IMG/VR virus record: IMGVR_UViG_3300013105_000022
Location: 1-64,000 of that record
DNA: 64,000 nt
Reading direction: 5' to 3' (one strand)
Origin: a virus
Lineage: Duplodnaviria; Caudoviricetes
The notes under the pieces were generated by a model. The model made no database searches. It had not been told where the DNA came from and saw only the letters and a program-made list of their open reading frames with translations. The position numbers and the translations under genes were made by a program. Positions 1-64,000 of the stretch are shown in pieces (positions within the stretch are counted from its first letter, which is position 1; each line of letters begins with the position of its first letter).

Positions 1-43
1 AGGCAAAGTACATGTGCCAGGTGGGTAGGAGCTTGTACATTAT

Positions 44-120
44 GGTGGTAGAGGCAGAGCGGTTGTTGCAACAGGTTGTGAGCCTGTCCCCTGGCGGGTT
101 CGATTCCCGTCTATCACCCA
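44..120 (+). tRNA. tRNA-His(GTG)
   Basis: Cloverleaf; ACAGG-TTGTGAG-CCTGT anticodon arm, GGTTCGATTCC T loop, extended acceptor. Confidence 0.9.
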
Positions 121-164
121 GAGCGGTTGTAGGTAACGCGGAGACATCCGGTGGAACCTAATTT

Positions 165-237
165 GGCTCTATGATGTAAAGGTAAGCATGTCAGCTTGTC
201 AAGCTGGATGTGGGGGTTCGACTTCCCCCTAGAGTCG
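165..237 (+). tRNA. tRNA-Asp(GTC)
   Basis: TCAGC-TTGTCAA-GCTGG, TTCGACT T loop, GGCTCTA/TAGAGTC acceptor, G73. Confidence 0.9.
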
Positions 238-242
238 CAAAA

Positions 243-295
243 AGCTCTTGAGAAAGAGCTTGACAATACGTCTGGAAGGGCGTATAACTAAGACA
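243..295 (+). promoter_or_regulatory. Promoter of GOLLD/tRNA operon with an inverted repeat abutting the -35
   Basis: AGCTCTT-GAGA-AAGAGCT hairpin, TTGACA 260-265, 17 nt, TATAACT 283-289. Confidence 0.75.
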
Positions 296-1085
296 TGGGG
301 CATGACCCATAAGCATCCGTGAGGGTGTGAAAGAGAGTGTGACAACCTCTCGCCAGGCAACTGGTACCTCATGCAATCTGAGTGATTCACTTATCCGGTG
401 CCAAGCTGGGTAAGCGACATTCGAGTCACCTGAAGCACCCTAGGGCCGACCGGCGAGGGGTGGCCACCTGTTCTCGCAGTGTGGAAAAGGATCATGACAA
501 GAGTGTTGTTCATGCAGAGGGTGAGTTAGTTCGAGGCCTGTCAGCCAAGAGCAATCACCACGAGTCACAAGTATTGGACCGGAGGGTTCAAGAAAATGGG
601 ACAAGAAATGTAAGTAGCCTGACAGCGAACGCATTCGAAGGTGTGTAGTATTCTGAATCTCAAAAGGGTTCGGAGCTACATGAGAAAGCACATCTTCAGT
701 CAAATACCGCATCATTAGCTCATTGGCAGAGCAATTCCCTCTAACGGAATAGGCGGCAGGTTCAATTCCTGCATGTTTATGCAAAACACAAGCGAAAGCC
801 TTTCTCGTCAGGTAACGAAAGTGCCTTAATCCTCAGCACGTAAGTGAACTGAGGCAACTGGAAGCTCGCAAGGCCAAGGTTGTTCATAGGAAAGTAGCAG
901 GAGTTCAGGAGCTTAGCGGCCCCTGTTCGGTTGCAAAATCCGTGGAGTAAGTACCTGATTCTGGGGTGGTGCCCCGTAAAATCCACCAGGCATGACAAGT
1001 ACAGTGGCGACACTGTGGAGAAGTCGGGAACCAATAATCCGGCGAAAGCTTGTTACGATAGGATGTATTCTCAGTCCTCTTCACC
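295..1085 (+). ncRNA. GOLLD RNA (~790 nt) with embedded tRNA
   Basis: No credible ORF, dense hairpins, inside a phage tRNA cluster; GOLLD-like segments recalled by eye (GGTGTGTAGTATTC..CTCAAAAGG..GCACATCTT, GCTCGCAAGG, GGGAACCAATAATCC..GTATTCTCAG). Confidence 0.8.
709..783 (+). tRNA. tRNA with CUA (amber) anticodon inside the GOLLD linker
   Basis: TAGCTCATTGGCAGAGC D arm, ATTCC-CTCTAAC-GGAAT, GCAGG-TTCAATT-CCTGC; acceptor has a 3-nt bulge. Confidence 0.75.
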
Positions 1086-1113
1086 CTCCGGGGCCTCGAA
1101 ACCCCCGGAATTT

Positions 1114-1185
1114 GGTCTCATCGTATAGCGGCTAATACGCTAGGTTCTCAGCCTAGTAACCGGGGTTCGATTCCCCGTGGGATCA
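1114..1185 (+). tRNA. tRNA-Glu(CTC)
   Basis: CTAGG-TTCTCAG-CCTAG; canonical T arm. Confidence 0.92.
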
Positions 1186-1186
1186 C

Positions 1187-1255
1187 GCAAGCGTGTAGTT
1201 TAAGAAAAACACCGAGCAAGGCTCGGAGTTGGGGAAATGTCCCCCACGTGAGCCA
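1187..1255 (+). ncRNA. tRNA-like element with a 3-nt loop in place of the anticodon loop
   Basis: GCGTG/CACGT acceptor, GTTT/AAAC D stem, CCGAGC-AAG-GCTCGG, GGGG/CCCC T stem. Confidence 0.55.
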
Positions 1256-1258
1256 TAT

Positions 1259-1330
1259 GGCCCCATCGTTTAGTGGTTAGGACGCTGGTCTTTCAAGCCG
1301 GTAATGAGGGTTCGATTCCCTCTGGGGTCA
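1259..1330 (+). tRNA. tRNA-Glu(TTC)
   Basis: CTGGT-CTTTCAA-GCCGG; canonical arms. Confidence 0.92.
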
Positions 1331-1404
1331 CGTTGTAGCAACATTCCTCCCACGGATAGCTATTCGGTTCAAATCCGACGCGAGACGGCGATAGGGTCAC
1401 ATAA

Positions 1405-1487
1405 CCTGAGTTATACCGTAGGGGTAGCGGGACTGGCTGTAACCCAGTTGCCATTAGGCTCGGGGAGTTCGACTCTCTCACTCAGGA
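1405..1487 (+). tRNA. tRNA-Tyr(GTA), long variable arm
   Basis: ACTGG-CTGTAAC-CCAGT; CCTGAGT/ACTCAGG acceptor. Confidence 0.9.
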
Positions 1488-1616
1488 CGCAACACAAAAC
1501 AGTTATGAGCTTGCCGCGTAAGCGGTAAGTTCTTGAGGCTTCTGGTCAACGAAAAAGCCTACAGGCTGGCGAACCCAAGCGCTACACCTGAGCACGTGTT
1601 AGTAAACTGCTCATAC

Positions 1617-1690
1617 GGGAGTAGAAGAGCCAAGGATGACAGGGCTGACTGTAAATCAGTTCGTGGTAGGTTCGATTCCTACTGCTCCCA
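1617..1690 (+). tRNA. Atypical tRNA-Tyr(GTA), short variable loop, poor D stem
   Basis: GCTGA-CTGTAAA-TCAGT; GTAGG-TTCGATT-CCTAC; GGGAGTA/TGCTCCC. Confidence 0.7.
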
Positions 1691-1771
1691 CGCATGGCGC
1701 AATATTCGGACGTTGAGGATTAGTGACCTTCAACCATTAGTGAGCGCTGGCAGGGAATCGTCTCAACACTA

Positions 1772-1839
1772 GGGACGAGGCAAATGAGCACTCCGGCCTG
1801 ATAAAGCCGGTGGACTGGGTTGGACTCCCAGACGTGCCA
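1772..1839 (+). pseudogene. Degenerate tRNA-Ile(GAT)-like gene
   Basis: CCGGC-CTGATAAA-GCCGG (8-nt loop), CTGGG-TTGGACT-CCCAG, mismatched acceptor. Confidence 0.5.
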
Positions 1840-1875
1840 CATCGGCAGGTTGGTGTAAGGACCATTTCCCTTTAT

Positions 1876-1948
1876 GGGACTTTGGCGTAGCTGGAGCGCG
1901 CGACCGTCTGAAGAGCGGTAGGACAGGGTTCGATTCCCTGAGGTCCCA
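1876..1948 (+). tRNA. tRNA-Phe(GAA)
   Basis: ACCGT-CTGAAGA-GCGGT; canonical T arm. Confidence 0.9.
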
Positions 1949-2038
1949 CAGTAGGCGCGCTAGGCGTCGAAGCCGGAAACTCACTCAAAGCCCGGACGCA
2001 GGAGGAAGCTTTCGAGACGTTTCTCCACCCTAGTATAT

Positions 2039-2111
2039 GGCTTCGTAGGCAACGGAAGACCACTCTGACTTAGAATCAGTGATGCTGTGGGTTCGAATCC
2101 CACCGGAGCTA
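2039..2111 (+). tRNA. tRNA-Leu(TAG), short variable loop
   Basis: TCTGA-CTTAGAA-TCAGT; GTGGG-TTCGAAT-CCCAC. Confidence 0.85.
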
Positions 2112-2112
2112 C

Positions 2113-2196
2113 GCTCGTTTGGTGAAACAGGTAGACACGCCAGTCTCAGAAGCTGGTGCCCGATAGGGCGTGCGGGTTCGACTCCCGTGATGAGCA
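2113..2196 (+). tRNA. tRNA-Leu(CAG)
   Basis: CCAGT-CTCAGAA-GCTGG; long variable arm. Confidence 0.92.
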
Positions 2197-2287
2197 CAAT
2201 GTTGGGGCAATGCGTACGGCACAATTTGAGACACCGCAGGAGTAGCGACGGACCTCAGCCCAACATCTAGGATTCCTCTGTGAATAC

Positions 2288-2371
2288 GCGCGAGTGATGG
2301 AATAGGTAGTCTTGCCAGAATGAGAGTCTGGTGTCCGAAAGGGCGTGGGGGTTCGAGTCCCCTCTTGCGCA
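2288..2371 (+). tRNA. tRNA-Leu(GAG)
   Basis: CCAGA-ATGAGAG-TCTGG; long variable arm. Confidence 0.9.
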
Positions 2372-2395
2372 CAATGAGACCCCAAGGAGGGCAAT

Positions 2396-2746
2396 ATGGA
2401 ATTCGAACTTTACTCCAGCTATTTCGGAGAGAACGCCCCTCGTGTCATCACTGATGTTGAGTGGGTCGATGAACTTGAGCTTGACAACGCTTCATATCAG
2501 TTCTACATCCTCCTTGTCGTCAAGAGAGAAGACGGGTACTACCTGTCCACTGACTCTGGATGCTCCTGCCCAACGCCGTGGGAGAACCACACGTTCCCGG
2601 AGAGCTTCACCGGTCCTCTGACGGCAGAGCAGGCACGTGAGGAGTCTTCTTCCCTCATCGAGGGAGCACAGGAGACAGCGCGTAACGGCTACTCTGAAGG
2701 TCCCGACGAGTATAGGGCTAAGGCACTGCTCGCCAAGATCGTCTAA
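2396..2746 (+). CDS. Hypothetical phage protein (DSGCSCPTPWE motif)
   Basis: AAGGAGG SD, phage-like codon usage, followed by a terminator. Confidence 0.8.
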   Translation: MEFELYSSYFGENAPRVITDVEWVDELELDNASYQFYILLVVKREDGYYLSTDSGCSCPTPWENHTFPESFTGPLTAEQAREESSSLIEGAQETARNGYSEGPDEYRAKALLAKIV

Positions 2747-2749
2747 CTA

Positions 2750-2788
2750 GAAAACCCCAGGTCAGCACATGATCTGGGGTTTTTCTTT
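2750..2788 (+). terminator. Intrinsic terminator
   Basis: AAAACCCCAGGTCA..TGATCTGGGGTTTTTCTTT. Confidence 0.85.
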
Positions 2789-2864
2789 GCCTGAACGGCC
2801 TTACAGGCGTATACATGAGCTAGACTAGAAGCTGTATAACCAGCCATACCCCAGGGAGAACCTT

Positions 2865-3119
2865 GTGTCAATCCTCAGTGATAGCCTGAAGGACGTACGT
2901 GAGCCAAAGCAGAAGCCGAGCAACTTCAGGAAGTGGCTCGACTCTCTTTCAGAGGAGGATCGTAAGATCGCTCTGGATGCTATGCACGACAAGACCATTC
3001 TGAAGACCCACTTGCAGGAAGCCTTCAAGAGGGCAGGCCTTCAGGTCTCTAAGGACACTCTCAACAGGATCAGAGAGCAACTGCAAGACGGAACTCTCAA
3101 GGACGAGGACATTCGATGA
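2865..3119 (+). CDS. Small hypothetical protein, possibly DNA-binding
   Basis: GTG start with GGAG SD; ATGA overlap with next gene. Confidence 0.7.
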   Translation: MSILSDSLKDVREPKQKPSNFRKWLDSLSEEDRKIALDAMHDKTILKTHLQEAFKRAGLQVSKDTLNRIREQLQDGTLKDEDIR

Positions 3120-4336
3120 GTGAGCTAGGCGAAGACATCCAGAAGGCCAAGGAGAAGGCGCAAGCCGCTATCAAGGCCGATGAGTACTTCATGAAGGATT
3201 CCGAAGGTAACTTCAAGGAAGCCACCCTCATGGCTACAACAGCCTGGGGAGAGGATGATTGGAAGGCCTGGCTTCTTGAGCAGGGTACCAATCCGGAAGA
3301 TGTCACCTTCACCTTTGGAGTAACTTCCAATCCGTCCGGTGGTTACTGGAACAAGCTCCTCAATGTCAAGTACAAGAACAAGAATTTGGACGACGAAGGC
3401 GTGCCTCTGTGGCCTGTCATCCAGCCTTCCACGACCGTCTATAAGCTACGTCCCGTAGTCAAGACTCCGAAGGTCTCCAAGTTCAAGACAGCCGTGATCG
3501 GTGCAGACACTCAGATCGGCTTCGACATGGACGACCAGGGCAACCTGTACCCGTACCATGACGACCAGGCTATGGATGTCTTCCTCCAGGTCGTACAGCT
3601 TGAGGACCCAGACCAGACGATTCTTGCCGGTGACATCCTAGACCTTGCAGAGCAGGGCCGATGGGCACAGGAAGCTCGATTCGCGAACACCACACAGCAT
3701 GCCCTAGAGCGTGGCCGTAGGTTCGCCGCTGAGACCCGAGCCGCTACCAGTGGAGAGATTCACTGGATCGAGGGTAACCACGACAAGCGAATGCAGGGCT
3801 TCATGGAAGCCAACGCGAAGAGCGCTATGGGACTTCGTAAGGCCGGATACCCAGACTCGTGGCCTGTGATGAGTCTCCCGAATCTGATTGGTCTCGATGA
3901 CTTCGATACCACCTACATCGACGCATACCCAGCCGGACAGCACTGGATCACCGACAACCTCCGTGTGATTCATGGCACCAAGAGCCGTAGCAACGGTTCT
4001 ACGGCCTCAGCGTATGCCAACACGACTCCACACCTGTCTACCATCTTTGGACACTCTCACAGGCTTGAGATTCAGTCCAAGACGATCTTCGACAGGGCAG
4101 GCAAGATCAGGACGATGAACGTCAACCCTGGATGCCTGTGTCGTATCGACGGTGCAGTACCTTCCGTGCACGGTGCACGACACCTGGACGGCTCTAAGGC
4201 CACGTTCTACGAGGACTGGCAACAGGGCGTGGCAGTGATCCGCTACCGCGACACCGGCGAGTTCTACGTGGAACTCATCCAGATCGACAACGGCAAAGGC
4301 TTCTACGGTGGCCAAGAGCTAGAGTCACGTGTCTGA
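3116..4336 (+). CDS. Calcineurin-like metallophosphoesterase
   Basis: DTQ, GDILD, GNHD, IHG, GHSH motifs in order. Confidence 0.85.
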   Translation: MSELGEDIQKAKEKAQAAIKADEYFMKDSEGNFKEATLMATTAWGEDDWKAWLLEQGTNPEDVTFTFGVTSNPSGGYWNKLLNVKYKNKNLDDEGVPLWPVIQPSTTVYKLRPVVKTPKVSKFKTAVIGADTQIGFDMDDQGNLYPYHDDQAMDVFLQVVQLEDPDQTILAGDILDLAEQGRWAQEARFANTTQHALERGRRFAAETRAATSGEIHWIEGNHDKRMQGFMEANAKSAMGLRKAGYPDSWPVMSLPNLIGLDDFDTTYIDAYPAGQHWITDNLRVIHGTKSRSNGSTASAYANTTPHLSTIFGHSHRLEIQSKTIFDRAGKIRTMNVNPGCLCRIDGAVPSVHGARHLDGSKATFYEDWQQGVAVIRYRDTGEFYVELIQIDNGKGFYGGQELESRV

Positions 4337-4971
4337 TGAGTGTGATTTCCGTAGAGAGGGCCTTGTGCCCAAAATGCGGCACACTTCAGCCTAGAGACGA
4401 GTGGCCTACCTATCCTGACGGAAAATATAGAAGAACATGTAGAGAGTGCAAGCGCGCCAAGGATAGAGAATACGCGGCTAGAACTGCCGAGAAGAGACGC
4501 AAAGTATCAAGCGCTTGGATCAAGGCACACCCAGAGGTAAACAGGTCTAGGGTGAAAGCGTGGCAAAAGAAAAATCCGGAAAAGGCCAGAGAGACCAGAA
4601 GAGCTTGGTACAAGAATAACCCAGAGAAAGTTCACGCCAGCAATCGCGCCTCCTATCTGAGAAATAAGGACGTACACTTCGCAAAAGCGGCTAGATACAG
4701 AGCCAGGAAGCGGGAGGCCGAGTGCGGTTGCGTAGATAAAAGCTTTCGTCAGACTCTGATTAGAGCATATGGAGCTTCTTGTTTCTACTGCGGGGGTTCT
4801 TATGAGCACACCGACCACTTCGTACCTCTTGCTGGCGGAGGAATGAACTGTATTTCAAATCTAGTTCCATCCTGTGCTAACTGCAACCTGTCCAAGAAGG
4901 CGAAGCAAGTAGAGGACTGGACCGGATGGAACGGCAAGAGTCCGACGCTTGAGTGCCCCAGTAAGCGATAG
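4336..4971 (+). CDS. HNH homing endonuclease
   Basis: CFYCG..DHFVPLAGGG.N...NLVPSCANCNLSK; N-terminal Zn ribbon and basic helices. Confidence 0.9.
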   Translation: MSVISVERALCPKCGTLQPRDEWPTYPDGKYRRTCRECKRAKDREYAARTAEKRRKVSSAWIKAHPEVNRSRVKAWQKKNPEKARETRRAWYKNNPEKVHASNRASYLRNKDVHFAKAARYRARKREAECGCVDKSFRQTLIRAYGASCFYCGGSYEHTDHFVPLAGGGMNCISNLVPSCANCNLSKKAKQVEDWTGWNGKSPTLECPSKR

Positions 4972-4982
4972 TAGGAAGTATC

Positions 4983-5129
4983 ATGGAAGCATCATTCGAT
5001 GAGGAAGTCAACGCCTACTACTTCGGTGACGAAGACACCACAGTAGCGAAGGTCGTAGACCTCGGAAGCCGACACGTCTTCGTGGACGTAGACCATAACG
5101 GAAAGATTGTTGGGGTCGAAGTCCTCTAA
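4983..5129 (+). CDS. DUF2283-like small protein (48 aa)
   Basis: MEASFDEEVNAYYF..VFVDVDHNGKIVGVEVL. Confidence 0.65.
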   Translation: MEASFDEEVNAYYFGDEDTTVAKVVDLGSRHVFVDVDHNGKIVGVEVL

Positions 5130-5168
5130 GGACTTGACATCTGACTCTAGAGGGGCGATAGTAGAGCT

Positions 5169-5471
5169 ATGGAAGCTATCACACAGACAGAACCCGTCGT
5201 CACGGTAACGGACGCGGAGACCATCGAGTTCAGTATCGACCTCCCTGGCGTTGAGGACTATGTGCCTTGCGAGCAGTGCGACTCCACTGTGAAGAACGGT
5301 GTCATCGCATCCACTCGTTCGTACATGTTCTTCTTCTACAAGGACGGCCTCTTCTCCTTCTGCAAGCACCACGGAGAGAAGAACCAGGCCAAGCTCGAAG
5401 AACTGGGCGGAACACTGGTACTGGATACCCGTGATCGCCTCATCGAGAACCGGCTTCAGGGACAACTCTGA
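5169..5471 (+). CDS. Hypothetical Cys/His Zn-binding protein
   Basis: CEQC..FCKHH; leaderless after TTGACA-N17-GATAGT. Confidence 0.75.
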   Translation: MEAITQTEPVVTVTDAETIEFSIDLPGVEDYVPCEQCDSTVKNGVIASTRSYMFFFYKDGLFSFCKHHGEKNQAKLEELGGTLVLDTRDRLIENRLQGQL

Positions 5472-5617
5472 AAAATTTCTGACAGTTTGGGCCTTCCGGC
5501 TCAGATGTATGTTACAGTAGGACACATGAGTACAAATCAGACCATCGCAACGCGCGGAGCCTCGAAGCAGGTATCCGGCGTTAAGAGGCCTGTCTAGATT
5601 CATAAAACTAGACTTCC

Positions 5618-5686
5618 AAGAGCCTCTTCAGAGAAATCTGACAGAGGCTCTTGACATTTACGGGGGAAGCCCGTAAGATTAAGACA
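5618..5686 (+). promoter_or_regulatory. Promoter of second tRNA operon with an inverted repeat at the -35
   Basis: AAGAGCCTCT..AGAGGCTCTT overlapping TTGACA, 17 nt, TAAGATT-AAGAC-A. Confidence 0.7.
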
Positions 5687-5818
5687 TAGCCTCCTTGGGG
5701 GAAGAAATTCCGGACAGGATGAGCACTAGAACTCTGGGTAAAGCGCTACGGCGGCTCCCCGTCAAGTACACAGTGGAATCCGATACGGGACCAGGACGTA
5801 AGAGCCTGGCCCCGGAAT

Positions 5819-5905
5819 GGAGTAGTCGCCTAGAGGCCTATGGCGCTTGTCTGGAAAGCAAGTTGGGTACCCAATCCCTCGCAGGTTCGAATCCTGTCTA
5901 CTCCG
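5819..5905 (+). tRNA. tRNA-Ser(GGA)
   Basis: CTTGT-CTGGAAA-GCAAG; long variable arm; G73. Confidence 0.92.
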
Positions 5906-5908
5906 CAA

Positions 5909-5979
5909 AGGGAAGAGCGTGAAGCATGCTTAAAATCGCCTCTAAAGCGGTTGATACTGGGGTAGCGTCCAGTTTCCCT
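5909..5979 (+). ncRNA. Divergent tRNA-like gene with CUA anticodon
   Basis: AGGGAA/TTCCCT, ATCGC-CTCTAAA-GCGGT, ACTGG-GGTAGCGT-CCAGT (no TTC). Confidence 0.55.
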
Positions 5980-5982
5980 ATA

Positions 5983-6070
5983 TGGAGATGTGGTCGAGAG
6001 GCTTATGGCGTCTGTTTCGAAAGCAGAAGTGGCGTTAAACCCACCGCAGGTTCAAATCCTGTCATCTCCG
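5983..6070 (+). tRNA. tRNA-Ser(CGA)
   Basis: TCTGT-TTCGAAA-GCAGA; long variable arm. Confidence 0.92.
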
Positions 6071-6216
6071 CGTTACCACACGTCGTCTTTGTGCGGCTAG
6101 GGTTGCATCCTTACTGAACCGAATCCTGTGACTTGCTAGATAGGGCCACGGGGAGGAGGGTTTGGGTCCGCGAGACACAAGGGGGTTGCTCTTACCTTTA
6201 TCTAGGTGGTATCTTT

Positions 6217-6299
6217 GGAAGGTAAGCGAATGGAAAGCGCGTTGTTTTGAAAGCAATTATCCGGTAACACGGTTGCAGGTTCGAGTCCTGTACCTTCCG
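6217..6299 (+). tRNA. tRNA-Ser(TGA)
   Basis: GTTGT-TTTGAAA-GCAAT; long variable arm. Confidence 0.88.
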
Positions 6300-6300
6300 C

Positions 6301-6384
6301 GAAACCCACGAGAAATTCCAGTTCGACTCTGGTATAGTCCACCACATGGGCTATCCTGCCGGTGCCAGGACTTGTGGGCGTTTT
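6301..6384 (+). ncRNA. Circularly permuted tRNA-like RNA (YrlA-like topology)
   Basis: CCCACGAG/CTTGTGGG stem enclosing, in order, T arm, loop-closed acceptor, D arm. Confidence 0.7.
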
Positions 6385-6471
6385 GGAGATATGGCCGAGA
6401 GGCTTATGGCGTCACTTTGCTAAAGTGAAGTAGGTTGAAATCTACCGCAGGTTCGAATCCTGTTATCTCCG
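6385..6471 (+). tRNA. tRNA-Ser(GCT)
   Basis: TCACT-TTGCTAA-AGTGA; long variable arm. Confidence 0.92.
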
Positions 6472-6573
6472 CGTTGACCGGTTAGGAGTTTCTAGTAACA
6501 CTTCTCCGGCACAGTGGGCATGATGCTAGATGATGGCCCACACTTGACTTAAGTGGGGTAGCTCCCCTAAAGT

Positions 6574-6628
6574 CGTCCTGGTACTGGTGTACGGTACCTG
6601 TTCCCGTTCGATTCGGGAAGCCAGGGCG
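6574..6628 (+). ncRNA. Mini tRNA-like RNA lacking the anticodon arm
   Basis: CGTCCTGGT/GCCAGGGCG, small D-like hairpin, TTCCCG-TTCGATT-CGGGAA. Confidence 0.55.
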
Positions 6629-6787
6629 CAAACTTTCAAGACTAAGTACTAGAATTGACATTTCTAGTCCCCACTCGGTCGGGGAATCGTGCCGAGGGTG
6701 TTTAGCTGGATCATCGTAAAGAAAAGCGGTCTTATCCTACCAGAACGGGATACGCGAGGGGGGTGACCTGTCATCATCGCCTCTTAT

Positions 6788-6858
6788 GGGTCTAAGGTGT
6801 TACGGTAGCACTGGGCGCTCTTAACGCTCAAGCCAGGGTTCGACTCCCTGTAGACCCA
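6788..6858 (+). tRNA. tRNA-Lys(CTT)
   Basis: GGGCG-CTCTTAA-CGCTC. Confidence 0.88.
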
Positions 6859-7055
6859 CGTATGGGGTGACTCCCATTCCACTCCGGTATGTCCCGGACG
6901 TTTTTGCCTTCTCAGTGTATCGATAACAAAGAGAGCGTTATGTACGTACGAGAAGCGTGCACGTGTAAGTACAGTTGACGATACCAACACCGGGCAGTCC
7001 CTCTCGTATTCATGGGACCACGAAGGGGAGTTCCTAGTCAGTTCTAGCCCTTTAT

Positions 7056-7128
7056 GCCTCCGTAACTCAGCGGCTAGAGTAGCTGACTCTTAATCAGCGA
7101 GTCGTGGGTTCGAATCCCACCGGGGGTA
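7056..7128 (+). tRNA. tRNA-Lys(CTT)
   Basis: GCTGA-CTCTTAA-TCAGC; canonical. Confidence 0.95.
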
Positions 7129-7198
7129 CGGTGTTTGTGAGTAGCACCCATACCGGTAAAACTCATCGCATTCCGTCTGTGCGTAATCAGGCGGGCAT

Positions 7199-7271
7199 GG
7201 GGTATGAGCCATGATGGTGACGGCACCAGTCTTCCAAACTGGTTAGGTGGGTTCGATTCCCGCATACCTCT
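7199..7271 (+). tRNA. tRNA-Gly(TCC)
   Basis: CCAGT-CTTCCAA-ACTGG; U73. Confidence 0.88.
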
Positions 7272-7376
7272 CTCAACGCCGTAGGTTCGATTCCTGAAAT
7301 AGCTCGCTGGTGCGTGTGCGGCGCTGTACCAATGATTTACGCCGAGGGTTGCATTCAAACTAACTCCAGGCCCAAC

Positions 7377-7447
7377 GTCTATATGGTGAAATGGTATCAT
7401 CTCAGCTTGCCAAGCTGAGGGCGCGGGTTCGATTCCCGCTATAGGCT
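7377..7447 (+). tRNA. tRNA-Gly(GCC)
   Basis: TCAGC-TTGCCAA-GCTGA; U73. Confidence 0.9.
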
Positions 7448-7452
7448 CTCGT

Positions 7453-7635
7453 GGATTCAGTAAGTCAACATCTTGAAATGCAGGACGGCGGGGAGCTATT
7501 GGCGTAGCGGTGATCCGGCGAGCAGTTGGTGTTCATGGACATGATAACAAGATGAAGGACGACTGGGGTTTTTCATAGGTGATCCTGCTACCTCCTCCTT
7601 TCGGCCCTGTAGCGGCGTACCTGCTTACTGAATCC
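7453..7635 (+). ncRNA. ~183 nt rod-shaped RNA (6S-like size and shape)
   Basis: GGATTCAGTAAGT/GCTTACTGAATCC closing helix plus nested helices and an internal bubble. Confidence 0.5.
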
Positions 7636-7735
7636 CAATTGTGCCCTAGGGGCGGTGTTGGCCGATACCAACGAGGAATATCCGCGCTTGCGCAGTGAAC
7701 AACCTCAGGAGTCGTAGCACGTCGTAAGGGACTTT

Positions 7736-7807
7736 GCCCCTCTAGTTCTAGTGGTAAAACACCGGTCTTGTAAACCGGCTTCAGGAGTTCGATTCTTCTG
7801 AGGGGCA
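7736..7807 (+). tRNA. tRNA-Thr(TGT)
   Basis: CCGGT-CTTGTAA-ACCGG. Confidence 0.9.
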
Positions 7808-7912
7808 CGCTAGCAAACGGCTGAAAAAGGGATTGTAGTAAGCCAGTCTTCCAAACCAGAATCCCCGAAAGACACAGGCTCGAAAGAGTGCTAACTGTTA
7901 GGGAAGACATAT

Positions 7913-7983
7913 GCCGGATTAGCATAGTGGTAGTGCACCTGTTTCGTAATCAGGTAGCGCGGGTTCGATTCCCGCATTTGGCT
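7913..7983 (+). tRNA. tRNA-Thr(CGT)
   Basis: CCTGT-TTCGTAA-TCAGG. Confidence 0.88.
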
Positions 7984-8126
7984 CAAAGGGTGCAGGCTCA
8001 TATTTGTCTGCTCAATAGAGGATGCTAAATCCGACGCCTGAGGGTAGGAATGCCCGTCTCGCGAGACGAAATCCGTTGGGGTGTATGACCTCAGGAAGGG
8101 CGATAGTAGGTGCCCAATCATGCCAT

Positions 8127-8198
8127 GCCGCTTTAGCTCAGGGGTAGAGCATCTGCATGGTAAGCAGAAGGCCGTGGGTTCGAGACCCACAAGTGGCT
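8127..8198 (+). tRNA. tRNA-Thr(GGT)
   Basis: TCTGC-ATGGTAA-GCAGA. Confidence 0.9.
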
Positions 8199-8305
8199 CA
8201 GGGACGAATGTGACCTCATCACGCCACCCTATAAAGGCAGAACTTGAGGACGTTGAATGGGTTTTGGCTGACCTCTCACGGGCAATACGAGAAGTTGCCC
8301 TCTAT

Positions 8306-8378
8306 GGATGTGTGGCGCAGTGGCTAGCGCACCTGTATGACTCACAGGAGGTCGAGAGTTCGAATCTCTCCACATCTA
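8306..8378 (+). tRNA. tRNA-Val(GAC)
   Basis: CCTGT-ATGACTC-ACAGG. Confidence 0.9.
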
Positions 8379-8438
8379 CGCTTGACATCTGCAAGGATCG
8401 TCCCTAGACTGGTAACAACCAATCAAGAGGAGGGCACA

Positions 8439-8876
8439 ATGCCTTGTAGAGTTGAACTGTCGGAAGCAGAACTGGAAGCCGAGCGTCAGGCACGCTCCAA
8501 CCGCGAAATCGCTAAGGCCCTGAAGCCGGTGCAGGATCGCAATGACGACCTCACACACGAGAACGATCTTCTCCGTGAGACCATCCTGAACGTCGTCAAC
8601 GTCTTGGGAGACGAGGCCAAGAGCCTGATCCCGGACAAGCTCTTGAAGCACATCGAGCAGGATCAGGTAGAGCATCGCAAGGAAGACCTTCGCCGCCTGG
8701 AAGCCACACTGAACGAAAAAGTGGCGGTCCTTTACAAGGGCAAGAACTTCCGTGCAGGAGAGCAGGGTTGGAAGGAGGAGCGCAACGTTCTTTTCGATCA
8801 CATGCACCGCGTTTACACGGCTGATCCCAAGCTCCCGCTTGAGCCTCAACTTGGCTTCGATCCCGACAGCTACTAA
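8439..8876 (+). CDS. Hypothetical coiled-coil protein
   Basis: Own TTGACA/TAGACT promoter and GAGGAGG SD; start MPCRVELS. Confidence 0.8.
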   Translation: MPCRVELSEAELEAERQARSNREIAKALKPVQDRNDDLTHENDLLRETILNVVNVLGDEAKSLIPDKLLKHIEQDQVEHRKEDLRRLEATLNEKVAVLYKGKNFRAGEQGWKEERNVLFDHMHRVYTADPKLPLEPQLGFDPDSY

Positions 8877-8952
8877 GAATTGATACCCGGCAGGGCTTGT
8901 GATGATGTCACCTGTCTGGTATCTTTGGACTAGCTCACCTTACGGGCTATAC

Positions 8953-9022
8953 GGTTCGCGGGGTGGTTTCCTCCCCTGAGTTTTACACACTCGGACGCAC
9001 GGTTCAATTCCGTGGCGAACTA
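8953..9022 (+). tRNA. Atypical tRNA-Val(TAC), 6-bp anticodon stem
   Basis: GGTTCGC/GCGAACT, CTGAGT-TTTACAC-ACTCGG, CACGG-TTCAATT-CCGTG. Confidence 0.7.
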
Positions 9023-9065
9023 CAGTCTTGAATCGGACACTAGACTCTTGGAAGGAGGACCCGTC

Positions 9066-9554
9066 ATGACTGCATACGTAGAGCTTTACAATCAAGGTGC
9101 ATGCCTTGACGACAGCGGTTCCATCAAGGGTCAGCTTCTGAAGAGGATTTCGGTTCAGAAGGCTATGAACATGATGTGGCGCGGTGTCGCCAGGATTCTG
9201 GACGTGGACGAAGGAACCTTCGGACAGTTCGAGAAGCCCCGAGCATTGGAGTTGGTTAGATACGTCTACACCAAGTGGATGTACGAGCGCAAGGGCGAGA
9301 TTCGTCCGACGCGGCGCACCATCCTCCGACGCGACGACTACACATGCACGTACTGTGGCCAGTACGGTGACACGCTTGACCACATCCAGCCCCGCTCGCG
9401 CGGTGGTAAGGACTCGTGGGAGAACCTGATTACCGCTTGCCTCAAGTGCAACAACGTCAAGGACGACAGGACCCCTCAGGAAGCTGGCATGAAGCTCAGG
9501 TTCCAGCCGAGGGTACCTGAGTTCAAGGAAATCTACTCGTGGGGACGAGGCTAA
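9066..9554 (+). CDS. HNH endonuclease
   Basis: RDDYTCTYCG..TLDHIQPRSRGGKDSWENLITACLKCNNVK. Confidence 0.92.
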   Translation: MTAYVELYNQGACLDDSGSIKGQLLKRISVQKAMNMMWRGVARILDVDEGTFGQFEKPRALELVRYVYTKWMYERKGEIRPTRRTILRRDDYTCTYCGQYGDTLDHIQPRSRGGKDSWENLITACLKCNNVKDDRTPQEAGMKLRFQPRVPEFKEIYSWGRG

Positions 9555-9556
9555 AT

Positions 9557-9829
9557 ATGACGTACTACGACAACAAAGAAGCCCTGAAGGGCACTGTTAG
9601 GGAGCTTGCCGCCAAGAGGCTGGGAGCTTCCGACACAGACAAGATCGAGTATGGAACGTACACCTGGGACTCCGGTTTCTGTGAGACGTGTTCGTACACC
9701 GAATACGAGTTCGTCGTTCTCCTGAACGGCGAGGTCGTATACGACTCAAAAGGCAACCAGTACATCGACGGATACGACATCTTCGGGGCATTCCAGGAAT
9801 GGCTCGATGGAGTAGAAGAGAAGTACTGA
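9557..9829 (+). CDS. Hypothetical protein (GFCETC motif)
   Basis: Follows the HNH gene; GAGG SD. Confidence 0.7.
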   Translation: MTYYDNKEALKGTVRELAAKRLGASDTDKIEYGTYTWDSGFCETCSYTEYEFVVLLNGEVVYDSKGNQYIDGYDIFGAFQEWLDGVEEKY

Positions 9830-9958
9830 GAACCCCACAGGACAGCTACTTGTCTCCTGGCCTATAACCGATTTGCGGATAGCGGCGAAGGTAGTCGTTG
9901 GGTATACTGGAACGAGCTAGGTATACAAGTCGGGAGGGTACGTGAATCCCTCCCATAT

Positions 9959-10033
9959 TCCTCTGTAGCGCTCCAGGCGAGTGCGCCACGCTGTTAACGT
10001 GGAGGTAGGTTGGTTCGAGTCCAGCCAGGGGAG
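9959..10033 (+). tRNA. tRNA-Asn(GTT)
   Basis: CCACG-CTGTTAA-CGTGG; G73. Confidence 0.85.
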
Positions 10034-10236
10034 CTACCCGATATACACCGAGCAGTGCCACCACACTGGGCTAACTCGGAACCGATGTACCGCGACGGCG
10101 GAACTGCATCTAGGGCAGGCATACGAAGTGGTGGATTGAAGGATAGCATTACTACGAGGACACGTACGACCTTAGTGGTGGCTCATCCTCTCCGTGGAAG
10201 TCGGGGCGTGCCGTGGCCACGATACAAAGCCGCCTT

Positions 10237-10308
10237 ACCCCTGTAGCTCAGTGGCAGAGCAGGAAGCTGTTAACTTCAAGGTCGTTGGTTCGAATCCAGC
10301 CAGGGGTG
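10237..10308 (+). tRNA. tRNA-Asn(GTT)
   Basis: GGAAG-CTGTTAA-CTTCA; canonical D/T arms. Confidence 0.9.
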
Positions 10309-10373
10309 CTCTACAAACAAAGAAAACTAGAAAACAACTTGACAACCAACCAGAACAGGCGTAAAAATAGATC

Positions 10374-11453
10374 ATGACTTACTACATCAGAGCAGGAGCG
10401 CGGTTCAACGTCGCAGACAAGAACGCGCTGAACCTCCAGGAGAACCTTCCTGTAGGCACTTACACTGTCGGCTGGGACGAGATGAACAGCCGCTTCTTCC
10501 TCTCAATGGTCGCGAACCTGGAAATCTCCGGTAAGGTCTACGGAGACACCAACAAGGTCACCGAGCGCATCTTCACCACGTTCATGGATCGCCCGGCTTC
10601 GACCGGTGTCATGCTCGCGGGTGAGAAGGGTTCAGGTAAGACCCTCCAGGCCAAGAAGCTGAGTCACATCGGCCTCCAGAACAACATCCCGACCATCATC
10701 ATCAACCAGCCGTGGCACGGTGAACTGTTCAACCAGTTCATGCAGACCATCGATCAGCCTACGATCATTCTCTTCGATGAGTTCGAGAAGACGTACGATG
10801 AGCAGAAGTCTCAGGAAGCACTCCTGACTCTCTTCGATGGGGTCTACCCGTCCAAGAAGATGTTCGTCATCACGTGCAACGACTCGTACCGCATCAACCA
10901 GCACTTGAAGAACCGTCCCGGTCGTATCTACTACCGCAAGGACTACAAGGGTCTGGAGCGCGAGTTCATCGAGGAGTACTGCCGTGACAACCTCAAGAAC
11001 CAGGCCAACATGGAGGGCGTCTGCAAGATCGCAGTAGCTTTCTCGGAGTTCAACTTCGACATCCTCAAGGCTATGGTCGAGGAGATGAACCGCTACGACG
11101 AGACGGCTCAGGAGACGATGAGTTTCCTGAACGCTCGCCCTGAGTTCAGCAACATGGCTGACTACGAGGGATTCATCCTCTCTGAGGACAAGAAGATTGC
11201 CGTCACTTGGAGGGGTGCACCGCTGAACGGTAACCCCATCCGCATCTACTTCACCGCTCCCGGTGCCGCTAAGGACTGGGAAGACAGCCTCCTGGGGCTG
11301 GATGAGGACGGAGACGGCTCTGCCGAGTTCCTTGTCTCTGACCTTGTGAAGGTCGATGCTCAGACAGGATCGTTCCTCTTCGTGAACAGCGAGAAGGTCG
11401 AACTTCACCTGACCAAGAAGGTCGAAAAGACCTACAATTACAACGCCTTCTGA
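10374..11453 (+). CDS. AAA+ ATPase
   Basis: Walker A GEKGSGKT, Walker B ILFDEFEK, NRPGRI arginine finger. Confidence 0.9.
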   Translation: MTYYIRAGARFNVADKNALNLQENLPVGTYTVGWDEMNSRFFLSMVANLEISGKVYGDTNKVTERIFTTFMDRPASTGVMLAGEKGSGKTLQAKKLSHIGLQNNIPTIIINQPWHGELFNQFMQTIDQPTIILFDEFEKTYDEQKSQEALLTLFDGVYPSKKMFVITCNDSYRINQHLKNRPGRIYYRKDYKGLEREFIEEYCRDNLKNQANMEGVCKIAVAFSEFNFDILKAMVEEMNRYDETAQETMSFLNARPEFSNMADYEGFILSEDKKIAVTWRGAPLNGNPIRIYFTAPGAAKDWEDSLLGLDEDGDGSAEFLVSDLVKVDAQTGSFLFVNSEKVELHLTKKVEKTYNYNAF

Positions 11454-11638
11454 ACATGATCGTATTCATGCCTTTCTCAAGGACTAACGGATTGCGGGAC
11501 TTCCTGGCTCTGGTCACGAGGTTCATGCTCTAGAATTCCGACAGTCAATCTTCAGTAGACCCGAGTGCTTTACTGATTATGGACGGGAATGCCGGAGGGC
11601 GATAAACTCTCAGGGGTGCGACTGAACAACGCACATAC

Positions 11639-11710
11639 GCCGCTATGGTCCAATGGATACGATACTAGGCTACGAACCTGGGGATTTCAGTTCGATTCTG
11701 AATAGTGGTA
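11639..11710 (+). tRNA. tRNA-Arg(ACG)
   Basis: CTAGG-CTACGAA-CCTGG. Confidence 0.9.
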
Positions 11711-11743
11711 CGTTACCCCTTTCATCTGTGATAAGATGGAAGG

Positions 11744-12142
11744 ATGAACACACGAGTACAAGAATGGCGAGAGTCAAAGAGAAAGCCGTGTCCCGGTGGA
11801 TGCGGAACTACTGTGGCTTACGACACTGTTCTATGCCGATCTTGTCACTCACTAGCTAAGCGTGACCGAGCACTGGATAAGACAGTCGGTGAACTCAAGG
11901 CAACAAGCAAGAGCCTAAGGTGGACCGACCACGTTCGTTACTTTGCTAGAAAGATGCATCAGTTTGCTGAGTGTGAAGTTTGCGGATACGCCAAAATGGT
12001 AGAAGTAGCTCACATCGTTGACGTGGCATCTTTTCCGGACACGGCTACTATTCGAGAAGTAAACGCAAGAGAGAACGTCAGAGGCCTATGCCCCAATCAT
12101 CACTGGGAATTTGACAACGGCGTTCTAAATGAGCCGCTATAG
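11744..12142 (+). CDS. HNH endonuclease
   Basis: CEVCG..EVAHIVDV..N.RGLCPNHHWEFD; stop codon lies inside the next tRNA. Confidence 0.88.
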   Translation: MNTRVQEWRESKRKPCPGGCGTTVAYDTVLCRSCHSLAKRDRALDKTVGELKATSKSLRWTDHVRYFARKMHQFAECEVCGYAKMVEVAHIVDVASFPDTATIREVNARENVRGLCPNHHWEFDNGVLNEPL

Positions 12143-12204
12143 TACAAGGGATAGTGCTTCTGCCTCCTAAGCAGAGAATCCAGGTTCGAGTCCTGGTAGT
12201 GGCG
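12133..12204 (+). tRNA. tRNA-Arg(CCT)
   Basis: TCTGC-CTCCTAA-GCAGA. Confidence 0.9.
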
Positions 12205-12222
12205 CGCTAGAAAGGAACAGAG

Positions 12223-12814
12223 ATGACACCTGAAGAGATTGAGGATGCGGCAACGCAACTCGTAGTGGAGCATCTTGACGAGGGTATCGAATACCTTACG
12301 GTATCTGAAGCACTCTTCGAGGAGCACGAAGAAGTCAGTGAGGAAGACACCAAGGCCGTGTTCGACAAGGCCAACCGTATCCTTACGAAGATCATCGATA
12401 TGTACTTCGAGGATGCCGACTAGTGGACGAATTCGATCACCCACTCTTCCTCCACGGTATGGATGTGGGTGAGTCCATCGGTGAATACAACGCTCAGGCT
12501 GAGGCACAGCGCGCTTACGACATGGGCGAGATTGAGCTTTGGCTCGCATTCTACAAGCCGAAGACCATTTCCGAGTGGGTCGAATGGGAATTGGAACACG
12601 GAAGATCAGGTGATTTCGAGAAAAGGTGGGCAAGATGACACAAACAATTCGGCTTACCTCTCAGGAGACCGGCGAGTTGATTGACGAATTCGAGGTAGAG
12701 GACGATGAGTTCGCTATCTGGGAAAGAGCGGCAAGCAAGATGGGTCTCACGGTCGAGGAATTCCTTGTCAAGGCAATCCACGACTTCGCAGACAATTACA
12801 AGCCCAAGAAGTAA
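12223..12814 (+). CDS. Three coupled small acidic hypothetical genes (12223-12423, 12423-12638, 12635-12814)
   Basis: Overlapping stop/start codons, SD before the first. Confidence 0.7.
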
Positions 12815-12844
12815 ACCCCCACTGAGCCGGGGTAAAGGCTCTGA

Positions 12845-12917
12845 TCCCCGGTAGTTTATGTTGGTAAAACGCCTGACTCTGAATCAGGAATGCTTGGATC
12901 GTCGCCAGGCTGGGGAG
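12845..12917 (+). tRNA. tRNA-Gln(CTG) with aberrant T loop
   Basis: CCTGA-CTCTGAA-TCAGG; T loop ATCGTCG. Confidence 0.8.
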
Positions 12918-12983
12918 CGAGGTAGCTATTTCACCTACGACAAATGGTCGCGAACTAGATCGTAGTGCGGTAGTTACCCACAT

Positions 12984-13054
12984 ACCGGAGTGGTGTAAAG
13001 GTAGCACAAGAGACTTTGACCCTCTTAGACTTGGTTCGATACCAGGCTCCGGTG
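12984..13054 (+). tRNA. tRNA-Gln(TTG)
   Basis: AGAGA-CTTTGAC-CCTCT; ACCGGAG/CTCCGGT acceptor. Confidence 0.85.
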
Positions 13055-13205
13055 CAATGCGAGGCCCACCCGCCATATGCAAATGCTAAGTGAGTGGCGC
13101 TCTGGGAGTTGCAACCCTCGCAGAAAGTCCTCAGGTAAGCAAGGCCAAATGTAATTACGACCTGAGGCAAGTTTTCGATAGTAGTCAGTGACTGAAGGAG
13201 TCATC

Positions 13206-13373
13206 ATGTACGATCCACAGATTGGCGACACCTGGACAAGGAACGGTCGCGAACTTCACATCATCCAGAGTGACCCGCTGAACAGCAGGGTTCAGATCGA
13301 GTACACGGAGTCAAGGCGTACGCGCTGGATCGACGTTGCCGACCTTCTTGCTAAGTACACCTTCGTAGCTTAG
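13206..13373 (+). CDS. Small hypothetical protein
   Basis: GAAGGAG SD; stop lies inside tRNA-Arg(CCG). Confidence 0.65.
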   Translation: MYDPQIGDTWTRNGRELHIIQSDPLNSRVQIEYTESRRTRWIDVADLLAKYTFVA

Positions 13374-13430
13374 AGGATAGAGCACATCCCTCCGAAGGAT
13401 GAGACACGGGTTCGAGTCCCGTCGAGGGTA
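13359..13430 (+). tRNA. tRNA-Arg(CCG)
   Basis: CATCC-CTCCGAA-GGATG. Confidence 0.92.
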
Positions 13431-13443
13431 CGTTAGGAGCATC

Positions 13444-13593
13444 ATGGCCAAGCTCATGGGCCGTATTCATTCGCGAAACTGTGACTGCAATATCGAGCAG
13501 TACGTGTCTGGTGTCGGTGAGAAGTGCAACCATCGCTACGGCGTGAAGCGCCAACGCTCCCGCGAGAAGCGACAGTGGAAGAAGGAATCGTGA
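13444..13593 (+). CDS. Small basic Cys/His protein
   Basis: AGGAG SD; ends KRQRSREKRQWKKES. Confidence 0.65.
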   Translation: MAKLMGRIHSRNCDCNIEQYVSGVGEKCNHRYGVKRQRSREKRQWKKES

Positions 13594-13736
13594 ACAAGTA
13601 CTTTGTGAACGCAGAGAACGAAGCAGGAACAGCCGGTGAGCGGCCTCTGATCGAGGCTGAGAGCGCCGAAGAAGCTCAGGCTATCTACGAGGGCTTTGGG
13701 ACGGGTTACGCCGTCACAAGCGTCGATGTGGCCTAA
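13590..13736 (+). CDS. Small acidic hypothetical protein
   Basis: GTGA overlap, AAGGA SD. Confidence 0.6.
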   Translation: MNKYFVNAENEAGTAGERPLIEAESAEEAQAIYEGFGTGYAVTSVDVA

Positions 13737-13851
13737 TGAGGGAATACGCGCAACAGCCGGTAGCTGTGAGGTTCACACCCAAAGTGCGTCCCGCTAGTCA
13801 ATTGCCTAGCCCCCCTAAAAGTCATCGCTTAAAAGTGCGATAGTAGAGGAC

Positions 13852-14286
13852 ATGAAAAGATGTCCCAAGTGTCAGACAGATAAGCCCCTAGCCGAGTTCG
13901 CGAAGCGGGCTAAGTCTCCTGACGGCCTACAGTCCTGGTGCCGGTCGTGCAACGCGGCTAGGTCCAAGCAGTACTACGCCGAGAACACAGAGAAGCACAA
14001 GTCTGTGGTGACTTATAGGGCCAATACTGAGCGCTTCCGTCAAAGGCAAATGCTTATCGAGTACAAGGAGTCGCATCCCTGTACAGATTGCGGACTTCAC
14101 TTCCCTTACTACGTCATGGACTTCGATCATCTAGACGGTAAGAAGTGTAATGTCTCCAGTATGCCTGGCAACTGGTCAGACGCAACTATTTGGGATGAAG
14201 TAGCAAAGTGCGAACTGGTATGTTCTAATTGTCATCGAATCCGCACACATACAAGACGGGTCTCTGGTGTAATGGTAGCACTGTAG
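13852..14286 (+). CDS. HNH endonuclease
   Basis: CTDCG..MDFDHLD..KCELVCSNCHRIRT; last codons lie inside tRNA-Lys. Confidence 0.9.
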   Translation: MKRCPKCQTDKPLAEFAKRAKSPDGLQSWCRSCNAARSKQYYAENTEKHKSVVTYRANTERFRQRQMLIEYKESHPCTDCGLHFPYYVMDFDHLDGKKCNVSSMPGNWSDATIWDEVAKCELVCSNCHRIRTHTRRVSGVMVAL

Positions 14287-14328
14287 GCTTTTACCCTTCA
14301 GGTCAGAGTTCGATCCTCTGGGGACCCA
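14258..14328 (+). tRNA. tRNA-Lys(TTT)
   Basis: GTAGG-CTTTTAC-CCTTC; GGGTCTC/GGGACCC acceptor. Confidence 0.8.
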
Positions 14329-14329
14329 C

Positions 14330-14488
14330 ATGAACAATCAAGAAGAACTCTCCGTCTACTTGCCTCTCGTGGTGGCCAAGATGCCAGACAAGAGGATCGT
14401 AGGCCTGAGAGTCGAATACGGGTACGTCTTTGTTGACGTGGAGGATGAGGTAGATTCTTACATCTTCCCTGTCTCTGACTTCATCTGA
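14330..14488 (+). CDS. Small hypothetical protein (52 aa)
   Basis: Open frame MNNQEELSVYLPLVVAKMPDKRIVGLRVEYGYVFVDV.. Confidence 0.5.
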   Translation: MNNQEELSVYLPLVVAKMPDKRIVGLRVEYGYVFVDVEDEVDSYIFPVSDFI

Positions 14489-14504
14489 GGCGTATACATG
14501 ACTT

Positions 14505-14579
14505 GGCGGTATGACCGAGTGGCATAGGTAACAGCTTGCAAACCTGTTTACGCCGGTTCGATTCCGGCTACCGTCTCCA
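14505..14579 (+). tRNA. tRNA-Cys(GCA), CCA encoded
   Basis: ACAGC-TTGCAAA-CCTGT; U73-CCA. Confidence 0.93.
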
Positions 14580-14601
14580 AGCACTAACAAGAGAGAACAC
14601 A

Positions 14602-14883
14602 ATGAAGCCACGTAGAGTACAGGTATCACATCAGAAGGACGAGGGGTTCACCCTCACTGTGGAAGAGTACTCACGTTTCCGCTCAGGGGTGGCATGGGTC
14701 GCAGACAAGCTCTGTGTACTGACAGGTCACCACTTCTGCAACTCAGGTCCCATCGCGTGGGCCTTCGAGTGGGACTGGCACGGCTCTACGGAGCTTGTAC
14801 GCATCCCCATCGAGCGTGAGACAGCAGATAAGCTCGCCTACGACAAGGATTCTTGGTCGTGGCTTGACGAATCCGACGAATGA
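14602..14883 (+). CDS. Hypothetical protein
   Basis: Start MKPRRVQ; phage-like codon usage. Confidence 0.7.
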   Translation: MKPRRVQVSHQKDEGFTLTVEEYSRFRSGVAWVADKLCVLTGHHFCNSGPIAWAFEWDWHGSTELVRIPIERETADKLAYDKDSWSWLDESDE

Positions 14884-15032
14884 GCGTATAACTGAAGTAG
14901 CCCATCAGCCAAGCTGACTGCCGAAGTCTAGAAATAGATGTACGCGGAGTGGTAGGTATGAGGACTCTAATTCCTTAGGGGAGTCTAGGATGGCAACCTG
15001 GCCGAGTATACGCGGACGAACAGCCAACAAAT

Positions 15033-15104
15033 GCCCCTGTAGCTGAGTGGATTAGCTGGAGCCTTCTAAACTCCGAGACGCAGGTTCGAATCCTGTCAGG
15101 GGCG
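15033..15104 (+). tRNA. tRNA-Arg(TCT)
   Basis: GGAGC-CTTCTAA-ACTCC. Confidence 0.9.
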
Positions 15105-15181
15105 CGAGACCGCGTGTGACACGGACTAATCGAGCCGTTAAGCGGCGCGGTCTTCTAACTTCGTAGCGCGATAGTATCAAT

Positions 15182-15499
15182 ATGAGTAAAATCCTTGATA
15201 TGCTGGCAGACGTAAACGCGCAGAAGAAGCTACACCTTCGTCTCGCCATCTTTTGGGCTATCAACCTACCGGTTGTGTGCCTGATCTACTTCCTTCTCCC
15301 TGAGGTCTGGAAGGAAGCAAGCATTCTCTATCTCGCAGTTGTCTCGATCTATGCGAACTTCGTAGGTGAGATTTCATCTTGGCAGGCCGCTAAGGTGGAA
15401 GTAAGGCAAGAAGAGATTGAAGCCGCAAGGCACGAAGAAGAACAAGAAAAGGTCGAGGAGATTGTCGAGCGAGTCAACGACATCACACCGGACAAATAA
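15182..15499 (+). CDS. Membrane protein (2 TM, charged C-terminus; holin-like possible)
   Basis: Two hydrophobic helices; leaderless after GATAGT. Confidence 0.7.
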   Translation: MSKILDMLADVNAQKKLHLRLAIFWAINLPVVCLIYFLLPEVWKEASILYLAVVSIYANFVGEISSWQAAKVEVRQEEIEAARHEEEQEKVEEIVERVNDITPDK

Positions 15500-15572
15500 G
15501 CCCGCATGGTGTACTGGTAGTGCACGTTTGTCTGATACGCAAAAGGTCCTAGTTCAACTCTAGGTGTGGGTA
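15500..15572 (+). tRNA. tRNA-Ile(GAT)
   Basis: TTTGT-CTGATAC-GCAAA. Confidence 0.85.
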
Positions 15573-15644
15573 CGGTAGGGGAGGCCTCCCCTGCAAGAGG
15601 CGAGTGGGGTTCGATTCCTCCTGGTTGGAACATTCGCTTCGCAT

Positions 15645-15718
15645 AGTCCTTTAGCTCAGTTGGTTAGAGCGCAACACTGATAATGTTGAGGTCCAGGGTT
15701 CAAATCCCTGAAGGGCTA
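15645..15718 (+). tRNA. tRNA-Ile(GAT)
   Basis: CAACA-CTGATAA-TGTTG; canonical. Confidence 0.93.
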
Positions 15719-15784
15719 CTAACGTGAATCCTCACTGCGGGGAGACGGAAGGCTGGTCCCGGCCTATCACGTGAAAGGGCATAT

Positions 15785-15857
15785 GGGGTCTTAGCTCAGT
15801 TGGTAGAGCATCTGTCTGGCAGACAGAAGGTCAGGGGTTCGAATCCCCTATTCTCCA
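15785..15857 (+). tRNA. tRNA-Ala(GGC)
   Basis: TCTGT-CTGGCAG-ACAGA; G3:U70; two acceptor mismatches. Confidence 0.85.
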
Positions 15858-15911
15858 CAGCCGAGAGTAGCTAGCTCTCACAATAGTCTCTGTTGCTGAG
15901 ACGGGCACTAT

Positions 15912-15984
15912 GGGCCTGTAGCTCAATTGGTAGAGCACCTGCTTTGCACACAGGAGGTCGCGCGTTCGATTCGCGTCAGGTCCA
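15912..15984 (+). tRNA. tRNA-Ala(TGC)
   Basis: CCTGC-TTTGCAC-ACAGG; G3:U70. Confidence 0.9.
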
Positions 15985-16053
15985 CGGAAAGGGTCCGGTT
16001 CGTCCGTGATAAAAAAGAAAGACCATGTGTTACGCATGGCACCTTATCCCCAC

Positions 16054-16125
16054 GGGGGCACATGTACCAAGGTGGCGAGTCTCTTTTGCAAGGAGACTGG
16101 GTGGGTTCGATTCCCACTGTTTCCA
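16054..16125 (+). tRNA. tRNA-Ala(TGC), divergent D arm
   Basis: TCTCT-TTTGCAA-GGAGA; GTGGG-TTCGATT-CCCAC. Confidence 0.8.
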
Positions 16126-16170
16126 CGCGGACGGCGTTGAGTAGCTACACGCGCGTCGTCTCGCTGTAAT

Positions 16171-16230
16171 GGGCTGTATGAGACTGGAGAGTTTCGGTGC
16201 ACGAGGCGGGTTCGATTCCCGCACAGTCCA
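16171..16230 (+). ncRNA. 60-nt mini tRNA-Ala / tmRNA TLD-like RNA
   Basis: GGGCTGT/ACAGTCC-A with G3:U70, unpaired D region, short stem, perfect T arm. Confidence 0.65.
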
Positions 16231-16365
16231 CAAATAGCACCCAAGAACTTTCCTGAGGGTGCGAAGGGAGATACGGAAGTGACTCTCCTACCAACAAGAA
16301 CGGATTCCACTGTGGACAGCTTGACAAAAGAAGAATTCCACACCCTCGCACGAACGGGTGAGCTT

Positions 16366-16696
16366 ATGCTTACTACCGAAAGAGACGAGGAGCAGATCGC
16401 CACTCACCTTATCAAGGATCACGGCTGGATCAACGTGGACATTCACTACGAGAAGGACACAGAGGCGGGTTGGCTGAGGCTCTGGATCGACTGAGAGCAC
16501 GATAGTAGTACATAGACACCTTAGGAGTGTAGCTATGGACTACGAATACAATGACACCACTCTTCTAGAGACTCTGAAGAGTACCGACGTTCCTCGCATC
16601 CTCACGGATCGCGTAGATGGGACAGTCGTCTATGTTGCGTTGTCTGACGATGGGGAATCCCTAGTCGAGGTAGACATCGAGGAACTAGATGACTGA
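16366..16696 (+). CDS. Two small acidic hypothetical genes (16366-16494, 16535-16696)
   Basis: Open frames; the second has an AGGAG SD and overlaps the endolysin start. Confidence 0.55.
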
Positions 16697-17804
16697 CCTT
16701 GGCGGAGGACGTGGCTGGTTGAACCCGGACCCTGCCGCATCCCTATTCCGCATTGACAGCAAGCTGGGTCACCGTCTACAGGTTACCGAGGCCGGTCGCA
16801 CCTGGCAACGTCAGAATGAGCACTTTCAGCGCTACCTCAAGTACGGAGCGCCTATCGCTCTGTCTCCAGACGGACCCCCCAAGGGTAATGGTCCTAGCGT
16901 CCACCAAAAGGGTGCCGCTATCGACACTGACGAGGGTCAGAACTACGTACAGCTACTAGCCGATCACGGATGGATTCGCACCGTTTACCGCAACGGTAAT
17001 CTTGTAGAGCCGTGGCACTTCGAGTATTTCAAGAGCCGCGACAAGTACTACGGACAGGGTACCGGAGCAGGCAACCAGTCGAGTGCTCTAGATGTCGCAA
17101 CCATTAAGAAGCTTCAGACCGTACTTGGAGTCAAGGCTGACGGAAATTGGGGTGCGGGAACAACTACTGCACTTCAGAACAAGCTCATCGCTATCGGCTA
17201 CAAGATCAAGGCTGACGGCGATTTCGGACCTTCCACAATCAAGGCACTTCAGACCTTCCTTATGGGAGCGAAGAACGCTGACGGTGATTTCGGAGCTAAG
17301 AGCATCACCGCTCTGAAGAACTACTTGAACAACGGCGGAAAGTTCAGCCCGCCCGCAACACCGAAACCCCCCAAGGAGATTGAAGTGATTTCATATCACA
17401 GGGAGGACAAGACCTCTCGCACATCAGGTCGAAACCTAGCTCCAGGAGCAGGGTTCTATCTACACACGGTAGCCAACGTTCCCGCGTCGAATGCAAGCAA
17501 CGTCGTGGGCGGCGTAGGTTCCTACTCGATTACCCCTCACATCTACGGAACAGGAACTGCCGGTGACGTAGTTGAGATTCAGCTAATCTGGCAGAACACG
17601 AAGACCAAGCCCGCCATGAACAGCGCACACTACGTTGAGCGCCTGGTAGTGGACAAGGATGGGAAGATTCGTGCTTCTCGCGAGTTCAAGAGGGCCGTAG
17701 CGGCTGGATACGCCGTCTACCTACGTGTAGATGCCCCGAAGACAAATAAGGCCGCTGTGAAGATCACAGTAGCCGACGTGGATTCCTACTTGTTCGTTAG
17801 CTGA
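16689..17804 (+). CDS. Endolysin: M15-family Zn peptidase, peptidoglycan-binding repeats, C-terminal domain
   Basis: SVHQKGAAID and EPWHFEY motifs; three LQ..L...ADG.[WF]G..T repeats. Confidence 0.88.
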   Translation: MTDLGGGRGWLNPDPAASLFRIDSKLGHRLQVTEAGRTWQRQNEHFQRYLKYGAPIALSPDGPPKGNGPSVHQKGAAIDTDEGQNYVQLLADHGWIRTVYRNGNLVEPWHFEYFKSRDKYYGQGTGAGNQSSALDVATIKKLQTVLGVKADGNWGAGTTTALQNKLIAIGYKIKADGDFGPSTIKALQTFLMGAKNADGDFGAKSITALKNYLNNGGKFSPPATPKPPKEIEVISYHREDKTSRTSGRNLAPGAGFYLHTVANVPASNASNVVGGVGSYSITPHIYGTGTAGDVVEIQLIWQNTKTKPAMNSAHYVERLVVDKDGKIRASREFKRAVAAGYAVYLRVDAPKTNKAAVKITVADVDSYLFVS

Positions 17805-17825
17805 TTCGTCTGCTACACTCGTTAC

Positions 17826-17975
17826 ATGATGTTGACGCAGAGTTACCGCAAGCTCCACACCAAGGAGTGCATGTACGGTCGTAAGTGTTGCACCACGGAT
17901 GACCGCAAGAGCAGGGCACTTCGTCGCCACGGTCGTAAGATCGAGAAGCGACTGTGGAAGCGAGAAGTGTGGTAG
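17826..17975 (+). CDS. Small basic Cys/His protein
   Basis: MMLTQSYRKLHTKECMYGRKCC..RRHGRKIEKRLWKREVW. Confidence 0.6.
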   Translation: MMLTQSYRKLHTKECMYGRKCCTTDDRKSRALRRHGRKIEKRLWKREVW

Positions 17976-18028
17976 GCTTCTACTAATACGACTTAGGATT
18001 TTCTCGGGATGAGAGGGTCCTAGGTTCT

Positions 18029-18100
18029 GCCGGTATCGCCAAGAGGTAAGGCACTGGTTTCATACTCCAGAATACGTGAGTTCGAGTCTCACTACCGGTA
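18029..18100 (+). tRNA. tRNA with CAT anticodon (Met or Ile2)
   Basis: CTGGT-TTCATAC-TCCAG; GCCGGTA/TACCGGT. Confidence 0.85.
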
Positions 18101-18117
18101 CGCGAGTTGCATCGAGC

Positions 18118-18158
18118 AAGACCCCCTCCCGAGCACAAGGAGGGGGTTTCTTGTTTTC
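18118..18158 (+). terminator. Terminator ending the tRNA island
   Basis: ACCCCCTCC..GGAGGGGGT followed by a T-rich tail. Confidence 0.85.
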
Positions 18159-18185
18159 TTAGCGCATCGTGCGTATACATGCAAC

Positions 18186-19052
18186 ATGGGAAAGATTGTC
18201 ACCATCAAGAAGACCACCCCGGCGCAAGCCGTGAAGATCACCACGCCCGAAGAGGAGAAGGTCGTTAGGGGTTGGCTTGCGGACATGTTCGTAGCCGAGT
18301 ACCCCGATCAGATCAGCACCCGTGAGCAGGCCGAAGAACTGGCGGAAGCTCAAGAGCTTGAGCCTGTAGTGCAGGCCGGGTTCTGGTTCGCCCGCGACCA
18401 CGGAAGCAACATCGTCTACATGATCGAGCCTGACGAGTTCGAAAAGGCACATGAGGTCGTATCGTCTCAGGATGTTCTGGGCGAGGCTTCAGCGTTCAAG
18501 ATTGCGAAGTAAAACATGATTCTGCTTGTCATTCTGCTCTACCTCGCGCTGACCGTTGGCATCGTCGCGTTCGACGCTTGGATTCTCACCATCCACGTGC
18601 CGACCATCGCCGCTGACCCCAGTAACTTTGGTGCATGGTTCTGGATCATCCTCACTCTGACGCTGACCATTTTTGGCGGTACGAGAGCGGCCAAGGAGTA
18701 ACCAATGAAGAAGATTCTTGCCGGTCTCGCAGTAGCAGGAGTGCTGGCACTGTCTGGATGTTCAGGGGGGTTCCTGACCATCGACACTGAGCAGGCCGCA
18801 GACTTGTGTGACGTGCCATCGGATGACGGAACAATCAGCTTCGTCGGAGCCAAGGCAGACGATGCCCAAGCAATGTCTGACATCTCGTGTGTGCTGTATG
18901 CGCTTGACGTGTCAGAAGCTACGGTGACCCGCATCGAGACGACAAGAATGATCGACGGTGTGCAGACAGATAGCTGGCAAGGGGTAACCGCTACGTGGTC
19001 GTACGATGACTTCAACGGGTTGACTCTCGTGTTGGAGCACAATAACCGATAG
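18186..19052 (+). CDS. Three-gene operon: hypothetical (18186-18512), 2-TM protein (18516-18701), lipoprotein (18705-19052)
   Basis: Leaderless start; LSGC lipobox in the third gene; terminator ~19076-19122. Confidence 0.75.
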
Positions 19053-19168
19053 TAGTACCCAATAACCGCAAGAGGAACAGGCCGGGTGAGTGTCTATAAG
19101 GGACACCCCGGCCTGTTTTTCGTTTATTGGGGTTGACACACCCGCACCGAGTCTGTATCTTCGTATGC

Positions 19169-19633
19169 ATGGAGAGAGACTTCTACCGCATCGAGTGCGA
19201 AGAGACGGGCGTTGGCCCTTACCAGTCGGGTGAGTACGCCTGTATTGAGACGCCTAGTTCTGACCGGCATCCCACACCCTGGAACGAGGGTCTGTGGGAC
19301 CGTGATCGAGCCTTGGACGATGACTACCACCAGGACCAGCAGAACTTCGTCTGCGGGTTCGAGAGCATCGAGCAGTTGCTTAGGTGGTTCGATGTGAAGT
19401 CCCTTAGTAACATCGAAAGACTCGGACTGAAGTACAGCCGTCACTACAACGTGATCCGCTTCCGTTCTCGCGTCGAGCACATGCGCGTAGCCAAGTGCCA
19501 GGCCGTGGCACGTAAGGTCTTCCTGATCGAGGTCTCACGGCTGACGCTGAGCGACTTTATCAACTCAGTGCGGATTCCTGAGGAGGCCAAGGCCTTGACT
19601 TACGCTGGAGAGAGGGTTAGGCTGAACTCATGA
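19169..19633 (+). CDS. Conserved-looking phage protein (YRIE..GPY..HPTP..GFESIEQL..WF)
   Basis: Leaderless after TTGACA-N17-TATCTT. Confidence 0.75.
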   Translation: MERDFYRIECEETGVGPYQSGEYACIETPSSDRHPTPWNEGLWDRDRALDDDYHQDQQNFVCGFESIEQLLRWFDVKSLSNIERLGLKYSRHYNVIRFRSRVEHMRVAKCQAVARKVFLIEVSRLTLSDFINSVRIPEEAKALTYAGERVRLNS

Positions 19634-19975
19634 CCGAGAACTATGAAGAATACGTAGAGCGCAAGTGGCAGGAGTACGTCTCCCAGCCCTCCAACTTCGG
19701 CGCTGACGACCTGGCCACTCGACTGGCTGAAGAGGACGCATACAAGGCCGGAGCCAAGGCCATCTACGACGAATTCGTGCCGTTCTAATGTCTCTTCGAC
19801 AGGATTTCAGCGTCATCTCTGACGATCAGCTTGTGAAGATTCACGAGCGGGCACAGGCTGAGGTAGCAGACTGCCTCAGTGGAGGATTCCTCACCCTCAC
19901 AGCCAAGTACACCAAGATCGCGAAAGCGGCTGAGCGGGAGCTTAGGAGCCGTGCCAGATTCAACAAGGGCAAGAA

Positions 19976-20233
19976 ATGACAGACACACTGGAGATTGTGG
20001 ACCTGGAGGAGTTGATCCTTGAGGACGACACGCACTGTGAGTTTCGGCACAACGAGTCTTTGGAGTGCTCAATCGAGGTCACACACCGGATGACGGCCAC
20101 GTGCATGGGCGAGAGCTTCAACGTCTGCAAGAATGCCGCCATGCAGAAGCTGAGGCGCATCGACGATGGTAAGACCATCTGCTCAATGTGTAAGCGCAAA
20201 GCAGGAGTGTGCTGGAGAATCATTCCTATCTAG
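19976..20233 (+). CDS. Cys-rich Zn-binding protein (paralog of 40340-40627)
   Basis: Shared C/H spacing and C-terminal CW...PI. Confidence 0.7.
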   Translation: MTDTLEIVDLEELILEDDTHCEFRHNESLECSIEVTHRMTATCMGESFNVCKNAAMQKLRRIDDGKTICSMCKRKAGVCWRIIPI

Positions 20234-22043
20234 GGGTTGACACAGCGCAGTGTCGTACCCTAAGCTGGTGATAACCAACCGAAAGGAACACATCATGGCA
20301 AACGACGAACGTCTCTTCGTAGACAAGCTGGCTGAAGTCATCCGACGTGCTGACGGCAACCACGACATGGGAGCCGGGGCACTGGCGGACGCTATCGCAG
20401 ACTCTGGACTCTTGTACGAACTGGAGCAGGCCGCAGAAGATCGCGGCTACGAGAAGGGCCGTGATGCGGGCTACGCCATCGGTTGGGACAACGCCCTGGA
20501 CGCCGCCGCTTGGGACAGGGACGGTGAGTGACATGAGCGCAACCCCGCATCCTCTTGATCCTTTTGTCCCGAGCGCTAAGGCCGTAGAAGAAATCTACGC
20601 TGGCTCTCTGGTAGTCACGGAAGGCGAACCTGAAGAGGAGTATGTCGCAGAGTTCCGCCGCATGCTCGCCGCCGAGAAGGCCAAGGCCTGGTACGAGGGC
20701 ATGGAAGCCGGACAGGACGCAGTAATCACCAAGTCTTACACACCGAACAACCCATACGAAGACGAGTAAGGAACAAGAATATGACCGAGAACGTGGAAGT
20801 ACCGGACGCGCTGGTTGCCATCGGTGACCAGATTCAGGAGACGGTGAGCAACAGTCTCTACCCCATCGCCGCCGTCATCATCCTGGCAGAGGATGGCAAC
20901 GTGGAGATTCGCGCGCAGTTGGACGAACCGACCATGCGTGAAGCTCTCTTCTACATCGCGGAGACGTTCTAATGAGTGACGCAGGACTGAAGCAGTCTCA
21001 GGCCTACACGGCATCCCTGCACAAGCTCGCAGAGGCAGAGAAGAACCTGGACGACTTGCTGGATGGCAACTTCGCCTCACTCAAGGACATCCAGACCGCT
21101 AAGGATCGACTGATCGCGGCTAAGGCAGAGCGCAACGTCGCCTACAAGGCATACACCAACCCGTTCGGCGTGAAGAAGACAGTCTAAGTCTTGACATCCT
21201 GCCGGTGAGTCTGTATCGTCGTATGCATGAGACACATCCCACCGGCAGGACAGAGCATCCTTATCCACAAGGCGAGTGCTGACTGCCCCTGCAATCCAAC
21301 CAAGACCGTCAAGAACATCGGACGTGCATCAGGTAGGCGCGGAGGACATCAGGGATACCGTCAAGAGATTTCGTTTCAGCACAACACACTGGTAAGGGAG
21401 AACGCATCATGAGCGAGGGAACAGTGATCTTCGAGCGGGAATCCGACTGGATGGGCCGCTACCGTGTGGAGACTAAGACAGTCGAGGGATACTGGGAGTC
21501 TTCTTGGGTTCTGGATCGCACCTACGAGACGCCCGAGAGTGCCATCTCTCGCGCAGAGAATCTTCTCTACAAGCGCGGAATTGACTACGTTCGCGTAGTG
21601 GACACCGAGGATGGCGAGTGATGGGCAAGATGACGATGCAGTACCTGACCGCCGGGGCACTTGTCCGTGGTCAGATCAAGAATCTCTTTCGTGACATCGA
21701 GATGCAAGGTGGCACGGTCACGTACAACGAGCACAAGGGATTCTTTGAGACGACGTTCACAAACATCAGGATCGAGGCGGACGACCATATCATCCGTCGC
21801 GTTCACCGCATCATCAGTGATGCAACAGGACGGATGATCTAGTGGACAGTCCCTGTGAGTGCATCGCGTGTGATGCCGTCTTCGACTCAGAGACGAATTT
21901 CATCACACGCCCCTATCGCATCGTTTGCCCCGAATGCGGGCAGGTACAGCCGACAGAGGCTGACTGGAAGTTCTACTACGGGGGTTGACATCTGCCTGTG
22001 ATGTCTGTATCTTGGTGAGTACCAACCACTTGAGGAGGAAGAC

Positions 22044-22514
22044 ATGTTCTGGAAGAAGAAAGTAAAGAACCCCACGAACAAAACCGCCGTGCTCAACACC
22101 ATCGAGGACGGAATCCGTTTCGCAATGGAGCACGGAATCTCCGTCTCGGACTACATGAACACGACTGATCCTTTCAGGTGGAAGTCTGACTATGAGTCGG
22201 TCGAAAGCCAACTGAAGCGGTTGTCTGATTTGGCCGTGAAGTTTCGCAAGCAATCTCGGGAGTACGCCATCCTGTACCCCGGAGGAGCCGACTACAATTT
22301 CAATGTCCGTCTGACTCAGTTCGTCGCTGACGAGAATTTCAAGAAGAAGATTCTCAATGAGACCATCGAGCGTGAGGTAGAGGTACAGCGCTCGCGTGCT
22401 ATGGTCGAGGCCGTTCGCGCCGGTAAGGACACGCACCCGCAGTTCCTCGCACTCGTGGATGCCAAGAGCCTGGACGACATCAGACAGGCTGAAAGCATTC
22501 TGAAGAGGGCTTGA
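22044..22514 (+). CDS. Hypothetical protein (paralog of 25400-25858)
   Basis: Shared C-terminal G...HP....L..A...D.I motif. Confidence 0.75.
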   Translation: MFWKKKVKNPTNKTAVLNTIEDGIRFAMEHGISVSDYMNTTDPFRWKSDYESVESQLKRLSDLAVKFRKQSREYAILYPGGADYNFNVRLTQFVADENFKKKILNETIEREVEVQRSRAMVEAVRAGKDTHPQFLALVDAKSLDDIRQAESILKRA

Positions 22515-23384
22515 CACCCGCTGGATCATCACCTAAGCTGGTACTACCAACCAACACAGGAGGACATCATGACCACGCACAACACTCTCAAGTTTCTTCG
22601 TGAGTACGCGGAGGAGCACAAGGACGGATTCAGGAACGGTGTCGAGTACATCGAGAACCGTGGATTCCTCGACGGCTTCGGCGTAGAGGCCGTTCTGGAG
22701 GGCATGGCCAAGCAGGCATTCGCCCGTGACTTCGACAACATCATCAGTCGAGGAGACACCGCAGACGCGGAGGGCGAAGACCCCGAGTGGGCCGCACGCC
22801 TTGAGCACATGACCAATGTGGTTGATCGCGTGCTCAAGACGACTCTTCTTTTCAACAGTTCGTCGTACGGTTCGAACACCCTGGACCTTTACAAGGTCAA
22901 GGAGGCGCAGAAGCTGACCGACAAGCTGAACTGGACCCGCGCACTGGACAAGGCTGAGTGACATGACTTACGTGGACGACATGAACAAGATTTTCAGCTT
23001 CAAGGATGCCGTCAAGACGGTTGAGAACATCCTGAATGTGGCACGTGTCGAGAGGGATATCATCTCGGACACATCTCACGTGTTCTATCAGGACAAGGAC
23101 GCGGCATGGAACCGCGCACAGGAGCGCGTCGAGGTACTGGAGGACGTGCTGGAGGCTCTGAGCAACGAGACCGGCATCTCTCACCACGTGCGGGCACACG
23201 ATGAGCGGGGGGTCGTGCTGTGATGGATGTTCTACTACACGGCGTCGGGTACGCCATCGGCATCATCGCCTTTCTCGCAGTCGGGACAAACACACCCAAA
23301 AAAGTTTCCCGAAAGTAGTTGACACACGTCGGCATCACCGTCTAAGCTGGGTACATACCAACCAACACCACTTAGGAGCACATC

Positions 23385-23738
23385 ATGAACGAGAACTTCG
23401 ACGGCACCGACGACATCATGGATTCCCGCGACATCACGGCTCGCATCGAGGAGCTTGAGGCCATCGCAGTCATTGACCGCGACGAGGAGGAGCAGGACGA
23501 GCTTGACGACCTGTACGAGCTTCAGGAGCAGACCTCCCACATTTTCGAGAACGAAGAGTCTTTCATTTCGGATGACTACTTCCCCGAGTACGCCAAGCAG
23601 ATGCTGGAAGATGTCGGCTACATCTCCCCCGAGTTCCCTTCCTGGATCGCGATTGACTGGGAAGAGACCGCAAACAACATGCTCATCGATTACACATCTT
23701 ACGAGTTCCGGGGCACCACCTACTGGGCACGTGACTAA
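23385..23738 (+). CDS. ArdA-like acidic antirestriction protein
   Basis: Very acidic; EYAKQMLEDVGY..P..IAIDWEETA..L..DY resembles the ArdA C-terminus. Confidence 0.55.
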   Translation: MNENFDGTDDIMDSRDITARIEELEAIAVIDRDEEEQDELDDLYELQEQTSHIFENEESFISDDYFPEYAKQMLEDVGYISPEFPSWIAIDWEETANNMLIDYTSYEFRGTTYWARD

Positions 23739-23755
23739 GGACCACGCGCTATAGC

Positions 23756-23812
23756 CCCGATCCCCCGAACCTAGGCAACTACTCTGGCTTAGGTTCGGGG
23801 GATTTTCTTGTG
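23756..23812 (+). terminator. Intrinsic terminator
   Basis: ATCCCCCGAACCTAGGC..GCTTAGGTTCGGGGGATTTTCTT. Confidence 0.8.
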
Positions 23813-24465
23813 TTTGGGGGTTGACATGTGGTGCACGTGTCCCTAAACTGGACACATGACGAACTCACCTGAAAACAACGCACTTCTCGGAAGCATCCTC
23901 ACGGGAATGATTCGGGACTCTCACTCAGTGACCAACAGCCTGATCGATGGGCACCTGGACGCGGCTATCAACTGGGCCAAGAGTTTTGAGGAACTGTATC
24001 AGCGACTGGAGTACGCCATCGAGAGCGGAAACATTCTTCAGGCGCGGCGCATCCTGGATCAATTCGCCTACGATTACGACGACGTACCTCGCGCAGTCGA
24101 GCACTACGAGAACATGAAGATGGGACGTGTATCATGAACCTCACAAATGACGGACTCAAGATCATCACCGCTGACAAGCTGGAGCTTGACATGGTTATCC
24201 CCGGCAAGCTGACGGGCCATGACCACACTGTTACGTACGTGCTTCGCAACCATCGCGACAGCCTTCTTGGCACGTGCGTTTTGGTTCACACGTGGAACGA
24301 GGAAGAAGAATTCTCGGGAGTGTACAAGTTCCGCACGTTCGACAAGATCACGGTCAAGCCGTGAGCATCGACACTCTGCAAGCAGTAGCCATCATCGCAG
24401 GACTCAGCGCGGCTGGAGCATTCTTGATCTTGCTCGGAGTCGCTTTCAAGAAATGGAGCTAGATC

Positions 24466-24855
24466 ATGCGCGTCTTCGAGACTATCCCCGACTTCGGTGC
24501 CACGCTTGACTGGGACATTGAGGAAATCTTGGAGCGCCCGTCAATCGATGTCAAGCGCAAGGACTGGCAGAACATCGCAGACACGTGGGCGGATGTGCTG
24601 GAGGACAAGCGGAACGACTACAACTATCAGGACATCGTTACATCGCTTCGCACATGGGGATTCGTGAGGCCATTAACGGCACGTGTAGCTGACGGACAGC
24701 TTCAGTTCGGTGACGGGCATCACCGTCTCGCCGCATCCATCGAGCTTGGCTGGGCAGTCGTGCCGGTCGTGGTTCGGGATGGTTGGGTAGTCTCTCAGGA
24801 TTCGGGTTGCTGGAATTTGCGAAATGGTATTGACGTAGCTCGGAACATGGCCTAG
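24466..24855 (+). CDS. ParB/Srx-like domain protein
   Basis: SLRTWGFVRPL..DGHHRLAASIELGWAVVPVVV. Confidence 0.8.
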   Translation: MRVFETIPDFGATLDWDIEEILERPSIDVKRKDWQNIADTWADVLEDKRNDYNYQDIVTSLRTWGFVRPLTARVADGQLQFGDGHHRLAASIELGWAVVPVVVRDGWVVSQDSGCWNLRNGIDVARNMA

Positions 24856-24893
24856 AGTAGGTACTACCAACCAACACCACTTAGGAGCACATC

Positions 24894-25403
24894 ATGGGCC
24901 GTTCAGTTATGACTCTCTCGGATGCAACCACCATCGCATACGACCACCTGGAGCCTGACGAAGAGTTTTACCGTGAGCAGTTCAACGAGGACATCGCGGA
25001 GGGCTACATCGATGAAGATGAGGACTTCGACAGCTACATGTGGAGCCGCTACAACGACAGCGCGGCTGACGACTTCGAGTTCTACATCGAGGGTGTGCAG
25101 TCGGCACTCAAGGAAGCATTCCCGTCTTTCGAGGACGCAGACGAGTGGGCAGGCTCTGAGCTTCACATCATCGCGCAGAACGCACACAGCATCGTGACCA
25201 TCAGCGAGTACTGTGGAGCCGTGGCCATCTGCCTGGGACCGCGTTACGACCGTGGGGAGTTCTGGATGGACGGCACCGAGCTTGCAGGACTGGGCGAGGC
25301 CTGGCGCAAGAAGATTTCTGACAGCTTCGAGTCGATGTTCAGCACCATGACCAAGCTGGGCACCGCTTCGAACGGTGAGACTTTCTTTCAGGTCGCATCA
25401 TGA
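24894..25403 (+). CDS. Highly acidic protein, possible DNA mimic
   Basis: D/E-rich with aromatic residues; early promoter and leader. Confidence 0.7.
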   Translation: MGRSVMTLSDATTIAYDHLEPDEEFYREQFNEDIAEGYIDEDEDFDSYMWSRYNDSAADDFEFYIEGVQSALKEAFPSFEDADEWAGSELHIIAQNAHSIVTISEYCGAVAICLGPRYDRGEFWMDGTELAGLGEAWRKKISDSFESMFSTMTKLGTASNGETFFQVAS

Positions 25404-25858
25404 ACATCTTCGAGTGGCACCGGCGTCGGTTGCTGGAAAAGGTAGTTGACATGTCGATGCAGTACGGCGTACTCATCTACTACACCAATCCCTACTACAG
25501 CTACAATGACCCTGAGCTTAAGGTGAAAGTCCCGGAGACCGATTACCAGAGGACCGTCGAGGGGCGGCACGAGACCGCACGTCGCACCATCCAAGAGCTT
25601 TCGAGCAAGCCACTTCAAGATGTAAGGCGGGCATACCGCCGCGCACGCCGTAGCGGGGCAAACCTGGATGTGCAGACAGCACTCTACAACCGCGTGGACG
25701 AAGAGGCGGTAAGCGCCATGCGTACAGACGCTATGGTTACTCTGCTTCGGACTGGGCGCGAGGATCACCCGGCCTATGTCATGTTGGCAGAGGCATCCAC
25801 GGTAGATGAAATCAAGTCGATCAAGCAACGTGCAGAGCGCATGCAGTTGGAGAGGTAA
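25400..25858 (+). CDS. Hypothetical protein (paralog of 22044-22514)
   Basis: ATGA overlap; shared C-terminus. Confidence 0.75.
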   Translation: MNIFEWHRRRLLEKVVDMSMQYGVLIYYTNPYYSYNDPELKVKVPETDYQRTVEGRHETARRTIQELSSKPLQDVRRAYRRARRSGANLDVQTALYNRVDEEAVSAMRTDAMVTLLRTGREDHPAYVMLAEASTVDEIKSIKQRAERMQLER

Positions 25859-26252
25859 TCATGAGCACGACAATCCCCATGACCATCAACGATGTCAAGA
25901 ACAAGATTCTTGCCGACATGGACGAGGCAGAGCGCCTTGACGCCATCGTGGGTGAGACACGAGATGGAAGCTACATCATCCTGACCGAGCATCGCGTTAT
26001 CGAGGTCTACACGTCGGCAGGAGTCATCTATGCCGGTACCAAGAGCACCACGGGCAACTGGGACACTCAGGAGATGTGGACGGCATGAAAGTGAGAATCA
26101 AGAGAGTCTACGACTGGGCAGGGTTCGTAGAAGCATTTCACTACCACGTGACATGCCGCGTGTTCGGTCACAAGATGACCTTGCAGAAGATGAGCGGCAA
26201 GCTCTGTGCACGTTGTCGTCTCTTCGAGCGCACGCAGTGGAACGATAACTAC

Positions 26253-26267
26253 TGAGAATCATTCTCA
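26253..26267. promoter_or_regulatory. 7-1-7 palindromic operator TGAGAATCATTCTCA (also 27303-27317; degenerate at 26907-26921)
   Basis: Perfect palindrome ~13-14 bp upstream of TTGACA in consecutive promoters. Confidence 0.6.
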
Positions 26268-26348
26268 TCTAGAAAATAGCTTGACATGTGTGTTCGGTGA
26301 CCCCTAGAGTAGGTACTACCAACCAACACCACCTGAGGAGCAGGAATC

Positions 26349-26759
26349 ATGAGCTACACGAACTCTGAAATTGTCACCGCCGCACTTGCAGGCAAGGATG
26401 CCACCACGAGCACGGGCAACATGAGCACCGAGCACAAGCCTTTCTTCCTGGGCCGTGGACACATGCCCAACGCTCACGCCGAACTCATGCGGAGCCGTCG
26501 CGAGCACATCACGCAGATCATCTACAGCTACGCAACCCCCATCGCGTGGCATGACGATGAGCACGGCTGGATCATCCCCAACGTTCGCTACAGCATCACC
26601 ACGTCGAGCAAGCACCAGACGCATCTGTACCGTCTTCACGGGCGTCACATCACTCTCGCCTGGGATGCCACGCCCGAGGATGCACAGCGCGTGCTGGATG
26701 GCATCATGATTTTCACCACGGACAACCGTGGACACGTCAACGGCATCAAGGCCGCATGA
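26349..26759 (+). CDS. Conserved-looking phage protein (YSYATPIAW..YSITTSSKHQ)
   Basis: SD, early leader. Confidence 0.75.
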   Translation: MSYTNSEIVTAALAGKDATTSTGNMSTEHKPFFLGRGHMPNAHAELMRSRREHITQIIYSYATPIAWHDDEHGWIIPNVRYSITTSSKHQTHLYRLHGRHITLAWDATPEDAQRVLDGIMIFTTDNRGHVNGIKAA

Positions 26760-27741
26760 TGAAAACCCATCTGCTCAAGTTCTACGTCGTGGATGTCGAG
26801 TCAAACACCGCAGTAGCCGCGTTCATGAATGAAACCATCGCCGCATTGTGGGCGCTGGAATACACGGAGAAGACCGGTAGAGAACTCAAGGCGCTACCCG
26901 TTGCATCGGAAACCGTTCTCATCTAGAAAAGTAGCTTGACAGGTTGGTAGTACTCACATAAGATGGGTACTACCAACCAAGGAGGACAACATGAGCATCA
27001 TCGTAGACACTCTCGCAGAACAGATTCGCGACAGCGTGAAGGAGGCAGGAGCCACCCGAGAAGACTGGCAGGCCGCAATGAATCAAGCGTTTTCCAACAC
27101 ACCCCTGGATGTCTGGCTGAAGTTCGACAGTGAGGACGACGACGCACCCACCTATGAGGCGAACACCTACCACATCGAGGATGACCGGTACCGCATCGAG
27201 TGGTACCACGTGGATGTCGGACAGGTGAGCACGAAAGAATTCGACACCTACACCCACGCCATCGCTTGGTATGCGACGAACGGATTCGAGGACTACACAA
27301 GCTGAGAATCATTCTCATCTTGAAAATAGCTTGACACTCACCAAGGAGGCGCGTACTGTTAGTACTACCAACCAAGGAGGACAACATGAGCAAGATTCTC
27401 GCTTTCCGCATCAAGGCAGGCATGACCATCAAGCACCTTGGAGGACCCAAGATCACGGTCGCGGAGGTTCACGACCAAGGGCAGTGGGTGGCCAACGCAT
27501 CGGTTTACGTGACCGGGGAGGATGGCACCAAGTTTGGATTCTCCCGCTACGACGAAATCACAGTTTTCCCGAAGGAGAACTTCGAATAACTCAACAACCA
27601 ACAAGGAAACCCATCGGGTGAGGCTCAAGCGAAAGCTAGCCCCCGGTGGGTTTTCGACGTGTTGTTTACGGATGTAAGCATTGACATTATTTAGAAAATA
27701 GTGTAGGCCCCCATTCACAGGTTTGCTGTAACGTAGTTCAC

Positions 27742-27981
27742 ATGAGAGATACGTCACCGCCTAAATTGTCCGTCTCACTGGCCCTGGAAGGGCTCTCTGA
27801 GGTCGTAGAAGAGATTGAACAGCTAGAGACCCGTCTAGTCAATTTGAGGGCCGCACGCGACGATATCCTGATTGACGCTTACGGGCATGTGCCGGTCACC
27901 AAGCTAGCCCGCATGGCCAAGCTGAGCCGTGAGCGAGTGAGCAAGATTTGCAGTGCAGTGGTTAGACCGCGCCAGGACTGA
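27742..27981 (+). CDS. HTH DNA-binding protein
   Basis: VPVTKLARMAKLSRERVSKI. Confidence 0.7.
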   Translation: MRDTSPPKLSVSLALEGLSEVVEEIEQLETRLVNLRAARDDILIDAYGHVPVTKLARMAKLSRERVSKICSAVVRPRQD

Positions 27982-27997
27982 GGCGTATACATAGACC

Positions 27998-28924
27998 ATG
28001 CTTAGTCACATCGCCATCAGGAACTATCAGAGCCTTGGGGACATCTCCCTAGACCTCAAGCCCTTTACGGTGATTGTTGGGCCGTCGAGCAGTGGCAAGA
28101 GCGCGTTCACCCGAGCACTGAAGACACTCACGAGTAACCAACGTGGAGACTCATTCGTGACTCACGGTGAGACGCAGACAGTCATCAAGGCAACCACTGA
28201 TCGCGGTACCGTTGCTCTGCTTCGAGGTAAGAAGAATGAGTATGTGCTGATCCCTGAAGGGGACACCACACAACAGCAGTCATTCACGAAGTTGAACGCC
28301 ACGGTACCCGAGGAGGTCACGGCATTCTTGGGCATCCCTGCCGGTGATGCACTCAACTACGCTGACCAGTTCGACATGCCCTACATGCTCAAGCGCAGTG
28401 GCGGAGATGTGGCGCGCGAGCTTGGAGCACTCACTAACGTGTCTGTCATCTTCGAGGCATCGAGGGAGGCGAACAGGCGAGCGCGTGGAGCATCAGCAAC
28501 ACTGAAGACACGTGCCAGTGACTACGCAGGCCTGACCGTAAATCTTGATCGCTACAAGAGCTTGAAGGACGACCAGCAGGCCTTGACATCAGCGCAGGAG
28601 CAGTTGAAGCAGGCCAAGGAGTTGGCAACAAGAATTCAGCGCCTTGACATGCTGATCGCCAAGCTGACCAGCGCCCCCGAGGTACCCGAGGCAAGAACCC
28701 TCCCAAGCACCGAGGATGTGGAGACCATCAGTGCACAGGTACAGCAGTTGTCGAGTCTCATCAGGAAGGCACAGCAGGCACAGGGCACCATCGAGAACAG
28801 CATCGATGACAGCGCTAAGGCATACCTGATTCGCGAGCAGGCAGAGGAAGAGTACGCGGAAGCACTGAGGGATGCCGGTACCTGCCCAACGTGCAGACAG
28901 AGCACCCATGACATCCATTCATGA
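27998..28924 (+). CDS. SbcC/Rad50-like ATPase, N-terminal half
   Basis: IRNYQSL, GPSSSGKS Walker A, Q-loop (DQFD), coiled coil, terminal CPTC zinc hook. Confidence 0.8.
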   Translation: MLSHIAIRNYQSLGDISLDLKPFTVIVGPSSSGKSAFTRALKTLTSNQRGDSFVTHGETQTVIKATTDRGTVALLRGKKNEYVLIPEGDTTQQQSFTKLNATVPEEVTAFLGIPAGDALNYADQFDMPYMLKRSGGDVARELGALTNVSVIFEASREANRRARGASATLKTRASDYAGLTVNLDRYKSLKDDQQALTSAQEQLKQAKELATRIQRLDMLIAKLTSAPEVPEARTLPSTEDVETISAQVQQLSSLIRKAQQAQGTIENSIDDSAKAYLIREQAEEEYAEALRDAGTCPTCRQSTHDIHS

Positions 28925-29630
28925 GAGGCCCGCACTCACACCAGCGCAGTACACCAAGAGGCTCATTGAGCAAGCCAAAGAACGCGCCGCACTGGAGGAG
29001 TGGGAAGAGTACGAACAAGAAAACAGAGCACAGCTTGCCATCCTGAGAGGTCGAGAACATCGGCCTATCACTCATGGCATGAGTGGATACCGGCGAGGAT
29101 GCCGCTGTGATGAGTGCAAGGCATCCCGTGCGCAGTATGCACGTGAGTGGAGAGCACGACAGCCGAAGAGGGAGAAGCCCGAACCTCAAGGCATGAAGGA
29201 TCGAACTCTCAAGGAGTGGATGCACGGATCACAGACAGGATACGTGTATGGGTGTCGCTGTGACAGGTGTCGTGAAGCGTGGAGAGTATCAAGGCCTAAG
29301 AGCAACACCAAGCACGGAACCGAGTATGGATACCGGAAGGGTTGCCGGTGCAGATCATGCGTCAAGGCTGAGAGAGATGCACGATACCGAAGACTAGGAC
29401 GAACACCGCCCCGAGTATCGAAACGACCACATGGAACACGTGCGAAGTACAGCGCTGGATGCAGATGTAGTAAATGCAAACTGGCCAATCGTGAGTACAC
29501 ACGTGAGCGTAGAGCAAGGGAGAAACGACATGCAGAAGTATCCCAGTCACGGGAGAACAGCACAGCGCAGACAGTCACGCATCCCGACGTGTTGCCGGTC
29601 GAGGTTGGGCACAATCAAGAAACGCTTTGA
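28908..29630 (+). CDS. Basic protein with four HG...Y..GCRC..C Zn-finger repeats
   Basis: Repeats visible in the translation. Confidence 0.7.
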   Translation: MTSIHERPALTPAQYTKRLIEQAKERAALEEWEEYEQENRAQLAILRGREHRPITHGMSGYRRGCRCDECKASRAQYAREWRARQPKREKPEPQGMKDRTLKEWMHGSQTGYVYGCRCDRCREAWRVSRPKSNTKHGTEYGYRKGCRCRSCVKAERDARYRRLGRTPPRVSKRPHGTRAKYSAGCRCSKCKLANREYTRERRAREKRHAEVSQSRENSTAQTVTHPDVLPVEVGHNQETL

Positions 29631-29748
29631 CACTGAGAAGGAAGCCCGCGCAAAGGCCCGTGAGTATGAAGGTAAGTACGACGTGTACCCATGCAGAACG
29701 GGCGAGGGATACCACATCAGGACACACAGAGACAGGAACGAGAAATGA
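29530..29748 (+). CDS. Small hypothetical protein (KKRF..EKEA..YPC..GEGYH)
   Basis: GGAG SD; coupled to the downstream gene. Confidence 0.55.
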   Translation: MQKYPSHGRTAQRRQSRIPTCCRSRLGTIKKRFDTEKEARAKAREYEGKYDVYPCRTGEGYHIRTHRDRNEK

Positions 29749-30858
29749 GCTACCTGACAACCGAGGCTGAGCAGGAAGTCCAATACCATCCTTTGAAGGC
29801 TCAAGCATATGCGGCCATCGCTCAAGCCAAGGCACTGGAGCGCATCGCAGATATCTTGGATGAGGGATTGAAGGTCAGATCATGACACTCAGGGATGAGA
29901 TTGCAGTGCATCTGTACATGGAATCAAAGATCACCATGCGACGACACTACGGCGAAGACCTTTTGCCTACGTGGAGCAAGTTGGGACCGTTTCAACAGAA
30001 CATGTATTTGAGGATGGCTGACAAGTCAATCGCCCTCATCACTGAGAGGATCAACACATGAAGAAGATCACTGAAGAGGAAGTGTACCAACTCAGTAAGT
30101 GGGCGTATCAAGACTCACAGGGACAGACAGTCATCCCCTGGGGATTGGTCAAGTATTGGTACGCGGCACGAGACGACGTGGAGGAGACAGATGCCTAAGC
30201 AGTGGCGAGGCATGATGCCAGATGGAACCCCGGCTACCCCCTGGTTCGACATCTTGCCTGAAGATGCCACCGAGGAAGAGACTCAAGCACAGATCAAGAA
30301 ACAGCGTGAGCAATACGAGGAATGGCACAAGGATGATTGAAGTACACCTGGATCATGGGTATGACCTCCCCGAGGATGAGCCAACACCAGAGCTTAAGAA
30401 GTTCCACACTGACCCTATGGATATCCCGTGGTTCCGTGACGCTGTAGAAGAATCCTGGAGAGTCATGGAAGAGACACCAGAACAGTCACGCCCGGAAGGA
30501 TTCAAGAAATGATGGATGACGAATACTCTCGCCCCGTATGGGAGACAGAACCCCCGGCCTACATCACCATCACACAAGAAGAGTATGACGAACTGATTGC
30601 TGACCGAGATGAGCTATCGCGGCTGTATGCCAATGGTGTGGATAGCTGGGAAGGATACGCACAGTGAGCAGGATAAGGGAATGGATTGATCGAGTACTCA
30701 TCGTACATTCTCCCCCTATGACATCCATAGGATCACGTGGAGCAACATACATCGGGCATAACTCACCACGTGCTGAAGAGGTAGAGAAATACCGTAGTAG
30801 GCCTATTTCGCACGAGAATGCCCCTCATCCCGACCTCAAGAATTCCCAGGAGAACAGT

Positions 30859-31560
30859 ATGACCCCCACACATGGATTCATCCCTACCCACGCTTTCACA
30901 CCCACAGACACGCCACTAGTACAGCTAGCACCCCTCATCGGTCTAGGGGGGAAGCTACGTGCAGGCAAGGATGCCGTAGGCGATTACCTGGAAGAGCACC
31001 ACGGGTACACCAAGCTGGGCATGAGTGACGCCCTGAATGAAGCGCTACTAGCCCTGAACCCCTACATCCCCCTAGTGGAGCTTGGGGGGCAGAGTGTGCG
31101 CTACAGGGACTTGCATGACCGCGTGGGATACGTGGAGGCTAAGAAGCACCCTGAGGTTCGCAGGCTATTGCAGATTCTGGGCACTGAAGTGGGCAGGGAG
31201 ATGATTGACCCGGATGTGTGGGTGAACATCGCAGTGCGTAGGATCACTGAGCTTCGACAGGCGGGTGTGCCGGTAGTCATCACGGCTGTACGCTTCCCTA
31301 ACGAGGTAGAAATGATTAGGAGGCTCGGAGGTACCACTGTATGGATTGAGAGGCCTACAGAGGCGCGTACGGACGCACAGGGGGATATCCTGACCCATGC
31401 GAGCGAGACCAGCGTGAGTGAAGAGCTATTCGATACTGTCATCCACAATGATTCGACGCTGGACAGGCTCTACGGCTTGGTCGAGACATTTCTAGAACTG
31501 ACTACCCCGAAGGGTGGCCATGAGCTACCGGACAGGTTCGGGAGCAATGTGACAAGCTGA
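30859..31560 (+). CDS. Deoxynucleoside monophosphate kinase
   Basis: GKLRAGKD P-loop, RRLLQILGTEVGR, VRFPNE, HASE. Confidence 0.88.
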   Translation: MTPTHGFIPTHAFTPTDTPLVQLAPLIGLGGKLRAGKDAVGDYLEEHHGYTKLGMSDALNEALLALNPYIPLVELGGQSVRYRDLHDRVGYVEAKKHPEVRRLLQILGTEVGREMIDPDVWVNIAVRRITELRQAGVPVVITAVRFPNEVEMIRRLGGTTVWIERPTEARTDAQGDILTHASETSVSEELFDTVIHNDSTLDRLYGLVETFLELTTPKGGHELPDRFGSNVTS

Positions 31561-31572
31561 TAGGAGCTTGAC

Positions 31573-31652
31573 TGAGCATAATGACAAGGAGGGCAGTGAA
31601 TTACCCTAGGGCTGGAAGCTAGACCAGGGCAGTTTGCTTGTCATTATGCTCA
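31573..31652. repeat. Perfect 16-bp inverted repeat
   Basis: TGAGCATAATGACAAG / CTTGTCATTATGCTCA, intergenic. Confidence 0.75.
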
Positions 31653-32419
31653 ATTTGGGGCTAGGGGTTGACATCTCTAGCCCCTTTCGCGTACCTTGGG
31701 GAGTACCAACCAAGGAGCACACCATGATTACCAGCATCGCAACCGTCTACCTAGGATCACAGTTGATTCTCAACAACGTGGTTCCTGAGGTCACCTACAA
31801 CGTGTATGGTGTCCCTGTTTCTATTCTCGGAGAGGCTTGACCATCATGGCACACACGCTTTCGACAGCATCCACCCTGGCAGTGGGAGACTGGATCATCG
31901 ATCCTGAGACGAACACCTTTCAGCGGATCGAGGAGATTCGGGATTTGCCAGGTACGGACGTGGAGGGCGCATCGCGTTTCATCCGGCACACGGGTGGACT
32001 CATCGCTACGTACGCATGTGAGCAAATCGCGGTACAGGCCTAGAAAAGTTTCTTGAAAAAGGGGTTGACACGTCCTAGGGAGGGTGCGTAAGGTAGGTAC
32101 TACCAACCAAGGAGGCACCAAATGTTTCGCATCAAGGCTCACAACCCGTTCGGACTCGACTACGACCTCACGTTCGATGACAAGGGGCAGGCCGCACGAC
32201 AGCTTGCACACCTTGCCGCACGTGGAGCCGAGAACATCACCCTCAACGACATCCCCTGGGGAGAGTGAGAATCATGAGCGGAGAGGCTGACGACCTGGAC
32301 GACCGCGAAGGTTGGTTTTGGGATCGAGTGATGGGGGAGTAACAAGAATTTGGGGACAGGGTGAACCGAAGCCCGGAAGGGCTGGAGGGGTTAAACCGAC
32401 AGCGCCTGTGATTCGGCTT

Positions 32420-32523
32420 GGAAAAAGGGCAGGGTTGGTGTAACCCCGATCCCTTAGGTTGGTTTACAGTTGAGGCCCCGTTGCCATACCTACAGCTTAG
32501 TGTGGCCGTGCGCTATCTGTCAA
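32420..32523 (-). ncRNA. Putative ~70-nt minus-strand small RNA with its promoter and terminator
   Basis: TTGACA(32523-18)-N18-TAAGCT, only a 7-codon ORF, then hairpin + U5. Confidence 0.45.
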
Positions 32524-32617
32524 GAGGGAATCTCAAGAAACTTTTCTGAGATTGGGGGTTGCGCTCGCCGCATGACCCGTGTCATACTGGGGGTACACAC
32601 CAACCAAGGAGCACGTC

Positions 32618-35600
32618 ATGGAAATCTTCCTCACCATCATCACCATCCTCGCAGTGTTCGGCGTGTTCGCCCTTGGAGCGGCCATCATGGAGGCCCTGGA
32701 CATCCCCGGCATCATCGTCACGGGAGGCCTGGTTATCCTCGCCATCGTGGCCCTGGCCGGTGTCTTCCCCCTCATCTGGGGCGCAGGATACTTCGGGATT
32801 GCCTAACCATGTACAGCCCCCCGCCTTTCCCTCCGACCGACCTGGAGCGACTTATCAACATGGGCTACACCGAGGAGTACGCCCGCGAAGTACTGAAGCA
32901 GAAGGAGGCTTGACCCATGTACAGCCTTGAAGCCCTTATCTCGTTTATCGCCTACACCGCCGTAGCCGTGGCCCTCATCTGGGCTATCGGCTGGGCACTG
33001 ACCCGGAGGTTCGACAAGTGACCATCACCATGACCAAGAAAATCCGTATCTTCGGATTCTGGATCACCTACAGCCGTACCACTCTCATCCCCTACCCGGA
33101 GGCCTGAATCATGTTCTACGTCATCATTCAAACCCACGTGTGGGAAGCCATCTACGGACCCTTTGAGACCGTACAGGAGGCCCTTGAGGAGAAGAGCCGC
33201 CTGATCGACAGCTACCCGCACGTGGTCGCCCGCGTAGTCGCAGAAATCGCCTAGGAGGCCTGACATGTACACCATCACCCACAAGCACACCTTGACCCCC
33301 GTAGGCGGCGCACAGAAGGTCGCTACCGTCGAGGAGGCGGAGGCCATCGTCATCTTCGCAAGGGTGGCCCTGGGGGAAGACCTGACCTACGTCAAGGACG
33401 AACCCACGCCCGAGCAGGAGGCAGAACACGCCCGTCTGCTCAAGGCCCTTCAGAGCGCCCGTAACTACAGCTACGAGGCCAACATGGGTGACTACAGCAT
33501 GGCGAGCATCAAGCATGCCAAGGCGCAGGTAGACGCCGCTAAGCAGGCCCTGATCGACGCAGGATACGAGGTTCCGACATGGTAAGGGACTTCGACTGGG
33601 CACTGTGGGCGAAGAACTTCCCCGTCAAGGTGGAACGTGAAGCCGCAGTAGCAGGGATGCCCGCAGGTATCAGCATCACCCGCGCAGGGCAGAGCGTATT
33701 CTTGAGCATGGAGGAGCTTTCCGCCATCGTGTGGACCGAGGAGAAGGTACCCCCGAAGCTGGACCCCTTTCCCCTGAACACCTACACGGGCAAGTTCGAC
33801 CCTCGCCCGGAGTACTCACAGAACCCGGAGGACTACAAGTGACCGTACACGACGACCTGACGCTCATTCGCCGGGAGTTGGCTATCACGGGTACAGACGA
33901 AGCTTGGGAGGCCCTGAAGCGGCTTGAGAAGGCCGTAGAGGAGCTTTCCAATGCGGCACGTAACGCCATCGGAGCACTGATCGCAGAACCGGAGCCGGTC
34001 TACGAGTACGGGGTAAAGTACTCACTCTCTCTGGAGGCGCACGGGGAGGGCAAGTTCGGCTACTACTGGGCACCGAGCTACAGCCATGCACGAGAGGATG
34101 CACAGGACTCGGGTAGCACCGTAGTACGCCGCACCAAGGCCGGACCCTGGGAAGAGGTCAAGTAATGTTCCGTTTCTGGTACTTCGATCCGGGCTACATC
34201 TCCCATACACACCGTGCCGTCACCGCAGGAGACGTGCGTACCATGACAGCCTGGACCCCACTTGGACCGGGCGAGTACATCATCTACGAGAGCTAAGGAA
34301 ACAAGATTATGGCAAGCAACATCGTACGCCCCGACGCACAAGGCCGGGTTAGCCTGGCACGGTTCGGAGTACAGCCGGGGCAGACGTTCAGCATGTACGT
34401 CGAGCAGAACGGGCGTATCCACCTGACCCCCGTACCCGAGGACTGGAAAGAGGAGGACTGACCTATGGCACTGACATGGGAAGAGCGTGACAGCATCGCC
34501 CTGAACCTCATCTGGGATGAGTACGGGGAGTTCGACGGACTGAACAAGGCCATCGCTAGCGGGGAGTTCGACTTCTCTACGGTACGCCGCCTCATCCGTG
34601 AGGGTATCGAGCGTGCACAGGAGGGGGAGAGCGCATGAACGAATATGAGCGTAAGCAGGCTGAGGAGCTTGCAGAGAAGGCCTATCCCTCAAGGCCGTTC
34701 TACGAGACCGGTATCAACCCCTGGCCGCAGTCATTCCGTGACGCCTTTATCGAGGGCTACGAGGCCGCACTGGAGACCGTAGCGCCTACAGAGGGCACGG
34801 CAGAGGAAGCAGAGCGCCTTTTGCACGAGTCCCTGGCACAGAAGCAGGGTGTAGCGACGAACTTCTTGCAGGAGATTCGCCCCGCACACGAGGTCTACGC
34901 GGAGAGGACACGAGGGGCGACCTACAAGGACGGCGTACAGCTTGACCCCAATCGACCGGAACCCCCGTTCCCTGGAGGCCCTACCCTGGACCCCTTGCCT
35001 TGGGTATGTGACTTCCACCCGTATGAGCGCTGGGCATATCCGCCCACATCTAGCCATTTCGAGCCTAGAGATGGCTACTCACAGGAGCGGAAGGACTACA
35101 TGCACAACTCTAGGTGGGACGGAGATAACCCGAATGTCTGAGTACATCGCAGGGAGCGCGGAGGCAGAGGTAGAGCGTATGCGTAGGGTGCTGGACGAAG
35201 CCCTGCCCGCCATCTTCGGAGCATTCGCGGAGTTGGTACCCGAGACCTATGGACGTAGCGGAGACGAGCTTACAGAGCGTGACGTTGCTATCCGGGCGGG
35301 CTACAGCATGGTGCACTACATCGCTAAGGAGATTGCTACCGGCAACGGGCAGGGCATCTACGATCTTCCCAGCGTACTGGACCTCATGAAGACCCTCCGG
35401 AAGGAGCGCGAGGAGAACGGCGTAGCTAGAGCTTGGGACGAGGGGTTCTATGCGGGCGAGTACTACGGCCTTGGTATGAGCCGTGCACCGCAGAACCCCT
35501 ACCTGAGGAAGATGAGAGGCGAAGAATGAAAGTCATCCCGCATCAGAAGCCTACGAAAGGCCCGAGGGTGTACAGAGAACCCAAGCCTAAGCGCTACTGG

Positions 35601-38600
35601 GTAGAGTGGTTTAGCTACAGCGAAGACCGCTGGATCATGAAGGACGACTACAGGAGCGCATGGAATGCGAAGGGCTGGGCACGCTACTGGGAGGACATCA
35701 GCCCCGAAGTCGCGTGGAGAGTAGTGGATACGAGAGGATAGGACACATGACGTATGACAGAGAAGCCCTGACGAAGGTGATCGCTGACAACCAGTACTGG
35801 ACTAGGCGCATGTCAGACGGGTACCTGAGCACCGGGCAGAACGACCCCGAGGACATCGCGGATGCCGTGATCGCCTACCTGGAGTCTACGGGTGCACTTG
35901 CCAAGGCCTGGAGTGAGGGCTACGACGAAGCTATGGACGACATCGGGGCTGACGACGTGAACGATGGATTCGGCACGAGTACGAACCCCTACAGGAGGAC
36001 AGAATGACTCTCCCATCTGAGCAGTACTATGACCCTACCAATAGAGGGCTGAAGGCTGAAGAGTACGTACGGGAAATCTATGTGAACTACGAGAATGCCG
36101 GTGACCTGGATGGCTTTAGCGGATACTACGCCGGAGCCGACTTCGACGCATGGCTGAAGGCCGTACGTGCACAGGCATGGGACGAGGGCAGGGAAGCTGA
36201 GGCAGAAGCGCAATTCCAGGATGCCGGATACGGGAACGTACAGCACCCGGAGAACCCCTACAGGAAGCCCCTTGGATAGGCGCACGTAAGCGCGTATACA
36301 TAGACCATGACAGAGCCAACACCAACCGAGGCAGAGAATGCCGATCCCGCGTTCACCGTAGGCATGATCCGTCTTGCCGCAAGCACCTACAACATCGAGC
36401 CGGTGAAGCATGGCTGAGCCGACCAAGGAGCAGTACGCCTCATTCGGGGAGGCCGTAGCAGGCATCATGGACGGCTACCTCTTCGACACAGCCGACTGGA
36501 CCGAAGAGGACCGCAACAGCACTTTCGTACAGGCCGTAATGCTTGCCGCAAGCGTCTACGGAATCGATCCCAAGGAGCACCCCGATGACTGACATCCCCG
36601 CCAACTTCCCGTCTGCCGCACAGCTTTCCGCGCTGGGCGCATTCACCCTGGGTACTCTCGACGGGTACCTGAAGGACGGAGGCACAGCAGAGGATGTGCT
36701 TGTCAACATGTTCAAGGGTATCGCTCTGACCGGTATCTCCCTGCCCCTGGACGGTGACTGATATGGGCGACGACTTGCAGTATTCGCCGATTGACTACTC
36801 GCCCTTGGAGAAGCGGGTAGAGAGGCGCGACATCTACCCGTGGGGTACGTTCATCATCGACCCCGCAACGGGTCTGCCTCAGCTTGAGGACGGCATGTTC
36901 TTCCGTGTGAAGCGTGTGTTTTTGAGCGGTGGACACTGGAAGGTGAGCTTGCGCAGGCGCGGGGCATTCTGGAGTCACGAGCTTCAATCCCGTACATGGG
37001 GACCGGAGGACGCTATCGATGCGCCCCACATCCTGGATGGTGCCGCATTCGCCCTGACTCACTACTGGGAGGCAGAGGAAGCCCGCAAGGTTGAGAGCAA
37101 CGAGAGCTTGCTGGGTAACTATCCCCCGAAGAGGCTTCCATGAGTGCCCGCGACGACGTACGTACCCTGAGGGACTTCCTGTCTCGCCAGGGGAGCACGG
37201 AGGCCGCATGGAAGGCTCTTGACCGTATCGAAGAGGCTTTGCCTAAGCCCGCCTACGAAACGGGTTACTACCAGCTTTCCGTATCCGGGCTGTACTGGTA
37301 TGAAGGCAGTACAGATGTCTGGTACGACGTGACGCAGGGATACAAGACTACAACCTACCCCAGAACGGTGAACACGGGCGAGCTTGTGCGCCTGTACCGT
37401 GCAGACGAAGTGAGCGCACTGGCATGAGCCTGAGAGAAGACGCACGTACTGTGCGTTACCACATCGAGGACGACCTGAGCACTGAAAGGGCGCGGGAGGC
37501 TCTGAAAGCCTTCGAGCGCATCGAAGCGACCTTGCCTAAGCCCATGACTATGCAGGAGCAGTTCGAGGAGTACCCCATCGGTACCGTCTTCGAGCTTCAC
37601 GACCTGGGAATGCAGTTCGTGAAGGTAGCAGATCGCGCTCTGGTGCGTTCCACCCTCAACGGCAATGGCAAGCTCATCACGGAGTACTACTCCAACCTGT
37701 TCACCGAGAACGTTTACGAGCACTGGAAATGGATGGACACAGTGGGAATGAGGATCGTCAATGAAAAGCCGTGAAGAAGTATTCGCCAAGAGCGCGCAGT
37801 TGTACCCGGACTTCGGTAGCTCGGAGCACCACGGAAGGTCTCTGGGCTTCGAGGAGGGCGCTTTCTGGATCGGTAAGCAGGAGAGCGTACCCACGAGGAA
37901 CGACGTTGTTGCCGAGGCGGAACGCCGCTACGAAATCGAAGAGGGCGACGGGGCATCTGCCATCGTAGCCGTGTGGAGGCGTAGTGGCTTTGTGCTGGGC
38001 GCATCGTGGGCCGTGGACGGGATGCTGGACTGATGACTGTGAGCTTCGACAACGAAGGACTGCCGGTACTCCCTGAGGGGTACTTTTGGCGCATCACTGA
38101 CGTAAGGATGGGATTCTGGGAAGTGCAGTTGCGTAAGCGCATGCTTATCGGATCGCGCACCGTGGAGAGAGCAGTTCACGATAGCTGGGAACCCATCACA
38201 CGCTCCAGTGTCCAGGAGGGCGCTCTGTACGCCTACACCAACTGGGTAGACCCTACCTACTATGATCGGATTGAGGCACAGGTGTTCGGCACCACAGACA
38301 GAAGCCTGATTGGAGACCGATGAGCAGTGACATGAAGGACGCCCGCTGGGGTCTTGCCTTGAGCTTCGCTGAGCGTGAGGGTAAGGAATTCACGGACTAC
38401 AGCTACGCCGAGTTCGAGCGCTTGCTTGACCGGGCGCAGGATGTGCTCAACGATCACCCCGAGTACGTCGCTCACTGGGCAGGCGTATTCAGAACGGTCG
38501 AGCCGTGAGAGCTAAGTACGCACATGCCATTCGCTACGGCATCATGAAAGGTCGCCAGACGCGATACGGTGACGTAGACGATCCCTACTACAAGCTCCGC

Positions 38601-38849
38601 TCAGACATCATCTGGGGCTGGAGTGAGTATGACCTTAGAGAGCTTGCCCTGAAGGCCTTCGAGCACACCTGGCAGACAGAGACCGCTACACGCATGCAGG
38701 ACTACTCTGAGGAGGAGCGTGCAGAGGCACAGCGTATCTTTGAGCGCCGGTGGCAGATTCACACCGAGAGTCGTGAGGAGCGTCAGGTGCGTCTCCTCCG
38801 CGAAGAGGTACAAGACCTCAAGGAACGATTGCTGAAGATCGAGCAGTAA
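32618..38849 (+). other. Operon of ~25 small coupled hypothetical genes
   Basis: ATGA/GTGA overlaps, GGAGG SDs; ends at a bidirectional terminator. Confidence 0.8.
34309..34461 (+). CDS. AbrB/MazE-like small DNA-binding protein
   Basis: VRPDAQGRVSL..FGVQPGQTFSMYVEQNGRIHLTP. Confidence 0.65.
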   Translation: MASNIVRPDAQGRVSLARFGVQPGQTFSMYVEQNGRIHLTPVPEDWKEED

Positions 38850-38851
38850 AC

Positions 38852-38887
38852 AAAACCCCCTAGCCTATCTCAAGCTAGGGGGTTTTG
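38852..38887. terminator. Bidirectional terminator (a second at ~38991-39026)
   Basis: AAAACCCCCTAGC..GCTAGGGGGTTTT between convergent genes. Confidence 0.85.
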
Positions 38888-39040
38888 TTGTGCCCTGGTA
38901 GGCTCTACACGGTGGCTAGGAGCGACTATAAGAGCGTTTCGGGTACCCGCGTACGTCGCGAGCGTTCCAGGCCCTTACAGGGGCGCACACAGAAATCCCC
39001 CTCCGATGTTCTGGAGGGGGATTCTTGCATGTATGGGGAG

Positions 39041-40328
39041 CTAGAGCACCCACAACCATTGAATCAGGGAGATGAACCACACGATGATCGTGAGCATGAG
39101 GAACATGATCCAGTAGACGATCATTCCCCAGATGAAGGCGAACCCCGTCCAGTCTCCGTCCTCAGTACCCCACACGAGAAACGTGAAGATACCCAGAGCG
39201 ATCATGCCGATGATGCTGATGACCACCCACTGCCCGAATGAGTACTGCCCGAAGAAATCGACAGCGACAAGCATCAGAACAGGATTTGCAGGGCGAAGGT
39301 TCCGGCGATGACGGAAGCGATGAATGCCAGGATCGCGGCAATGGGACTCTCCCTGAAGAGACCTCCAGCCAGAAGTGCGAGGCCGAGCCAGACGATGACG
39401 AGAAGGATGCCGAGGAAGATCACTGGAGCACCCCCGCATCTTCCAGGAGGAACGAGCCGAAGTTCATCACTCCGACGAAGACGACGAAGAGCGCGACGAT
39501 GGACACCCACAGGGCGGTCCACTTGCGACCCTCAGCGAATGCCGCTCCTGCCAAGAAGGCATCAACGAGCGCCAGGATGGGCAGAAAGATTCCAAAGAAA
39601 AGGTTCATGATGTATGTATACGCCTCTCAGGCCTTAATGATAAGAATGATTCCACTGGACAGTGCCAGGGAGAAACCGCCGATGAAGAGTCCTCCCAGGA
39701 TGCACACCCCGGCGAACCACCACCACTTCCCCGGAACGTCAGACAGGGGAAGAGTCGAAGCGATCTGGAGACAGCCGTACCAGGCCACGAGGGCAAGGAA
39801 CGCGAGAAAGACCAGGCCACCGCCTGCAAGAATCTCCCAGATCATGATGTGAATGTGAAGTAGAGGCCAAGCGCGAAGAACATCACTCCGCAGAAGCCCA
39901 TTGCCGGGGAGTCGTTGAGGATTCCTGTCACGCCGATGAAGACGCCACAGAAGATGATGAAGAGTCCGCAAAGCAGAACGATGGACATAGTTATTTCCTT
40001 TCGATGACCCGCAGGACGATGCCTGTCAGGAAGATGAGCAGGCCCGCGCCCGCCATGACGATGGTGGCCCAGGGGCCTTGCTTTTCGATCTGCGTAGCCG
40101 CGACTCCGGCCATCACCAGGAGCCACACCCCCGCGATCACGAGTCCAGTTGGCATCAGATGTCCATAGCGGAGGCGCGACGTTCGCCCTCACACATCCAG
40201 TAGTTTGAGTGATCGTCGTAGATTTCCTCCGCGAACGGGTCAGGACCGAAGGTCTCAACTCCGTCACAGAGGTCCCCCTTGACGTTGCCCTCAAAGGTGG
40301 GGCACTCTCCGGGCTTGTGGTTGGTCAT
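39041..40328 (-). other. Cluster of ~6 tiny 2-TM membrane proteins (e.g. 39420-39608, 39627-39845) plus one soluble gene
   Basis: Consecutive hydrophobic 45-75 aa ORFs. Confidence 0.7.
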
Positions 40329-40339
40329 GTTCTTTCCTT

Positions 40340-40627
40340 TCAGATAGGGGTTACTGTCCAGCAGTCTTCAAGATTGGCCCCGCAGTGGCAGAGGGTGTTT
40401 TTGGATGTAATGAGGTCCAGGTTCCAGTTGTAGGAGTTCTGGCAGATGAGGAAGTCCTTACCGTTGCAGGCTACACGCTTTCGAGCGACAACGGTGTGTG
40501 TACACGTCGGTGACGTATCCGGCCCGTGCGAAGCCTGACAGTGAATGTCATCCGCGAACATCCACAACTCCATGATGAGGATGTCGAGTGCCTTGTTGTA
40601 CTCAGTCACAGTGTCTTCCATAGCCAT
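40340..40627 (-). CDS. Cys-rich Zn-binding protein (paralog of 19976-20233)
   Basis: C..H..C.H...C..F.IC..C.C..CW...PI. Confidence 0.7.
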   Translation of the reverse strand: MAMEDTVTEYNKALDILIMELWMFADDIHCQASHGPDTSPTCTHTVVARKRVACNGKDFLICQNSYNWNLDLITSKNTLCHCGANLEDCWTVTPI

Positions 40628-40632
40628 GCCTT

Positions 40633-40848
40633 TCAGTCGAGGGGCCAGTCGTACCCAGCGCGGCGTACATCACCACGAAGGTTCTTCATGCCCCGCGAGT
40701 CCGAGACGGACAGGTGCATGGTGAGAATCTTGGTGCCGTTGGCTGGGAACAGCCGGTATCCCTCACCCGTACGCTTGATAGTGAATCCCTGATCCTCAAG
40801 ACCGTTGAGGAGTCGGGACAAGTCCTTGTTGCTTAGTGTCTTTGCCAT
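40633..40848 (-). CDS. HicA-like protein
   Basis: LEDQGFTIKRT..YRLF...ILTMH.S.SD.RG.KNLR..VRRAG; own leaderless promoter. Confidence 0.6.
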   Translation of the reverse strand: MAKTLSNKDLSRLLNGLEDQGFTIKRTGEGYRLFPANGTKILTMHLSVSDSRGMKNLRGDVRRAGYDWPLD

Positions 40849-42860
40849 GTCTCAACCATAGAGGCACGTGTGCGTCTATGTCAAGCCCTCTTGCAAAGTT
40901 TTTTCTTACGTGCTACCTTGGGCGTATGAATGAATTGGAGAAGCGTGCAGAGGCGGAAGCCGAACGCCGCTGGCCTAGCCCTAACACCGCCTTCTACGAC
41001 GGACTGCGTATCGGATTCAAGCTCGGGTACATGGCACGTGTCGCAGACCAAATTCTGGAACTGGAGGACTGACGTGGAACCTGAGAAGAGACGAAGCGCA
41101 GTACCAGGATGTCTGACCCTCATCGCGCTCTACCTGTTCAGTCAGTACATTCTCATCACACTGATCGCACACTACTTCGGAGGTAACTGACATGGACCCC
41201 GTAATCACATCCGGTGTTGGAGTAGGCCTCATCGTAGGCTTCCTCATCGGAATGCTCGTATCCAACCTCATCTGGCAACGCTGGCAGAAGCGTGAGGAAG
41301 AGATTCGTGTCGAAGTGACCAAGAAGATCGACAAGTGGAAAGAAGACCAGGCGGCAGGGAAGCCCTGGACTCCACACCCCAAAGACGACCCTGCCATCTC
41401 AGAAAGGCATTGGTAATGGACCCAGTAGTAGCAGTACTCAGTACGGCAGGAGTTATCCTGCTCATCATCACCGGCGTGGCCGTCACCTTGGCGAACCTCG
41501 CAGTGCGTAAGGACAAGGACTAATGGAAGCAACCGAAGAATTCAAGGAGGGCGACAAGGTTCGCCTGATCGGAGAAGGATGGGGTGCAGACCTCATCGGA
41601 GAAGAGGACGAGCGCGGCAAGATCGCGACCGTTACAAAGGTGGTAGAGGGATTCGTCTTCTACCGCGTCGAAGGGTACGTGGGCGATTTCGTCATGTGCC
41701 GTGGATGGGAAGTGGAGAAGGTATGAAGAACCTGACAGTAGACGACTACCGCAGACTGTTCACTCGTGATGCCCTGGAGCAGTTGATCCACATGGGAGAG
41801 AGGGAAGTGTACGACCCTGAGGTACGTCGCGAGGTCGTCAAGATCAAGGAAGCCCTCAAGGAGCCAGAATGACGTACGCACCACTGGAAGCCGCCGCACG
41901 TTTCTTCGGAAAGCGCCCGTGGTGGCTGGAGAACATGGTCAACGCCATCGTTCGTGCTGAGCTTCTTCGCCTCGCGGACGTGTGTGAGGATAGCGCATCG
42001 TGGTCGGAGAACAACTTCATTTCCGGACCCAACTCCGAGTACGCCATCCGGCGTGACCGTGACACTGCTGAATGGCTGAGAGAGGTCGCATATGAGTGAC
42101 GACATGCAGGTACTCCCCTGCGGGTGCAGGATGTACAACGTAGGTGACGCCTTCGTTTATGAAACCCATGCCCTTGACTGTGAGTTCTACCTGTACTTCT
42201 TGGAGCAGTCTGAGAAGCTGGGAAAACCACCGACATTTCTGGAGATTTAATGAGTGACATCAGTGATTGGGAGAGCGAGGGTGGTGCGTGCTACAACCGG
42301 AGCTACGAAGACCTCACTCTCGCTCAGAAGGTGGGAATCCTCTACCGGCTTGCATACGCGACGTACCCGCAAATCTCCTACAGTGAGATGGACGGTGGCA
42401 TTTTCTGGAAATCCTTGACACAGCACAAGGAGGGGGATACCATCGAACACGAGGGTAAAACCTACCGCGTCATCTACGACGGGTGGGCATGGATGAACTA
42501 TGGCCCCACCATCATCTACGGATCGGAACTTGAGGAAGTGAAATGACCGAACACGGCATCGAAGTACCCAGCATCATCGGAACGACACGCCTGGGACCTA
42601 TCGGCATCGAAGAGCTTGACCAGCTTCTGGAGCAGGCCTACCTCAAGGGCTTCAGTGATGGAGCCGATCAGGGTTTCGCTGACGCCCACGACTGCATTCC
42701 TAAGGAGTATGGGTGGGCGGGGGACGCACAGGCGAACACCTTCTACGATACCCTCGAAGAGGCCGAAGAGTACATGGGAGAGCCGAAGCTGTTCCAGCGT
42801 CGTTCTGCCGGTCCCTGGGAGCAGTTTGACAATTCCTCAGAGGGTGTGTAACCTGAAGCC

Positions 42861-43616
42861 ATGATTACTTTCAAGGAGACCAAGGCACTCAAGGATTACG
42901 ACTCCGTGAGTCTCGCTTCCATGCTTCGGGAGCACTTCAGGGAGAGCTACCCGTACCGCACCGTTGAGCGTCTGGAAGACGCCATTCAGGTGGCGAGCTA
43001 CCTCCACCGCTACGACGTGCGTCGTGGTAACCGTGGCAAGCTCCCGAACCCTCCCTACATCGAGCACCCGCTCCGTGTGGCTCTGCGTCTGGTGCGCTTC
43101 GGTGTCAGGAACCCGGACCTCATCATCGCGGCCATTCTGCACGACACGGTGGAGGATCACCCGTTCGAGTTCGCAGACTTCGAGGGTGTCTACGGATGCT
43201 CCAACGAGGTCAACGCTCGCTCGCGCGCCCACCAGTTCGTGTCTACGCACTTCGGGTTCTCCACGGCTCGTATCGTGGCAGAGGTCTCCAACCCCCTCCT
43301 CAAGGAGGGCATCACCAAGGCTGAGAAGATCGCGAAGTACCAGGCTCACGTGATCGCGGTGGTCAATCACTCCTACGAGGCTCTTCTGCTCAAGGTGAGC
43401 GACTTCATCGACAACGCGGGTAGCCTGCACCACCACTACGAGTACACCGACAAGGGTGCTGAGTACTTCGTGGATCGCTACGCTCCTCTGCTTCCGATCT
43501 ACATGGAGGCCGTGACGAACTCCTTCGACATCTCAGATTCCGTGAAGGATGACATCAGGGGCCGTCTGGAGCAGGTAGGAGAGCAGTTCGAACGCTTCCA
43601 GGGGGTTCGCAAGTGA
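42861..43616 (+). CDS. HD-domain (p)ppGpp hydrolase-like protein (small alarmone hydrolase)
   Basis: PYIEHPLRVA, AAILHDTVED, LKVSDFIDN. Confidence 0.82.
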   Translation: MITFKETKALKDYDSVSLASMLREHFRESYPYRTVERLEDAIQVASYLHRYDVRRGNRGKLPNPPYIEHPLRVALRLVRFGVRNPDLIIAAILHDTVEDHPFEFADFEGVYGCSNEVNARSRAHQFVSTHFGFSTARIVAEVSNPLLKEGITKAEKIAKYQAHVIAVVNHSYEALLLKVSDFIDNAGSLHHHYEYTDKGAEYFVDRYAPLLPIYMEAVTNSFDISDSVKDDIRGRLEQVGEQFERFQGVRK

Positions 43617-44964
43617 GCCTCGCAGATCAGGGACATCGAGGACTCGACCCCAACAAGACCGTCTATCAGAGGCTCAACCTGGCCCTGAAGGAAGTGATGG
43701 ACGATAAGGAAGCAGATCGGCTGACCACGGAACTGTTCCCCTACGTCATCGCAGAGAGGAAGGACGCATCATGACAGACATCACGACCCTTAAGATGGGC
43801 GACCGTGTACTCCTGACCGGACCCGCATGGGCAGAGATTGCAGAAATCTCACCCATCGAGTTCGCCGGTATCCCCCAGGCTGGGGAAGAGTACCTGATCG
43901 AGTTCCGTTCCGTGATGGGTCCTGGATTCTGGGCCTACGGAAGTCCGTGGGCTGTCAACGACTACTACACCGCAGACAAGGTAGACAACTCACTGACCGC
44001 CGAAGCCGCAATCGAGAAGATCAAGGAACTCCTCGATACTCCTAGTGATGAGAGAGGAATCACATACTGGGAGTGGATTGACGACGGATTGGGCGGTGAC
44101 CTTGGAGACCTCCTTCGGGGCATTCTCGACAGAGTGGAGAATAGTTGACTGACATGGACAGGTGGATCGCTGAGATTCACGAAACAGCGCTCAAGAAGCG
44201 CAACAGCGCCCTGCCGCTGAACCGAAGGGTGCGTACCGGTGTGCCCATCCGCAACAACGTAGTACCGCCTCTGACGAAGTTCACCAGGGGCGTCCCCATC
44301 GTAATCGGAGTATTGGAGATTAAGCTGTGAGTGCAGAACTGGTAGACACAATCGAAATCGTCGTGAAGGTGAACATCCTTCGCTATGAGGGCGACCAAGG
44401 CCCCATGTACGACTGGCGTGCTTCCAACGGAGACGAGCCGGACGAGTGGTTCGAAACCGCTGAAGAGGCAATGGCAGACGCGAGGAATCGCTACTGACTT
44501 GACAAGTCGTAGGTATGCGCCTATTATCGAGATATGAACCTCACTGAAGCTCGACACGCTGGCCTTCCGGTTCGTCCCTGTAGGACAGAGGCGGGCCTTC
44601 ACAAGGCGCATACTTACGACCGTAAGATCAAGGCACCTGGAATCCAGGCGTCATACAGGGCCTGGTGCCCCGGAAGGAGTCACTGATGCCACGCTGTGAG
44701 CACGGGTACGACCACCACAATGGTCCCCACGCATGCGACAAGGATCAGCACCTGAACCAGTGCCCATACCGGTTCCCCGAGGGCTATCAGGCTAATTCCC
44801 GTGTGCGTACAGAGCGCATGGATCACAACCACATCTTCCAGGCAGAGACGGTCAACGGCAACTGGGACTGCCCCGCGTGCCGCACCATCGACCCGCTTCG
44901 CATGCGCTGGGAGTACGCAAACCACTACCACCGTATGGCACTGAGTGCAAGAGGATGGCTGTAA

Positions 44965-45471
44965 ATGGAATGGCTCGTCGCGGGGTTCTTCGGCCTGCTC
45001 TTCGTCGCAACGATCTTCTCCCAGATCATGGAGAGGGTCTTGCGCGAGGAGAACCCCATCCCTGTCAAGATTCATGACGGAGGCCGTCGTCTGGCTGGCT
45101 ACAAGGGCAAGACCGGCGACTGCGTGACGAGAGCTATTGCCATCGTCACGGGTTACCCCTACAAGTCGGTGTATGACATCGTGGACCATGCCGGTAAGGA
45201 GTCCGGCTACAAGAACAATAGTGCCTCCAAGGGTGTCAACGGATACGTCACAGACGCCCTGATGGATGCCTTTGGAGGCACATTCCACTCACTTCCCAAG
45301 GGGACATATCTCAAGGATGGAATGCTTCCCCAGGGCCGTGTCGTCGTGCTTCTGGAGGAGCATGTCCTTGCGGTTATCGACGGAGTGGCCTACGACAATC
45401 ATGAAAACCCGTACAGGCAAGAGATTTTCGGGTACTGGACCTTCCCGAAGGGTAGAAAAAGCGTGCGGTAG
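44965..45471 (+). CDS. Membrane-anchored protein with a possible Cys-His-Asp papain-like core
   Basis: N-terminal TM; GDCVTRAIA..HVLAVIDG..YD. Confidence 0.55.
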   Translation: MEWLVAGFFGLLFVATIFSQIMERVLREENPIPVKIHDGGRRLAGYKGKTGDCVTRAIAIVTGYPYKSVYDIVDHAGKESGYKNNSASKGVNGYVTDALMDAFGGTFHSLPKGTYLKDGMLPQGRVVVLLEEHVLAVIDGVAYDNHENPYRQEIFGYWTFPKGRKSVR

Positions 45472-48400
45472 CACGTATACATGAATCATGGATAACGAAG
45501 ATTTCCAGACCTTCAAAGCTATCGGCGGTGTCCTGGATGGACTCGATGTGAACATTCCGCTTCACGCCATCCCTGAGATTATGGCCGCAGGCGGTGTGGT
45601 CCTCAATGGGCCACTTGGAACCACAGACTACGACCTCGACTACCTTGAAGGAGTGCTGAGAGAACATGAGAACTAATCGAGAGCGCCTGATCGAGTGGGT
45701 AGAGGATATTCAGCGCAACATGCGCGAGGATGACTTCTGGACGGTGACAGCCGGAGAGTGGGCTGATCGCATCATGGAGGACATCAACAAGGGCATCATC
45801 GCTCCCGAGAAGCCTGAGAACAAGTTCGCGGACGCGACATGAAGACTCGGAGAGAGCGCCGTGTCGTAGGTTCCGTCTACCGCCAGAGCCGCAGGTTCTG
45901 GATCAGAGTTCGGAACGACATCGGAAACGAGCGTGTCGATAGTTGGTCGGATACCGGCGACCTCGCACATCTGGGTCCTGAGGTCTCTCGCGAACTCATC
46001 ACTCTGATGCACCACTGGGCTGACAAGATGAAAGAGGCGAGAAGATGAACGAAGAAGAGTACAGAAAGATGGAAACTCGCGCGTTGCGCGCTGAGGGCAA
46101 GCTGGCTGACATCCTGGAGGTCTTGCAGGAGCATGTGAACACCCCTCTGAATGAGAAGATTCCGGCGATGACACTTCTTCAGATCGGACTCATCGTGAAG
46201 CGAGGAGAACATGGGTAAGAAGAAGTTCAATGTCACCGTCGATGGATACGGCAAGTTCTCTGTTCCGCGCCCCAAGGAGTACAACCAGGAGACTTTCGAT
46301 CAGGGAGTCCTCCATGCGGTGCTCCAGACCCTGAACATGATGGCTGAGGCGAAGACCAAGGAGAAGTTCCACCCGGTTCTCGGTCTGAAAGTTCGCGGCG
46401 ACGATTGATTGACATACGCACTTATTGCACGTATACATGAAGCATGAGTGAGAAACAGATTCCGATGACGCAGAGCGGTTTTTGCGCCTTCGGTCCAGAT
46501 GACTCGCACAAGTACTGTACCAAGGCGGGATGTACCTGCCACTGTCATGGAAAGCCTGAGGAGGCCGGAGACAATGCCGAAGATCAACGATAAGCACACC
46601 CGCACCACCCGCCGCGAGGCCGCAGAGGAGCGTCAGAAGAAGTACGACGCCCTGACGACGGCAGAGAAGATCAAGCTCGTACAGAGCCGCCGTGGCAACA
46701 GCGCCCGTGAGCTTGGCCGTCTCAGTGAGGACATCGCCGGTTACGAACTCGGAGCAGAGTGATGAACGAAGACGACAAGGTTATCTGGCTCGGAGAAGTG
46801 AGCCTCACGCTGGACACCGTTATGCTTGACAATCCCGATCTGGACCAGGCATGGGCAGATCAGGTCATGCATGTCGCTGAGCACGTTGCGGAGGCGGATG
46901 CACAGACCCTTCGTGAGGCTTTCATGATTCTCACAGCACAGCGTGACGATGGTCCCGCTAAGGCACACATGTCCATCGTCGCGGCGGCGGCAATGGTTAT
47001 CACACCCAAGGAGTAATAATGACCGAAAACGCACACCCCGCAGACGACCTCCTTCGCTCGAAGGTTGACGAGGTATTCGAGGCTCGTGATGCCTCTCAGG
47101 CCGTACAGGCTCTGGGCAACATCGCCGGTGGAGTCGAGAACGCTCTTCTCAACCTCGTGTACAACCTCCCTGAGGAGGCAGTTCGTCTGACCCTCTTCAA
47201 GATTCTGAAGGACTCTCACGAAGACGGCGAGGACGAGTTCGTGCTCGACACGATGGAGTTCACGTCCAAGGCCACGCTGATGTTCCAGCCTGACGCCCTG
47301 GATGTCTTCAAGCAGGGATTCCGCGAAGACTTCGACAAGGGTATCGTCCGCTGATGAACTTCGACAAGTCACCCGATGGAGAGTTCGAAGACCCGTTCGT
47401 AGAGGCTTCTTACCAAGCCTGGCGTAACGCGGAAAATGGGGAAGAGGCTTTCAAGACTCTCACCTTCAGCGCCGGAGTAGACCCGGAGCAGGCAGTCAGG
47501 AACATCTGCTTGAACGCCCCCGAGGAGGTAGTTCGCTTCACCCTCACGGGTCTCATGCTCGGGTTCCTTGACGGAGACCGCTCTGATCTGGTCATGGAAA
47601 TCATGAAGGACATGGGCGTACTGGCCCTCGAACTCCAGCAGAGGGGCGAACTGTGAGTGACACCCCGATCTACGATGCTCTTGAGAGGGAGTATCTGAAT
47701 CGTGGGCAACTCAACGTCATGATTGACGTGCTGGAGGATCACCTGGACTCTTTCGAGGCTCCCTACTTCGAACTTATGGACGAGGATATCGAAGAAGTAC
47801 CCGCACTTCTGGCCAACGCGGCTAAGGCAGTGGGCAACCTTCTGATTCCGACTCTCGTGGATCGACAGAGTGAGACCGAAACCGACCGGGAGTTCGCCGC
47901 CTACATCGGGGGGATCATCGATACCCTCCACCTGTTGAGGACTCTTCCACCGCCCGAAAACCTCGACTAAGCTCCAGAGGCCTTGACTCGCTGTGGCACG
48001 TAGTGTATAAATGACGTATGAACGTTAAAATCACTCTGCCTAAGCCGGTCAAGGCCTCTTCTGCACAGTCGCTCGGTCTTCCGAGCACGCTCATGCCCGT
48101 CAAGGACTACGGAATCCACAAACTCCGCTGGCCTTGGGCGAAGAGACAACTCACGCGGCGCATGGAAGCCGCAGAACGAGCTTTGGAGGCTCTTTCATGA
48201 CACTGAACAGCAACGATATTCAAGTCAGGATCGCGGCTAACATCGTAAAGAATCAGCCGAAGCCCATCCCGATCAACGCCGACGAGGCCATGATTATGGC
48301 GCATGCACTCATGCAAGAGTTCTGGATTCAAGAAATGACGGAGAACCCGTATCGTGTCATCTAAGCAGACCCACCAGGAGCGTCTTATCGCTCGGGCTGA

Positions 48401-50916
48401 GAGGTTCGCGGCTGGGTGCAAGCGCAGTCGCATGGAGCTTCAGTTGGTGGACGAGATTCACCGCCTGAACAAGATCATCGAGGAGCAAAATGGACAACTG
48501 GCTGGCAATCACTGAGACCGGCGCTGAATGGCGCTTCGCAGATGGAATGCTGTACGTGCAATCGAGCCGTGGAGGATTCTACACCATTCGTCCCTGGGTC
48601 ATGAAGATCATCGACCGTGACGCCCTGCCTCAGGGAACCACAATCCGTGAAGCCATTGATTCCGGAGAAGATAGCTTCACCCCGAAGATCGGCTACGCTA
48701 TCTACGCGGGAGGCAAGGACTCGTGGCGCTTGTCCACGCGCGTGGTCTCCCTCGAAGAGATTGAGCTTGAGAATGCGTAACGCGACCGGCAAGGAGTCTC
48801 GTCACTACGACGAGCAGGAGATTCGTCTGATCGCCGCTGAGACAGAAGCCGACCCCAAGTTCCCGAAGTGGGTAACCACGGCACTGATGGCGCAAGTGGA
48901 GCATAGCGCAGAGTAGGCGTATAAATAGACCATGAGCTTCATCATCGACAATGACAACTCCACCGACACTCAGGGCAAGGCTCTGCCGCGCCTGATTGGT
49001 CCCTTTCTCACTCGCACGCTGGCAGACCAGTGGGCATTGAGGAACCTCCGCAACGGCTCCTGGAACGTAGCTCCGGTTCAGGACCCTCGCTCTTTGAGGA
49101 GAGAATGATGACAGATATCCCTTGGTGGGTGCAGGAGAGCGTGGAGTACTACGGGTTCAGTAATCGTGTCCTCCCGTGGGAGAAGCACAGCGAAGAGATG
49201 TACAGCCTCGTTTCAGGTATCCACTATCCTCCTCGCGCTCACGTATTCTACGTTGTGGATGCGCTTCGGGAGGATGCGACCTGGGAAGAACTCAAGGGGA
49301 TTCACTACTCTCAGGCCCTTGCGGATAACGCCGCGCGCAAGCGTGCGTACAGCGACGGAATCCCTCACAGGGTCAGGATCGTGGTTTCCTATGAGTAAGC
49401 TCTACAAGGTTACGATCAAGCGTGTCCAGTACGGAGATGCCATCGTAGTCGCTGAGAACGAGAAGCAGGCTGAGAGTCTTGCTCTCGATGCCGTGGTGGG
49501 AGCCGTCCTCCCGCCGTATGATGCCATTGACACCGTAGAGAGTGTCACAGAAGTAGATATGGAAGAAGACTGATGCCATTCGTAAGTCGTAAGGAAATCC
49601 GGGAACTCAGGGAGTCAAAGGAGAAGGTAGACGCACTCCTCCTCGACAATGAGGCCTACAGCAACCGCGCGGATGCTAGGGACGAAGAACTCAACGAAAT
49701 CGGCGGATTCCTGAGGTTCTTGGCCGTTCGCGTTCCGGACTATGAGGGTTACGTCCTGGAGTACCTGGACTTCATGGAGGATCAGGAAAATGCAGGAAAT
49801 TAAGGTCGGGGACTTCGTTATCGTCAAGGATGCCGGTGAGGTCGGTGTAGTGACTGAGAAGACAGAGAACCCTCTCTCCTATCGTGTGCGCGCACGTGGT
49901 ACCTCCTCCACTTACTCCCCATACGACATCTTGGGTCTCACTGCGGCACAGGTTCGCATCTTGAACCAGTCTCTTGCGGCTGTCGCTTCTGTGATCGATA
50001 CATACCGCGAGGCAGATGTTTACGATCCTGTGTACGACGAAGAGGGCAAGATCGTGTACTCCTCTGCCGCCGCTACGGTGTTCCGCGTCCTCAGTTTCGC
50101 TGAGATGATCGTACATCTGGGAAACCTCTCCGACCGGGTAGCCATCCTGGAGAAGGAGCTTATGGAAGCTCAGGCCCAAAGATGATTCTCGAAGACAAGC
50201 ACATCTCATATCTCGAACTGGTATCTAGGGGTCATGTTGTCCTCTGGTGGAACCCACCCAAGACGATGAGTAAGTACGTCTGTTCCGAGTGGTATGAGGG
50301 TCGCGTGGACGTAGACCAGATCGTGGCCGCTCAGATGCATGCACTGGGAGCTACGAGAATCGTCGCGAAGTCAGGTAAGCAGTTCGTCGCTTTGACTGAT
50401 CGCGGAGAGACGATTCTTCTCGATGAGGCCGAGGCATGGTCGTAAATATGGGACAATAGACTAATGACCGAAGAGAAGCGTAAGCCCGGACGCCCTCGCC
50501 TCTACACTCCAGAAGAGGCGAAGGAGCGCAGGCGCGAGCAGAACCGAAATCGCGCCCGTCAGCGTAGGGCAGAAGACCCAGAGTACAGTCGCAAGCAGTA
50601 CGCCGCACGATCAGCAGAGAAGAATGCTGAGTACAGACAGCGTGCGTATGAGAAGCGGAAGGAACGTCTCCAGAACGACCCTGACTATCGTAAGAAATGG
50701 AACGAGAAGCAACGCGAATACAGAGCGAAGCGTAAGGAACAGTGAAATGAAACTGTGGCATCAGGCGACCATCATTGCGGTGGTCGCCTTTTGTCTTCCC
50801 AGAATCCTCTTCAACCTTTACCTGATGTACAGGATGGTGAAGAACCACGGGAGACTCAAAGGAATAGCCCTCTGGAAGCAATGGAAGTTGTAGCACGTAG
50901 TGCGTATACATAGATC

Positions 50917-51399
50917 ATGGGATACGCAGTGTATGAAGACCGCTGGAATGGCGACAGGTGGGCAGGCTATGCCGTTCCCGCAGAGTGCGACATGCCAGAC
51001 TGTCATGAGAGTATTGACCGTGGCATGGGTTACCAGTGCCAGACACATGATTACTACCAGTACCTGGATGAGAACGGCAAGATCGTAACCTCAGAGGATG
51101 ACTGGGAAGAGGAGGAACTGGTCGATGACGAAGGTTGCTACCTCTATTTCTGTGAAGAGCATCTGTACAACTGGAAGGCTCACGAGAATGTGACTCCCAA
51201 GGGAGATTCCGTCGAGTGGATGTGGTGGCTCATCGTAGCTCCGTCTTGGGCACAGTGGCGCATCGAGAATCCCGATAAGGTAGCAGAGTACCGCGCGGCT
51301 ATTACGGCGGCGAACTATCGACCAACACAGAGCAATCTCGTGGACCTCAAGTGGGACATGGAAGATTCTGGCGTCATGACCACGGAGCACTTGCTGTAA
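50917..51399 (+). CDS. Hypothetical Cys/His protein (GYAVPAECDMPDC..IDRGMGY)
   Basis: Leaderless after TATACAT-N5. Confidence 0.7.
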   Translation: MGYAVYEDRWNGDRWAGYAVPAECDMPDCHESIDRGMGYQCQTHDYYQYLDENGKIVTSEDDWEEEELVDDEGCYLYFCEEHLYNWKAHENVTPKGDSVEWMWWLIVAPSWAQWRIENPDKVAEYRAAITAANYRPTQSNLVDLKWDMEDSGVMTTEHLL

Positions 51400-51903
51400 T
51401 GGCTCAGGTCTGGAAATGCCTCAAGTGTGGCTACGTCACCTGGACTCCCACAGAAGCCGGTGACCACGAGCGCCAGTTCTATGGCAGGATCATCTGGAAG
51501 CCGCGTGATGAGGACGGAAATCTTCTTCACTACATGGATGACATCGGAGAGTGACAATGGAAGACGCCCCTGAAGGGTACGAACTCAGTACCCGCGAGGA
51601 GCTTGCCCCGCTCGTTCGCGATTTTCATGAACTGGTGGGACGCGATCTGACGAACGGTGAGCTTCTTGCACTGGACTTCGCTCTGGAGTGGGTCTATGCC
51701 ACTGCCGAAGAGGAGTTCGAAGACCGGCTCCTGGAGATGAACGCCAGGATGGACACGGAGTACGCAGTCACCTATGGGTCTATCCCGACTGTTCGTATGA
51801 TGAACATGCCCAACCTGGGAGTAGCTAAGAGAGTCGCACAGGCTCTCAACGGACAGGTGCGTATCAGACGCGCATCTAAGTGGGAAATGTACAAGGAGGA
51901 CTG

Positions 51904-52335
51904 ATGGCAACTAGTTGGATTCACGCTGTAGCAACCTCCAAGCACTTCAAGGCCGGTAAGCCTGAGGACTTCATCGACATCCATGAGTGGATCGATCAGT
52001 TCAAGCAGTCGAATGCTGACGTACGGCACCGAGCCTTCCTGCACAACTCGCAGGGACCGTGGATGGCACAGGATGTCTTCGGACACGTGCGTACGGTAGA
52101 GAAATGGCCCTTGGGTGAAGGCAAGACAGTAGACCTCTCTGTGAGGGAGATTGTCGAGTCTCACATCATCGAAGACCTCGGATGGGTTCCTTCCCCTGCC
52201 GACTGGGCATCCTGCATGAGTTGCCGTGTCTGGATGGGAGGCAAGAGGAATAAATTCGTCGGCAGGGAAGAGCTTTTGGAGTCGGAGGTCAAAGTTGTAA
52301 ATCCCACGCGAGTGAACAATGACCTTTCAACGTAA
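51904..52335 (+). CDS. DUF6915-like protein
   Basis: HA...K.F..G.PEDF..IH.W.D......D.RHRA.LH..QG. Confidence 0.65.
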   Translation: MATSWIHAVATSKHFKAGKPEDFIDIHEWIDQFKQSNADVRHRAFLHNSQGPWMAQDVFGHVRTVEKWPLGEGKTVDLSVREIVESHIIEDLGWVPSPADWASCMSCRVWMGGKRNKFVGREELLESEVKVVNPTRVNNDLST

Positions 52336-52735
52336 ATACTTCGGATGCTCGGTTGAGGGATGTGACAGTCCTCACGAAGCTAGAGGCTTCTGCCGTAAGC
52401 ACTATCGTAGAGCTACATACTACGATAGTGAGGCTCGACAGGCTTCTCAAAAGGCATACAATCTTGCCGGAAGATACGGTATCACTCTCGAAGAGAGGGC
52501 AGAGATGCTGGAGAGGCAGGGACATAGATGTGCAATGTGTCCCGCGACGGAGCCGGGAGGGAGGCACAAGGAGTGGCATCTCGATCATGACCATTCATGT
52601 TGTCCTAAGCGAGGTAAGACTTGCGGAAAGTGCAATCGAGGACTACTTTGCTCCAGATGTAATCTGGCGCTAGGTATCGTAGAGGCAATCGGCCTCGACA
52701 AAGTAACCAAATATCTACAAGGAAACAAGAAATGA
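52319..52735 (+). CDS. Endonuclease VII-type homing endonuclease
   Basis: YGITLEE..ML..QG.RCAMC..LDHDH..RGLLCSRCNLALG. Confidence 0.88.
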   Translation: MTFQRKYFGCSVEGCDSPHEARGFCRKHYRRATYYDSEARQASQKAYNLAGRYGITLEERAEMLERQGHRCAMCPATEPGGRHKEWHLDHDHSCCPKRGKTCGKCNRGLLCSRCNLALGIVEAIGLDKVTKYLQGNKK

Positions 52736-53238
52736 CTGAAATCTTCAAGATCACTACCCGCCCCATCGAGGGCGACATCACCGCTTCCGGCAAGACGCGC
52801 TACAATCAGGTCTCCCCGGAGGAGTTCCTGGCCGTCGTAGACGAGATTCTGGCCACACCGGGAATTCGCTCCATCGGATGGACACAGCACACGCCGTACT
52901 TCAACGACGGAGAGCCATGTGAATTCGGCCTGGGAGAACTGGCACTGGACCTCGACCCGGCAATCTACGGTGAGGTCGATGACGACGACGCATACGCTCT
53001 CCCGGAAGAGGGCTACAACTGGGCCACTTCTTGGGGTATCTACACGTATCCCGAGCGTGGTAACTACTCCACCAGGAAGTACGAACTCAACGGGGTAGAC
53101 ACCAAGCCACTGAACGACATCTTCTCAAAGTGGGCGTCTGAGCGCTACGAGAACGTGGCTCTGGACAGCTTCGGTGACCACGCGGTTGTCGTCGCTACGC
53201 CGGAAGGCTTCAGCGTTGACTACTACGAGCACGAGTAA
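52732..53238 (+). CDS. Acidic hypothetical protein (WTQHTPYFNDGEPCEF..FGDH)
   Basis: Coupled; terminator-like hairpin after. Confidence 0.75.
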   Translation: MTEIFKITTRPIEGDITASGKTRYNQVSPEEFLAVVDEILATPGIRSIGWTQHTPYFNDGEPCEFGLGELALDLDPAIYGEVDDDDAYALPEEGYNWATSWGIYTYPERGNYSTRKYELNGVDTKPLNDIFSKWASERYENVALDSFGDHAVVVATPEGFSVDYYEHE

Positions 53239-54174
53239 GCCCTCCAAGGCCCTCAGGACGGCTTTTTGGGTCATCCTGGGGGCCTCGGTCTTCCTTTACA
53301 TTTTCAGCCCGGAGAAAGGCACACAGTGACTTACAGCGACAGCTACGATCTGGCTCTGGAGCAGAGCCGTGTACTCATCGAGCATGAGACCGATGTCGAT
53401 ACCGAACGTCTGGTCATGCTGGGGTACATCGCAGGACTTCAGGACACCAACAAGATTCTTCAGGAATCCATCCGCGCGACGGGTGAGAGAGGCAAGGCGG
53501 GACGCATGTTCTCCATCGCCTACTCCAAGTTCACCGGTATCGCACAGAAAGCGTCCTCGCGCGCCAGGGAGTTGAAGGTATGAGCTTCGAATCAGGCCAG
53601 AAGGTCTACATCAAGCCAGGAACTTTCCACCACCCGTGGTCGGATTCGGACGCCCTGGAGGCCACCTTCGTCAGCTACATGGCTGGGAGAGAGTATGCCA
53701 TCCTTCTGGTGAGGAACCCGGACCCATACAACATTCGAGTAAACGTAGAGGACCTGATCGATGAAGACTGAGTGGGGAGTGAACAGTAGTCTGGGCGGCG
53801 GTATTATGCCGGTGGCCAACTACGACAGTGCTCTGACAGTTACTGAGAACATGCACAAGGCGGGACATGCCGCTGTCATCGTGTGGCGCGGTGTCACCGA
53901 ATGGAGAGAACATGACAACTACGACGATTGAAATTGACGGCGTTCCTGTCGTACCTTCTTTCCGCGTTGAGCGAGGAGAAGTGAAGAGTGCATGGGACGG
54001 AGGTTGGGAAAACCTGACTCCAGTCAAGATCATGCATCCCTACGACATCGCACAGAAGCTCGCAGAGGCGGGGAACATCACTCAGGCTTTCGCGGCTCTG
54101 GATGGATTCATGCGTAGAGAAATCGACATCAAGGCAGACAGCGCTATGTGGAAGCTTGACAGGATGTACGAGGA

Positions 54175-54543
54175 ATGAGCAAGGAACTTCTATTCAGCGT
54201 CACTTTGGACGACTGCAAGGTAGAGACATTCCGCGCTGGAGGTCCCGGAGGACAGAACCAGAACAAGCGCGAGACCGGCGTGAGGATCACTCACAAGGAG
54301 TCTGGCGCTGTCGGTGAGTCCCGAGAAGAGCGTTCACAGCTTCAGAACAAGAAGACGGCCTTCAAGCGCATGGTCGAGTCTCCCCATTTCAAGTACTGGC
54401 TCGCCTTGAAGCGACGTGAGCTTGAAACCGGAAAGACTGCCGAAGAACGTGTAGAAGAATCTATGAAGGATTCGAACATTCGTACGGAAATTCATGATGA
54501 GCAGGGACGATGGGTTGCGGCTTCGGGAGAGGATTTGGTATAG
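54175..54543 (+). CDS. Class I release-factor catalytic-domain protein (ArfB-like peptidyl-tRNA hydrolase)
   Basis: RAGGPGGQNQNKRETGVRITH..ERSQLQNK..A. Confidence 0.88.
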   Translation: MSKELLFSVTLDDCKVETFRAGGPGGQNQNKRETGVRITHKESGAVGESREERSQLQNKKTAFKRMVESPHFKYWLALKRRELETGKTAEERVEESMKDSNIRTEIHDEQGRWVAASGEDLV

Positions 54544-54550
54544 TCGCACC

Positions 54551-55225
54551 ATGACTAAGACACCACAATACTTCTACACATCAGACACCCACATCGGGCA
54601 TCGTCTGGTCGCTCGCGAGCGCGGTTTCGTGTTCCCTGACCGAGAGCCGGAACTGGATCAGCGTACAGGTCTGTACCTTCCAGTACCTGATACAGGCGCT
54701 CACGACCGCGCACTGGCCCTTCACTGGGACACGACAGTGCGCCCTCAGGACTTCGTGTTCGTTCTGGGAGACATCTCCATCAGCGGTTCTGACTACGCGC
54801 TGGAGTGGCACATGAACCGTCCAGGCACGCTGGTTCTGATTACCGGCAACCACGACGATCCGTGGGGCTTCAACCGTGACGCCTACAAGGAGTTCGAGAA
54901 GTGGTCTATGGTCTTCCGTGGAGGAATCTTCCCTTTCCTTCGCCGCAAGCTCGGAGGTCACTACTTCCTGATGAGTCACTTCCCTTACTCGGGTACCGGC
55001 TCTGAGGGTCACGGTGCAGAGGAACGTCACAACCAGTTCCGTCTTCCTGACATGGGAACCAAGCTGATCCACGGTCACACTCACGACCAGGATCAGAGGG
55101 CACACGTCTCCGACAGTGGAACTCCACAGCTTCACGTCGGGCTGGATGCCTGGGATCAGAAGCTCCTCCACCAGGACACAATCCAGGGGTGGCTGGAGAA
55201 CCCGGACAGCACGTTCTTCCAGTAA
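54551..55225 (+). CDS. Calcineurin-like metallophosphoesterase
   Basis: SDTHIGH, LGD, GNHD, SHFP, HGHTH. Confidence 0.88.
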   Translation: MTKTPQYFYTSDTHIGHRLVARERGFVFPDREPELDQRTGLYLPVPDTGAHDRALALHWDTTVRPQDFVFVLGDISISGSDYALEWHMNRPGTLVLITGNHDDPWGFNRDAYKEFEKWSMVFRGGIFPFLRRKLGGHYFLMSHFPYSGTGSEGHGAEERHNQFRLPDMGTKLIHGHTHDQDQRAHVSDSGTPQLHVGLDAWDQKLLHQDTIQGWLENPDSTFFQ

Positions 55226-55234
55226 TAGCACAGC

Positions 55235-55270
55235 AAAAGACCGCATATCTTGTAGATATGCGGTCTTTGT
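55235..55270. terminator. Bidirectional terminator
   Basis: AAAGACCGCATATCT..AGATATGCGGTCTTT between convergent genes. Confidence 0.85.
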
Positions 55271-55280
55271 GCATCTAAGC

Positions 55281-55923
55281 TCAGTCGCGCTCTGCCATGT
55301 CTGCGAGGATGATGTCCATAGTGTCCGTTGGGACGGTCTGTGCGTCGATCCTGGGGCTTCTCGTCCACAACCAGAAGCCGATACCGCTACCGAGAGTGGC
55401 GAGGAAGCCTACGAGCACCACAATGCCGAAGAACCACGAGAGTCCGGCGTTCTCTGTCTTCCAGAAAATCCAGTCACCCACGACGTAGGCGATGAGCACT
55501 GCACCCAGTGTCATCACGAAGAGCGACGTGCATACTACGGTCCAGGCCACGGCTCTCAGCACAAGACCTCTACGCCTAATCAAGGTACAGCCCCCTGCAC
55601 GCTCCGTCGCACCCGTGGATCATCTGGTAATAGGTGGTCTCTTCGCTGGTCGCGCTCTTCCAGAACTCGTACTGTGCCCTGGTGGGATGTCCGATGCCGG
55701 TATCCGGATCGATGACCTCCATGATGCCGCGATCCTCGCGCCAGTTCAGGGGCCAGTTGGCCCACGGCAGAGGTCCACGACGGTCATGAATGTCACACAG
55801 ACGACCCTCGCACTTCTCAGGCGCATGGGTATTGACCAACTCATAGCCGCCGCTGAGCTTGGTCCAGTACCCCGTCTCGGGGTCCTGCGTAACGATCATG
55901 TTCTTACTCCTCAAATGGTTCAA
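55281..55923 (-). CDS. Two genes: 2-TM protein (55281-55583) and His/Cys protein (55576-~55923)
   Basis: Hydrophobic helices; H..C..C.IH..GHP..HGCDG.C. Confidence 0.65.
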
Positions 55924-55970
55924 GACAGCCCCGAACCTCTACACGAAGTCCGGGGCTGTCTAGCTAGTGA

Positions 55971-57242
55971 TTAGTTGTTGGCCTTAATGCGACGTGCTAC
56001 TACGATAGTAGCACCACCAAGGATCATAATCCCACCCAGAACGAGAAGTCCGATACCGAACTCTCCACCGGTCTGAGCGAGGGTGTCCTCATCCTCGACT
56101 GCCGCCTTCACCGAAGCCTTGGAAGGCTCAGGCTTCGGAGTGACCACAGGGCATACGACCGCATCGTGCTTGACGGTCTCGACCCAGGCTTCCTTGTAGT
56201 TCTCGTTCTCTACCTGAAGTGTCGGCTCACCGACAGCAGGAACGGCAGGAGTGCCGGTAACAGCGGGCTTGTAATCAGGATTGCTGACAGTCTTGGTTGG
56301 CTCACCGATGGCAGGTACTGCCGGTACAGCAGGCGTGCCTGGCTTGTAGTCAGGGTTGCTGACAGTCTTGGTCGGCTCACCAACGGCGGGCTTTGCAGGA
56401 ACATCGATGATCTTCTCATCCCAGGCGGGAGTAACAACCACAGTCTCGTCGTAAGCTTCCTTGACGACCACAGTCTCGTCGTACGCGGGCTTGATAACCT
56501 CAGTCCAAGCGGCCTTGTCTACGACAACACGAGTCTGTCCGTCGTAAAGTGCCTGCCACTGACGCTCCCACTGAACCTTGTACTGTCCGTTACCGCGCTC
56601 ACCACTGGAGTGGAACTGAGGCGATCCGATGGGGTTGGTGTTCAACTGCCATGAAGTGTGAGTCTCCGGGCTGTACTTCTCCCATGCACCGTACTCCGAC
56701 CATCCGCCGTTCTTGGACTTGGTGCGCTCACGAGTGAACTTGGCGAAGTGGTACTCGGTGTGAGTAACAGCCGCGTGCTCCTTCACCTGAGCCTCATGGT
56801 GAACGACCTTCGTCTCAGCGTCGTGGTGAACGACCTTGGTGACGGCGGGGTGGTTCACGATGTGTGAAACTTCCTCGACAGCAGGCTCGTAGTCTTCGTT
56901 CTCGACTACGATGGTCGGCTCACCCACGGCAGGGACTGCCGGAATTTCAGGCTTACCGGGAACATAGTCCTCGTTCGGAACCGTGATCGTCGGCTCGCCT
57001 ACAGCGGGCTGGTCGGGAACGGCAGGAACCTCAGGCTTGTACTCCGGGTTCTTGACCGTGATCGTCTTCTCGCCAACGGCGGGATGATTCACAGTCGTGG
57101 TGTATGCGTCCTGAGGGACACACACGGATGCCTGTACTGAGGTATCAGCCGATGCAGGAACAACGACACCGGCTACAAGGCCAGCACCGATGAAAGCTCC
57201 CGCAACCGCGAGCACCCCCAGGCGCTTGAATGGATTCTTCAT
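55971..57242 (-). CDS. Secreted sortase-anchored (LAQTG) repeat surface protein
   Basis: Signal peptide ending ASA, PAVGEPT repeats, LAQTG + TM + RRIK tail. Confidence 0.85.
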   Translation of the reverse strand: MKNPFKRLGVLAVAGAFIGAGLVAGVVVPASADTSVQASVCVPQDAYTTTVNHPAVGEKTITVKNPEYKPEVPAVPDQPAVGEPTITVPNEDYVPGKPEIPAVPAVGEPTIVVENEDYEPAVEEVSHIVNHPAVTKVVHHDAETKVVHHEAQVKEHAAVTHTEYHFAKFTRERTKSKNGGWSEYGAWEKYSPETHTSWQLNTNPIGSPQFHSSGERGNGQYKVQWERQWQALYDGQTRVVVDKAAWTEVIKPAYDETVVVKEAYDETVVVTPAWDEKIIDVPAKPAVGEPTKTVSNPDYKPGTPAVPAVPAIGEPTKTVSNPDYKPAVTGTPAVPAVGEPTLQVENENYKEAWVETVKHDAVVCPVVTPKPEPSKASVKAAVEDEDTLAQTGGEFGIGLLVLGGIMILGGATIVVARRIKANN

Positions 57243-57274
57243 ATAGGTTTCCCCTCCAGGGATTGGTTTGTGTG

Positions 57275-57868
57275 TTAGTACGACACTACATCCATCGCGT
57301 AGTTCGTGTCAAGCGCTTTTTCAAGAACTTCTTCCCACTGCGACCAGTCCGTGATGCGTGGAAGCTGAAGCTCACGGTTGTACGGCTGATCGTAGAGAAT
57401 CTGAGTCCACGTAGGCTCTTCGTAGTGCCCGGTGATTCCAGGCTTGTCATCGAACAGCACATCACCACGGAGGCCGGTCTTGTCATTCGCAAAAACGATG
57501 CTCTTGCGGATGCCGAAGTCACGCTCGATGGAGTCTGCCTTGTCCTGAAGACACGTGGGGTTGTCCCACCACGGGCTGGTGGCGATCTGCACGTGATGAC
57601 CTTGCTCGATCATCTTGGCGATGGCCTCCTGAGACCCTGGAAGGGTCCTCAGTTCTCCGTAGAAGCCTGGGTGGTTGAATACCTCATCCACCACTGCGGC
57701 TTCCTCAGGAGTGAGGTTCAGACGGAGGTTGAAGCTCCTCTGATCGACAGCCCGAGGGATGTTGAGCAGATGCGGAGCCTTCTCGTTCAGAATCTCATCC
57801 CAACGGTACCCCCAGTCATAGAGGGTACCGTCCGCGTCTACGAGGATGTGGAGCTTAGGAAGCGACAT
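57275..57868 (-). CDS. 5'(3')-deoxyribonucleotidase (HAD, NT5C-like)
   Basis: DADGTL, ATSP, DK, LFDDKP, PYNR. Confidence 0.88.
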   Translation of the reverse strand: MSLPKLHILVDADGTLYDWGYRWDEILNEKAPHLLNIPRAVDQRSFNLRLNLTPEEAAVVDEVFNHPGFYGELRTLPGSQEAIAKMIEQGHHVQIATSPWWDNPTCLQDKADSIERDFGIRKSIVFANDKTGLRGDVLFDDKPGITGHYEEPTWTQILYDQPYNRELQLPRITDWSQWEEVLEKALDTNYAMDVVSY

Positions 57869-58802
57869 CGCCTACCTTCTTCCGGGCGAGGTAGTCCTGA
57901 ATCTCCTTGCGGAACCTGTTGGCATTCCACACGCTCCAGACGATCAGAAGTCCGTTCAGGATGGCGAACAGGCTACCGACCTGAAGGTTGAGGAAGAGGG
58001 AGTAAACGCTGAACAGCGCCAGACCGATCCACAGGACGAGGAACACGATGCCGGTGATGAACTCCCAGCGGTACTGATACTTCATCATCATCACTTCTCG
58101 TCGTCCTCATCGTCATCATCGGCGCTCGTCTGAAGCTCGATGTTCGGAATGATTGTCTCCGGGCGGAAAATCACCTGATAGTGATACGGGTCCGCATCCG
58201 AAGGCTCGGTCTGAATCGCCGTCACGGAAACGTTGTCTCCCATGCGGAAGATTTCCTTAACGTACTTGTCCTCACCGATCTTGCAGATTACGGTGGTCTG
58301 ATTCTCCGGGTCATCGTTACCGAGAGCGCAACGGCCCTCGATTTCGAAGAGGTAGGTGTCGTTCAGATCGTTGTGAAAAACTACCTTGCGGTTAATCTCG
58401 AAAGAGTCCGCATCCTTGGAGAGGTTGTAGGATGCAGTATCTGACTGACTGCTACATCCCGCCAGGCCAACAGCTACAGCGGCGAACGCAATCGCGCCAG
58501 CGGCGATCTTGGTTACTTTATTCATGAAATTAGGCTCCTGCGGCGATAAGTTGAATCAAAGTGACGACGTGAATGACGATCTGGATAACAACGAAAATTT
58601 CCCAGGCGACACCGAGCACCCAACCGATGAGCGCTCCTCCGAGGAGGCCGACACCTGTGTTGTCATCGAGACCCTTGCTCTTGGAGGCACCGATGAGTCC
58701 ACCAGAGATGACAGTGACCCAGAAGATGATTCCGGTGATGGCGTGTCCGACGAAGAGCCAGATGACACCCCAGATGATTGTTGAGAGAATGGTAGGTTCC
58801 AT
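57855..58802 (-). CDS. Envelope genes: 2-TM (57855-58094), lipoprotein (58091-58525), 2-TM (58530-58802)
   Basis: LAGC lipobox; hydrophobic helices. Confidence 0.75.
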
Positions 58803-58834
58803 AGTTCTATTTATACGTGCACGTACGGCTATTG

Positions 58835-59875
58835 TCAAGCCTGTGCTTCGTATTCCTTTCCACGGCGCTGATAGGTGAGTGGTTCCTGGTAGAGGAGGGT
58901 GTTGTTGATGATGTCCACGGCGGCAGTCAGACGACCCTTCAGGTCATCCTCATCGAGAACGACGTAAGGAAGATCGAACTCCTCCAGAATGTTGATCCAG
59001 TACTGATCGTCAAGCTCGCGCTTGTCCCCTCCATACCGAAGAGGGTCGGCCTCGAAGGGAATGTTCGACTTGGTGACGATGTAAAGGTCACTACGAAGCA
59101 GACTGGCGTGCATATCCAGCCTCCCAGGAACGCTCCAGTGGTCCCAGTTCCGCCAGTACCCCAGGGTCGAGAAGAGGTCCGTATCCTGAATCACCAGAGG
59201 CTTCAGAGCGGTGTCGAACGTGGCCTCCTGGAGGGCCTTCTGTCCCAGATAGATGGCATCCATCTTTGCCACCGTCAGTTCGGAACCCACTGCTTCCAGA
59301 TAGGGACGTGCCCACTCAGGAAGTGTCGTGGATTCACGAAAGAGCTTTCCCAACTCATTGGTGAGAGTGGTCTTGCCGGTAGATTCGGCACCGAAGATGG
59401 TAACCGTCTTCTGAAGAAGGACGCGGAACTCGGGGATCATCTGATCCCACTCCCCGAACCAATCCTTTCGTACTTCAGTGCCCTTGGTGTAGCGGACCTG
59501 ACGATGAAGATCGTAAGGCATGAACACGCCGCGAGCAACTTCTGCCAGCTTCTTGCCGTACATCTCGGAAGCTACGATGTAGTCTCCCTTTTCGAACCCG
59601 TGGTCATTCAGGAACCTAACCCACATGTCCCAGAATCCTGGGTCATCCTCTGGCTCCTGAGGAAGTTCGCGGTGAATGCGATGAACCGTGATGATGTCGC
59701 TGATCTTTTCGACCGCGAGAACCAGGGACTCGAAGCGCTCTTCATAGTACGGCTCGTCAGGCTGAGTGTTCAGGATGACTTCAACCCGACCAGTAAGCAT
59801 GTGAGCGAACTTGATGAGGTCAAGGTGTCCCAGCGTGGGCGGAAGTGCTGTCATCAGCACGTAGCTCTTAGTCAT
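58835..59875 (-). CDS. nadR: NadR-like bifunctional NMN adenylyltransferase / nicotinamide riboside kinase
   Basis: PPTLGH nucleotidyltransferase motif, ASEMYG, GAESTGKTT, EWAR, DTD, F..DPLR. Confidence 0.88.
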   Translation of the reverse strand: MTKSYVLMTALPPTLGHLDLIKFAHMLTGRVEVILNTQPDEPYYEERFESLVLAVEKISDIITVHRIHRELPQEPEDDPGFWDMWVRFLNDHGFEKGDYIVASEMYGKKLAEVARGVFMPYDLHRQVRYTKGTEVRKDWFGEWDQMIPEFRVLLQKTVTIFGAESTGKTTLTNELGKLFRESTTLPEWARPYLEAVGSELTVAKMDAIYLGQKALQEATFDTALKPLVIQDTDLFSTLGYWRNWDHWSVPGRLDMHASLLRSDLYIVTKSNIPFEADPLRYGGDKRELDDQYWINILEEFDLPYVVLDEDDLKGRLTAAVDIINNTLLYQEPLTYQRRGKEYEAQA

Positions 59876-60482
59876 TGCCGTACTTCTCCTTTGCCCATTC
59901 GCGGCCATCGTAGACCTTGACGCCAAACTGTTCCAGGTCCTCAGTCACGTACTCATCACGCTCGGGGTGAACGGATGCGGTGAAGTCCTTGATAACGTTC
60001 ACCTTGAACCCCGCCTGAGCGAGGTCCTTTGCCGTGTGGAAGACACAGTAGTCGTAAGCGATTCCCACGACATCCACCGTGTCTACGTCGAAGTACTTCA
60101 GCGCCTCTACGAGTCCTACACCGTGAGAGTTCTTGCCCTCAGCGCCACTGTAAGCCGCCTCGTACTGCCCCTTCATGAAAACCCGCTCGCGGACATCATC
60201 CTGGTCATCCAGATCGATCAGAGGAGCGGCGAAGCTTGCTCCATCCGATCCAGCGACACAGTGGACGGGCCAAGAGTCCTGATAGTCAGGCTCATCCGAG
60301 AAGTGGCTACCGGGCTGGATGTGCCAGTCGGCGGTAAAAAGGACCAAGTGGCCCTGAAGTTCGAACACGGGGATCACTGCGGCGGCGAGGTTGTCAGCTA
60401 CCTGCTGACCTCCTGCGACGGCAAGCGAACCGCCCTCCACGAAGTCTTTCTGTACATCTACTACTACAAGTGCATTGGTCAT
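59868..60482 (-). CDS. pncA: Nicotinamidase
   Basis: VVDVQKDF, DWH..HF, WPVHCV, KG..YSG, GIAYDYCV. Confidence 0.92.
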   Translation of the reverse strand: MTNALVVVDVQKDFVEGGSLAVAGGQQVADNLAAAVIPVFELQGHLVLFTADWHIQPGSHFSDEPDYQDSWPVHCVAGSDGASFAAPLIDLDDQDDVRERVFMKGQYEAAYSGAEGKNSHGVGLVEALKYFDVDTVDVVGIAYDYCVFHTAKDLAQAGFKVNVIKDFTASVHPERDEYVTEDLEQFGVKVYDGREWAKEKYGND

Positions 60483-60518
60483 GTCTTAATCCTAGGTGAA
60501 GGGTGGTTCGCTGTCAAA

Positions 60519-61316
60519 TCAGCGGAGGGCGTTGAACTTGGCGGGGATGGCAGGCTTCCACTTGGGTGCCTTCTTCTCCACGGCCTCGCGCATGGCCTTA
60601 CCGGCAGGGTGGTTGGTCATCGACTTCTGACGGTTGTACGCCTTCTGCCACTCCCACCAACCCCATACCGAGGCAATGCCGAACACCAACTGCTGGATGG
60701 CGGCGAAGTACAGACCGCTCGTGAAGTACAGAACGGTACCGGCGAGGTTCACACCGATGATCCAGACCCACCAGTTCTCCAGCTTCTTGCGGTCGAGCAT
60801 GAACTGTGCCAGAAGGGTGAAGACGAGGATGGCGCTGTCCCAGAATGCGAAGGTACCGCCGAGAAGGGAGACACCAAGCACTGCTCCACCGTATGCGGCG
60901 GCAGTGACCAGGAGGTACAGAGGGATCAGCTTCGGCTTGATGTGCTCAACCTGGAGCTTCGGCTTGGAGTCCTTACCCCACATTGAGAAACCTACGAAGA
61001 GTGCGATAGCGAGGTATGCCGACAGGAAGGCGGAAGCCAGAAGGTTTGCCTGAAGGTAAGTAACGATGAACAGGGCGGATGCGGCGGCACCGATCATGTA
61101 GAACCAGCGGCGGCGCTTCACCGAGAGGTAGAAGCTGGCATAGTTAAGTGCCGTCGCTCCGACCTCGAATCCATTCAGAGTGGTGATCCACCCCGCCCAC
61201 GTGGCGATGAGGAAGCTGAGAACGGTCGCGACAATCGAGATGATCGCCGCCTGTACGAAGTCATTCTTGAGGAACGACGGCACTCTCGTCAGTGCGGGAA
61301 GGTAGGGAATAGTCAT
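60519..61316 (-). CDS. pnuC: Nicotinamide riboside transporter
   Basis: Multi-TM; WDS..L.AQFML.RKKLENWWVW, GWWEW. Confidence 0.88.
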   Translation of the reverse strand: MTIPYLPALTRVPSFLKNDFVQAAIISIVATVLSFLIATWAGWITTLNGFEVGATALNYASFYLSVKRRRWFYMIGAAASALFIVTYLQANLLASAFLSAYLAIALFVGFSMWGKDSKPKLQVEHIKPKLIPLYLLVTAAAYGGAVLGVSLLGGTFAFWDSAILVFTLLAQFMLDRKKLENWWVWIIGVNLAGTVLYFTSGLYFAAIQQLVFGIASVWGWWEWQKAYNRQKSMTNHPAGKAMREAVEKKAPKWKPAIPAKFNALR

Positions 61317-61353
61317 AACTCATGTATATACCCGAACCTGGGGTTTGTCAAGC

Positions 61354-61629
61354 TCAGTGCTTGCGATGCCAGTTCAGGTGGATAGCCACGTCATGGATCA
61401 ACAGACCACATTCCAGGCATCCCATCTCACCATTGTCACCCTCGCGGTCGATGAGACCCATCTGAATGGCGTCCTCGGTAATCTCCACATCTACGCGGAG
61501 CTTCCAGTACATCAGGGCAATCTCAGGCGTGTAGCCCTTGTGCTCTCCGAACCTGTCGTCAACGATCCAGTAGTACGGCTCGACATGGATGATTTCTGGA
61601 GTCGGGTATCCCCGGTAGGTATCGCTCAT
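61354..61629 (-). CDS. Hypothetical protein with C-terminal C2H2 Zn finger
   Basis: CLECG..HLNWH. Confidence 0.65.
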   Translation of the reverse strand: MSDTYRGYPTPEIIHVEPYYWIVDDRFGEHKGYTPEIALMYWKLRVDVEITEDAIQMGLIDREGDNGEMGCLECGLLIHDVAIHLNWHRKH

Positions 61630-61647
61630 ATGTCCAGTCTACTCACT

Positions 61648-62100
61648 TTACTTGTAGGATTCGCGGTAAGACAAAAGTTGCTTGATTCTTGATGGATCAT
61701 CACCCAGCAGACCTAGCGCCATATTGCACTGTCCGCATAGTACTCCGCGAAGCTCTTCGGTCTCGTGGTTATGGTCGAAGTGCTTCTTCCTGCCATCAAG
61801 ATCGCGACCGCAGGACGCACATTTTCCGTCTTGAGCATCCAAGATTGTCTGCATCGTCGTTCTGGGTACCCCTCTACGCTTCTCGTAAACGTAGTCATTT
61901 CGAACGGCACGACACTTATCGCACTTGCATCTGTAGTTCGACTGGAAAGAGATAGTACCGTGTCTAGGATCATCCGGATTCTCAACTGCGTATTTAGCAT
62001 TACGAACTCTGCGTGCTCTAGCTTCAGCGGCTACTACAGCCTTGCAGTCTGTGCATCGGCACTTGAGAGCCTTGTAAGCGTGAGCGGTTCCATGTTTCAT
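61648..62100 (-). CDS. Endonuclease VII-type homing endonuclease
   Basis: QDGKCASC..FDHNHETEELRGVLCGQCNMALG; two N-terminal HGT..C.C..C repeats. Confidence 0.88.
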   Translation of the reverse strand: MKHGTAHAYKALKCRCTDCKAVVAAEARARRVRNAKYAVENPDDPRHGTISFQSNYRCKCDKCRAVRNDYVYEKRRGVPRTTMQTILDAQDGKCASCGRDLDGRKKHFDHNHETEELRGVLCGQCNMALGLLGDDPSRIKQLLSYRESYK

Positions 62101-62115
62101 AATTCATACTATCGC

Positions 62116-63327
62116 TCAGCGGACGAAGTTGGGTGCCATGACCATCAGAGACCCCACGAACTGCTCGGATTCGTGGTAGATGGGTGCTTGCTTGTTCTTC
62201 GTGGACTCACCCAGTCGAAGCTCAATCTCGCGTCCCTGTACACAGGACAGGAACTCCAGAAGGTAGCGGTGGTTCAGCGCAAGTTCCTTCTGAGTGGCAG
62301 GGCCAATGTACTCTGCGGCGATGCTTTCCTGAGAAGCGTTCCCGTTACGGTCCCTTGCGCGCACGAGCACAGTCCACTCGCCCTTAGTCTGTCGCACGGA
62401 CAGGAACAGAGCAGAGTACTCCGGATCAGCGTTGACTCGCACGCGCTTGATAGCAGAAATGAGTTCTTCACGGTTCACGATCAGCTTCTCCTCATTCTGG
62501 AGAGCAGGACCAAGCACAAGGTGATTCACGGCAGGGAACTCGAAGTTCAGTCGCTGAGTGTACAACCGAGTGTCACCAAGAGACAGCGATACTGTCGAGT
62601 GGCTGGATCGAATCTGAACCGTAGGCTCGCTGGAAGCTCGAAGCTCCTTGATAGCCGTCTCGATGAACCTCAGCGGAAAAGTGGACTTGAAGAGCTTGTC
62701 CAGGGATGGCACCGTGACCTTGTGAGCGCGCACGCCATCGCATGCAGTGATCTGAGACTTGGAGACCTCAGCCTGCATCAGGGACTGTCGCGCGGTCGTG
62801 CGAGCTACGGCAGGAAGAACAAGCTCCAACGCATTCAGAAGCTCATCTCGATCTACGTCAGAGACTTCCCACTGCGTGTCGTCGTCCGGAGTGAAGACCG
62901 GCAGGTTAGCTTCGACGGGAGGAGTGTTCACAGTCCATACAGCGCGACCAGAGCGCACAGTGGCCGTTCTGCCAATGACATCGATACGGACGGTGTTTTC
63001 AGGAGCTAGCTTGAGGATATCAAGCATGCGCTTGCCAGGAAGAAGAACATCACCGGACATACGTACTACGGCAGGACCCACCACTGTGATGGCACGTTCG
63101 CCATCAGTGGCAGATACTTCAACGGTATTCTTGCCATCGAATGCCTCTAGGAGCACATATGTCGTGTTCGGAATGACTTCCTTGGCCGGAGTCACTTCCA
63201 CAGCGCTGGAGAACAGAGCCACGAGGCTATATGCCTGTGCAGAGAACGAAAGACGAGCATCTACCGGAAGAATCTCCGGAACTAGCTCGTCTTCTCGCTC
63301 TGACAGATCAAGAAGATCGGTCATCAT
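62116..63327 (-). CDS. dnaN: DNA polymerase III beta sliding clamp
   Basis: ATDGE, ACDGVR, FP....L, LNHRYLLEFL, terminal LMVMAP; three-domain size. Confidence 0.85.
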   Translation of the reverse strand: MMTDLLDLSEREDELVPEILPVDARLSFSAQAYSLVALFSSAVEVTPAKEVIPNTTYVLLEAFDGKNTVEVSATDGERAITVVGPAVVRMSGDVLLPGKRMLDILKLAPENTVRIDVIGRTATVRSGRAVWTVNTPPVEANLPVFTPDDDTQWEVSDVDRDELLNALELVLPAVARTTARQSLMQAEVSKSQITACDGVRAHKVTVPSLDKLFKSTFPLRFIETAIKELRASSEPTVQIRSSHSTVSLSLGDTRLYTQRLNFEFPAVNHLVLGPALQNEEKLIVNREELISAIKRVRVNADPEYSALFLSVRQTKGEWTVLVRARDRNGNASQESIAAEYIGPATQKELALNHRYLLEFLSCVQGREIELRLGESTKNKQAPIYHESEQFVGSLMVMAPNFVR

Positions 63328-63575
63328 GCCCCCAAGTCGTCAAGCGACTTCTCGGTGGCGGCGACCTTCTCCAGAAGCTTCTCCTCGAACTCAGCACGAA
63401 GAGAGATTGCTTGATCGACAGAGGAGATTCCGAACTCCTCCCTGAGGAGATTCTGAGCCTCTTCCTGCTCCGCCTGTGCGCGCTCGCGGAGGACATCGTT
63501 ACGTGCCTCTTCCTGAGAGGCCTTGGCGATCCGCGCCTTGATGTCAGCTAGTCGAGATTGGATGTCAGTGCTCAT
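63324..63575 (-). CDS. Coiled-coil hypothetical protein
   Basis: Leaderless after TAAACAT-N5; coupled to the clamp gene. Confidence 0.7.
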   Translation of the reverse strand: MSTDIQSRLADIKARIAKASQEEARNDVLRERAQAEQEEAQNLLREEFGISSVDQAISLRAEFEEKLLEKVAATEKSLDDLGA

Positions 63576-63601
63576 AGTCTATGTTTACGCCTCGGGGTGT
63601 C

Positions 63602-64000
63602 TCAGAACAAGTTGACGCGCTTGTTACCGTTGTTGCCGTTCACCGGCGTGAACCTGGAGCAAGCGTGCTTGACATTGCACCACGAGCATGCAGAGATAGG
63701 AGCATCCGGCTCGATGTTGTTGCGCCAGATGTCATCGGCCATCTGTAGGACGTGCGTCTCAAGGATGGTCCTGTCCTGGTCTCCCAGCGTGAACAGCTTC
63801 TGAGTCTCTTTGCAGAGAGGCTGAAGCAGACCTACCTCGAAGGTGGGAGATTCGAACATAACATCGACTGCAAGATCATAGAAGGACAGTTGCCCCTTGG
63901 TCTTCTTCCAGTAGTAGTTGTCCTTCGTGTGCTTCACGTCATAGACGGCCCACTGAGCCGGAAGCTCTAGAGTCTCCGGACGGCGCACGATGATGTCCAT
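63602..64000 (-). CDS. PD-(D/E)XK RecB/Cas4-like exonuclease (5'-truncated by window edge)
   Basis: DII..VYDVK..QLSFY, C-terminal CSWC....AC. Confidence 0.75.
   Translation of the reverse strand: MDIIVRRPETLELPAQWAVYDVKHTKDNYYWKKTKGQLSFYDLAVDVMFESPTFEVGLLQPLCKETQKLFTLGDQDRTILETHVLQMADDIWRNNIEPDAPISACSWCNVKHACSRFTPVNGNNGNKRVNLF

What the first reader, a model, noticed from the sequence alone, without database searches (positions are those of the whole stretch)
44..18100. tRNA island doubling as a tRNA-punctuated array of structured RNAs and tRNA mimics
Seen: most non-coding gaps between the ~39 tRNAs are 50-190 nt, non-repetitive, and fold into closed, multi-helix or pseudoknotted units. Examples are 1506-1613, 1960-2033, 2202-2264, 6074-6211, 7453-7635, 7988-8115, 13059-13167 and 14899-15030. 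At least six are tRNA-shaped but cannot decode normally. Known: RNase P and 3'-end processing of tRNAs releases intervening RNA, and phage tRNAs counter host tRNA-cleaving defences. Inference: the phage uses tRNA processing to mass-produce a panel of decoy or regulatory RNAs against anticodon nucleases, stringent-response sensors or RNAP.
Basis: partly seen in the sequence, partly recalled or inferred. Interest (0 to 1): 0.85.

Follow-up and report, generated by a model that had tools for sequence, protein, structure and literature searches.

The report
Phage tRNA array hiding structured RNAs
A phage's 38-gene tRNA cluster also carries a known giant RNA (GOLLD), two previously undescribed conserved small RNAs and about eight tRNA look-alikes wedged between the tRNA genes. 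Most of the other gaps are unconserved filler, and nothing shows that any of these RNAs is a decoy.

Summary
Partly right. The window opens inside a same-strand tRNA array of a 136.5-kb IMG/VR phage contig. The array is syntenic with those of large Microbacterium phages.

What holds up:
- GOLLD RNA (RF02032) at 636-1077, 213.9 bits, with a tRNA-like cargo.
- E1 (8040-8126), a four-hairpin RNA with no Rfam family. It occurs in 12 phage arrays with strong covariation and always abuts the next tRNA's 5' end, between different tRNA pairs.
- E7 (7453-7635). Its 13-bp terminal helix is kept in a metagenomic relative through six compensated differences.
- A conserved non-canonical tRNA-Tyr at 1617-1689.
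- Ten T-arm hairpins outside called tRNAs, all in island spacers (0.28 expected). They mark permuted, anticodon-arm-less and "T-loop-first" tRNA look-alikes.

What does not hold up:
- "Most gaps" is too strong.
- Orthologous spacers range from 0 to over 400 nt.
- Spacer folding is only modestly better than controls (mean z -1.19 vs -0.21).
- There is no evidence for any target. Mimics without an anticodon loop cannot bait anticodon nucleases.

I found no note on other DNA.

The parts
45..18101 (+). Same-strand phage tRNA array: 38 ARAGORN tRNAs grouped by amino acid, interspersed with HNH endonuclease and other ORFs. It continues at genome 135223-136289.
   Evidence: Gene order is syntenic with Microbacterium phages A3Wally, Big4, Zooman, Pumpernickel and Magritte.
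636..1077 (+). GOLLD RNA (RF02032). The whole model, positions 1-416, is matched.
   Evidence: 213.9 bits against a gathering score of 150, E = 1e-59. Absent from five Microbacterium relatives.
713..775 (+). tRNA-like cargo in the GOLLD linker. The anticodon loop reads CUCUAAC (anticodon CUA). The acceptor stem is interrupted by a UUU bulge.
   Evidence: Rfam tRNA model 47.4 bits over model positions 5-66. Not called by ARAGORN. Sequence read.
1617..1689 (+). Non-canonical short tRNA-Tyr(GUA): class-I length, degenerate D arm, typical ATAC leader.
   Evidence: tRNA-Sec model 31 bits. Seven-base-pair acceptor found. Conserved in A3Wally, Big4, Zooman and Pumpernickel, with an invariant anticodon arm and covarying acceptor and T stems. 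Column-shuffle z = -3.5.
8040..8126 (+). E1: a new conserved RNA of about 85 nt with four hairpins (P1 has a GGAA loop, P2 is a variable hairpin, P3, P4). Its 3' end abuts tRNA-Thr(ggt).
   Evidence: 12 instances at 73-110 bits, one per phage. 97.4% of cells are paired (11-sequence alignment), against 87% when shuffled and about 40% when slid. RNAalifold z = -8.3 (12 sequences), with 7 compensatory pairs against a null mean of 0.9. No Rfam match at E<=10.
7453..7635 (+). E7: a conserved 183-nt RNA closed by a 13-bp terminal helix (7453-7465 with 7623-7635). The core carries an unpaired CCUCCUUUC.
   Evidence: Syntenic with L015:876-1067. The helix is perfect in both copies, and all 6 differing positions are compensated. 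Consensus energy is -45.7, against -6.7 mean and -15.2 minimum for mismatched spacer pairs. Column-shuffle z = -13.
7641..7735 (+). E2: a 95-nt unit flush with tRNA-Thr(tgt), 98% identical to the whole Thr(tgt)-Thr(cgt) spacer of A3Wally and of a masked Microbacterium phage.
   Evidence: The fold is no better than shuffles (z = -0.4). Its nature is unexplained.
6072..6216 (+). E3: a 145-nt spacer-filling unit conserved in sequence with one 171-kb IMG/VR contig. Its structure is unproven.
   Evidence: 80% identity over 145 nt to L009:2890-3034. 4 compensatory pairs against a null of 1.7 (P = 0.07). Single-sequence z = +1.0.
6301..6384 (+). Circularly permuted tRNA-like fold. In order: an 8-bp 'anticodon' stem holding the ends, T arm, a 7-bp acceptor closed by the loop ACCACAU, and D arm.
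   Evidence: MFE cloverleaf with z = -1.9. Descriptor hit. No counterpart in the closest relative's Ser-Ser spacer (L015:1-83).
6574..6628 (+). tRNA-like RNA without an anticodon arm: acceptor stem, D-like hairpin and a perfect T arm.
   Evidence: The MFE fold recovers this shape, z = -2.6.
16171..16230 (+). Mini tRNA-Ala-like RNA without an anticodon arm. It has G3:U70 and A73 and is the last member of the Ala group.
   Evidence: The MFE fold recovers this shape, z = -2.6. No tmRNA is called.
7277..7323 (+). 'T-loop-first' mini element: a 6-bp closing stem enclosing a T-arm-like hairpin and a hairpin with a UGGU loop.
   Evidence: 85% conserved at the same position, directly after tRNA-Gly(tcc), in L015:677-727, and the second hairpin covaries. 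Only marginal against the mismatched-pair null.
15596..15640 (+). Small element containing a T-arm-like hairpin, closed by a 10-bp stem.
   Evidence: z = -1.9. No homologue found.
1187..1258 (+). Unusually stable four-way-junction spacer between the two tRNA-Glu genes.
   Evidence: z = -4.9 and -4.1. Orthologous spacers in relatives are 0-73 nt and fold differently.
5907..5983 (+). Stable cloverleaf-like spacer with a CUCUAAA loop and no T-loop or D-loop signature.
   Evidence: z = -3.3 and -3.2. No homologue found. No sign that TAG is recoded.
13129..13170 (+). Conserved 8-bp hairpin downstream of tRNA-Gln(ttg).
   Evidence: 89% identity to L015:4857-4902, with one compensated pair. z = -2.4.
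125..160 (+). Recurrent mini-hairpin spacer, GGTTGTAGGT...GGAACC.
   Evidence: Also at L020:1060-1087, twice in Big4 and once in Pumpernickel, each time between a different tRNA pair.

Best explanation
This is a long, rightward-transcribed phage tRNA operon. Its tRNA genes also serve as processing signals for a minority of embedded non-tRNA RNA genes.

Proposed mechanism:
- Host RNase P cuts at every tRNA 5' end, where the leaders share an AUAU-type consensus.
- 3' trimming and CCA addition free the tRNAs, because no CCA is encoded.
- Any stable RNA lying between two tRNAs is then released with defined ends.

The RNAs that look like real genes are GOLLD with its tRNA-like cargo, the new four-hairpin RNA E1, the 183-nt RNA E7 and a non-canonical tRNA-Tyr. 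E2 and E3 are possible further members.

The roughly eight T-loop-bearing tRNA look-alikes (permuted, anticodon-arm-less, T-loop-first) most likely arise from duplication, deletion and rearrangement of tRNA genes inside this fast-turning-over, HNH-rich array. They keep the acceptor/T-arm 'top half' that RNase P and the CCA-adding enzyme recognise, so they should be processed and stabilised like tRNAs. Some may be kept as YrlA-like tRNA mimics.

The remaining spacers are unconserved linkers with a modest excess of sense-strand hairpins.

Shown here: the anatomy, the covariation, the enrichment and the synteny. Inferred: co-transcription, processing, accumulation and any trans-acting function.
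For: Transcription and processing layout:
- All tRNAs and ORFs of the island lie on the + strand, and terminator-like and promoter-like sites are not in excess.
- The leader consensus is T-3 in 27 of 39, A-2 in 27 of 39 and T-1 in 25 of 39. The 3' ends carry no encoded CCA.

GOLLD:
- 213.9 bits over the full model.
- GOLLD inside tRNA arrays, with a pseudo-tRNA in the linker and HNH genes nearby, is already described (PMC6582537; bioRxiv 10.1101/2024.12.08.627333).

E1:
- 12 instances, one per array.
- Flush with the downstream tRNA, and sitting between Thr/Thr, Gly/Gly or Val/Val pairs.
- Strong covariation.
- Absent from 185,579 prokaryote species genomes by pattern scan followed by the covariance model.

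E7:
- The 13-bp helix carries six compensated differences.
- Its consensus energy lies far outside the mismatched-pair null.

tRNA look-alikes:
- The odd tRNA-Tyr is conserved in five phages.
- T-arm enrichment, P = 6e-13.
- Architectures are recovered by MFE folding.
- Related phages carry permuted tRNA-like RNAs with covarying T and acceptor stems.
- M. smegmatis YrlA is cut by RNase P in its acceptor loop and then receives CCA (PMC4201824).

Most spacers are not conserved and their lengths vary from 0 to over 400 nt.
Against:
- E7 rests on two sequences only.
- E3's structure is not significant (P = 0.07).
- E2 folds no better than shuffles.
- The permuted element at 6301-6384 has no counterpart in the closest available relative, and the look-alikes differ in position and architecture between phages. 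This fits neutral turnover as well as selection.
- The relatives are distant (tRNAs 75-85% identical), so lack of spacer conservation does not prove lack of function.
- Six of 26 gaps fold clearly better than shuffles, and four of those six remain unexplained.
Confidence: 0.6

Rival explanations
1. Most spacers are purpose-built decoy or regulatory RNAs, mass-produced through tRNA processing to neutralise anticodon nucleases, stringent-response sensors or RNA polymerase.
For: - Spacers as a set fold somewhat better than controls on the sense strand.
- Several mimics and conserved units are real.
- Phage tRNAs are known to counter tRNA-targeting defences (PMC10264068, PMC11555353).
Against:
- Most syntenic spacers show no conserved sequence or structure, and their lengths vary from 0 to over 400 nt.
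- Armless and permuted mimics lack an anticodon loop.
- No element matches 6S RNA or any other Rfam regulator.
- No target is indicated by anything in the data.
Confidence: 0.1
2. Apart from GOLLD and the bona fide tRNAs, everything between the tRNAs is neutral debris. It consists of decaying tRNA pseudogenes and junk left by duplication, homing-endonuclease-driven conversion and deletion.
For: - Four HNH ORFs lie in the island.
- Single-gene-scale exchange occurs. tRNA-Gln(ctg) is 98.7% identical to Big4's copy and E2 is 98% identical to A3Wally's.
- Spacer length is highly variable.
- The window's permuted element is missing from L015.
- One T-arm remnant, at 1363-1379, has no surrounding fold.
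Against: - E1 covaries across 12 arrays while moving between different tRNA pairs.
- E7's helix keeps perfect pairing through six changes.
- The stems of the armless and permuted elements are fully intact, with z about -2.5.
- Permuted tRNA-like RNAs covary among relatives.
Confidence: 0.1
3. The structured spacers act in cis. They would be hairpins and tRNA-top-half modules that guide or order RNase P/E/III cleavage, block 3'-5' exonucleases or help the neighbouring pre-tRNAs fold. They would not be released trans-acting RNAs.
For: - The hairpin excess is strand-specific.
- A mini-hairpin recurs in short spacers of several phages.
- Leaders are optimised.
- T-loop/acceptor modules are RNase P recognition elements (established knowledge; PMC4201824 shows cleavage of such a module).
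Against: - E1 keeps long invariant single-stranded segments and functions next to three different tRNA pairs. Magritte packs many tRNAs 0-20 nt apart with no such elements yet still retains E1. That pattern fits an autonomous gene better than a local processing aid.
Confidence: 0.2

Closest known systems
GOLLD RNA (Rfam RF02032) in phage and mycobacterial tRNA arrays
   Same: 636-1077 matches the whole model above the gathering score. It lies inside a tRNA array with HNH genes and carries a tRNA-like insert in the linker, as described in PMC6582537 and bioRxiv 10.1101/2024.12.08.627333.
   Different: The host lineage is a Microbacterium-type phage, and five sequenced relatives lack GOLLD. The cargo has a CUA anticodon and a bulged acceptor stem.
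YrlA / bacterial Y RNAs (tRNA-like module; PMC4201824)
   Same: The permuted elements (6301-6384 and genome 135966-136043) have a T arm, a D arm and a 7-8-bp acceptor closed by a loop, with the RNA ends in the 'anticodon' stem. The loop of 6301-6384 reads ACCACAU, which resembles an RNase P/CCA site like the one cut in M. smegmatis YrlA.
   Different: This genome has no Ro60/TROVE gene. The GNCGAAN0-1G motif is absent. There is no long Ro-binding stem and no Rfam match. The relatives do encode Ro-like proteins.
T4 RNAC and RNAD (stable RNAs of the T4 tRNA region)
   Same: They are small stable phage RNAs of unknown function (PMC9697503). From my own knowledge, they are encoded in the T4 tRNA cluster and matured from the same precursors. 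This is the same logic proposed here for E1 and E7.
   Different: No sequence or structural similarity was tested or is expected. E1 and E7 occur in actinophage arrays and are supported only by comparative evidence.
tmRNA tRNA-like domain / alanine minihelix
   Same: 16171-16230 has G3:U70, A73, a T arm and no anticodon arm.
   Different: It is only 60 nt long, with no tag reading frame or pseudoknots. ARAGORN calls no tmRNA.
tRNA punctuation (mitochondrial transcripts; MALAT1 mascRNA)
   Same: tRNA or tRNA-like structures are used as RNase P/Z cleavage marks that define the ends of neighbouring RNAs (established knowledge).
   Different: Here the setting is a bacterial virus, and the released units would be small non-coding RNAs rather than mRNAs or a long non-coding RNA.
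6S RNA
   Same: E7 is about 183 nt long and is closed by a terminal helix.
   Different: There is no Rfam 6S or Ms1 match at E<=5-10. The interior is not a conserved rod with a central bubble, and large indels separate the two known copies.

Membership tests
GOLLD RNA (RF02032) | Covariance-model score at or above the curated gathering score, over the full model | tested here: met
   213.9 bits against 150, model positions 1-416.
GOLLD RNA (RF02032) | Phage or prophage context next to tRNA genes, optionally with a tRNA in the variable linker | tested here: met
   Flanked by tRNA-Asp and tRNA-Glu. tRNA-like insert at 713-775. Context as described in PMC6582537.
GOLLD RNA (RF02032) | Assembly into a homo-oligomeric nanocage | not testable with these tools
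   Known from cryo-EM of one other member (bioRxiv 10.1101/2024.12.08.627333).
YrlA / Y RNA | tRNA-like domain with T arm, D arm and a loop-closed acceptor stem | tested here: met
   6301-6384 and L020:1167-1244.
YrlA / Y RNA | Encoded next to a Ro60 (TROVE) gene | tested here: not met
   No TROVE match in the whole genome. tblastn with the Big4 Ro-like protein finds nothing.
YrlA / Y RNA | Conserved GNCGAAN0-1G motif / Ro-binding stem | tested here: not met
   Regex search finds no match in either permuted element.
Canonical tRNA (RF00005) | tRNA covariance-model score of at least 29 bits, or an ARAGORN call | tested here: not met
   None of 6301-6384, 6574-6628, 7277-7323, 15596-15640, 16171-16230, 1187-1258 or 5907-5983 appears at E<=5 or in ARAGORN. 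The GOLLD cargo at 713-775 does score 47.4 bits.
tmRNA | tRNA-Ala-like domain together with a tag reading frame and pseudoknots | tested here: not met
   ARAGORN run with -m finds no tmRNA. The element is 60 nt long.
6S RNA | Match to the 6S model; conserved rod with a central bubble | tested here: not met
   No match at E<=5 or E<=10. Only the terminal helix and one core block of E7 are conserved.
E1 (proposed new motif) | Four hairpins with invariant linkers (GGUWGGAAUGCC, RAAAUCCGUUGGGG, CCUCAGKAAG), one copy per tRNA array, 3' end abutting a tRNA | tested here: met

The most novel reading that the evidence does not exclude
Large actinophage tRNA arrays are general 'RNA factories'. Besides tRNAs and GOLLD, they encode several undescribed trans-acting RNA classes that borrow RNase P punctuation for their maturation.

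- E1 would be one such class, present in at least 12 arrays.
- E7 would be another. It displays, unpaired, the sequence CCUCCUUUC, which by my recollection matches the 3' end (anti-Shine-Dalgarno region) of actinobacterial 16S rRNA and occurs only once in the genome.
- The acceptor/T-arm-only tRNA mimics would be a further set.

Together these RNAs would manipulate host translation or soak up enzymes and toxins that recognise the tRNA top half or the 16S 3' end.
Probability: 0.2. Interest if true: 0.8.

Novelty: new variant of a known kind. Interest (0 to 1): 0.6.

Why it matters
Phage tRNA clusters are usually annotated as tRNAs plus empty gaps. In this array some gaps hold conserved RNA genes.

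E1 has covariation support as good as many curated Rfam families. It is present in isolated, culturable Microbacterium phages (Big4, Zooman, A3Wally, Magritte, Pumpernickel, Cece), so it can be studied experimentally straight away.

The strong enrichment of tRNA top-half mimics links phage tRNA arrays to Y-RNA-like tRNA mimicry and to GOLLD's tRNA cargo. It gives a concrete system for asking what non-decoding tRNA look-alikes do during infection.

The work also sets a limit. Most spacers are not special, so folding a single sequence by eye over-calls structure.

Tried and rejected
- Ro60, RtcB or Pth homologues in this genome: none found.
- TAG recoding to explain the two CUA loops: TAG ends 34 of the long + strand ORFs, and readthrough gives no outsized gain.
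- E1 relatives inside the window (are E2-E5 copies of E1?): no, there is one copy per genome.
- E1 in bacterial genomes: three pattern hits, none matching the model. Four metagenome pattern hits (L012, L016-L018) are also unrelated.
- E3 homologues: only L009. The similarity to L019 is limited to two short blocks, and 27 further pattern hits are chance.
- E4 (2203-2262): weak similarity to Gln-Gln spacers, but no consensus structure.
- E7 homologues in IMG/VR or in cultured phages: none.
- Counting compensatory pairs on two-sequence alignments: rejected as evidence, because unrelated spacer pairs reach 19 such pairs. The column-shuffle null is also too lenient for heavily gapped alignments.
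- CCTCAGG as a motif shared by the spacers: it is over-represented across the whole window, mostly in coding sequence, so it was dropped.
- Orthologues of the very stable Glu-Glu spacer: relatives fold differently.
- Extending L015 to compare the rest of the island: that record is not held.

Full report
WHAT THE REGION IS

ARAGORN tRNA genes between 45 and 18101, all on the + strand and grouped by amino acid. Rfam confirms nearly all of them. The window is the start of a 136.5-kb IMG/VR viral contig. Six more tRNAs lie at the other contig end, at 135223-136289.

The ORFs inside the island are typical of actinophage tRNA arrays. They include four HNH endonucleases, a metallophosphoesterase, an AAA ATPase, a DUF7574 protein and a peptidoglycan-binding lysin-like protein.

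The tRNA order is syntenic with the arrays of Microbacterium phages A3Wally, Big4, Zooman, Pumpernickel, Magritte and one masked record.

THE OBSERVATION: FOLDING

I folded all 26 tRNA-tRNA gaps of 40-320 nt against dinucleotide shuffles.
- The mean z is -1.19 on the sense strand (P = 4e-4 against zero) and -0.52 on the antisense strand.
- Six gaps have z < -2.
- Length-matched pieces from the rest of the window give a mean of -0.21, with 3 of 52 below -2 (Mann-Whitney P = 0.005).

So there is a real but modest sense-strand excess of structure. Within the short gaps, the only repeats are tRNA-derived. Promoter-like and terminator-like sites are not in excess, which fits long polycistronic transcripts.

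THE OBSERVATION: tRNA-SHAPED ELEMENTS

A strict scan for T arms (5-nt stem, TTCRANY loop) finds 52 on the + strand of the genome. Of these, 41 lie in ARAGORN tRNAs and 11 lie outside. Ten of the 11 are in island spacers. The other ~117 kb contains only four hits on both strands together, which gives 0.28 expected in the island (P = 6e-13).

The ten hits mark the following:
- the GOLLD cargo at 713-775;
- a short tRNA-Tyr-like gene at 1617-1689;
- a circularly permuted tRNA fold at 6301-6384, and a second at genome 135966-136043 with U8-A9, a GG D-loop and an 8-bp loop-closed acceptor;
- two anticodon-arm-less tRNA-likes, at 6574-6628 and at 16171-16230 (the latter with G3:U70 and A73);
- two smaller T-loop elements, at 7277-7323 and 15596-15640;
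- a T-arm remnant at 1363-1379 with no surrounding fold, and a T-arm-like hairpin at genome 135189-135205 that was not examined further.

Plain MFE folding recovers the tRNA-like shapes with z between -1.9 and -2.6. The claim of "at least six" therefore stands.

KNOWN RNA

Rfam places a full-length GOLLD RNA at 636-1077 (213.9 bits; gathering score 150). The tRNA-like insert sits in its linker. GOLLD inside tRNA arrays, with a pseudo-tRNA inside it and HNH genes nearby, is already described (PMC6582537). GOLLD forms a 14-mer nanocage (bioRxiv 10.1101/2024.12.08.627333). Five Microbacterium relatives lack it (with the positive control).

CONSERVED SPACER UNITS

I masked the tRNAs and searched the island against all relatives. 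Only a handful of non-coding pieces are conserved.

E1 (8040-8126)
- It is present once in each of 12 phage arrays: eight cultured or IMG/VR sequences plus metagenome contigs.
- It has four hairpins and long invariant linkers.
- Pairing (11-sequence alignment): 97.4% of cells are paired, against 87% when shuffled and about 40% when the partner is slid. Six pairs show double changes, and the P2 hairpin comes in eight different covarying versions across the 12 instances.
- RNAalifold energy (12 sequences) lies 8.3 sd beyond column shuffles.
- It is flush with the downstream tRNA in every evaluable case and with the upstream tRNA in 8 of 12. The neighbours differ: Thr/Thr, Gly/Gly in Magritte and L025, and Val/Val in L015.
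- No Rfam family matches at E<=10, and no bacterial genome carries it.

E7 (7453-7635)
It looked unremarkable alone (z = -1.2) and has no homologue in cultured phages.
- In the closest available relative, metagenome contig L015, the syntenic spacer is also 192 nt long. Its 13-bp terminal helix is perfect although six positions differ, and every difference is compensated.
- Consensus energy is -45.7. Mismatched spacer pairs give a mean of -6.7 and a minimum of -15.2. Column-shuffle z = -13.
- Its conserved core contains an unpaired CCUCCUUUC, which occurs only once in the genome.

Other conserved units
- The tRNA-Tyr-like gene (1617-1689) is conserved in five phages, with an invariant GUA anticodon arm and covarying stems. 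I read it as a functional non-canonical tRNA.
- E3 (6072-6216) is 80% identical to one IMG/VR contig, but its structure is unproven.
- E2 (7641-7735) is 98% identical to a whole spacer of A3Wally, while the flanking tRNAs are far more diverged. It folds no better than chance. It remains unexplained.
- The T-loop mini at 7277-7323 and a hairpin at 13129-13170 are conserved in L015.

WHAT IS NOT CONSERVED

All other syntenic window/L015 spacers behave like unrelated pairs. Orthologous spacer lengths range from 0 to over 400 nt across phages; for example, Glu-Glu is 0-73 nt and Gln-Gln is 3-426 nt. Magritte packs many tRNAs 0-20 nt apart yet keeps E1. The window's permuted element is absent from L015.

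RELATIVES ALSO CARRY tRNA MIMICS

Big4, Zooman and Pumpernickel share a permuted tRNA-like RNA downstream of tRNA-Ala(ggc), with covarying T and acceptor stems. Further look-alikes sit next to their Ro-like genes. This matches YrlA-type Y RNAs, whose acceptor loop in M. smegmatis is cut by RNase P and then receives CCA (PMC4201824). This genome has no Ro gene and no YrlA motif. It therefore works like, but is not a member of, that family.

MECHANISM

tRNA leaders share an A-4 T-3 A-2 T-1 consensus, and no CCA is encoded. The best reading is a tRNA-punctuated operon. RNase P and 3' processing would release the tRNAs and, as a by-product, any stable RNA between them. A few such RNAs (GOLLD, E1, E7, perhaps E2 and E3) are maintained genes. 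The tRNA look-alikes are rearranged tRNA copies that keep the processing and stability determinants, and some may be retained as mimics. The rest is linker.

Nothing in the data points to a target. Mimics without an anticodon loop cannot bait anticodon nucleases, although phage tRNAs do counter such defences (PMC10264068, PMC11555353). The nearest precedent for unexplained stable RNAs from a phage tRNA cluster is T4 RNAC/RNAD (PMC9697503; their location in the tRNA cluster is from my own knowledge).

VERDICT

GOLLD is known. E1, and probably E7, are new RNA motifs. The density of tRNA top-half mimics is noteworthy. Expression and function remain untested.

Noticed in passing
window, positions -4 to -1 before each tRNA (e.g. 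1255-1258, 5980-5983, 7909-7912): The tRNA 5' leaders share the consensus A-T-A-T (T-3 in 27 of 39, A-2 in 27 of 39, T-1 in 25 of 39). The tRNA genes encode no CCA; most have a single C after the discriminator.
   Followed up: partly
window 12845-12920: tRNA-Gln(ctg) is 98.7% identical to Big4's copy, while the neighbouring tRNAs are about 75-85% identical. E2 behaves the same way. This suggests recent gene-sized exchange between arrays.
   Followed up: no
window 1-119 and genome 136171-136289: The first 119 nt of the contig (a 44-nt leader plus tRNA-His) are repeated exactly near the contig end. The sequences then diverge. This is either a second tRNA-His copy or an assembly join.
   Followed up: partly
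L002:19895-19995, L010:19947-20047, L011:21223-21323: Big4, Zooman and Pumpernickel share a permuted tRNA-like RNA. In order it has an anticodon-arm-like hairpin, a T arm, a loop-closed 9-bp acceptor and a canonical D arm, and it covaries. In Big4 part of it is annotated as a 68-nt tRNA-Ser.
   Followed up: partly
L010:2358-2420, L002:1224-1285, L001:3376-3440: Directly after tRNA-Pro(cgg), three relatives carry a T-loop hairpin enclosed by an 8-9-bp stem. The stem covaries between Zooman and Big4.
   Followed up: no
genome 136119-136205 (L020:1320-1406): An 87-nt block upstream of tRNA-His is 78% identical to Pumpernickel L011:2149-2235, where it lies upstream of tRNA-Pro(cgg). It is another spacer unit that changes position between phages.
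   Followed up: no
L001 (A3Wally record MZ150783.1): Many tRNA features in the deposited annotation are named as if the anticodon were the codon. For example, 'tRNA-Arg(cgt)' is called tRNA-Thr(cgt) by ARAGORN.
   Followed up: no
window 8953-9023: ARAGORN's tRNA-Val(tac) gets no Rfam tRNA match even at E<=5. It also overlaps the start of the HNH ORF at 9012-9554. Relatives have a Val(tac) gene at the same place.
   Followed up: no
window 7594-7602: CCTCCTTTC occurs only once in the genome. It is conserved in L015 and is unpaired in the E7 consensus fold. By my recollection it equals the 3' end of actinobacterial 16S rRNA.
   Followed up: partly
window 5651-5679, 8382-8410, 10339-10368, 5134-5162: Four + strand sites have a perfect TTGACA -35 hexamer and 17-18 nt spacing. 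They are possible internal promoters of the island, although the total count is not above chance.
   Followed up: no

What the first reader, a model, noticed from the sequence alone, without database searches (positions are those of the whole stretch)
295..1085. GOLLD RNA in an actinophage, with its own promoter and a tRNA cargo
Seen: ~790 nt ORF-free structured block with GOLLD-like 5' and 3' halves and a tRNA at 709-783 between them. Known: GOLLD RNAs occur in phage tRNA clusters, can carry a tRNA in the variable linker, and are reported to form oligomeric cages; function is unknown. Inference: the cage may shield or stage its cargo.
Basis: partly seen in the sequence, partly recalled or inferred. 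Interest (0 to 1): 0.7.

Follow-up and report, generated by a model that had tools for sequence, protein, structure and literature searches.

The report
GOLLD RNA with tRNA-shaped insert
This is a full-length copy of the known giant phage RNA GOLLD, in the tRNA island of a probable Microbacterium phage; its internal "tRNA" looks like a tRNA-shaped fixture, not a working tRNA, so it is an ordinary new member of a known family with one odd detail.

Summary
Rfam's GOLLD model (RF02032) matches 636-1077 over its whole length at 213.9 bits (cut-off 150). That model covers only the 3' region.

The 5' part (296-635) is homologous to the 5' domains of about 20 other actinobacterial-type GOLLDs. Its fold has strong compensatory covariation: 96% of cells paired against about 42% in slid controls.

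A consensus promoter, TTGACA-17-TATAAC (260-288), ends 7-8 nt before the first conserved base. This is sequence evidence only.

The "tRNA" (709-783) lies in the variable linker, which faces the cage interior in the solved GOLLD structure.
- It scores 47 bits on the tRNA model, but only for positions 5-66, and ARAGORN rejects it.
- Its acceptor stem pairs 4 of 7, or 7 bp with a 3-nt bulge.
- Its anticodon is CUA (amber).

In 13 related GOLLDs the cloverleaf core is kept by compensatory changes, yet the set of 13 for which an anticodon could be read shows 9 different anticodons. None of the 14 inserts has a perfect acceptor stem, against 40 of 44 of this phage's real tRNAs. I read it as a tRNA-shaped module kept in cis, not releasable cargo.

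GOLLD in actinobacterial tRNA arrays, embedded (pseudo-)tRNAs and the cage-storage idea are all in print. Other windows of this scan have also noted tRNA-shaped GOLLD linkers.

The parts
260..288 (+). Promoter-like site: -35 TTGACA (260-265), 17-nt spacer, -10 TATAAC (283-288). The start of transcription is inferred at about 293-296.
   Evidence: Read from the sequence. The tool's scanner missed it because it requires T at the last -10 position. The exact pair TTGACA-N17-TATAAC occurs 3 times on the + strand of the genome (260, 133672, 134953) and once on the - strand. The looser TTGACA-N17-TAnnn[TC] occurs 20 times on the + strand against 0.65 in shuffles. Conserved GOLLD sequence starts 8 nt after the -10.
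296..635 (+). GOLLD 5' domain of the actinobacterial type; it is not covered by the Rfam model.
   Evidence: nhmmer homology to L131/L071 (E 3e-18) and to cluster M mycobacteriophages and Mycobacterium prophages. Alignments A1 and A2. 96.2% of cells paired, 32 of 65 pairs with compensatory change, 0 of 500 shuffles as good, slid controls 31-43%.
636..698 (+). First hairpin of the GOLLD 3' region (Rfam model positions 1-63), with the invariant CAAAAG loop.
   Evidence: CM alignment. Helices 11-13. Invariant columns.
699..789 (+). Variable linker (called J13/15 in PMC12990946), which holds the tRNA-like insert.
   Evidence: Unpaired variable region of the CM alignment. The corresponding linker of env-38 (nt 497-538) is disordered and faces the cage interior.
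709..783 (+). tRNA-shaped module. It has a D arm, an anticodon arm with loop CUCUAAC (anticodon CUA at 741-743), a T arm with loop UUCAAUU, and an acceptor stem of 4/7 contiguous pairs or 7 bp with a UUU bulge (776-778).
   Evidence: Rfam tRNA 47.4 bits over model positions 5-66. Not called by ARAGORN. Acceptor count. Cloverleaf core kept across 14 relatives, 99.1% paired.
790..1077 (+). Conserved GOLLD 3' core, including the pseudoknot between about 808-815 and about 951-958.
   Evidence: CM alignment to RF02032, model positions about 125-416. nhmmer profile match. Complementary segments shown.
1088..1108 (+). G+C-rich hairpin (CCGGGG, 9-nt loop, CCCCGG) followed by AAUUU. It abuts tRNA-Glu, which starts at 1114. 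It may be a 3' end-protecting hairpin or a weak terminator; RNase P cleavage at 1113/1114 is the other likely source of the 3' end.
   Evidence: Read from the sequence. Not called as a terminator by the scan. tRNA-Glu at 1114-1186. In relatives a tRNA follows the GOLLD within about 10-20 nt.
165..238 (+). Upstream flanking tRNA-Asp(GUC).
1114..1186 (+). Downstream flanking tRNA-Glu(CUC), the first of the tRNAs that may be co-transcribed with the GOLLD.
   Evidence: The next promoter-like site on the + strand is at 2481.

Best explanation
296-1077 is a complete GOLLD RNA gene of about 780 nt. It lies in the 44-gene tRNA island of a 136.5-kb, probably Microbacterium-infecting, phage.

Shown here:
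- membership of the Rfam family;
- a conserved, covarying 5' domain shared with mycobacteriophage and prophage GOLLDs;
- a consensus sigma-70/SigA-type promoter sequence ending 7-8 nt before the first conserved base;
- a tRNA-shaped insert in the variable linker.

Inferred:
- The RNA starts at about 295 from its own promoter (about 80% likely). It probably heads a transcript that runs on into tRNA-Glu, tRNA-Glu, tRNA-Tyr and further tRNAs.
- Its 3' end is set by RNase P cutting at the 5' end of tRNA-Glu (1113/1114), by the 1088-1108 hairpin, or by both.
- By homology with the solved env-38 structure, it folds into separate 5' and 3' domains and assembles into a closed RNA-only cage with the linker, and so the tRNA-shaped module, inside. 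This was not tested here.
- The module stays part of the RNA (about 65-70% likely). Its imperfect acceptor end makes it a poor substrate for tRNA end-processing and charging, and its anticodon is free to drift.
- My committed guess for its role: it gives the cage interior a tRNA-shaped surface that binds something recognising tRNA shape rather than an anticodon, such as a tRNA-processing or tRNA-cleaving enzyme or a ribosome site. It is an add-on to a core GOLLD function that does not need it, because most GOLLDs sampled, including this one's nearest relatives, lack it. That role is inference only.
For: Family membership: 213.9 bits against a cut-off of 150, full model length.

5' domain: homology from position 296. 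Covariation: 96.2% paired, 32 of 65 pairs with compensatory change, 0 of 500 shuffles as good, slid controls 31-43%.

Promoter:
- TTGACA-17-TATAAC, the same hexamer pair as two other + strand sites in the tRNA-island region.
- 20 such sites on the + strand against 0.65 expected.
- -10-like hexamers at the same distance in three other GOLLD lineages.

Linker position: the linker of the solved GOLLD cage faces the interior (PMC12286853).

Module retained in cis rather than released:
- The tRNA model matches only positions 5-66, and ARAGORN rejects it.
- Acceptor stem 4/7, against 7/7 in 40 of 44 of the phage's own tRNAs. Among 14 linker modules, none is 7/7: seven are 6/7, three are 5/7, one is 4/7 and three have no 3' acceptor strand.
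- The D, anticodon and T stems and the inner acceptor pairs are 99.1% paired, with 16 of 17 pairs showing compensatory change.
- There are 9 different anticodon triplets in 13 sequences, several in loops that break tRNA rules (G33, C33, 8-nt loops).

Published support: a Northern blot found no separate pseudo-tRNA from the GOLLD of a Mycobacterium species (Behra 2019, PMC6582537).

Dispensability: about 100 aquatic-type GOLLDs have 47-83-nt linkers with no tRNA found by ARAGORN. The L131/L071/L050 lineage inside the actinobacterial-type clade also lacks it.
Against:
- The covariation in the tRNA-like module could partly reflect repeated capture of different tRNAs, or gene conversion from them, because all tRNAs share a cloverleaf. 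Selection on one inherited insert is not the only explanation.
- Seven relatives have 6/7 acceptor stems and match the full tRNA model at 47-62 bits. Release cannot be excluded for those. The literature calls one Mycolicibacterium insert a tRNA-Phe (PMC12990946).
- A 7-bp acceptor stem with a 3-nt bulge can be drawn in this window and might still be recognised.
- Cage formation by the actinobacterial type, whose 5' domain has no detectable sequence similarity to the aquatic type, is an extrapolation.
- The proposed binding role has no direct evidence.
Confidence: 0.72

Rival explanations
1. The linker element is a real, releasable tRNA: an amber suppressor. It is stored inside the cage and freed by RNase P and RNase Z when the cage opens. 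This is the 'inhibited storage' or staged-cargo idea.
For: - The D and T loops are canonical. The 7-nt anticodon loop has U33 and A37, and the anticodon is CUA.
- It scores 47.4 bits on the tRNA model.
- A 7-bp acceptor stem with A73 can be drawn if UUU 776-778 bulges out.
- Some relatives match the full tRNA model.
- The idea is in print.
Against: - ARAGORN rejects it, even relaxed.
- The acceptor stem is 4/7 contiguous, and positions 1-2 are unpaired or mismatched in all 14 modules.
- The anticodon is not conserved: 9 triplets in 13 sequences.
- TAG is an ordinary stop in 36 of 170 crude gene calls. Coding density is 84% under the standard code. Four of the six long in-frame extensions after TAG have a start codon within the first four codons, and the three with the clearest Shine-Dalgarno-like context look like the next gene.
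- It has no close paralogue among the phage's own tRNAs.
- A Northern blot for the Mycobacterium counterpart found no separate species.
Confidence: 0.06
2. The insert is an evolutionary leftover. A tRNA gene from the surrounding array was captured in a linker that tolerates insertions, and it is slowly decaying without a function of its own.
For: - The states are graded: 6/7, 5/7, a bulged stem, no 3' acceptor strand, a remnant of the anticodon arm only (L143), a degenerate form (L145), and absent.
- Anticodons drift, and several anticodon loops break tRNA rules.
- GOLLDs sit in recombining tRNA arrays.
- Most GOLLDs sampled have no insert.
Against: - 99.1% of cells in the four core helices remain paired, and 16 of 17 pairs show compensatory change. 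That is more order than neutral decay predicts.
- On the core tree, the insert appears to predate the split between this phage, the mycobacterial copies and the basal L110/L077 lineage. That tree has no support values and an arbitrary root.
Confidence: 0.22
3. GOLLD here has no promoter of its own. It is simply cut out of a long tRNA-array precursor by tRNA-processing enzymes, and the 260-288 match is incidental.
For: - All tRNAs and the GOLLD are on the same strand.
- In many relatives the conserved 5' end lies 3-10 nt after a tRNA or tRNA-like piece, with no promoter-like site.
- A tRNA follows closely in nearly all.
Against: - The site matches 11 of 12 consensus positions with an ideal 17-nt spacer.
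- The identical hexamer pair heads two other units in the same region.
- This promoter class is about 30-fold enriched on the + strand.
- tRNA-Asp ends 58 nt upstream of the first conserved base, not 3-10 nt as in the processed type.
Confidence: 0.15

Closest known systems
GOLLD RNA (Rfam RF02032; Weinberg et al. 2009, recalled from memory because the paper could not be opened here; cryo-EM of env-38 in Kretsch et al. 2025, PMC12286853)
   Same: Full-length match to the family model above the curated cut-off. About 800 nt, with a two-domain layout. A variable linker follows the first hairpin of the 3' region. The pseudoknot is kept. It lies in a phage next to tRNAs.
   Different: The 5' domain has no detectable sequence similarity to the aquatic type that was solved. 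The linker is 91 nt and holds a tRNA-shaped fold, against 47-83 nt without one in about 100 aquatic copies. Assembly into a cage was not tested.
GOLLD of Mycobacterium tRNA arrays and cluster M mycobacteriophages (Behra 2019, PMC6582537; Morgado 2020, RNA Biol 17:1001, not held here; Rey and Estes)
   Same: Same clade in the core tree. The 5' domain is homologous with covariation. The tRNA-like insert is at the same spot and shares D-arm and T-arm sequence. It is embedded in a large tRNA array.
   Different: - Probable Microbacterium phage rather than Mycobacterium.
- Full -35/-10 promoter instead of a tRNA-like piece directly upstream.
- Amber CUA anticodon and a 3-nt acceptor bulge.
- No tmRNA was found in this window, whereas the cluster M loci have one.
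   Same: A tRNA-shaped fold kept by selection while decoding features are lost, in phage or mycobacterial settings.
   Different: Ordinary (not permuted) order of arms, embedded in a giant RNA. No Rfam match other than tRNA and GOLLD. No Ro-like partner was examined.

Membership tests
GOLLD RNA (RF02032) | Covariance-model score at or above the curated gathering score (150 bits) over the whole model | tested here: met
   213.9 bits, model positions 1-416 of 416, E 4e-59.
GOLLD RNA (RF02032) | Conserved 3'-region helices and the long-range pseudoknot | tested here: met
   The CM alignment shows almost all consensus helices formed. In the pseudoknot, 8 of 10 pairs are standard, and the complementary segments are at about 808-815 and 951-958.
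GOLLD RNA (RF02032) | Large (about 800 nt) with a structured but less conserved 5' domain | tested here: met
   296-635 is homologous to the 5' domains of 20 actinobacterial-type GOLLDs. 96.2% paired, 32 pairs with compensatory change.
GOLLD RNA (RF02032) | Phage or prophage location next to tRNA genes | tested here: met
   Virus record of 136.5 kb. tRNA-Asp lies 58 nt upstream and tRNA-Glu 37 nt downstream. There are 44 ARAGORN tRNAs in the genome.
GOLLD RNA (RF02032) | Assembly into a homo-oligomeric cage | not testable with these tools
   Known only for env-38 (14-mer) and a Streptococcus 3' domain (8- to 12-mers).
GOLLD RNA (RF02032) | Expressed as a stable RNA during phage growth | not testable with these tools
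tRNA (RF00005), functional gene | Covariance-model score above the gathering score | tested here: met
   47.4 bits against 29, but a local match to model positions 5-66 only.
tRNA (RF00005), functional gene | Continuous 7-bp acceptor stem | tested here: not met
   4 of 7 pairs in the contiguous register; 7 bp only with a 3-nt bulge. 40 of 44 of the phage's ARAGORN tRNAs have 7/7.
tRNA (RF00005), functional gene | Called by a dedicated tRNA finder | tested here: not met
   ARAGORN finds nothing at 691-800, even at a relaxed threshold.
tRNA (RF00005), functional gene | Canonical anticodon loop (7 nt, U33, purine 37) and elbow motifs (GG in the D loop, UUCRANY in the T loop) | tested here: met
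   Anticodon loop CUCUAAC, D loop AUUGGCA, T loop UUCAAUU.
tRNA (RF00005), functional gene | Processing to about 75 nt and aminoacylation | not testable with these tools
   A Northern blot of the Mycobacterium counterpart was negative (PMC6582537).
Suppressor tRNA used for stop-codon recoding | Genes that need TAG to be read as an amino acid | tested here: not met
   TAG ends 36 of 170 crude gene calls, and coding density is 84% under code 11. Four of the six long open extensions after TAG have a start codon within the first four codons.

The most novel reading that the evidence does not exclude
The linker module is a deliberately non-decoding tRNA mimic, held in many copies inside the GOLLD cage. 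It acts as bait or a decoy for a factor that recognises tRNA shape, for example a host tRNA-cleaving defence nuclease, RNase P or a ribosomal site. The imperfect acceptor end is selected so that the mimic is never cut out. That would give GOLLD its first testable function in actinophages.
Probability: 0.18. Interest if true: 0.7.

Novelty: new member of a known kind. Interest (0 to 1): 0.33.

Why it matters
GOLLD is among the largest bacterial and phage non-coding RNAs. It has a solved cage structure and still no known function.

This copy adds a probable Microbacterium phage host and a clean promoter-to-tRNA transcription unit that would be easy to clone.

The comparison across 14 linker modules bears on a published hypothesis. 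The tRNA shape is kept, the anticodon is free, and the acceptor end is never perfect. If the embedded tRNAs are fixtures rather than stored cargo, experiments should look for factors that bind tRNA shape rather than for release of a usable tRNA.

Taken alone, the locus is an expected member of a described family.

Tried and rejected
- **Rfam at a permissive threshold on 200-1150:** nothing besides GOLLD and tRNA. One chance-level plastid hit, E = 9.
- **Promoter scanner:** found none, because it demands T at -10 position 6. The site was confirmed by direct pattern counts instead.
- **blastn of the locus against 50,697 phage records:** matched only the first hairpin and the start of the tRNA-like element in cluster M mycobacteriophages, plus a 59-nt tRNA match in an Acinetobacter phage.
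- **'All linker tRNAs are truncated at the acceptor':** I first thought so. Seven relatives match the full tRNA model with 6/7 stems, so the claim became 'none is perfect'.
- **A codon-like partner for the anticodon elsewhere in GOLLD (T-box-style specifier):** no alignment column pairs with the anticodon better than 7 of 13, which is chance level.
- **Amber read-through targets:** none found.
- **Own-genome paralogue of the tRNA-like element:** none close; the best is 51 of 75 identities.
- **Folding the linker alone:** the D and T arms form but the acceptor stem does not; z = -1.3, uninformative.
- **Widening the sample through Mycobacteriaceae genomes:** GOLLD found in only 2 of 151 sampled, so no gain.
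- **Microbacterium phage Magritte, a distant relative:** no GOLLD found.
- **Papers not held:** Morgado 2020 and Weinberg 2009.
- **One script returned unrun:** I redid the step by reference.

Full report
**What is there**

The window is the first 64 kb of a 136,515-bp virus record. Rfam's GOLLD model RF02032 matches 636-1077 on the + strand at 213.9 bits. The curated cut-off is 150, the E-value is 4e-59 and all 416 model positions align. This is the only non-tRNA Rfam family found in the window.

The locus lies inside a one-stranded tRNA island. ARAGORN finds 38 tRNAs at 45-18101 and six more at the far end of the record, covering all 20 amino acids. tRNA-Asp ends at 238 and tRNA-Glu starts at 1114.

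**Host**

One window protein matches 93 phage records, all Microbacterium phages. The sliding-clamp-like protein matches only Microbacterium phage Magritte, at 39% identity. 'Actinophage' is therefore well supported, though the host is inferred.

**The 5' half**

RF02032 covers only the 3' region: one hairpin, the variable linker and the conserved core. I checked the 5' half differently.

- I fetched GOLLD loci by short conserved patterns from viral and genome collections.
- A profile search with 239-640 found significant matches in 20 loci (18 after removing duplicates): two jumbo-phage contigs, cluster M mycobacteriophages such as Rey, Estes and Reindeer, Mycobacterium prophage-like contigs and an Actinomycetota MAG.
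- Similarity begins at window position 296-297.
- No aquatic-type GOLLD matched, so this is a distinct 5' domain type.
- On an 18-sequence alignment, RNAalifold predicts 65 pairs, 32 of them with compensatory changes.
- Counted independently, 96.2% of cells are paired against 31-43% when partners are slid by 1-3 columns. None of 500 shuffles reaches the observed values.

The 5' half is thus a real, conserved RNA domain. The mechanical ORFs in the block (88 and 114 aa) have no Pfam or PHROGs match.

**Ends of the RNA**

TTGACA (260-265), a 17-nt spacer and TATAAC (283-288) lie just upstream, and the first conserved base is 8 nt after the -10 hexamer.

- The scan tool missed the site only because it requires T at the last position.
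- The identical hexamer pair occurs at 133672 and 134953 on the same strand, both near the other end of the tRNA island.
- The class TTGACA-N17-TAnnn[TC] occurs 20 times on the + strand against 0.65 in shuffles.
- Three other GOLLD lineages have -10-like hexamers at the same distance. Many others instead have a tRNA or tRNA-like piece 3-10 nt upstream.

There seem to be two ways of making the 5' end in this family, and this copy uses a promoter. I put that at about 80% without RNA data.

Downstream, a 6-bp G+C hairpin (1088-1108) followed by AAUUU abuts tRNA-Glu. The 3' end is probably made by RNase P at 1113/1114, by the hairpin, or by both. The next promoter-like site is at 2481, so GOLLD probably heads a GOLLD-plus-tRNA transcript.

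**The 'tRNA'**

Rfam's tRNA model matches 713-775 at 47.4 bits, but only model positions 5-66. ARAGORN does not call it, even relaxed. Read directly, it has:

- a D arm (GCUC/GAGC, loop AUUGGCA);
- an anticodon arm (AUUCC/GGAAU, loop CUCUAAC, so anticodon CUA, amber);
- a T arm (GCAGG/CCUGC, loop UUCAAUU);
- an acceptor stem that pairs 4 of 7 contiguously, or 7 bp if UUU 776-778 bulges out.

Amber suppression has no visible use in this phage. TAG ends 36 of 170 crude gene calls and coding density is 84% under the standard code. Of the six long open extensions after a TAG, four have an in-frame start within the first four codons, and the three clearest look like the next gene with its own ribosome-binding site.

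**Comparison across relatives**

- In about 100 aquatic-type GOLLDs the linker is 47-83 nt with no tRNA found by ARAGORN. This sample was fetched by one 3'-core pattern and capped, so it is not unbiased.
- In the actinobacterial-type clade, which is monophyletic in a FastTree of 279 core columns (no support values, arbitrary root), a tRNA-shaped insert sits at the same place in most members, including the basal L110/L077. It shares D-arm and T-arm sequence with the window's copy.
- It is absent from L131/L071/L050 and reduced to remnants in L143 and L145.
- Across 14 inserts, the D, anticodon and T stems and the three inner acceptor pairs are 99.1% paired. 16 of 17 pairs show compensatory change, against 35-55% paired in slid controls.
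- The anticodon differs in nearly every lineage, with 9 triplets in 13 sequences. Some loops have G33, C33 or 8 nt.
- No insert has a perfect acceptor stem: seven are 6/7, three are 5/7, the window's is 4/7 and three lack the 3' strand. By contrast, 40 of 44 of the phage's own tRNAs are 7/7.
- No other GOLLD column covaries with the anticodon.

A caveat applies. Because all tRNAs share a cloverleaf, repeated capture of different tRNAs, or gene conversion from them, would also look like covariation.

Behra et al. (PMC6582537) called the Mycobacterium counterpart a pseudo-tRNA and saw no separate transcript by Northern blot.

**How it most likely works**

- Shown: family membership, conserved two-domain fold, promoter sequence, and a tRNA-shaped insert with a defective acceptor end.
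- From the literature: GOLLD env-38 forms a 14-mer cage whose disordered linker, at the same position in the secondary structure, faces the interior (PMC12286853).
- Inferred: this RNA does the same, and the insert stays covalently inside because its end is a poor substrate for tRNA-end processing. The insert offers a tRNA-shaped surface, not a decoding function.
- It is an accessory, since the core family does without it.

Rivals, with rough odds:

| Reading | Odds |
|---|---|
| Releasable amber suppressor | about 6% |
| Decaying leftover with no function | about 22% |
| No promoter of its own (this concerns only the 5' end) | about 15% |

**Comparison with what is known, and novelty**

All of the following are already published:

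- GOLLD in phages next to tRNAs;
- GOLLD in Mycobacterium tRNA arrays and mycobacteriophages;
- (pseudo-)tRNAs embedded in the J13/15 linker;
- the idea that the cage stores or exposes the linked tRNA.

No functional study appeared in a 2025-2026 literature search.

New here are the probable Microbacterium-phage setting, the clean promoter, and the comparative argument that linker tRNAs of this clade are shape-conserved but not decoding-competent. This is a new member of a known kind, of modest interest.

Noticed in passing
window 1-119 and G000 136171-136289: The first 119 nt of the record, including tRNA-His at 45-119, recur exactly near the far end of the record, and the sequences then diverge. 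This is a short direct repeat near both ends, not a clean terminal overlap. The tRNA island therefore probably continues across the record ends (Leu, Trp, Met, Pro, Pro, His | His, Asp, GOLLD ...).
   Followed up: partly
L071 and L050 (IMGVR_UViG_3300045988_179014, 345 kb); L131 (189-kb contig of the same sample): One jumbo-phage contig carries two GOLLD copies. L131 and L071 are this window's closest relatives in the 5' domain (L050 matches only weakly), and all three have short linkers without any tRNA-like insert.
   Followed up: partly
L002 (Estes) 2392-2508; L003 (Rey) 2365-2508: The small 'hypothetical protein' genes annotated in cluster M mycobacteriophages (Estes gene 105, Rey gene 107) lie inside the covarying GOLLD 5' domain and are probably spurious. 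The linker inserts are annotated there as tRNA-Leu(tag) and tRNA-Ser, although they have class I bodies and 5/7 acceptor stems.
   Followed up: partly
L003 about 2110-2157, L002, L007, L136, L124 and L050, just upstream of the GOLLD 5' end: In many relatives the conserved GOLLD 5' end is preceded within 3-10 nt by a tRNA 3' end or a partial tRNA-like piece instead of a promoter. This suggests the 5' end is made by tRNA-processing enzymes.
   Followed up: partly
window 243-262 and about 5622-5650: A perfect hairpin directly abuts or overlaps the -35 TTGACA of two promoter-like sites in the tRNA island (260 and 5651). This could be a terminator-then-promoter arrangement between transcription units.
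   Followed up: no
about 100 aquatic-type GOLLD loci (L008-L122): About a fifth (some 20) are followed 12-22 nt downstream by tRNA-Met(CAU). This fits a 3' end set by RNase P at the next tRNA.
   Followed up: no
window 19000-45000, + strand: There is a dense series of TTGACA-N17/18-TAnnnT sites, several followed by a shared 'ggtactaccaaccaa...aggagg' leader. This looks like a family of early promoters with a common 5' UTR.
   Followed up: no

What the first reader, a model, noticed from the sequence alone, without database searches (positions are those of the whole stretch)
709..783. GOLLD cargo is an amber-anticodon tRNA with a bulged acceptor stem
Seen: canonical D, anticodon and T arms, CTA at 741-743, and acceptor GCAT-CAT / ATG-TTT-ATGC with a 3-nt bulge. 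TAG is used as an ordinary stop in this window (4971, 12142, 14286). Inference: either a conditional suppressor released from GOLLD, or an unchargeable UAG-binding decoy that competes with RF1.
Basis: partly seen in the sequence, partly recalled or inferred. Interest (0 to 1): 0.75.

Follow-up and report, generated by a model that had tools for sequence, protein, structure and literature searches.

The report
Crippled amber-anticodon tRNA look-alike inside GOLLD
A giant cage-forming phage RNA (GOLLD) carries in its central linker a tRNA-shaped piece that happens to bear the amber (CUA) anticodon. Its broken acceptor stem, the ordinary use of TAG in this phage and the different anticodons of its relatives make it a tethered tRNA look-alike of a known kind, not a working stop-codon suppressor.

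Summary
Window 636-1077 is a GOLLD RNA (Rfam 213.9 bits). A cloverleaf core at 713-775 (Rfam tRNA 47.4 bits, model 5-66 only) sits in its variable linker. The loop is CUCUAAC (CTA at 741-743). The acceptor is GCAUCAU / AUG-UUU-AUGC.

The suppressor and decoy readings are poorly supported.
- ARAGORN does not call the element. It has 4/7 in-register acceptor pairs, against 7/7 in 41 of the phage's 44 tRNAs.
- It lacks the C74 that all 44 encode.
- TAG ends 20 of 199 predicted genes, and no gene is split by TAG.
- Homologous inserts lie at the same linker site in other GOLLDs and carry other anticodons: GUU, UUU, CUU, UCU, UAG, UUG, AUG, GGA, UGA, and 8-nt or A33/C33 loops. None of 96 distinct survey inserts (77 in confirmed GOLLD loci) has CUA. 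The nearest relatives, about 80% identical, read GUU or UCU.
- Mycobacteriophages of cluster M show the same insert decaying or deleted.

tRNAs and pseudo-tRNAs in the GOLLD linker are already published. Earlier notes of this scan report CUA inserts in GOLLDs of two other genomes; I did not check them.

Best reading: a tethered tRNA-shaped domain inside the cage, descended from an Asn/Lys-type linker tRNA, whose anticodon drifted. It is a new member of a known kind.

The parts
260..288 (+). Possible promoter just upstream of the GOLLD RNA: TTGACA (260-265), a 17-nt spacer, TATAAC (283-288)
   Evidence: Read from the sequence. The consensus scan did not list it, because it requires T at the last -10 position. 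Unconfirmed.
295..635 (+). Variable 5' domain of the GOLLD RNA (approximate start)
   Evidence: ORF-poor structured stretch between tRNA-Asp (165-238) and the Rfam GOLLD match. Part of it (about 370-520) resembles the matching region of cluster M mycobacteriophages and M. abscessus prophages. The 575-695 stretch aligns to the GOLLD of L095.
636..1077 (+). Conserved 3' domain of the GOLLD RNA (Rfam RF02032), including the linker
   Evidence: 213.9 bits, E 4e-59, model 1-416 of 416. The same result came from the own-genome search. nhmmer with my GOLLD 3'-domain profile hits 637-1081.
709..783 (+). tRNA-shaped insert in the GOLLD linker (the finding)
   Evidence: Rfam tRNA 47.4 bits over 713-775. 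My model R1 gives 40 bits. The core is about 80% identical to linker inserts of other GOLLDs.
709..715 (+). Acceptor 5' strand GCATCAT
   Evidence: Sequence; pairing models.
718..732 (+). D arm GCTC-ATTGGCA-GAGC, with G18 G19 kept
   Evidence: Sequence. All 4 pairs show compensatory changes across six GOLLDs.
734..750 (+). Anticodon arm ATTCC-CTCTAAC-GGAAT
   Evidence: Sequence. All 5 pairs show compensatory changes. The same stem ATTCC/GGAAT carries a GUU loop in L444 and a UCU loop in L498.
741..743 (+). CTA, the amber-reading anticodon triplet
   Evidence: Sequence. No other CUA among 96 distinct linker inserts surveyed.
756..772 (+). T arm GCAGG-TTCAATT-CCTGC with a canonical T loop
   Evidence: Sequence.
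773..782 (+). Acceptor 3' strand ATG + TTT bulge (776-778) + ATGC
   Evidence: Sequence. The best model is 3 bp, a 3-nt bulge on the 3' strand, then 4 bp, all Watson-Crick.
783..784 (+). AA where all 44 tRNA genes of this phage have discriminator + C74
165..238 (+). Flanking tRNA-Asp(GUC), upstream neighbour in the tRNA array
   Evidence: ARAGORN and Rfam.
1114..1186 (+). Flanking tRNA-Glu(CUC), downstream neighbour in the tRNA array
   Evidence: ARAGORN and Rfam.

Best explanation
The element is a tRNA-shaped domain that stays covalently built into the variable linker of a phage GOLLD RNA. In the solved GOLLD cage this linker faces the interior.

It descends from the family of linker tRNAs found at the same site in many GOLLDs. 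Most of those carry CU-NUU-AA loops of the Asn/Lys type. In this lineage the L-shaped core has been kept: the D, anticodon and T arms, G18 G19 and the T loop. The two ends needed for decoding have degenerated. The acceptor helix is interrupted by a UUU bulge and lacks C74. The loop has moved two substitutions away from CUCUUAA, to CUCUAAC.

The CUA triplet is therefore most likely a product of drift in a non-decoding loop.

Inferred, not shown: the irregular acceptor end keeps RNase P, RNase Z, the CCA-adding enzyme and synthetases from treating the domain as a tRNA. The two GOLLD halves would then stay joined, and each protomer would display one tRNA body inside the cage.
For: Shown:
- GOLLD and the tRNA core match Rfam, and the insert lies in the linker.
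- tRNA-like inserts lie 66-86 nt after the start of the Rfam GOLLD match in L144, L057, L082, Estes and Rey as well as here.
- 14 of 17 cloverleaf pairs show compensatory changes across six GOLLDs, and 95.8% of cells pair, against 30-47% when the partners are slid.
- The core is 77-82% identical to inserts that read GUU, UCU, UUU or CUU.
- Survey of distinct inserts in confirmed GOLLD loci: GUU 25, UUU 18, UCU 6, CUU 4, others, CUA 0 of 77. ARAGORN of 96 distinct inserts, none as CUA.
- Decay series in cluster M mycobacteriophages: Leu/Ser anticodons on short-arm bodies, C33, 8-nt loops, a missing acceptor 3' strand, and deletion in Nanosmite.
- Within this genome, 41 of 44 real tRNAs have 7/7 acceptor pairs and all 44 have C74. 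The insert has 4/7 and A74.
- TAG is an ordinary stop, and TAG-joined coding frames are no more common than TGA- or TAA-joined ones.

Literature:
- A tRNA-Phe sits in J13/15 and points inward (PMC12990946).
- The pseudo-tRNA inside the M. aubagnense GOLLD gave no separate transcript (PMC6582537).
Against: - The anticodon loop itself is fully canonical (C32 U33 CUA A37 C38), and the elbow nucleotides are intact, so the core could still be read as a tRNA.
- Without the bulge the acceptor strands are perfectly Watson-Crick complementary (7/7). That can mean a very recent insertion or a purposeful bulge rather than slow decay.
- In the large aquatic clade the loop is constrained (NUU-AA), so linker tRNAs may be functional there.
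- Earlier notes of this scan report CUA inserts in GOLLDs of two other genomes. I did not check them.
- My survey is dominated by one clade and required a canonical T loop.
- Nothing here shows expression, cage assembly or lack of processing.
Confidence: 0.7

Rival explanations
1. It is a working amber suppressor held in reserve. The GOLLD cage stores the tRNA, and RNase P and RNase Z release it under some condition. It is then given CCA, charged (for example as a Lys-type tRNA, one base away from CUU) and reads UAG.
For: The 7-nt loop with U33 and A37, the CUA triplet, the intact D and T loops and the elbow are all canonical. The seven acceptor pairs are all Watson-Crick if the UUU is looped out. 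Relatives with regular acceptor stems are called as ordinary tRNAs by ARAGORN. An 'inhibited storage' idea is in print (PMC12990946).
Against: - I know of no bacterial tRNA that works with a 3-nt bulge in the acceptor helix (own knowledge).
- Rfam and my model match only without the outer stem, and ARAGORN fails.
- A74 stands where all 44 tRNA genes here have C74.
- TAG ends 10% of genes, including a clamp-loader gene, and no gene carries an in-frame TAG.
- CUA is absent from 96 related inserts.
- The closest cultured relative, Pumpernickel, has the syntenic tRNA array without any GOLLD or suppressor.
Confidence: 0.07
2. It is an unchargeable UAG-binding decoy. The tethered anticodon pairs with UAG in the ribosomal A site and competes with RF1.
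For: Only the CUA triplet in a canonical loop, and a cited report that ribosomes were pulled down with GOLLD.
Against: - Delivery to the A site needs EF-Tu and an aminoacylated 3' end (established knowledge).
- The domain is held between two large folded halves, in a linker that faces the cage interior, so it is sterically shut out of the A site.
- Homologous inserts carry sense anticodons or non-decoding loops.
Confidence: 0.02
3. It is bait or a sponge for tRNA-directed host factors, such as anticodon nucleases or tRNA-modifying or tRNA-binding proteins. Many copies are displayed per cage, and the loop sequence changes under an arms race.
For: - The anticodon arm changes fast between close relatives while the hairpin is kept: Estes UAG, Rey GGA, MrMagoo UGA, Bongo C33, Reindeer 8 nt. 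All five stem pairs covary.
- The element sits in a tRNA array. Phage tRNA arrays have been linked to evasion of tRNA-cleaving defences (own knowledge).
- The related phage Pumpernickel carries an RtcB-like ligase and a peptidyl-tRNA hydrolase in its array.
Against: No direct evidence. The same pattern is expected from relaxed constraint. In the aquatic clade the loop is conserved rather than diversifying.
Confidence: 0.1
4. It is a built-in processing signal. RNase P and RNase Z cut at the tRNA-like fold and split GOLLD into 5' and 3' halves that assemble without a covalent link.
For: tRNA-like folds act as cutting signals elsewhere, for example MALAT1 mascRNA and mitochondrial tRNA punctuation (own knowledge). 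Relatives with 6-7 acceptor pairs could be cut.
Against: In this copy the acceptor helix, the main determinant for both enzymes, is the part that is disrupted. MrMagoo and Aziz have no acceptor 3' strand at all. Northern analysis in M. aubagnense found no separate pseudo-tRNA product (PMC6582537).
Confidence: 0.08

Closest known systems
GOLLD RNA (Rfam RF02032) with a tRNA or pseudo-tRNA in its variable linker. Examples: the Mycolicibacterium tRNA-Phe in J13/15 and the M. aubagnense pseudo-tRNA. Sources: Weinberg 2009 as cited in PMC6582537; Kretsch et al., bioRxiv 10.1101/2024.12.08.627333; review PMC12990946.
   Same: The same family by Rfam score. The insert is at the same place, after the first hairpin of the 3' domain. 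The setting is the same: a phage or actinobacterial tRNA array with HNH endonuclease genes. The core is the same cloverleaf.
   Different: The triplet here is CUA, which I found in no other surveyed insert and in no paper. The acceptor helix carries a 3-nt UUU bulge.
Linker inserts of cluster M mycobacteriophages (Estes, Rey, MrMagoo, Aziz, Bongo, Reindeer) and M. abscessus prophages. GenBank annotates them as tRNA-Leu, tRNA-Ser, tRNA-Gln or tRNA-OTHER.
   Same: Actinophage GOLLDs of the same subgroup, with similar first-hairpin and linker flanks. Their tRNA matches are also partial (Rfam model 3-68), and their acceptor ends are degenerate.
   Different: Their loops read UAG, GGA or UGA, or have 8 nt or C33. 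Several lack the acceptor 3' strand entirely, whereas this copy keeps both strands with a bulge.
Linker tRNAs of the abundant aquatic-phage GOLLD clade (IMG/VR loci L392-L509)
   Same: The core is 77-82% identical. Some share the identical anticodon stem and variable loop (ATTCC/GGAAT, AGGCG).
   Different: Those mostly carry CU-NUU-AA loops and 5-7 in-register acceptor pairs, and ARAGORN calls most of them as tRNA-Asn or tRNA-Lys.
Phage amber-suppressor tRNAs (tRNA-Sup CUA) of TAG-recoded phages, own knowledge
   Same: The CUA anticodon sits in a canonical loop, and the element is encoded by a phage with a large tRNA set.
   Different: This phage shows no TAG recoding or in-frame TAG. The element is not a free-standing tRNA gene, and it lacks a regular acceptor stem and C74.

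Membership tests
GOLLD RNA (Rfam RF02032) | Match to the covariance model of the conserved 3' domain above the gathering score (150 bits) | tested here: met
   213.9 bits, full model 1-416, window 636-1077.
GOLLD RNA (Rfam RF02032) | Large size (about 800 nt), with a variable 5' domain upstream of the conserved 3' domain | tested here: met
   About 790-840 nt of ORF-poor sequence lies between tRNA-Asp (ends 238) and tRNA-Glu (starts 1114). Parts of the 5' stretch align to other GOLLD loci.
GOLLD RNA (Rfam RF02032) | Phage or prophage setting, near a tRNA island | tested here: met
   136.5-kb virus record with 44 tRNA genes. GOLLD lies between two of them.
GOLLD RNA (Rfam RF02032) | Assembly into a closed homo-oligomeric cage | not testable with these tools
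   Known only from cryo-EM of env-38 and S. agalactiae GOLLD.
GOLLD linker tRNA / tRNA-like insert | Cloverleaf located in the variable linker after the first hairpin of the 3' domain | tested here: met
   The insert starts 73-77 nt after the start of the Rfam match here. The distance is 66-86 nt in L144, L057, L082, Estes and Rey.
GOLLD linker tRNA / tRNA-like insert | Sequence relatedness to other linker inserts, and arms kept through compensatory change | tested here: met
   77-82% core identity to L427, L498, L444 and others. 14 of 17 pairs show two-sided changes. Caveat: any set of tRNAs would covary in this way.
Functional (decoding) bacterial-type tRNA | Regular 7-bp acceptor stem stacked on the T arm | tested here: not met
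   4 of 7 in-register pairs. The helix forms only with a 3-nt bulge. 41 of this phage's 44 tRNAs have 7/7. Rfam and R1 align only model positions 5-66/67.
Functional (decoding) bacterial-type tRNA | 3' end like the genome's real tRNA genes (discriminator followed by C74) | tested here: not met
   All 44 genes have N73-C74. The insert has A783-A784.
Functional (decoding) bacterial-type tRNA | Canonical 7-nt anticodon loop with U33 and a purine at position 37 | tested here: met
   CUCUAAC: C32, U33, CUA, A37, C38.
Functional (decoding) bacterial-type tRNA | Detected by a standard tRNA gene finder | tested here: not met
   ARAGORN finds nothing at 600-900, even at the relaxed threshold.
Phage amber-suppressor tRNA system | Genes with in-frame TAG, or TAG depleted as a stop, so that suppression is needed | tested here: not met
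   TAG ends 20 of 199 predicted genes. One TAG lies between two coding-like frames, against 2 for TGA and 2 for TAA, and that case is two separate genes. Treating TAG as sense does not lengthen the longest frame.
Phage amber-suppressor tRNA system | CUA anticodon conserved in orthologous elements | tested here: not met
   0 of 77 distinct inserts in confirmed GOLLD loci and 0 of 96 overall. No close ortholog of this particular GOLLD was found in the viral or metagenome collections.
Phage amber-suppressor tRNA system | Excision, aminoacylation and UAG read-through | not testable with these tools
   These need northern blot or tRNA-seq and reporter assays.

The most novel reading that the evidence does not exclude
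The CUA insert is not a relic. It is a cage-sequestered amber-reading tRNA body whose bulged acceptor helix is a deliberate lock. When the cage opens, or the bulge is resolved or trimmed, it is processed and briefly suppresses UAG or otherwise acts on termination. GOLLD would then be a timed store for a stop-codon reader. The CUA inserts that this scan noted in GOLLDs of two other genomes would be the same device.
Probability: 0.06. Interest if true: 0.8.

Novelty: new member of a known kind. Interest (0 to 1): 0.3.

Why it matters
GOLLD is one of the largest structured RNAs known, and its function is unknown. The tRNA sometimes found in its linker is one of the few clues.

This case and the survey around it show what the linker insert keeps and what it loses. 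It keeps the L-shaped core. In many lineages it lets the acceptor end and the anticodon decay. That argues that shape, or tethered display inside the cage, is what matters, rather than decoding.

The work also gives a practical warning. Such inserts are deposited in GenBank as tRNA-Leu, tRNA-Ser, tRNA-Gln or tRNA-OTHER genes, and a CUA one could be mis-annotated as a suppressor and taken as a sign of recoding.

If the CUA insert were in fact functional, it would link GOLLD to the control of translation termination. The evidence here makes that unlikely.

Tried and rejected
1. TAG recoding. Open-frame statistics under alternative stop sets, stop-codon usage and a search for TAG-joined coding frames gave nothing beyond the TGA/TAA background.

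2. Close orthologs of this GOLLD, to test whether CUA is conserved.
- A neighbouring protein found no related viral contig.
- Exact patterns from the anticodon arm and the T arm hit only ordinary tRNA-Ile, tRNA-Ala and other tRNAs, plus the GOLLD loci L144 and L169, whose inserts have other anticodons.
- The linker-plus-D-arm pattern found only L144 and L227 in viral contigs and no GOLLD in metagenome contigs.
- My genome-contig scan used a pattern that was too short and returned chance matches.

3. A kissing loop between the anticodon loop and another GOLLD loop. Six-mer complementarity is enriched (44 of 63 against 27.5). However, the partner motifs (GTAACAGGTGGTGCT, TTAAAAACGGCGAT) are conserved whatever the loop sequence, so nothing covaries. 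Dropped.

4. Bulged acceptor stems as a recurrent design. A one-bulge model rescues 33 of 50 irregular stems. With the proximal pairs held fixed, chance gives 24.3 +/- 2.6, so the enrichment is weak and I do not lean on it.

5. MFE folding of 700-795 did not return the cloverleaf (z = -1.6). This is uninformative for tRNAs.

6. The T arm plus ATGTTTAT was flagged as terminator-like. A 5-bp stem makes this unconvincing.

7. Morgado 2020 and Weinberg 2009 could not be read here.

Full report
**What is there**

The window is the first 64 kb of a 136.5-kb virus record that CheckV rates as complete. GC content is 55%. The phage carries 44 tRNA genes that ARAGORN recognises, in one array that runs across the ends of the record.

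Between tRNA-Asp (165-238) and tRNA-Glu (1114-1186), Rfam finds a GOLLD RNA at 636-1077. It scores 213.9 bits against a gathering score of 150 and covers the full model. Inside that match, in the part of the model that is an unstructured A/U-rich linker, Rfam's tRNA model matches 713-775 at 47.4 bits, but only over model positions 5-66.

Read directly from the sequence, the element is:
- GCATCAT (709-715), then TA
- GCTC-ATTGGCA-GAGC, then A
- ATTCC-CTCTAAC-GGAAT
- AGGCG
- GCAGG-TTCAATT-CCTGC
- ATG-TTT-ATGC, then A (783)

CTA occupies the anticodon register at 741-743. The acceptor strands pair as 3 bp, a 3-nt bulge, then 4 bp.

**How tRNA-like is it?**

The core is canonical. It has U33, A37, G18 G19 and a TTCAATT T loop. 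The ends are not canonical:
- In the normal register only 4 of 7 acceptor positions pair.
- ARAGORN does not call it even at a relaxed threshold.
- My covariance model, built from 26 tRNAs of this phage, also aligns only positions 5-67.
- In the same genome, 41 of 44 tRNA genes have 7/7 acceptor pairs.
- All 44 have a C directly after the discriminator. The insert has A783-A784.

The seven acceptor pairs are all Watson-Crick if the UUU is looped out. I estimate the chance of that at about 0.03 for Watson-Crick pairs only. So the helix is probably real, but it is interrupted.

**Is an amber reader needed?**

No.
- TAG ends 20 of 199 predicted genes (TGA 114, TAA 65).
- Reading TAG as sense does not lengthen the longest frame.
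- Only one TAG lies between two coding-like frames, against two each for TGA and TAA. That one separates a clamp-loader gene from an epimerase gene that has its own start codon.

**Homologs**

tRNA-shaped inserts sit at the same place, 66-86 nt after the start of the Rfam GOLLD match, in several other GOLLDs.

| GOLLD | Anticodon or loop |
|---|---|
| L144 | AUG |
| L227 | CAG, with A33 |
| L169 | GUU |
| L057 | UUG, with a 6-nt T loop |
| L082 | UAG |
| Mycobacteriophage Estes | UAG |
| Mycobacteriophage Rey | GGA |

Across six of these, 14 of 17 cloverleaf pairs show changes on both sides, and 95.8% of cells pair, against 30-47% when the partners are slid. The caveat is that any collection of tRNAs would behave this way.

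Cluster M mycobacteriophages give a decay series among close relatives:
- Estes and Rey have Leu and Ser anticodons on short-variable-arm bodies and an altered T loop.
- MrMagoo and Aziz have UGA and no acceptor 3' strand.
- Bongo has C33.
- Reindeer and three M. abscessus prophages have 8-nt loops, deposited as tRNA-OTHER.
- Nanosmite has lost the insert.

**An anticodon-blind survey**

Two patterns that fix only the T loop and the start of the next GOLLD helix returned 151 IMG/VR loci.

In loci confirmed by my GOLLD profile there are 77 distinct inserts. Their anticodons are GUU 25, UUU 18, UCU 6, CUU 4, UGA 3, AUG 2, UAG 2, seven non-7-nt loops and singletons. None is CUA. ARAGORN of all 96 distinct inserts: Asn 29, Lys 22, Arg 5 and others, none CUA.

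The anticodon is therefore not random in the large aquatic clade, where the loop is CU-NUU-AA. It is highly variable in the actinophage clade. CUA is unique to this copy.

Our core is 77-82% identical to inserts that read GUU, UCU, UUU and CUU. Some have the identical stem ATTCC/GGAAT and variable loop AGGCG. The loop here is two substitutions away from CUCUUAA.

The survey is dominated by one clade and required a canonical T loop, so it is not a full census.

**Context**

The nearest cultured relative is Microbacterium phage Pumpernickel, at 51-54% amino-acid identity for two proteins. Its tRNA array is syntenic (... His, Met, Asp, Glu, Glu, Phe, Leu ...). It has only about 240 nt between Asp and Glu and no GOLLD match. 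GOLLD is thus an accessory cassette in this actinophage lineage.

**Literature**

[quoted passage not shown] The linker is unresolved in the structure but lies in the cage interior (bioRxiv 10.1101/2024.12.08.627333).
- A Mycolicibacterium GOLLD holds a tRNA-Phe in J13/15. It points inward, and an 'inhibited storage' idea has been proposed for it (PMC12990946).
- The M. aubagnense GOLLD holds a pseudo-tRNA for which no separate transcript was seen (PMC6582537).
- No held paper contains both 'GOLLD' and 'suppressor tRNA'.

Earlier notes of this scan describe many GOLLD inserts, including CUA ones in two other genomes and 8-nt-loop ones. These are unchecked leads, and first readers are likely to flag CUA preferentially.

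**Verdict**

The element is a member of the known class of GOLLD linker tRNA-like inserts.

Most likely it is a tethered L-shaped domain whose decoding ends have decayed. The CUA triplet is an outcome of drift, and the irregular acceptor end would keep tRNA-processing and charging enzymes from treating it as a tRNA. That last step is inferred, not shown.

A releasable suppressor (about 7%), an RF1 decoy (about 2%), a bait for tRNA-directed factors (about 10%) and a processing signal (about 8%) remain as rivals. The tests that would settle the matter are experimental and are listed under next steps.

Noticed in passing
window 1617-1691, 1779-1840, 6543-6627, 16171-16231: Further degenerate tRNA-like elements in the array that ARAGORN does not call at default settings. 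My tRNA model scores them 35.4, 24.7, 13 and 25.6 bits. At a relaxed threshold, 1621-1689 folds as a short-arm 'tRNA-Tyr(GUA)' with mismatches, next to the regular long-arm tRNA-Tyr at 1405-1488.
   Followed up: partly
whole record (window 45-18101, plus record 135223-136289): All 44 tRNA genes encode a discriminator followed by C74. Only tRNA-Cys encodes the full CCA. The array runs across the ends of the record, so the record is circularly permuted within the array.
   Followed up: partly
window 260-288: TTGACA, 17 nt, then TATAAC, just after an 8-bp hairpin (about 243-262) that follows tRNA-Asp. This could be GOLLD's own promoter. The consensus scan did not list it because the last -10 base is C.
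   Followed up: no
window 4336-4971, 9012-9554, 11744-12142: HNH endonuclease genes (Pfam HNH, HNH_5, HNH_2) are scattered through the tRNA array, as in the mycobacterial tRNA arrays that carry GOLLD.
   Followed up: partly
L510 (Microbacterium phage Pumpernickel, NC_073468.1, 82.9-102.1 kb): Its tRNA array is syntenic with this phage's but has no GOLLD between tRNA-Asp and tRNA-Glu. It carries peptidyl-tRNA hydrolase, RtcB-like ligase and ADP-ribosyltransferase genes within the array.
   Followed up: partly
IMG/VR loci L392-L509 (aquatic-phage GOLLDs): The linker tRNAs of this abundant clade keep the loop CU-N-UU-AA while position 34 switches between G, U and C (Asn or Lys readings) on almost identical bodies. 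More than half of all surveyed inserts have 5 or fewer of 7 in-register acceptor pairs, against 1 of 44 for this phage's real tRNAs.
   Followed up: partly
L353-L362 (cluster M mycobacteriophages and M. abscessus prophages): GenBank records annotate the GOLLD linker insert as an ordinary tRNA gene (tRNA-Leu(tag), tRNA-Ser, tRNA-Gln(ttg), tRNA-OTHER) and do not annotate the GOLLD RNA itself. In several records a small hypothetical ORF is called over the GOLLD 5' region.
   Followed up: partly
L095 4789-5097; L353 566-929; L354 329-704: Phage-encoded tmRNA genes lie a few hundred bases to 2 kb from the GOLLD RNA in L095 and in mycobacteriophages Estes and Rey.
   Followed up: no

What the first reader, a model, noticed from the sequence alone, without database searches (positions are those of the whole stretch)
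6301..6384. Circularly permuted tRNA fold opened at the anticodon, with ACCA in the acceptor loop
Seen in order: CCCACGAG (6305-12), AAATT variable loop, CCAG-TTCGACT-CTGG T arm, ATAGTCCA-CCACA-TGGGCTAT acceptor closed by a loop, CCTG-CCGGTGC-CAGG D arm, A, CTTGTGGG (6371-78). The 3' half precedes the 5' half, and discriminator + CCA lie in the linker. Known: this topology is that of the tRNA-like domain of bacterial YrlA Y RNAs and of permuted tRNA genes. Inference: a minimal Y RNA-like decoy, or a precursor of a chargeable two-piece tRNA that resembles an anticodon-cleaved tRNA, i.e. bait for nucleases or RNA-repair and sensing proteins.
Basis: partly seen in the sequence, partly recalled or inferred. 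Interest (0 to 1): 0.85.

Follow-up and report, generated by a model that had tools for sequence, protein, structure and literature searches.

The report
Back-to-front alanine-type tRNA mimic
A phage's tRNA gene cluster holds a small conserved RNA built from tRNA parts in swapped order, with no anticodon. It has an alanine-type acceptor stem capped by a built-in CCA, so it is a pared-down relative of bacterial Y-RNA tRNA mimics in a phage that has no Ro60 partner gene.

Summary
Bases 6305-6378 fold as a four-way junction: closing stem, T arm, loop-capped acceptor stem, D arm. A strict search for this layout finds only this site and one other in the 136.5-kb phage genome, against 0.01 per shuffled genome.

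I found five orthologues in related uncultured actinophage contigs. Their three sequence variants keep all 24 base pairs, and 10 pairs show compensatory changes.

These features never vary:
- a tRNA-Ala-type acceptor (G1-C72, G2-C71, G3.U70, C4-G69) with A73;
- CCA, then CAU, the leader motif that precedes this phage's own tRNAs;
- T loop UUCGA and GG in the D loop.

None of the 44 ordinary tRNAs encodes CCA.

It is not a decoding tRNA and not a tmRNA. It fails three of the four testable membership tests for YrlA: no RF02553 match, no GNCGAA motif, no Ro60 gene. It meets only the shared topology. Yet two related phages, one of them Microbacterium phage Magritte, carry Ro60 genes preceded by a permuted mimic. 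In the uncultured one the cap is the same ACCACAU.

Best reading: a stripped-down YrlA-class mimic released by tRNA processing and probably nicked by RNase P into a CCA-ended, alanine-type two-piece RNA. Its target is untested.

This scan has noted permuted tRNA mimics on other DNA before, linked to Ro60 or DUF7873. I found no partner gene here.

The parts
6217..6300 (+). tRNA-Ser(UGA). Its 3' processing would set the 5' end of the element.
   Evidence: ARAGORN; RF00005 at 37.2 bits
6301..6304 (+). 5' tail GAAA. It is nearly conserved: GUAA in L141 and L121, GAAG in L142.
   Evidence: alignment A6
6305..6312 (+). 5' strand of the closing stem, in the place of the 3' strand of an anticodon stem
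   Evidence: pairs with 6371-6378; 4 of 8 pairs changed on both sides among orthologues
6313..6317 (+). five-base linker in the place of the variable loop
6318..6332 (+). T arm: 4-bp stem and 7-base loop starting UUCGA. The would-be 49:65 pair is a mismatch in all variants.
   Evidence: one pair covaries A-U to G-C
6334..6340 (+). 3' strand of the acceptor stem (positions 66-72), with U70
   Evidence: the U.G pair is invariant in 4 of 4 sequences
6341..6344 (+). A73 and encoded CCA inside the capping loop
   Evidence: invariant in all variants; none of the 44 canonical tRNAs encodes CCA
6345..6347 (+). CAU, resembling an RNase P leader; the predicted cut is between U6347 and G6348
   Evidence: [CT]AT precedes 17 of 44 tRNAs, against 2% background. 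It is kept in L142, where 3 extra bases sit between CCA and CAU. The cleavage itself is inferred.
6348..6354 (+). 5' strand of the acceptor stem (positions 1-7), with G1, G2, G3
   Evidence: the bottom four pairs and A73 match phage tRNA-Ala(UGC) at 15912
6355..6369 (+). D arm: 4-bp stem and a 7-base loop holding GG. There is no U8/N9 spacer.
   Evidence: 3 of 4 pairs changed on both sides; GG invariant
6370..6370 (+). single A in the place of position 26
6371..6378 (+). 3' strand of the closing stem
6379..6384 (+). 3' tail CGUUUU, conserved; it also serves as the leader of the next tRNA
6385..6472 (+). tRNA-Ser(GCU). RNase P cutting at its 5' end would set the 3' end of the element.
   Evidence: ARAGORN; RF00005 at 57.4 bits

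Best explanation
The stretch is a gene for an 84-base non-decoding tRNA mimic. It has the same inside-out plan as the tRNA-like head of YrlA Y RNAs, but reduced to that head alone.

It is transcribed with the tRNA operon. The cuts that mature the flanking serine tRNAs set it free (inferred).

Its acceptor hairpin is built like tRNA-Ala: G3.U70, A73 and the same bottom four pairs as the phage's own tRNA-Ala. The hairpin is capped by CCA followed by CAU, the motif that precedes this phage's tRNAs. The most likely next step is therefore an RNase P cut before G6348 and trimming back to CCA (inferred, by analogy with Mycobacterium smegmatis YrlA). The product would be a two-piece L-shaped RNA with a mature alanine-type acceptor end and a plain helix where the anticodon arm should be.

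It would then occupy a protein that reads the acceptor, T arm or elbow of tRNA. Candidates are a host Ro60-type protein, AlaRS/EF-Tu or an acceptor-directed toxin. It could take no part in decoding. Which partner it has is not known.
For: - **Fold and rarity:** the fold is reproduced and the layout is far from chance.
- **Orthologues:** five were found.
- **Structure conserved:** 24 of 24 pairs are kept, and 10 have changes on both sides, spread over all four helices. RNAalifold gives the same structure independently.
- **Invariant features:** G1-C72, G2-C71, G3.U70, C4-G69, A73, CCA, CAU, UUCGA and GG never vary.
- **Alanine identity is specific:** among acceptors in the genome, G3.U70 occurs only in the three tRNA-Ala genes, tRNA-Pro(UGG), this element and a second alanine-type oddity at 16171.
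- **CCA is special here:** 0 of 44 tRNAs encode CCA.
- **Leader motif:** it is 19-fold enriched before the phage's tRNAs.
- **Discrete module:** in L143 the element is 84/84 identical although all 25 shared tRNAs are only 57-78% identical, and the identical tract stops at the element's ends.
- **Link to the YrlA class:** the model built from this family hits a permuted mimic in relative G024 (22.4 bits, E 5.5e-5). That mimic has the same ACCACAU cap, scores 43.3 bits full length on RF02553 and lies about 360-650 bases upstream of a Ro60 gene. Phage Magritte has the same arrangement.
- **Precedent:** RNase P cuts the loop-capped 7-bp acceptor of M. smegmatis YrlA (PMC4201824).
Against: - No transcript, cleavage, charging or binding datum exists.
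- The element gives no RF02553 match even at E 10.
- It lacks the Ro60-binding motif, and the phage has no Ro60 gene.
- Only 24 of 301 sampled genomes of the likely host class carry one.
- The D arm lacks U8/N9 and other core bases, so a true L shape is not assured.
- Covariation rests on only three distinct sequence variants, aligned to the model's own structure.
- The family is patchy: it is absent from 41 IMG/VR relatives and from several syntenic contigs.
- The 100% identity between diverged phages may reflect recent cassette exchange rather than selection.
Confidence: 0.55

Rival explanations
1. It is a true Y RNA. It binds a Ro60/Rsr protein supplied by the host, or by a co-infecting phage, and works as YrlA does, gating or tethering Ro60 to an exonuclease.
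For: The topology is the same. Two related phages, G024 and Magritte, carry Ro60 genes preceded by a permuted mimic, and G024's has the same cap. An unrelated 68-kb phage (G044) has an alanine-type, CCA-capped closed acceptor about 0.7 kb upstream of its Ro60 gene.
Against: There is no TROVE gene in the CheckV-complete genome, by Pfam or by tblastn with the relative's Ro60. RF02553 gives no hit at E 10, and the GNCGAA motif is absent. Only an 8-bp freely covarying stem lies where the Ro60-binding helix should be. Ro60 was found in 8% of sampled genomes of the class.
Confidence: 0.2
2. It is a structural or processing element of the tRNA operon. It acts as a tRNA-shaped spacer that recruits RNase P or 3' processing enzymes, or blocks exonucleases, and has no function of its own after release.
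For: It fills the gap between two tRNAs exactly. Other gaps in the array also hold folded units, and some relatives have a different RNA of about 100 bases in the same gap.
Against: A spacer needs no invariant alanine identity set or CCA. In L143 no tRNA was called next to it, and its position within the serine cluster differs between phages.
Confidence: 0.12
3. It is debris from rearrangement of tRNA genes, for example the junction of two tandem tRNA-Ala copies trimmed by deletions. Its spread would then be due to cassette exchange alone.
For: The arrays are mosaics: between this phage and L141, tRNAs are either about 100% or about 60% identical. Junctions of neighbouring tRNAs mimic this layout and were frequent false hits.
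Against: Ten compensatory pairs across three variants show selection for the fold. Neither half resembles any tRNA of the genome beyond generic motifs. No canonical tRNA here encodes CCA.
Confidence: 0.05
4. It is a permuted gene for a real decoding tRNA. The two ends would be ligated to rebuild an anticodon loop, as in the red alga Cyanidioschyzon merolae.
For: The 3' half precedes the 5' half and CCA lies in the linker.
Against: The circular permutation is not called as a tRNA, with or without an intron. Joining the ends gives an 8-bp stem with a loop of about 10-11 bases. The phage has no RtcB or RNA ligase.
Confidence: 0.03

Closest known systems
YrlA (Y RNA-like A, Rfam RF02553), above all the Mycobacterium smegmatis form (Chen et al. 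2014, PMC4201824)
   Same: Both have an inside-out tRNA head: T arm, loop-capped acceptor-like stem and D arm, enclosed by a stem made from the RNA's two ends. The M. smegmatis form has a 7-bp acceptor, is cut by RNase P and ends in CCA in vivo. Such RNAs also occur in actinophages.
   Different: Here there is no Ro60-binding module or GNCGAA motif, no RF02553 match and no Ro60 gene in the genome. CCA is encoded rather than added. The acceptor carries a full alanine identity set. The RNA sits between tRNAs inside the operon rather than next to rsr.
tRNA-like domain of two-piece (circularly permuted) tmRNA of alpha-proteobacteria and others (my own knowledge: Keiler, Shapiro and Williams 2000)
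   Same: In both, the 3' acceptor strand with CCA is encoded upstream of the 5' strand and joined by an intervening loop that is cut out. Both have G3.U70 alanine identity and a helix in place of the anticodon arm.
   Different: Here there is no tag reading frame, no pseudoknots and no room for them (84 bases). ARAGORN's tmRNA search finds nothing. A regular D stem is present.
Permuted tRNA genes of Cyanidioschyzon merolae (my own knowledge; reviewed in PMC4090602, which I did not read)
   Same: The 3' half is encoded before the 5' half, and the acceptor ends are linked in the precursor.
   Different: Those yield complete decoding tRNAs through a circular intermediate made by the splicing machinery. 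This element has no anticodon loop, and no ligase was found.
tRNA-Ala and alanine minihelices (my own knowledge: G3.U70 rule)
   Same: Both have G1-C72, G2-C71, G3.U70, A73 and CCA on a 7-bp acceptor stacked on a T arm. AlaRS needs no anticodon.
   Different: Here the acceptor end is closed by a loop until something cuts it. Charging has not been tested.

Membership tests
YrlA (RF02553) | T arm, acceptor-like hairpin and D arm, in that order, enclosed by a stem formed by the two ends | tested here: met
YrlA (RF02553) | Match to the Rfam covariance model at or above 69 bits | tested here: not met
   No match even at E 10. For comparison, the Ro60-linked RNA of relative G024 scores 43.3 bits full length.
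YrlA (RF02553) | GNCGAAN0-1G motif near the 5' end, the presumed Ro60 contact (PMC4201824) | tested here: not met
   Read directly from the sequence: the nearest string fails at the first and last G, and it is not conserved in L141.
YrlA (RF02553) | Encoded within about 4 kb of a Ro60/TROVE gene on the same strand | tested here: not met
   No TROVE gene in the 136.5-kb genome.
YrlA (RF02553) | Bound by Ro60/Rsr | not testable with these tools
   needs a pull-down or gel shift
Canonical tRNA (RF00005) | Anticodon arm, and 5' and 3' ends at the acceptor stem | tested here: not met
   No call by ARAGORN or RF00005 on the native or the permuted order.
Permuted tRNA gene (C. merolae type) | Joining the ends restores a normal anticodon stem-loop | tested here: not met
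   the joined ends give an 8-bp stem with a loop of about 10-11 bases
Two-piece tmRNA | Alanine-type acceptor with the CCA strand upstream of the 5' strand | tested here: met
Two-piece tmRNA | Resume codon, tag reading frame and pseudoknots | tested here: not met
   The element is only 84 bases between two tRNAs. ARAGORN -m finds no tmRNA in the genome.
Alanine acceptor identity | G3.U70 with A73 and G2-C71 on a 7-bp stem ending in CCA | tested here: met
   invariant in all variants
Alanine acceptor identity | Charged by AlaRS | not testable with these tools
   needs a charging assay on the nicked RNA

The most novel reading that the evidence does not exclude
The RNA needs no Ro60. RNase P opens its cap, host AlaRS charges it, and the phage uses this anticodon-less alanyl-RNA as a working molecule. 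It might act like a tag-less mini-tmRNA head on EF-Tu, SmpB or the ribosome. Or it might be a decoy for a defence toxin that attacks tRNA acceptor ends.
Probability: 0.2. Interest if true: 0.85.

Novelty: new variant of a known kind. Interest (0 to 1): 0.62.

Why it matters
What the tRNA-like head of Y RNAs does is still an open question. Here the head occurs alone: I found no Ro60-binding arm and no partner gene. It has sequence features that make sharp, cheap predictions, namely the RNase P cut site, a CCA end and alanine charging.

If the predictions hold, phage tRNA clusters encode non-decoding, possibly chargeable tRNA mimics alongside real tRNAs. Standard tRNA finders miss all of them. 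A cultured relative, Microbacterium phage Magritte, carries the Ro60-linked cousin, so the two forms can be compared at the bench.

Tried and rejected
- **Rfam at E 10.** No family matches.
- **Single-sequence model R1.** It found nothing in 41 related IMG/VR records. Orthologues came only through the neighbouring phosphoesterase gene and one metagenome pattern scan.
- **Other pattern scans.** They gave either nothing or chance or trivial hits:
  - a normal tRNA-Phe;
  - three non-folding metagenome hits;
  - seven bacterial hits, all non-folding and none near a called tRNA;
  - a tRNA-Phe/tRNA-Leu junction.
- **Hits of the second model (R2).** Many are plain junctions of neighbouring tRNAs and were set aside.
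- **Derivation from a resident tRNA.** Rejected: neither half resembles any tRNA of the genome beyond generic motifs.
- **RNA-repair and other partner genes.** RtcB, RNA ligase (PF09414), CCA-adding enzyme and TROVE are all absent. No DUF7873 or other candidate partner turned up among about 48 ORFs of this genome scanned against Pfam or PHROGs. I had no accession for a direct search, so this is not an exclusion.
- **Access limits.** The full contigs behind L141, L142, L143 and L149 could not be reached. Family names were not returned for the host-class Ro60 survey.

Full report
**Setting.** The window is the first 64 kb of a 136,515-base IMG/VR virus record that CheckV rates complete.
- It carries 44 tRNA genes on one strand. 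Thirty-eight lie at 45-18101 and six at the far end of the record. A GOLLD RNA lies at 636-1077.
- The major capsid protein is 62% identical to that of Microbacterium phage Magritte and has 169 relatives in IMG/VR. This is therefore an actinophage of a large, mostly uncultured clade.
- The flagged 84 bases fill exactly the gap between tRNA-Ser(UGA) at 6217-6300 and tRNA-Ser(GCU) at 6385-6472.

**The observation.**
- The unconstrained minimum-free-energy fold gives the same four-way junction at -28.1 kcal/mol. That stability is not unusual for the composition (z = -1.9).
- What is unusual is the layout. I wrote a strict descriptor requiring a T loop of the TT[CA]RA type and four perfect helices in the order closing stem, T arm, capped 7-8-bp hairpin, D arm.
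- It hits only this site and 135968-136037 in both strands of the genome.
- It gave 0.01 hits per dinucleotide-shuffled genome. Two of 200 shuffles had one hit and none had two. It hit none of 20000 shuffles of the gap itself.

**Relatives.** A model of the single sequence found nothing in 41 related virus records.
- A loop-anchored pattern found one syntenic metagenome contig, L121, in which the element is 83/84 identical although the neighbouring serine tRNAs are 61-80% identical.
- Homologues of the phosphoesterase gene 2 kb upstream led to further syntenic contigs.
- L143 has the element 84/84 identical, although all 25 shared tRNAs are only 57-78% identical. The identical tract stops within a few bases of the element's ends.
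- L141 is 83/84 identical.
- L149 is 74% identical, and its copy lies between Ser(CGA) and Ser(UGA).
- L142 is 67% identical, and its copy lies between Ser(GCU) and Arg(UCU).
- The element is missing from L144, L147, L148 and L154-L158. In three of those (L144, L148, L149) an unrelated RNA of about 100 bases fills the Ser(UGA)-Ser(GCU) gap.
- The element is thus a discrete, movable module with a patchy distribution.

**Structure is under selection.** On the model-guided alignment of the three variants, all 95 cells pair. Ten of 24 pairs have changes on both sides: four in the closing stem, one in the T stem, two in the acceptor stem and three in the D stem. Sliding the partners by one to three columns drops pairing to 20-47%, with at most one such pair. 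RNAalifold predicts the same structure on its own. There are only three variants and the alignment leans towards the model, so the numbers are modest, but the signal is in every helix.

**What never varies.** The fixed features are:
- G1-C72, G2-C71, G3.U70 and C4-G69;
- A73 and CCA;
- CAU just before G1;
- the T loop start UUCGA and GG in the D loop.

Three comparisons show these features are not incidental.
- G3.U70 with A73 is the classical alanine identity set (established knowledge). In this genome G3.U70 occurs otherwise only in the three tRNA-Ala genes, in tRNA-Pro(UGG) and in one more oddity at 16171. The bottom four pairs equal those of tRNA-Ala(UGC) at 15912.
- None of the 44 ordinary tRNAs encodes CCA, and 43 have only C74.
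- [CT]AT at -3 to -1 precedes 17 of 44 tRNAs, against 2% background. The cap therefore reads as discriminator, CCA, then a tRNA leader. In L142 the cap is three bases longer, and the extra bases sit exactly between CCA and CAU.

**What it is not.**
- *Not a decoding tRNA.* It has no anticodon loop, and the circular permutation is not called as a tRNA.
- *Not a tmRNA.* There is no room for a tag frame, and ARAGORN finds none.
- *Not a YrlA member by three of the four tests I could run.* It gives no RF02553 match at E 10 and lacks the GNCGAAN0-1G motif (against PMC4201824). The genome has no TROVE gene, either by Pfam or by tblastn with a related phage's Ro60. It meets only the shared topology.
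- *No repair or maturation enzymes in the phage.* It also lacks RtcB, RNA ligase and a CCA-adding enzyme.

**What it is related to.** The model built from the family (R3) hits a stand-alone permuted mimic in the complete relative G024, at 115337-115414, with 22.4 bits and E 5.5e-5.
- That mimic has the identical cap ACCACAU and a canonical D arm.
- The next gene downstream is a TROVE (Ro60) protein.
- The RNA scores 43.3 bits full length on RF02553, below the 69-bit threshold but significant.
- Magritte has the same pair: the mimic at 75779-75856 and TROVE at 76637-77551.
- An unrelated 68-kb phage (G044) has an alanine-type, CCA-capped closed acceptor about 0.7 kb upstream of its Ro60 gene. 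My pattern selected for the acceptor sequence but not for the Ro60 gene.

The element therefore belongs to the wider class whose archetype is YrlA, while lacking what defines YrlA functionally.

**A second family in the same genome.** A second permuted family (135966-136040, right after tRNA-Pro) is conserved with compensatory changes in nine or more relatives. Those that could be searched for a Ro60 gene lack one. Ro60 occurs in 24 of 301 sampled genomes of the class. Dependence on a phage-encoded Ro60 is clearly not general.

**Mechanism.** Shown: this is a conserved structured RNA gene with alanine-type acceptor features. Everything below is inferred.
- Release would come from the 3' and 5' cuts that mature the flanking tRNAs.
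- RNase P would cut before G6348. The published precedent is M. smegmatis YrlA, which has a 7-bp capped acceptor, is cut by RNase P in vitro and carries CCA in vivo.
- Trimming to CCA would follow.
- The product would then either be charged by AlaRS or simply occupy a tRNA-binding protein.

I cannot choose between a charged mimic, a decoy and a Ro60 ligand.

**Earlier notes of this scan.** They report many permuted tRNA mimics on other DNA, next to Ro60 or to DUF7873 genes. Those notes prompted me to scan the genes beside the G024 mimic. I found no DUF7873 among about 48 ORFs of this genome scanned against Pfam or PHROGs, which is not an exclusion.

Noticed in passing
own genome 135966-136040 (L005:11966-12040), beyond the window: There is a second permuted tRNA-like RNA directly after tRNA-Pro(UGG). 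It has canonical U8-A9, D arm and T arm, and no CCA. Orthologues follow tRNA-Pro in nine or more relatives, with compensatory changes in the closing, T and D stems and a variable capped hairpin. RF02553 matches only the head (28.8 bits).
   Followed up: partly
window 16171-16230: This is a tRNA-Ala-like gene without an anticodon arm, right after the three tRNA-Ala genes. It has a 7-bp acceptor with G3.U70 and A73, a D arm and a T arm, with about 10 bases where the anticodon arm and variable loop should be. Its acceptor is identical to that of the L142 variant of the flagged element.
   Followed up: partly
window about 6576-6627: This is another tRNA-shaped unit with acceptor, D-like and T arms but no anticodon arm, in the 315-base gap after tRNA-Ser(GCU).
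   Followed up: no
L150 1483-1594 (G024:115321-115432, minus strand); OR553905.1 75779-75856 and 76637-77551: Related phages G024 and Microbacterium phage Magritte encode Ro60 (TROVE) preceded by a CCA-capped permuted tRNA mimic. G024 has a second Y-like RNA between the two (RF02553, 32.4 bits). Magritte's record does not annotate these RNAs in the stretch examined.
   Followed up: partly
L138 15128-15200 and 15272-15344, minus strand (relative G034): Two more perfect permuted cloverleaves lie 70 bases apart in a 20-kb stretch with no ordinary tRNA. One has U73-CCA in its cap. No Ro60 gene was found in that 93%-complete genome.
   Followed up: no
L144 9016-9116, L148 5768-5866, L149 10503-10602: In these relatives a different conserved RNA of about 100 bases, with no T loop, fills the gap between tRNA-Ser(UGA) and tRNA-Ser(GCU).
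   Followed up: no
window 45-18101 compared with L141 and L143: The tRNA arrays are mosaics. Against L141 some tRNAs are 97-100% identical and others 57-70%. Against L143 all are 57-78%. This points to cassette-wise exchange of single tRNA-sized modules between phages.
   Followed up: partly
all 44 tRNA genes of the genome: 43 of 44 have C at position 74 but none has CCA. 29 of 44 have U at -1 and 17 of 44 have [CT]AT at -3 to -1.
   Followed up: partly
window 636-1077, with 713-775: This is a GOLLD RNA (213.9 bits) with an embedded tRNA-like segment (RF00005, 47.4 bits) at the head of the tRNA array.
   Followed up: no
window about 1616-1690: This may be a tRNA-Tyr-like gene with an odd D region, missed by ARAGORN and Rfam. 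It lies in the 387-base gap after tRNA-Tyr.
   Followed up: no
L155 10133-10194 and 5218-5312: The first site is a three-way junction of closing stem, T arm and D-like arm with no acceptor hairpin at all. The second is a permuted unit with a much longer capped hairpin. Both suggest further variants of the same theme.
   Followed up: no
L166 5393-5882, minus strand (unrelated viral contig): A phage tmRNA is followed at once by a nested alanine-type tRNA-like structure with two T arms. Contigs L160, L165 and L167 show repeated GGUCCACCA ends of a similar kind.
   Followed up: no
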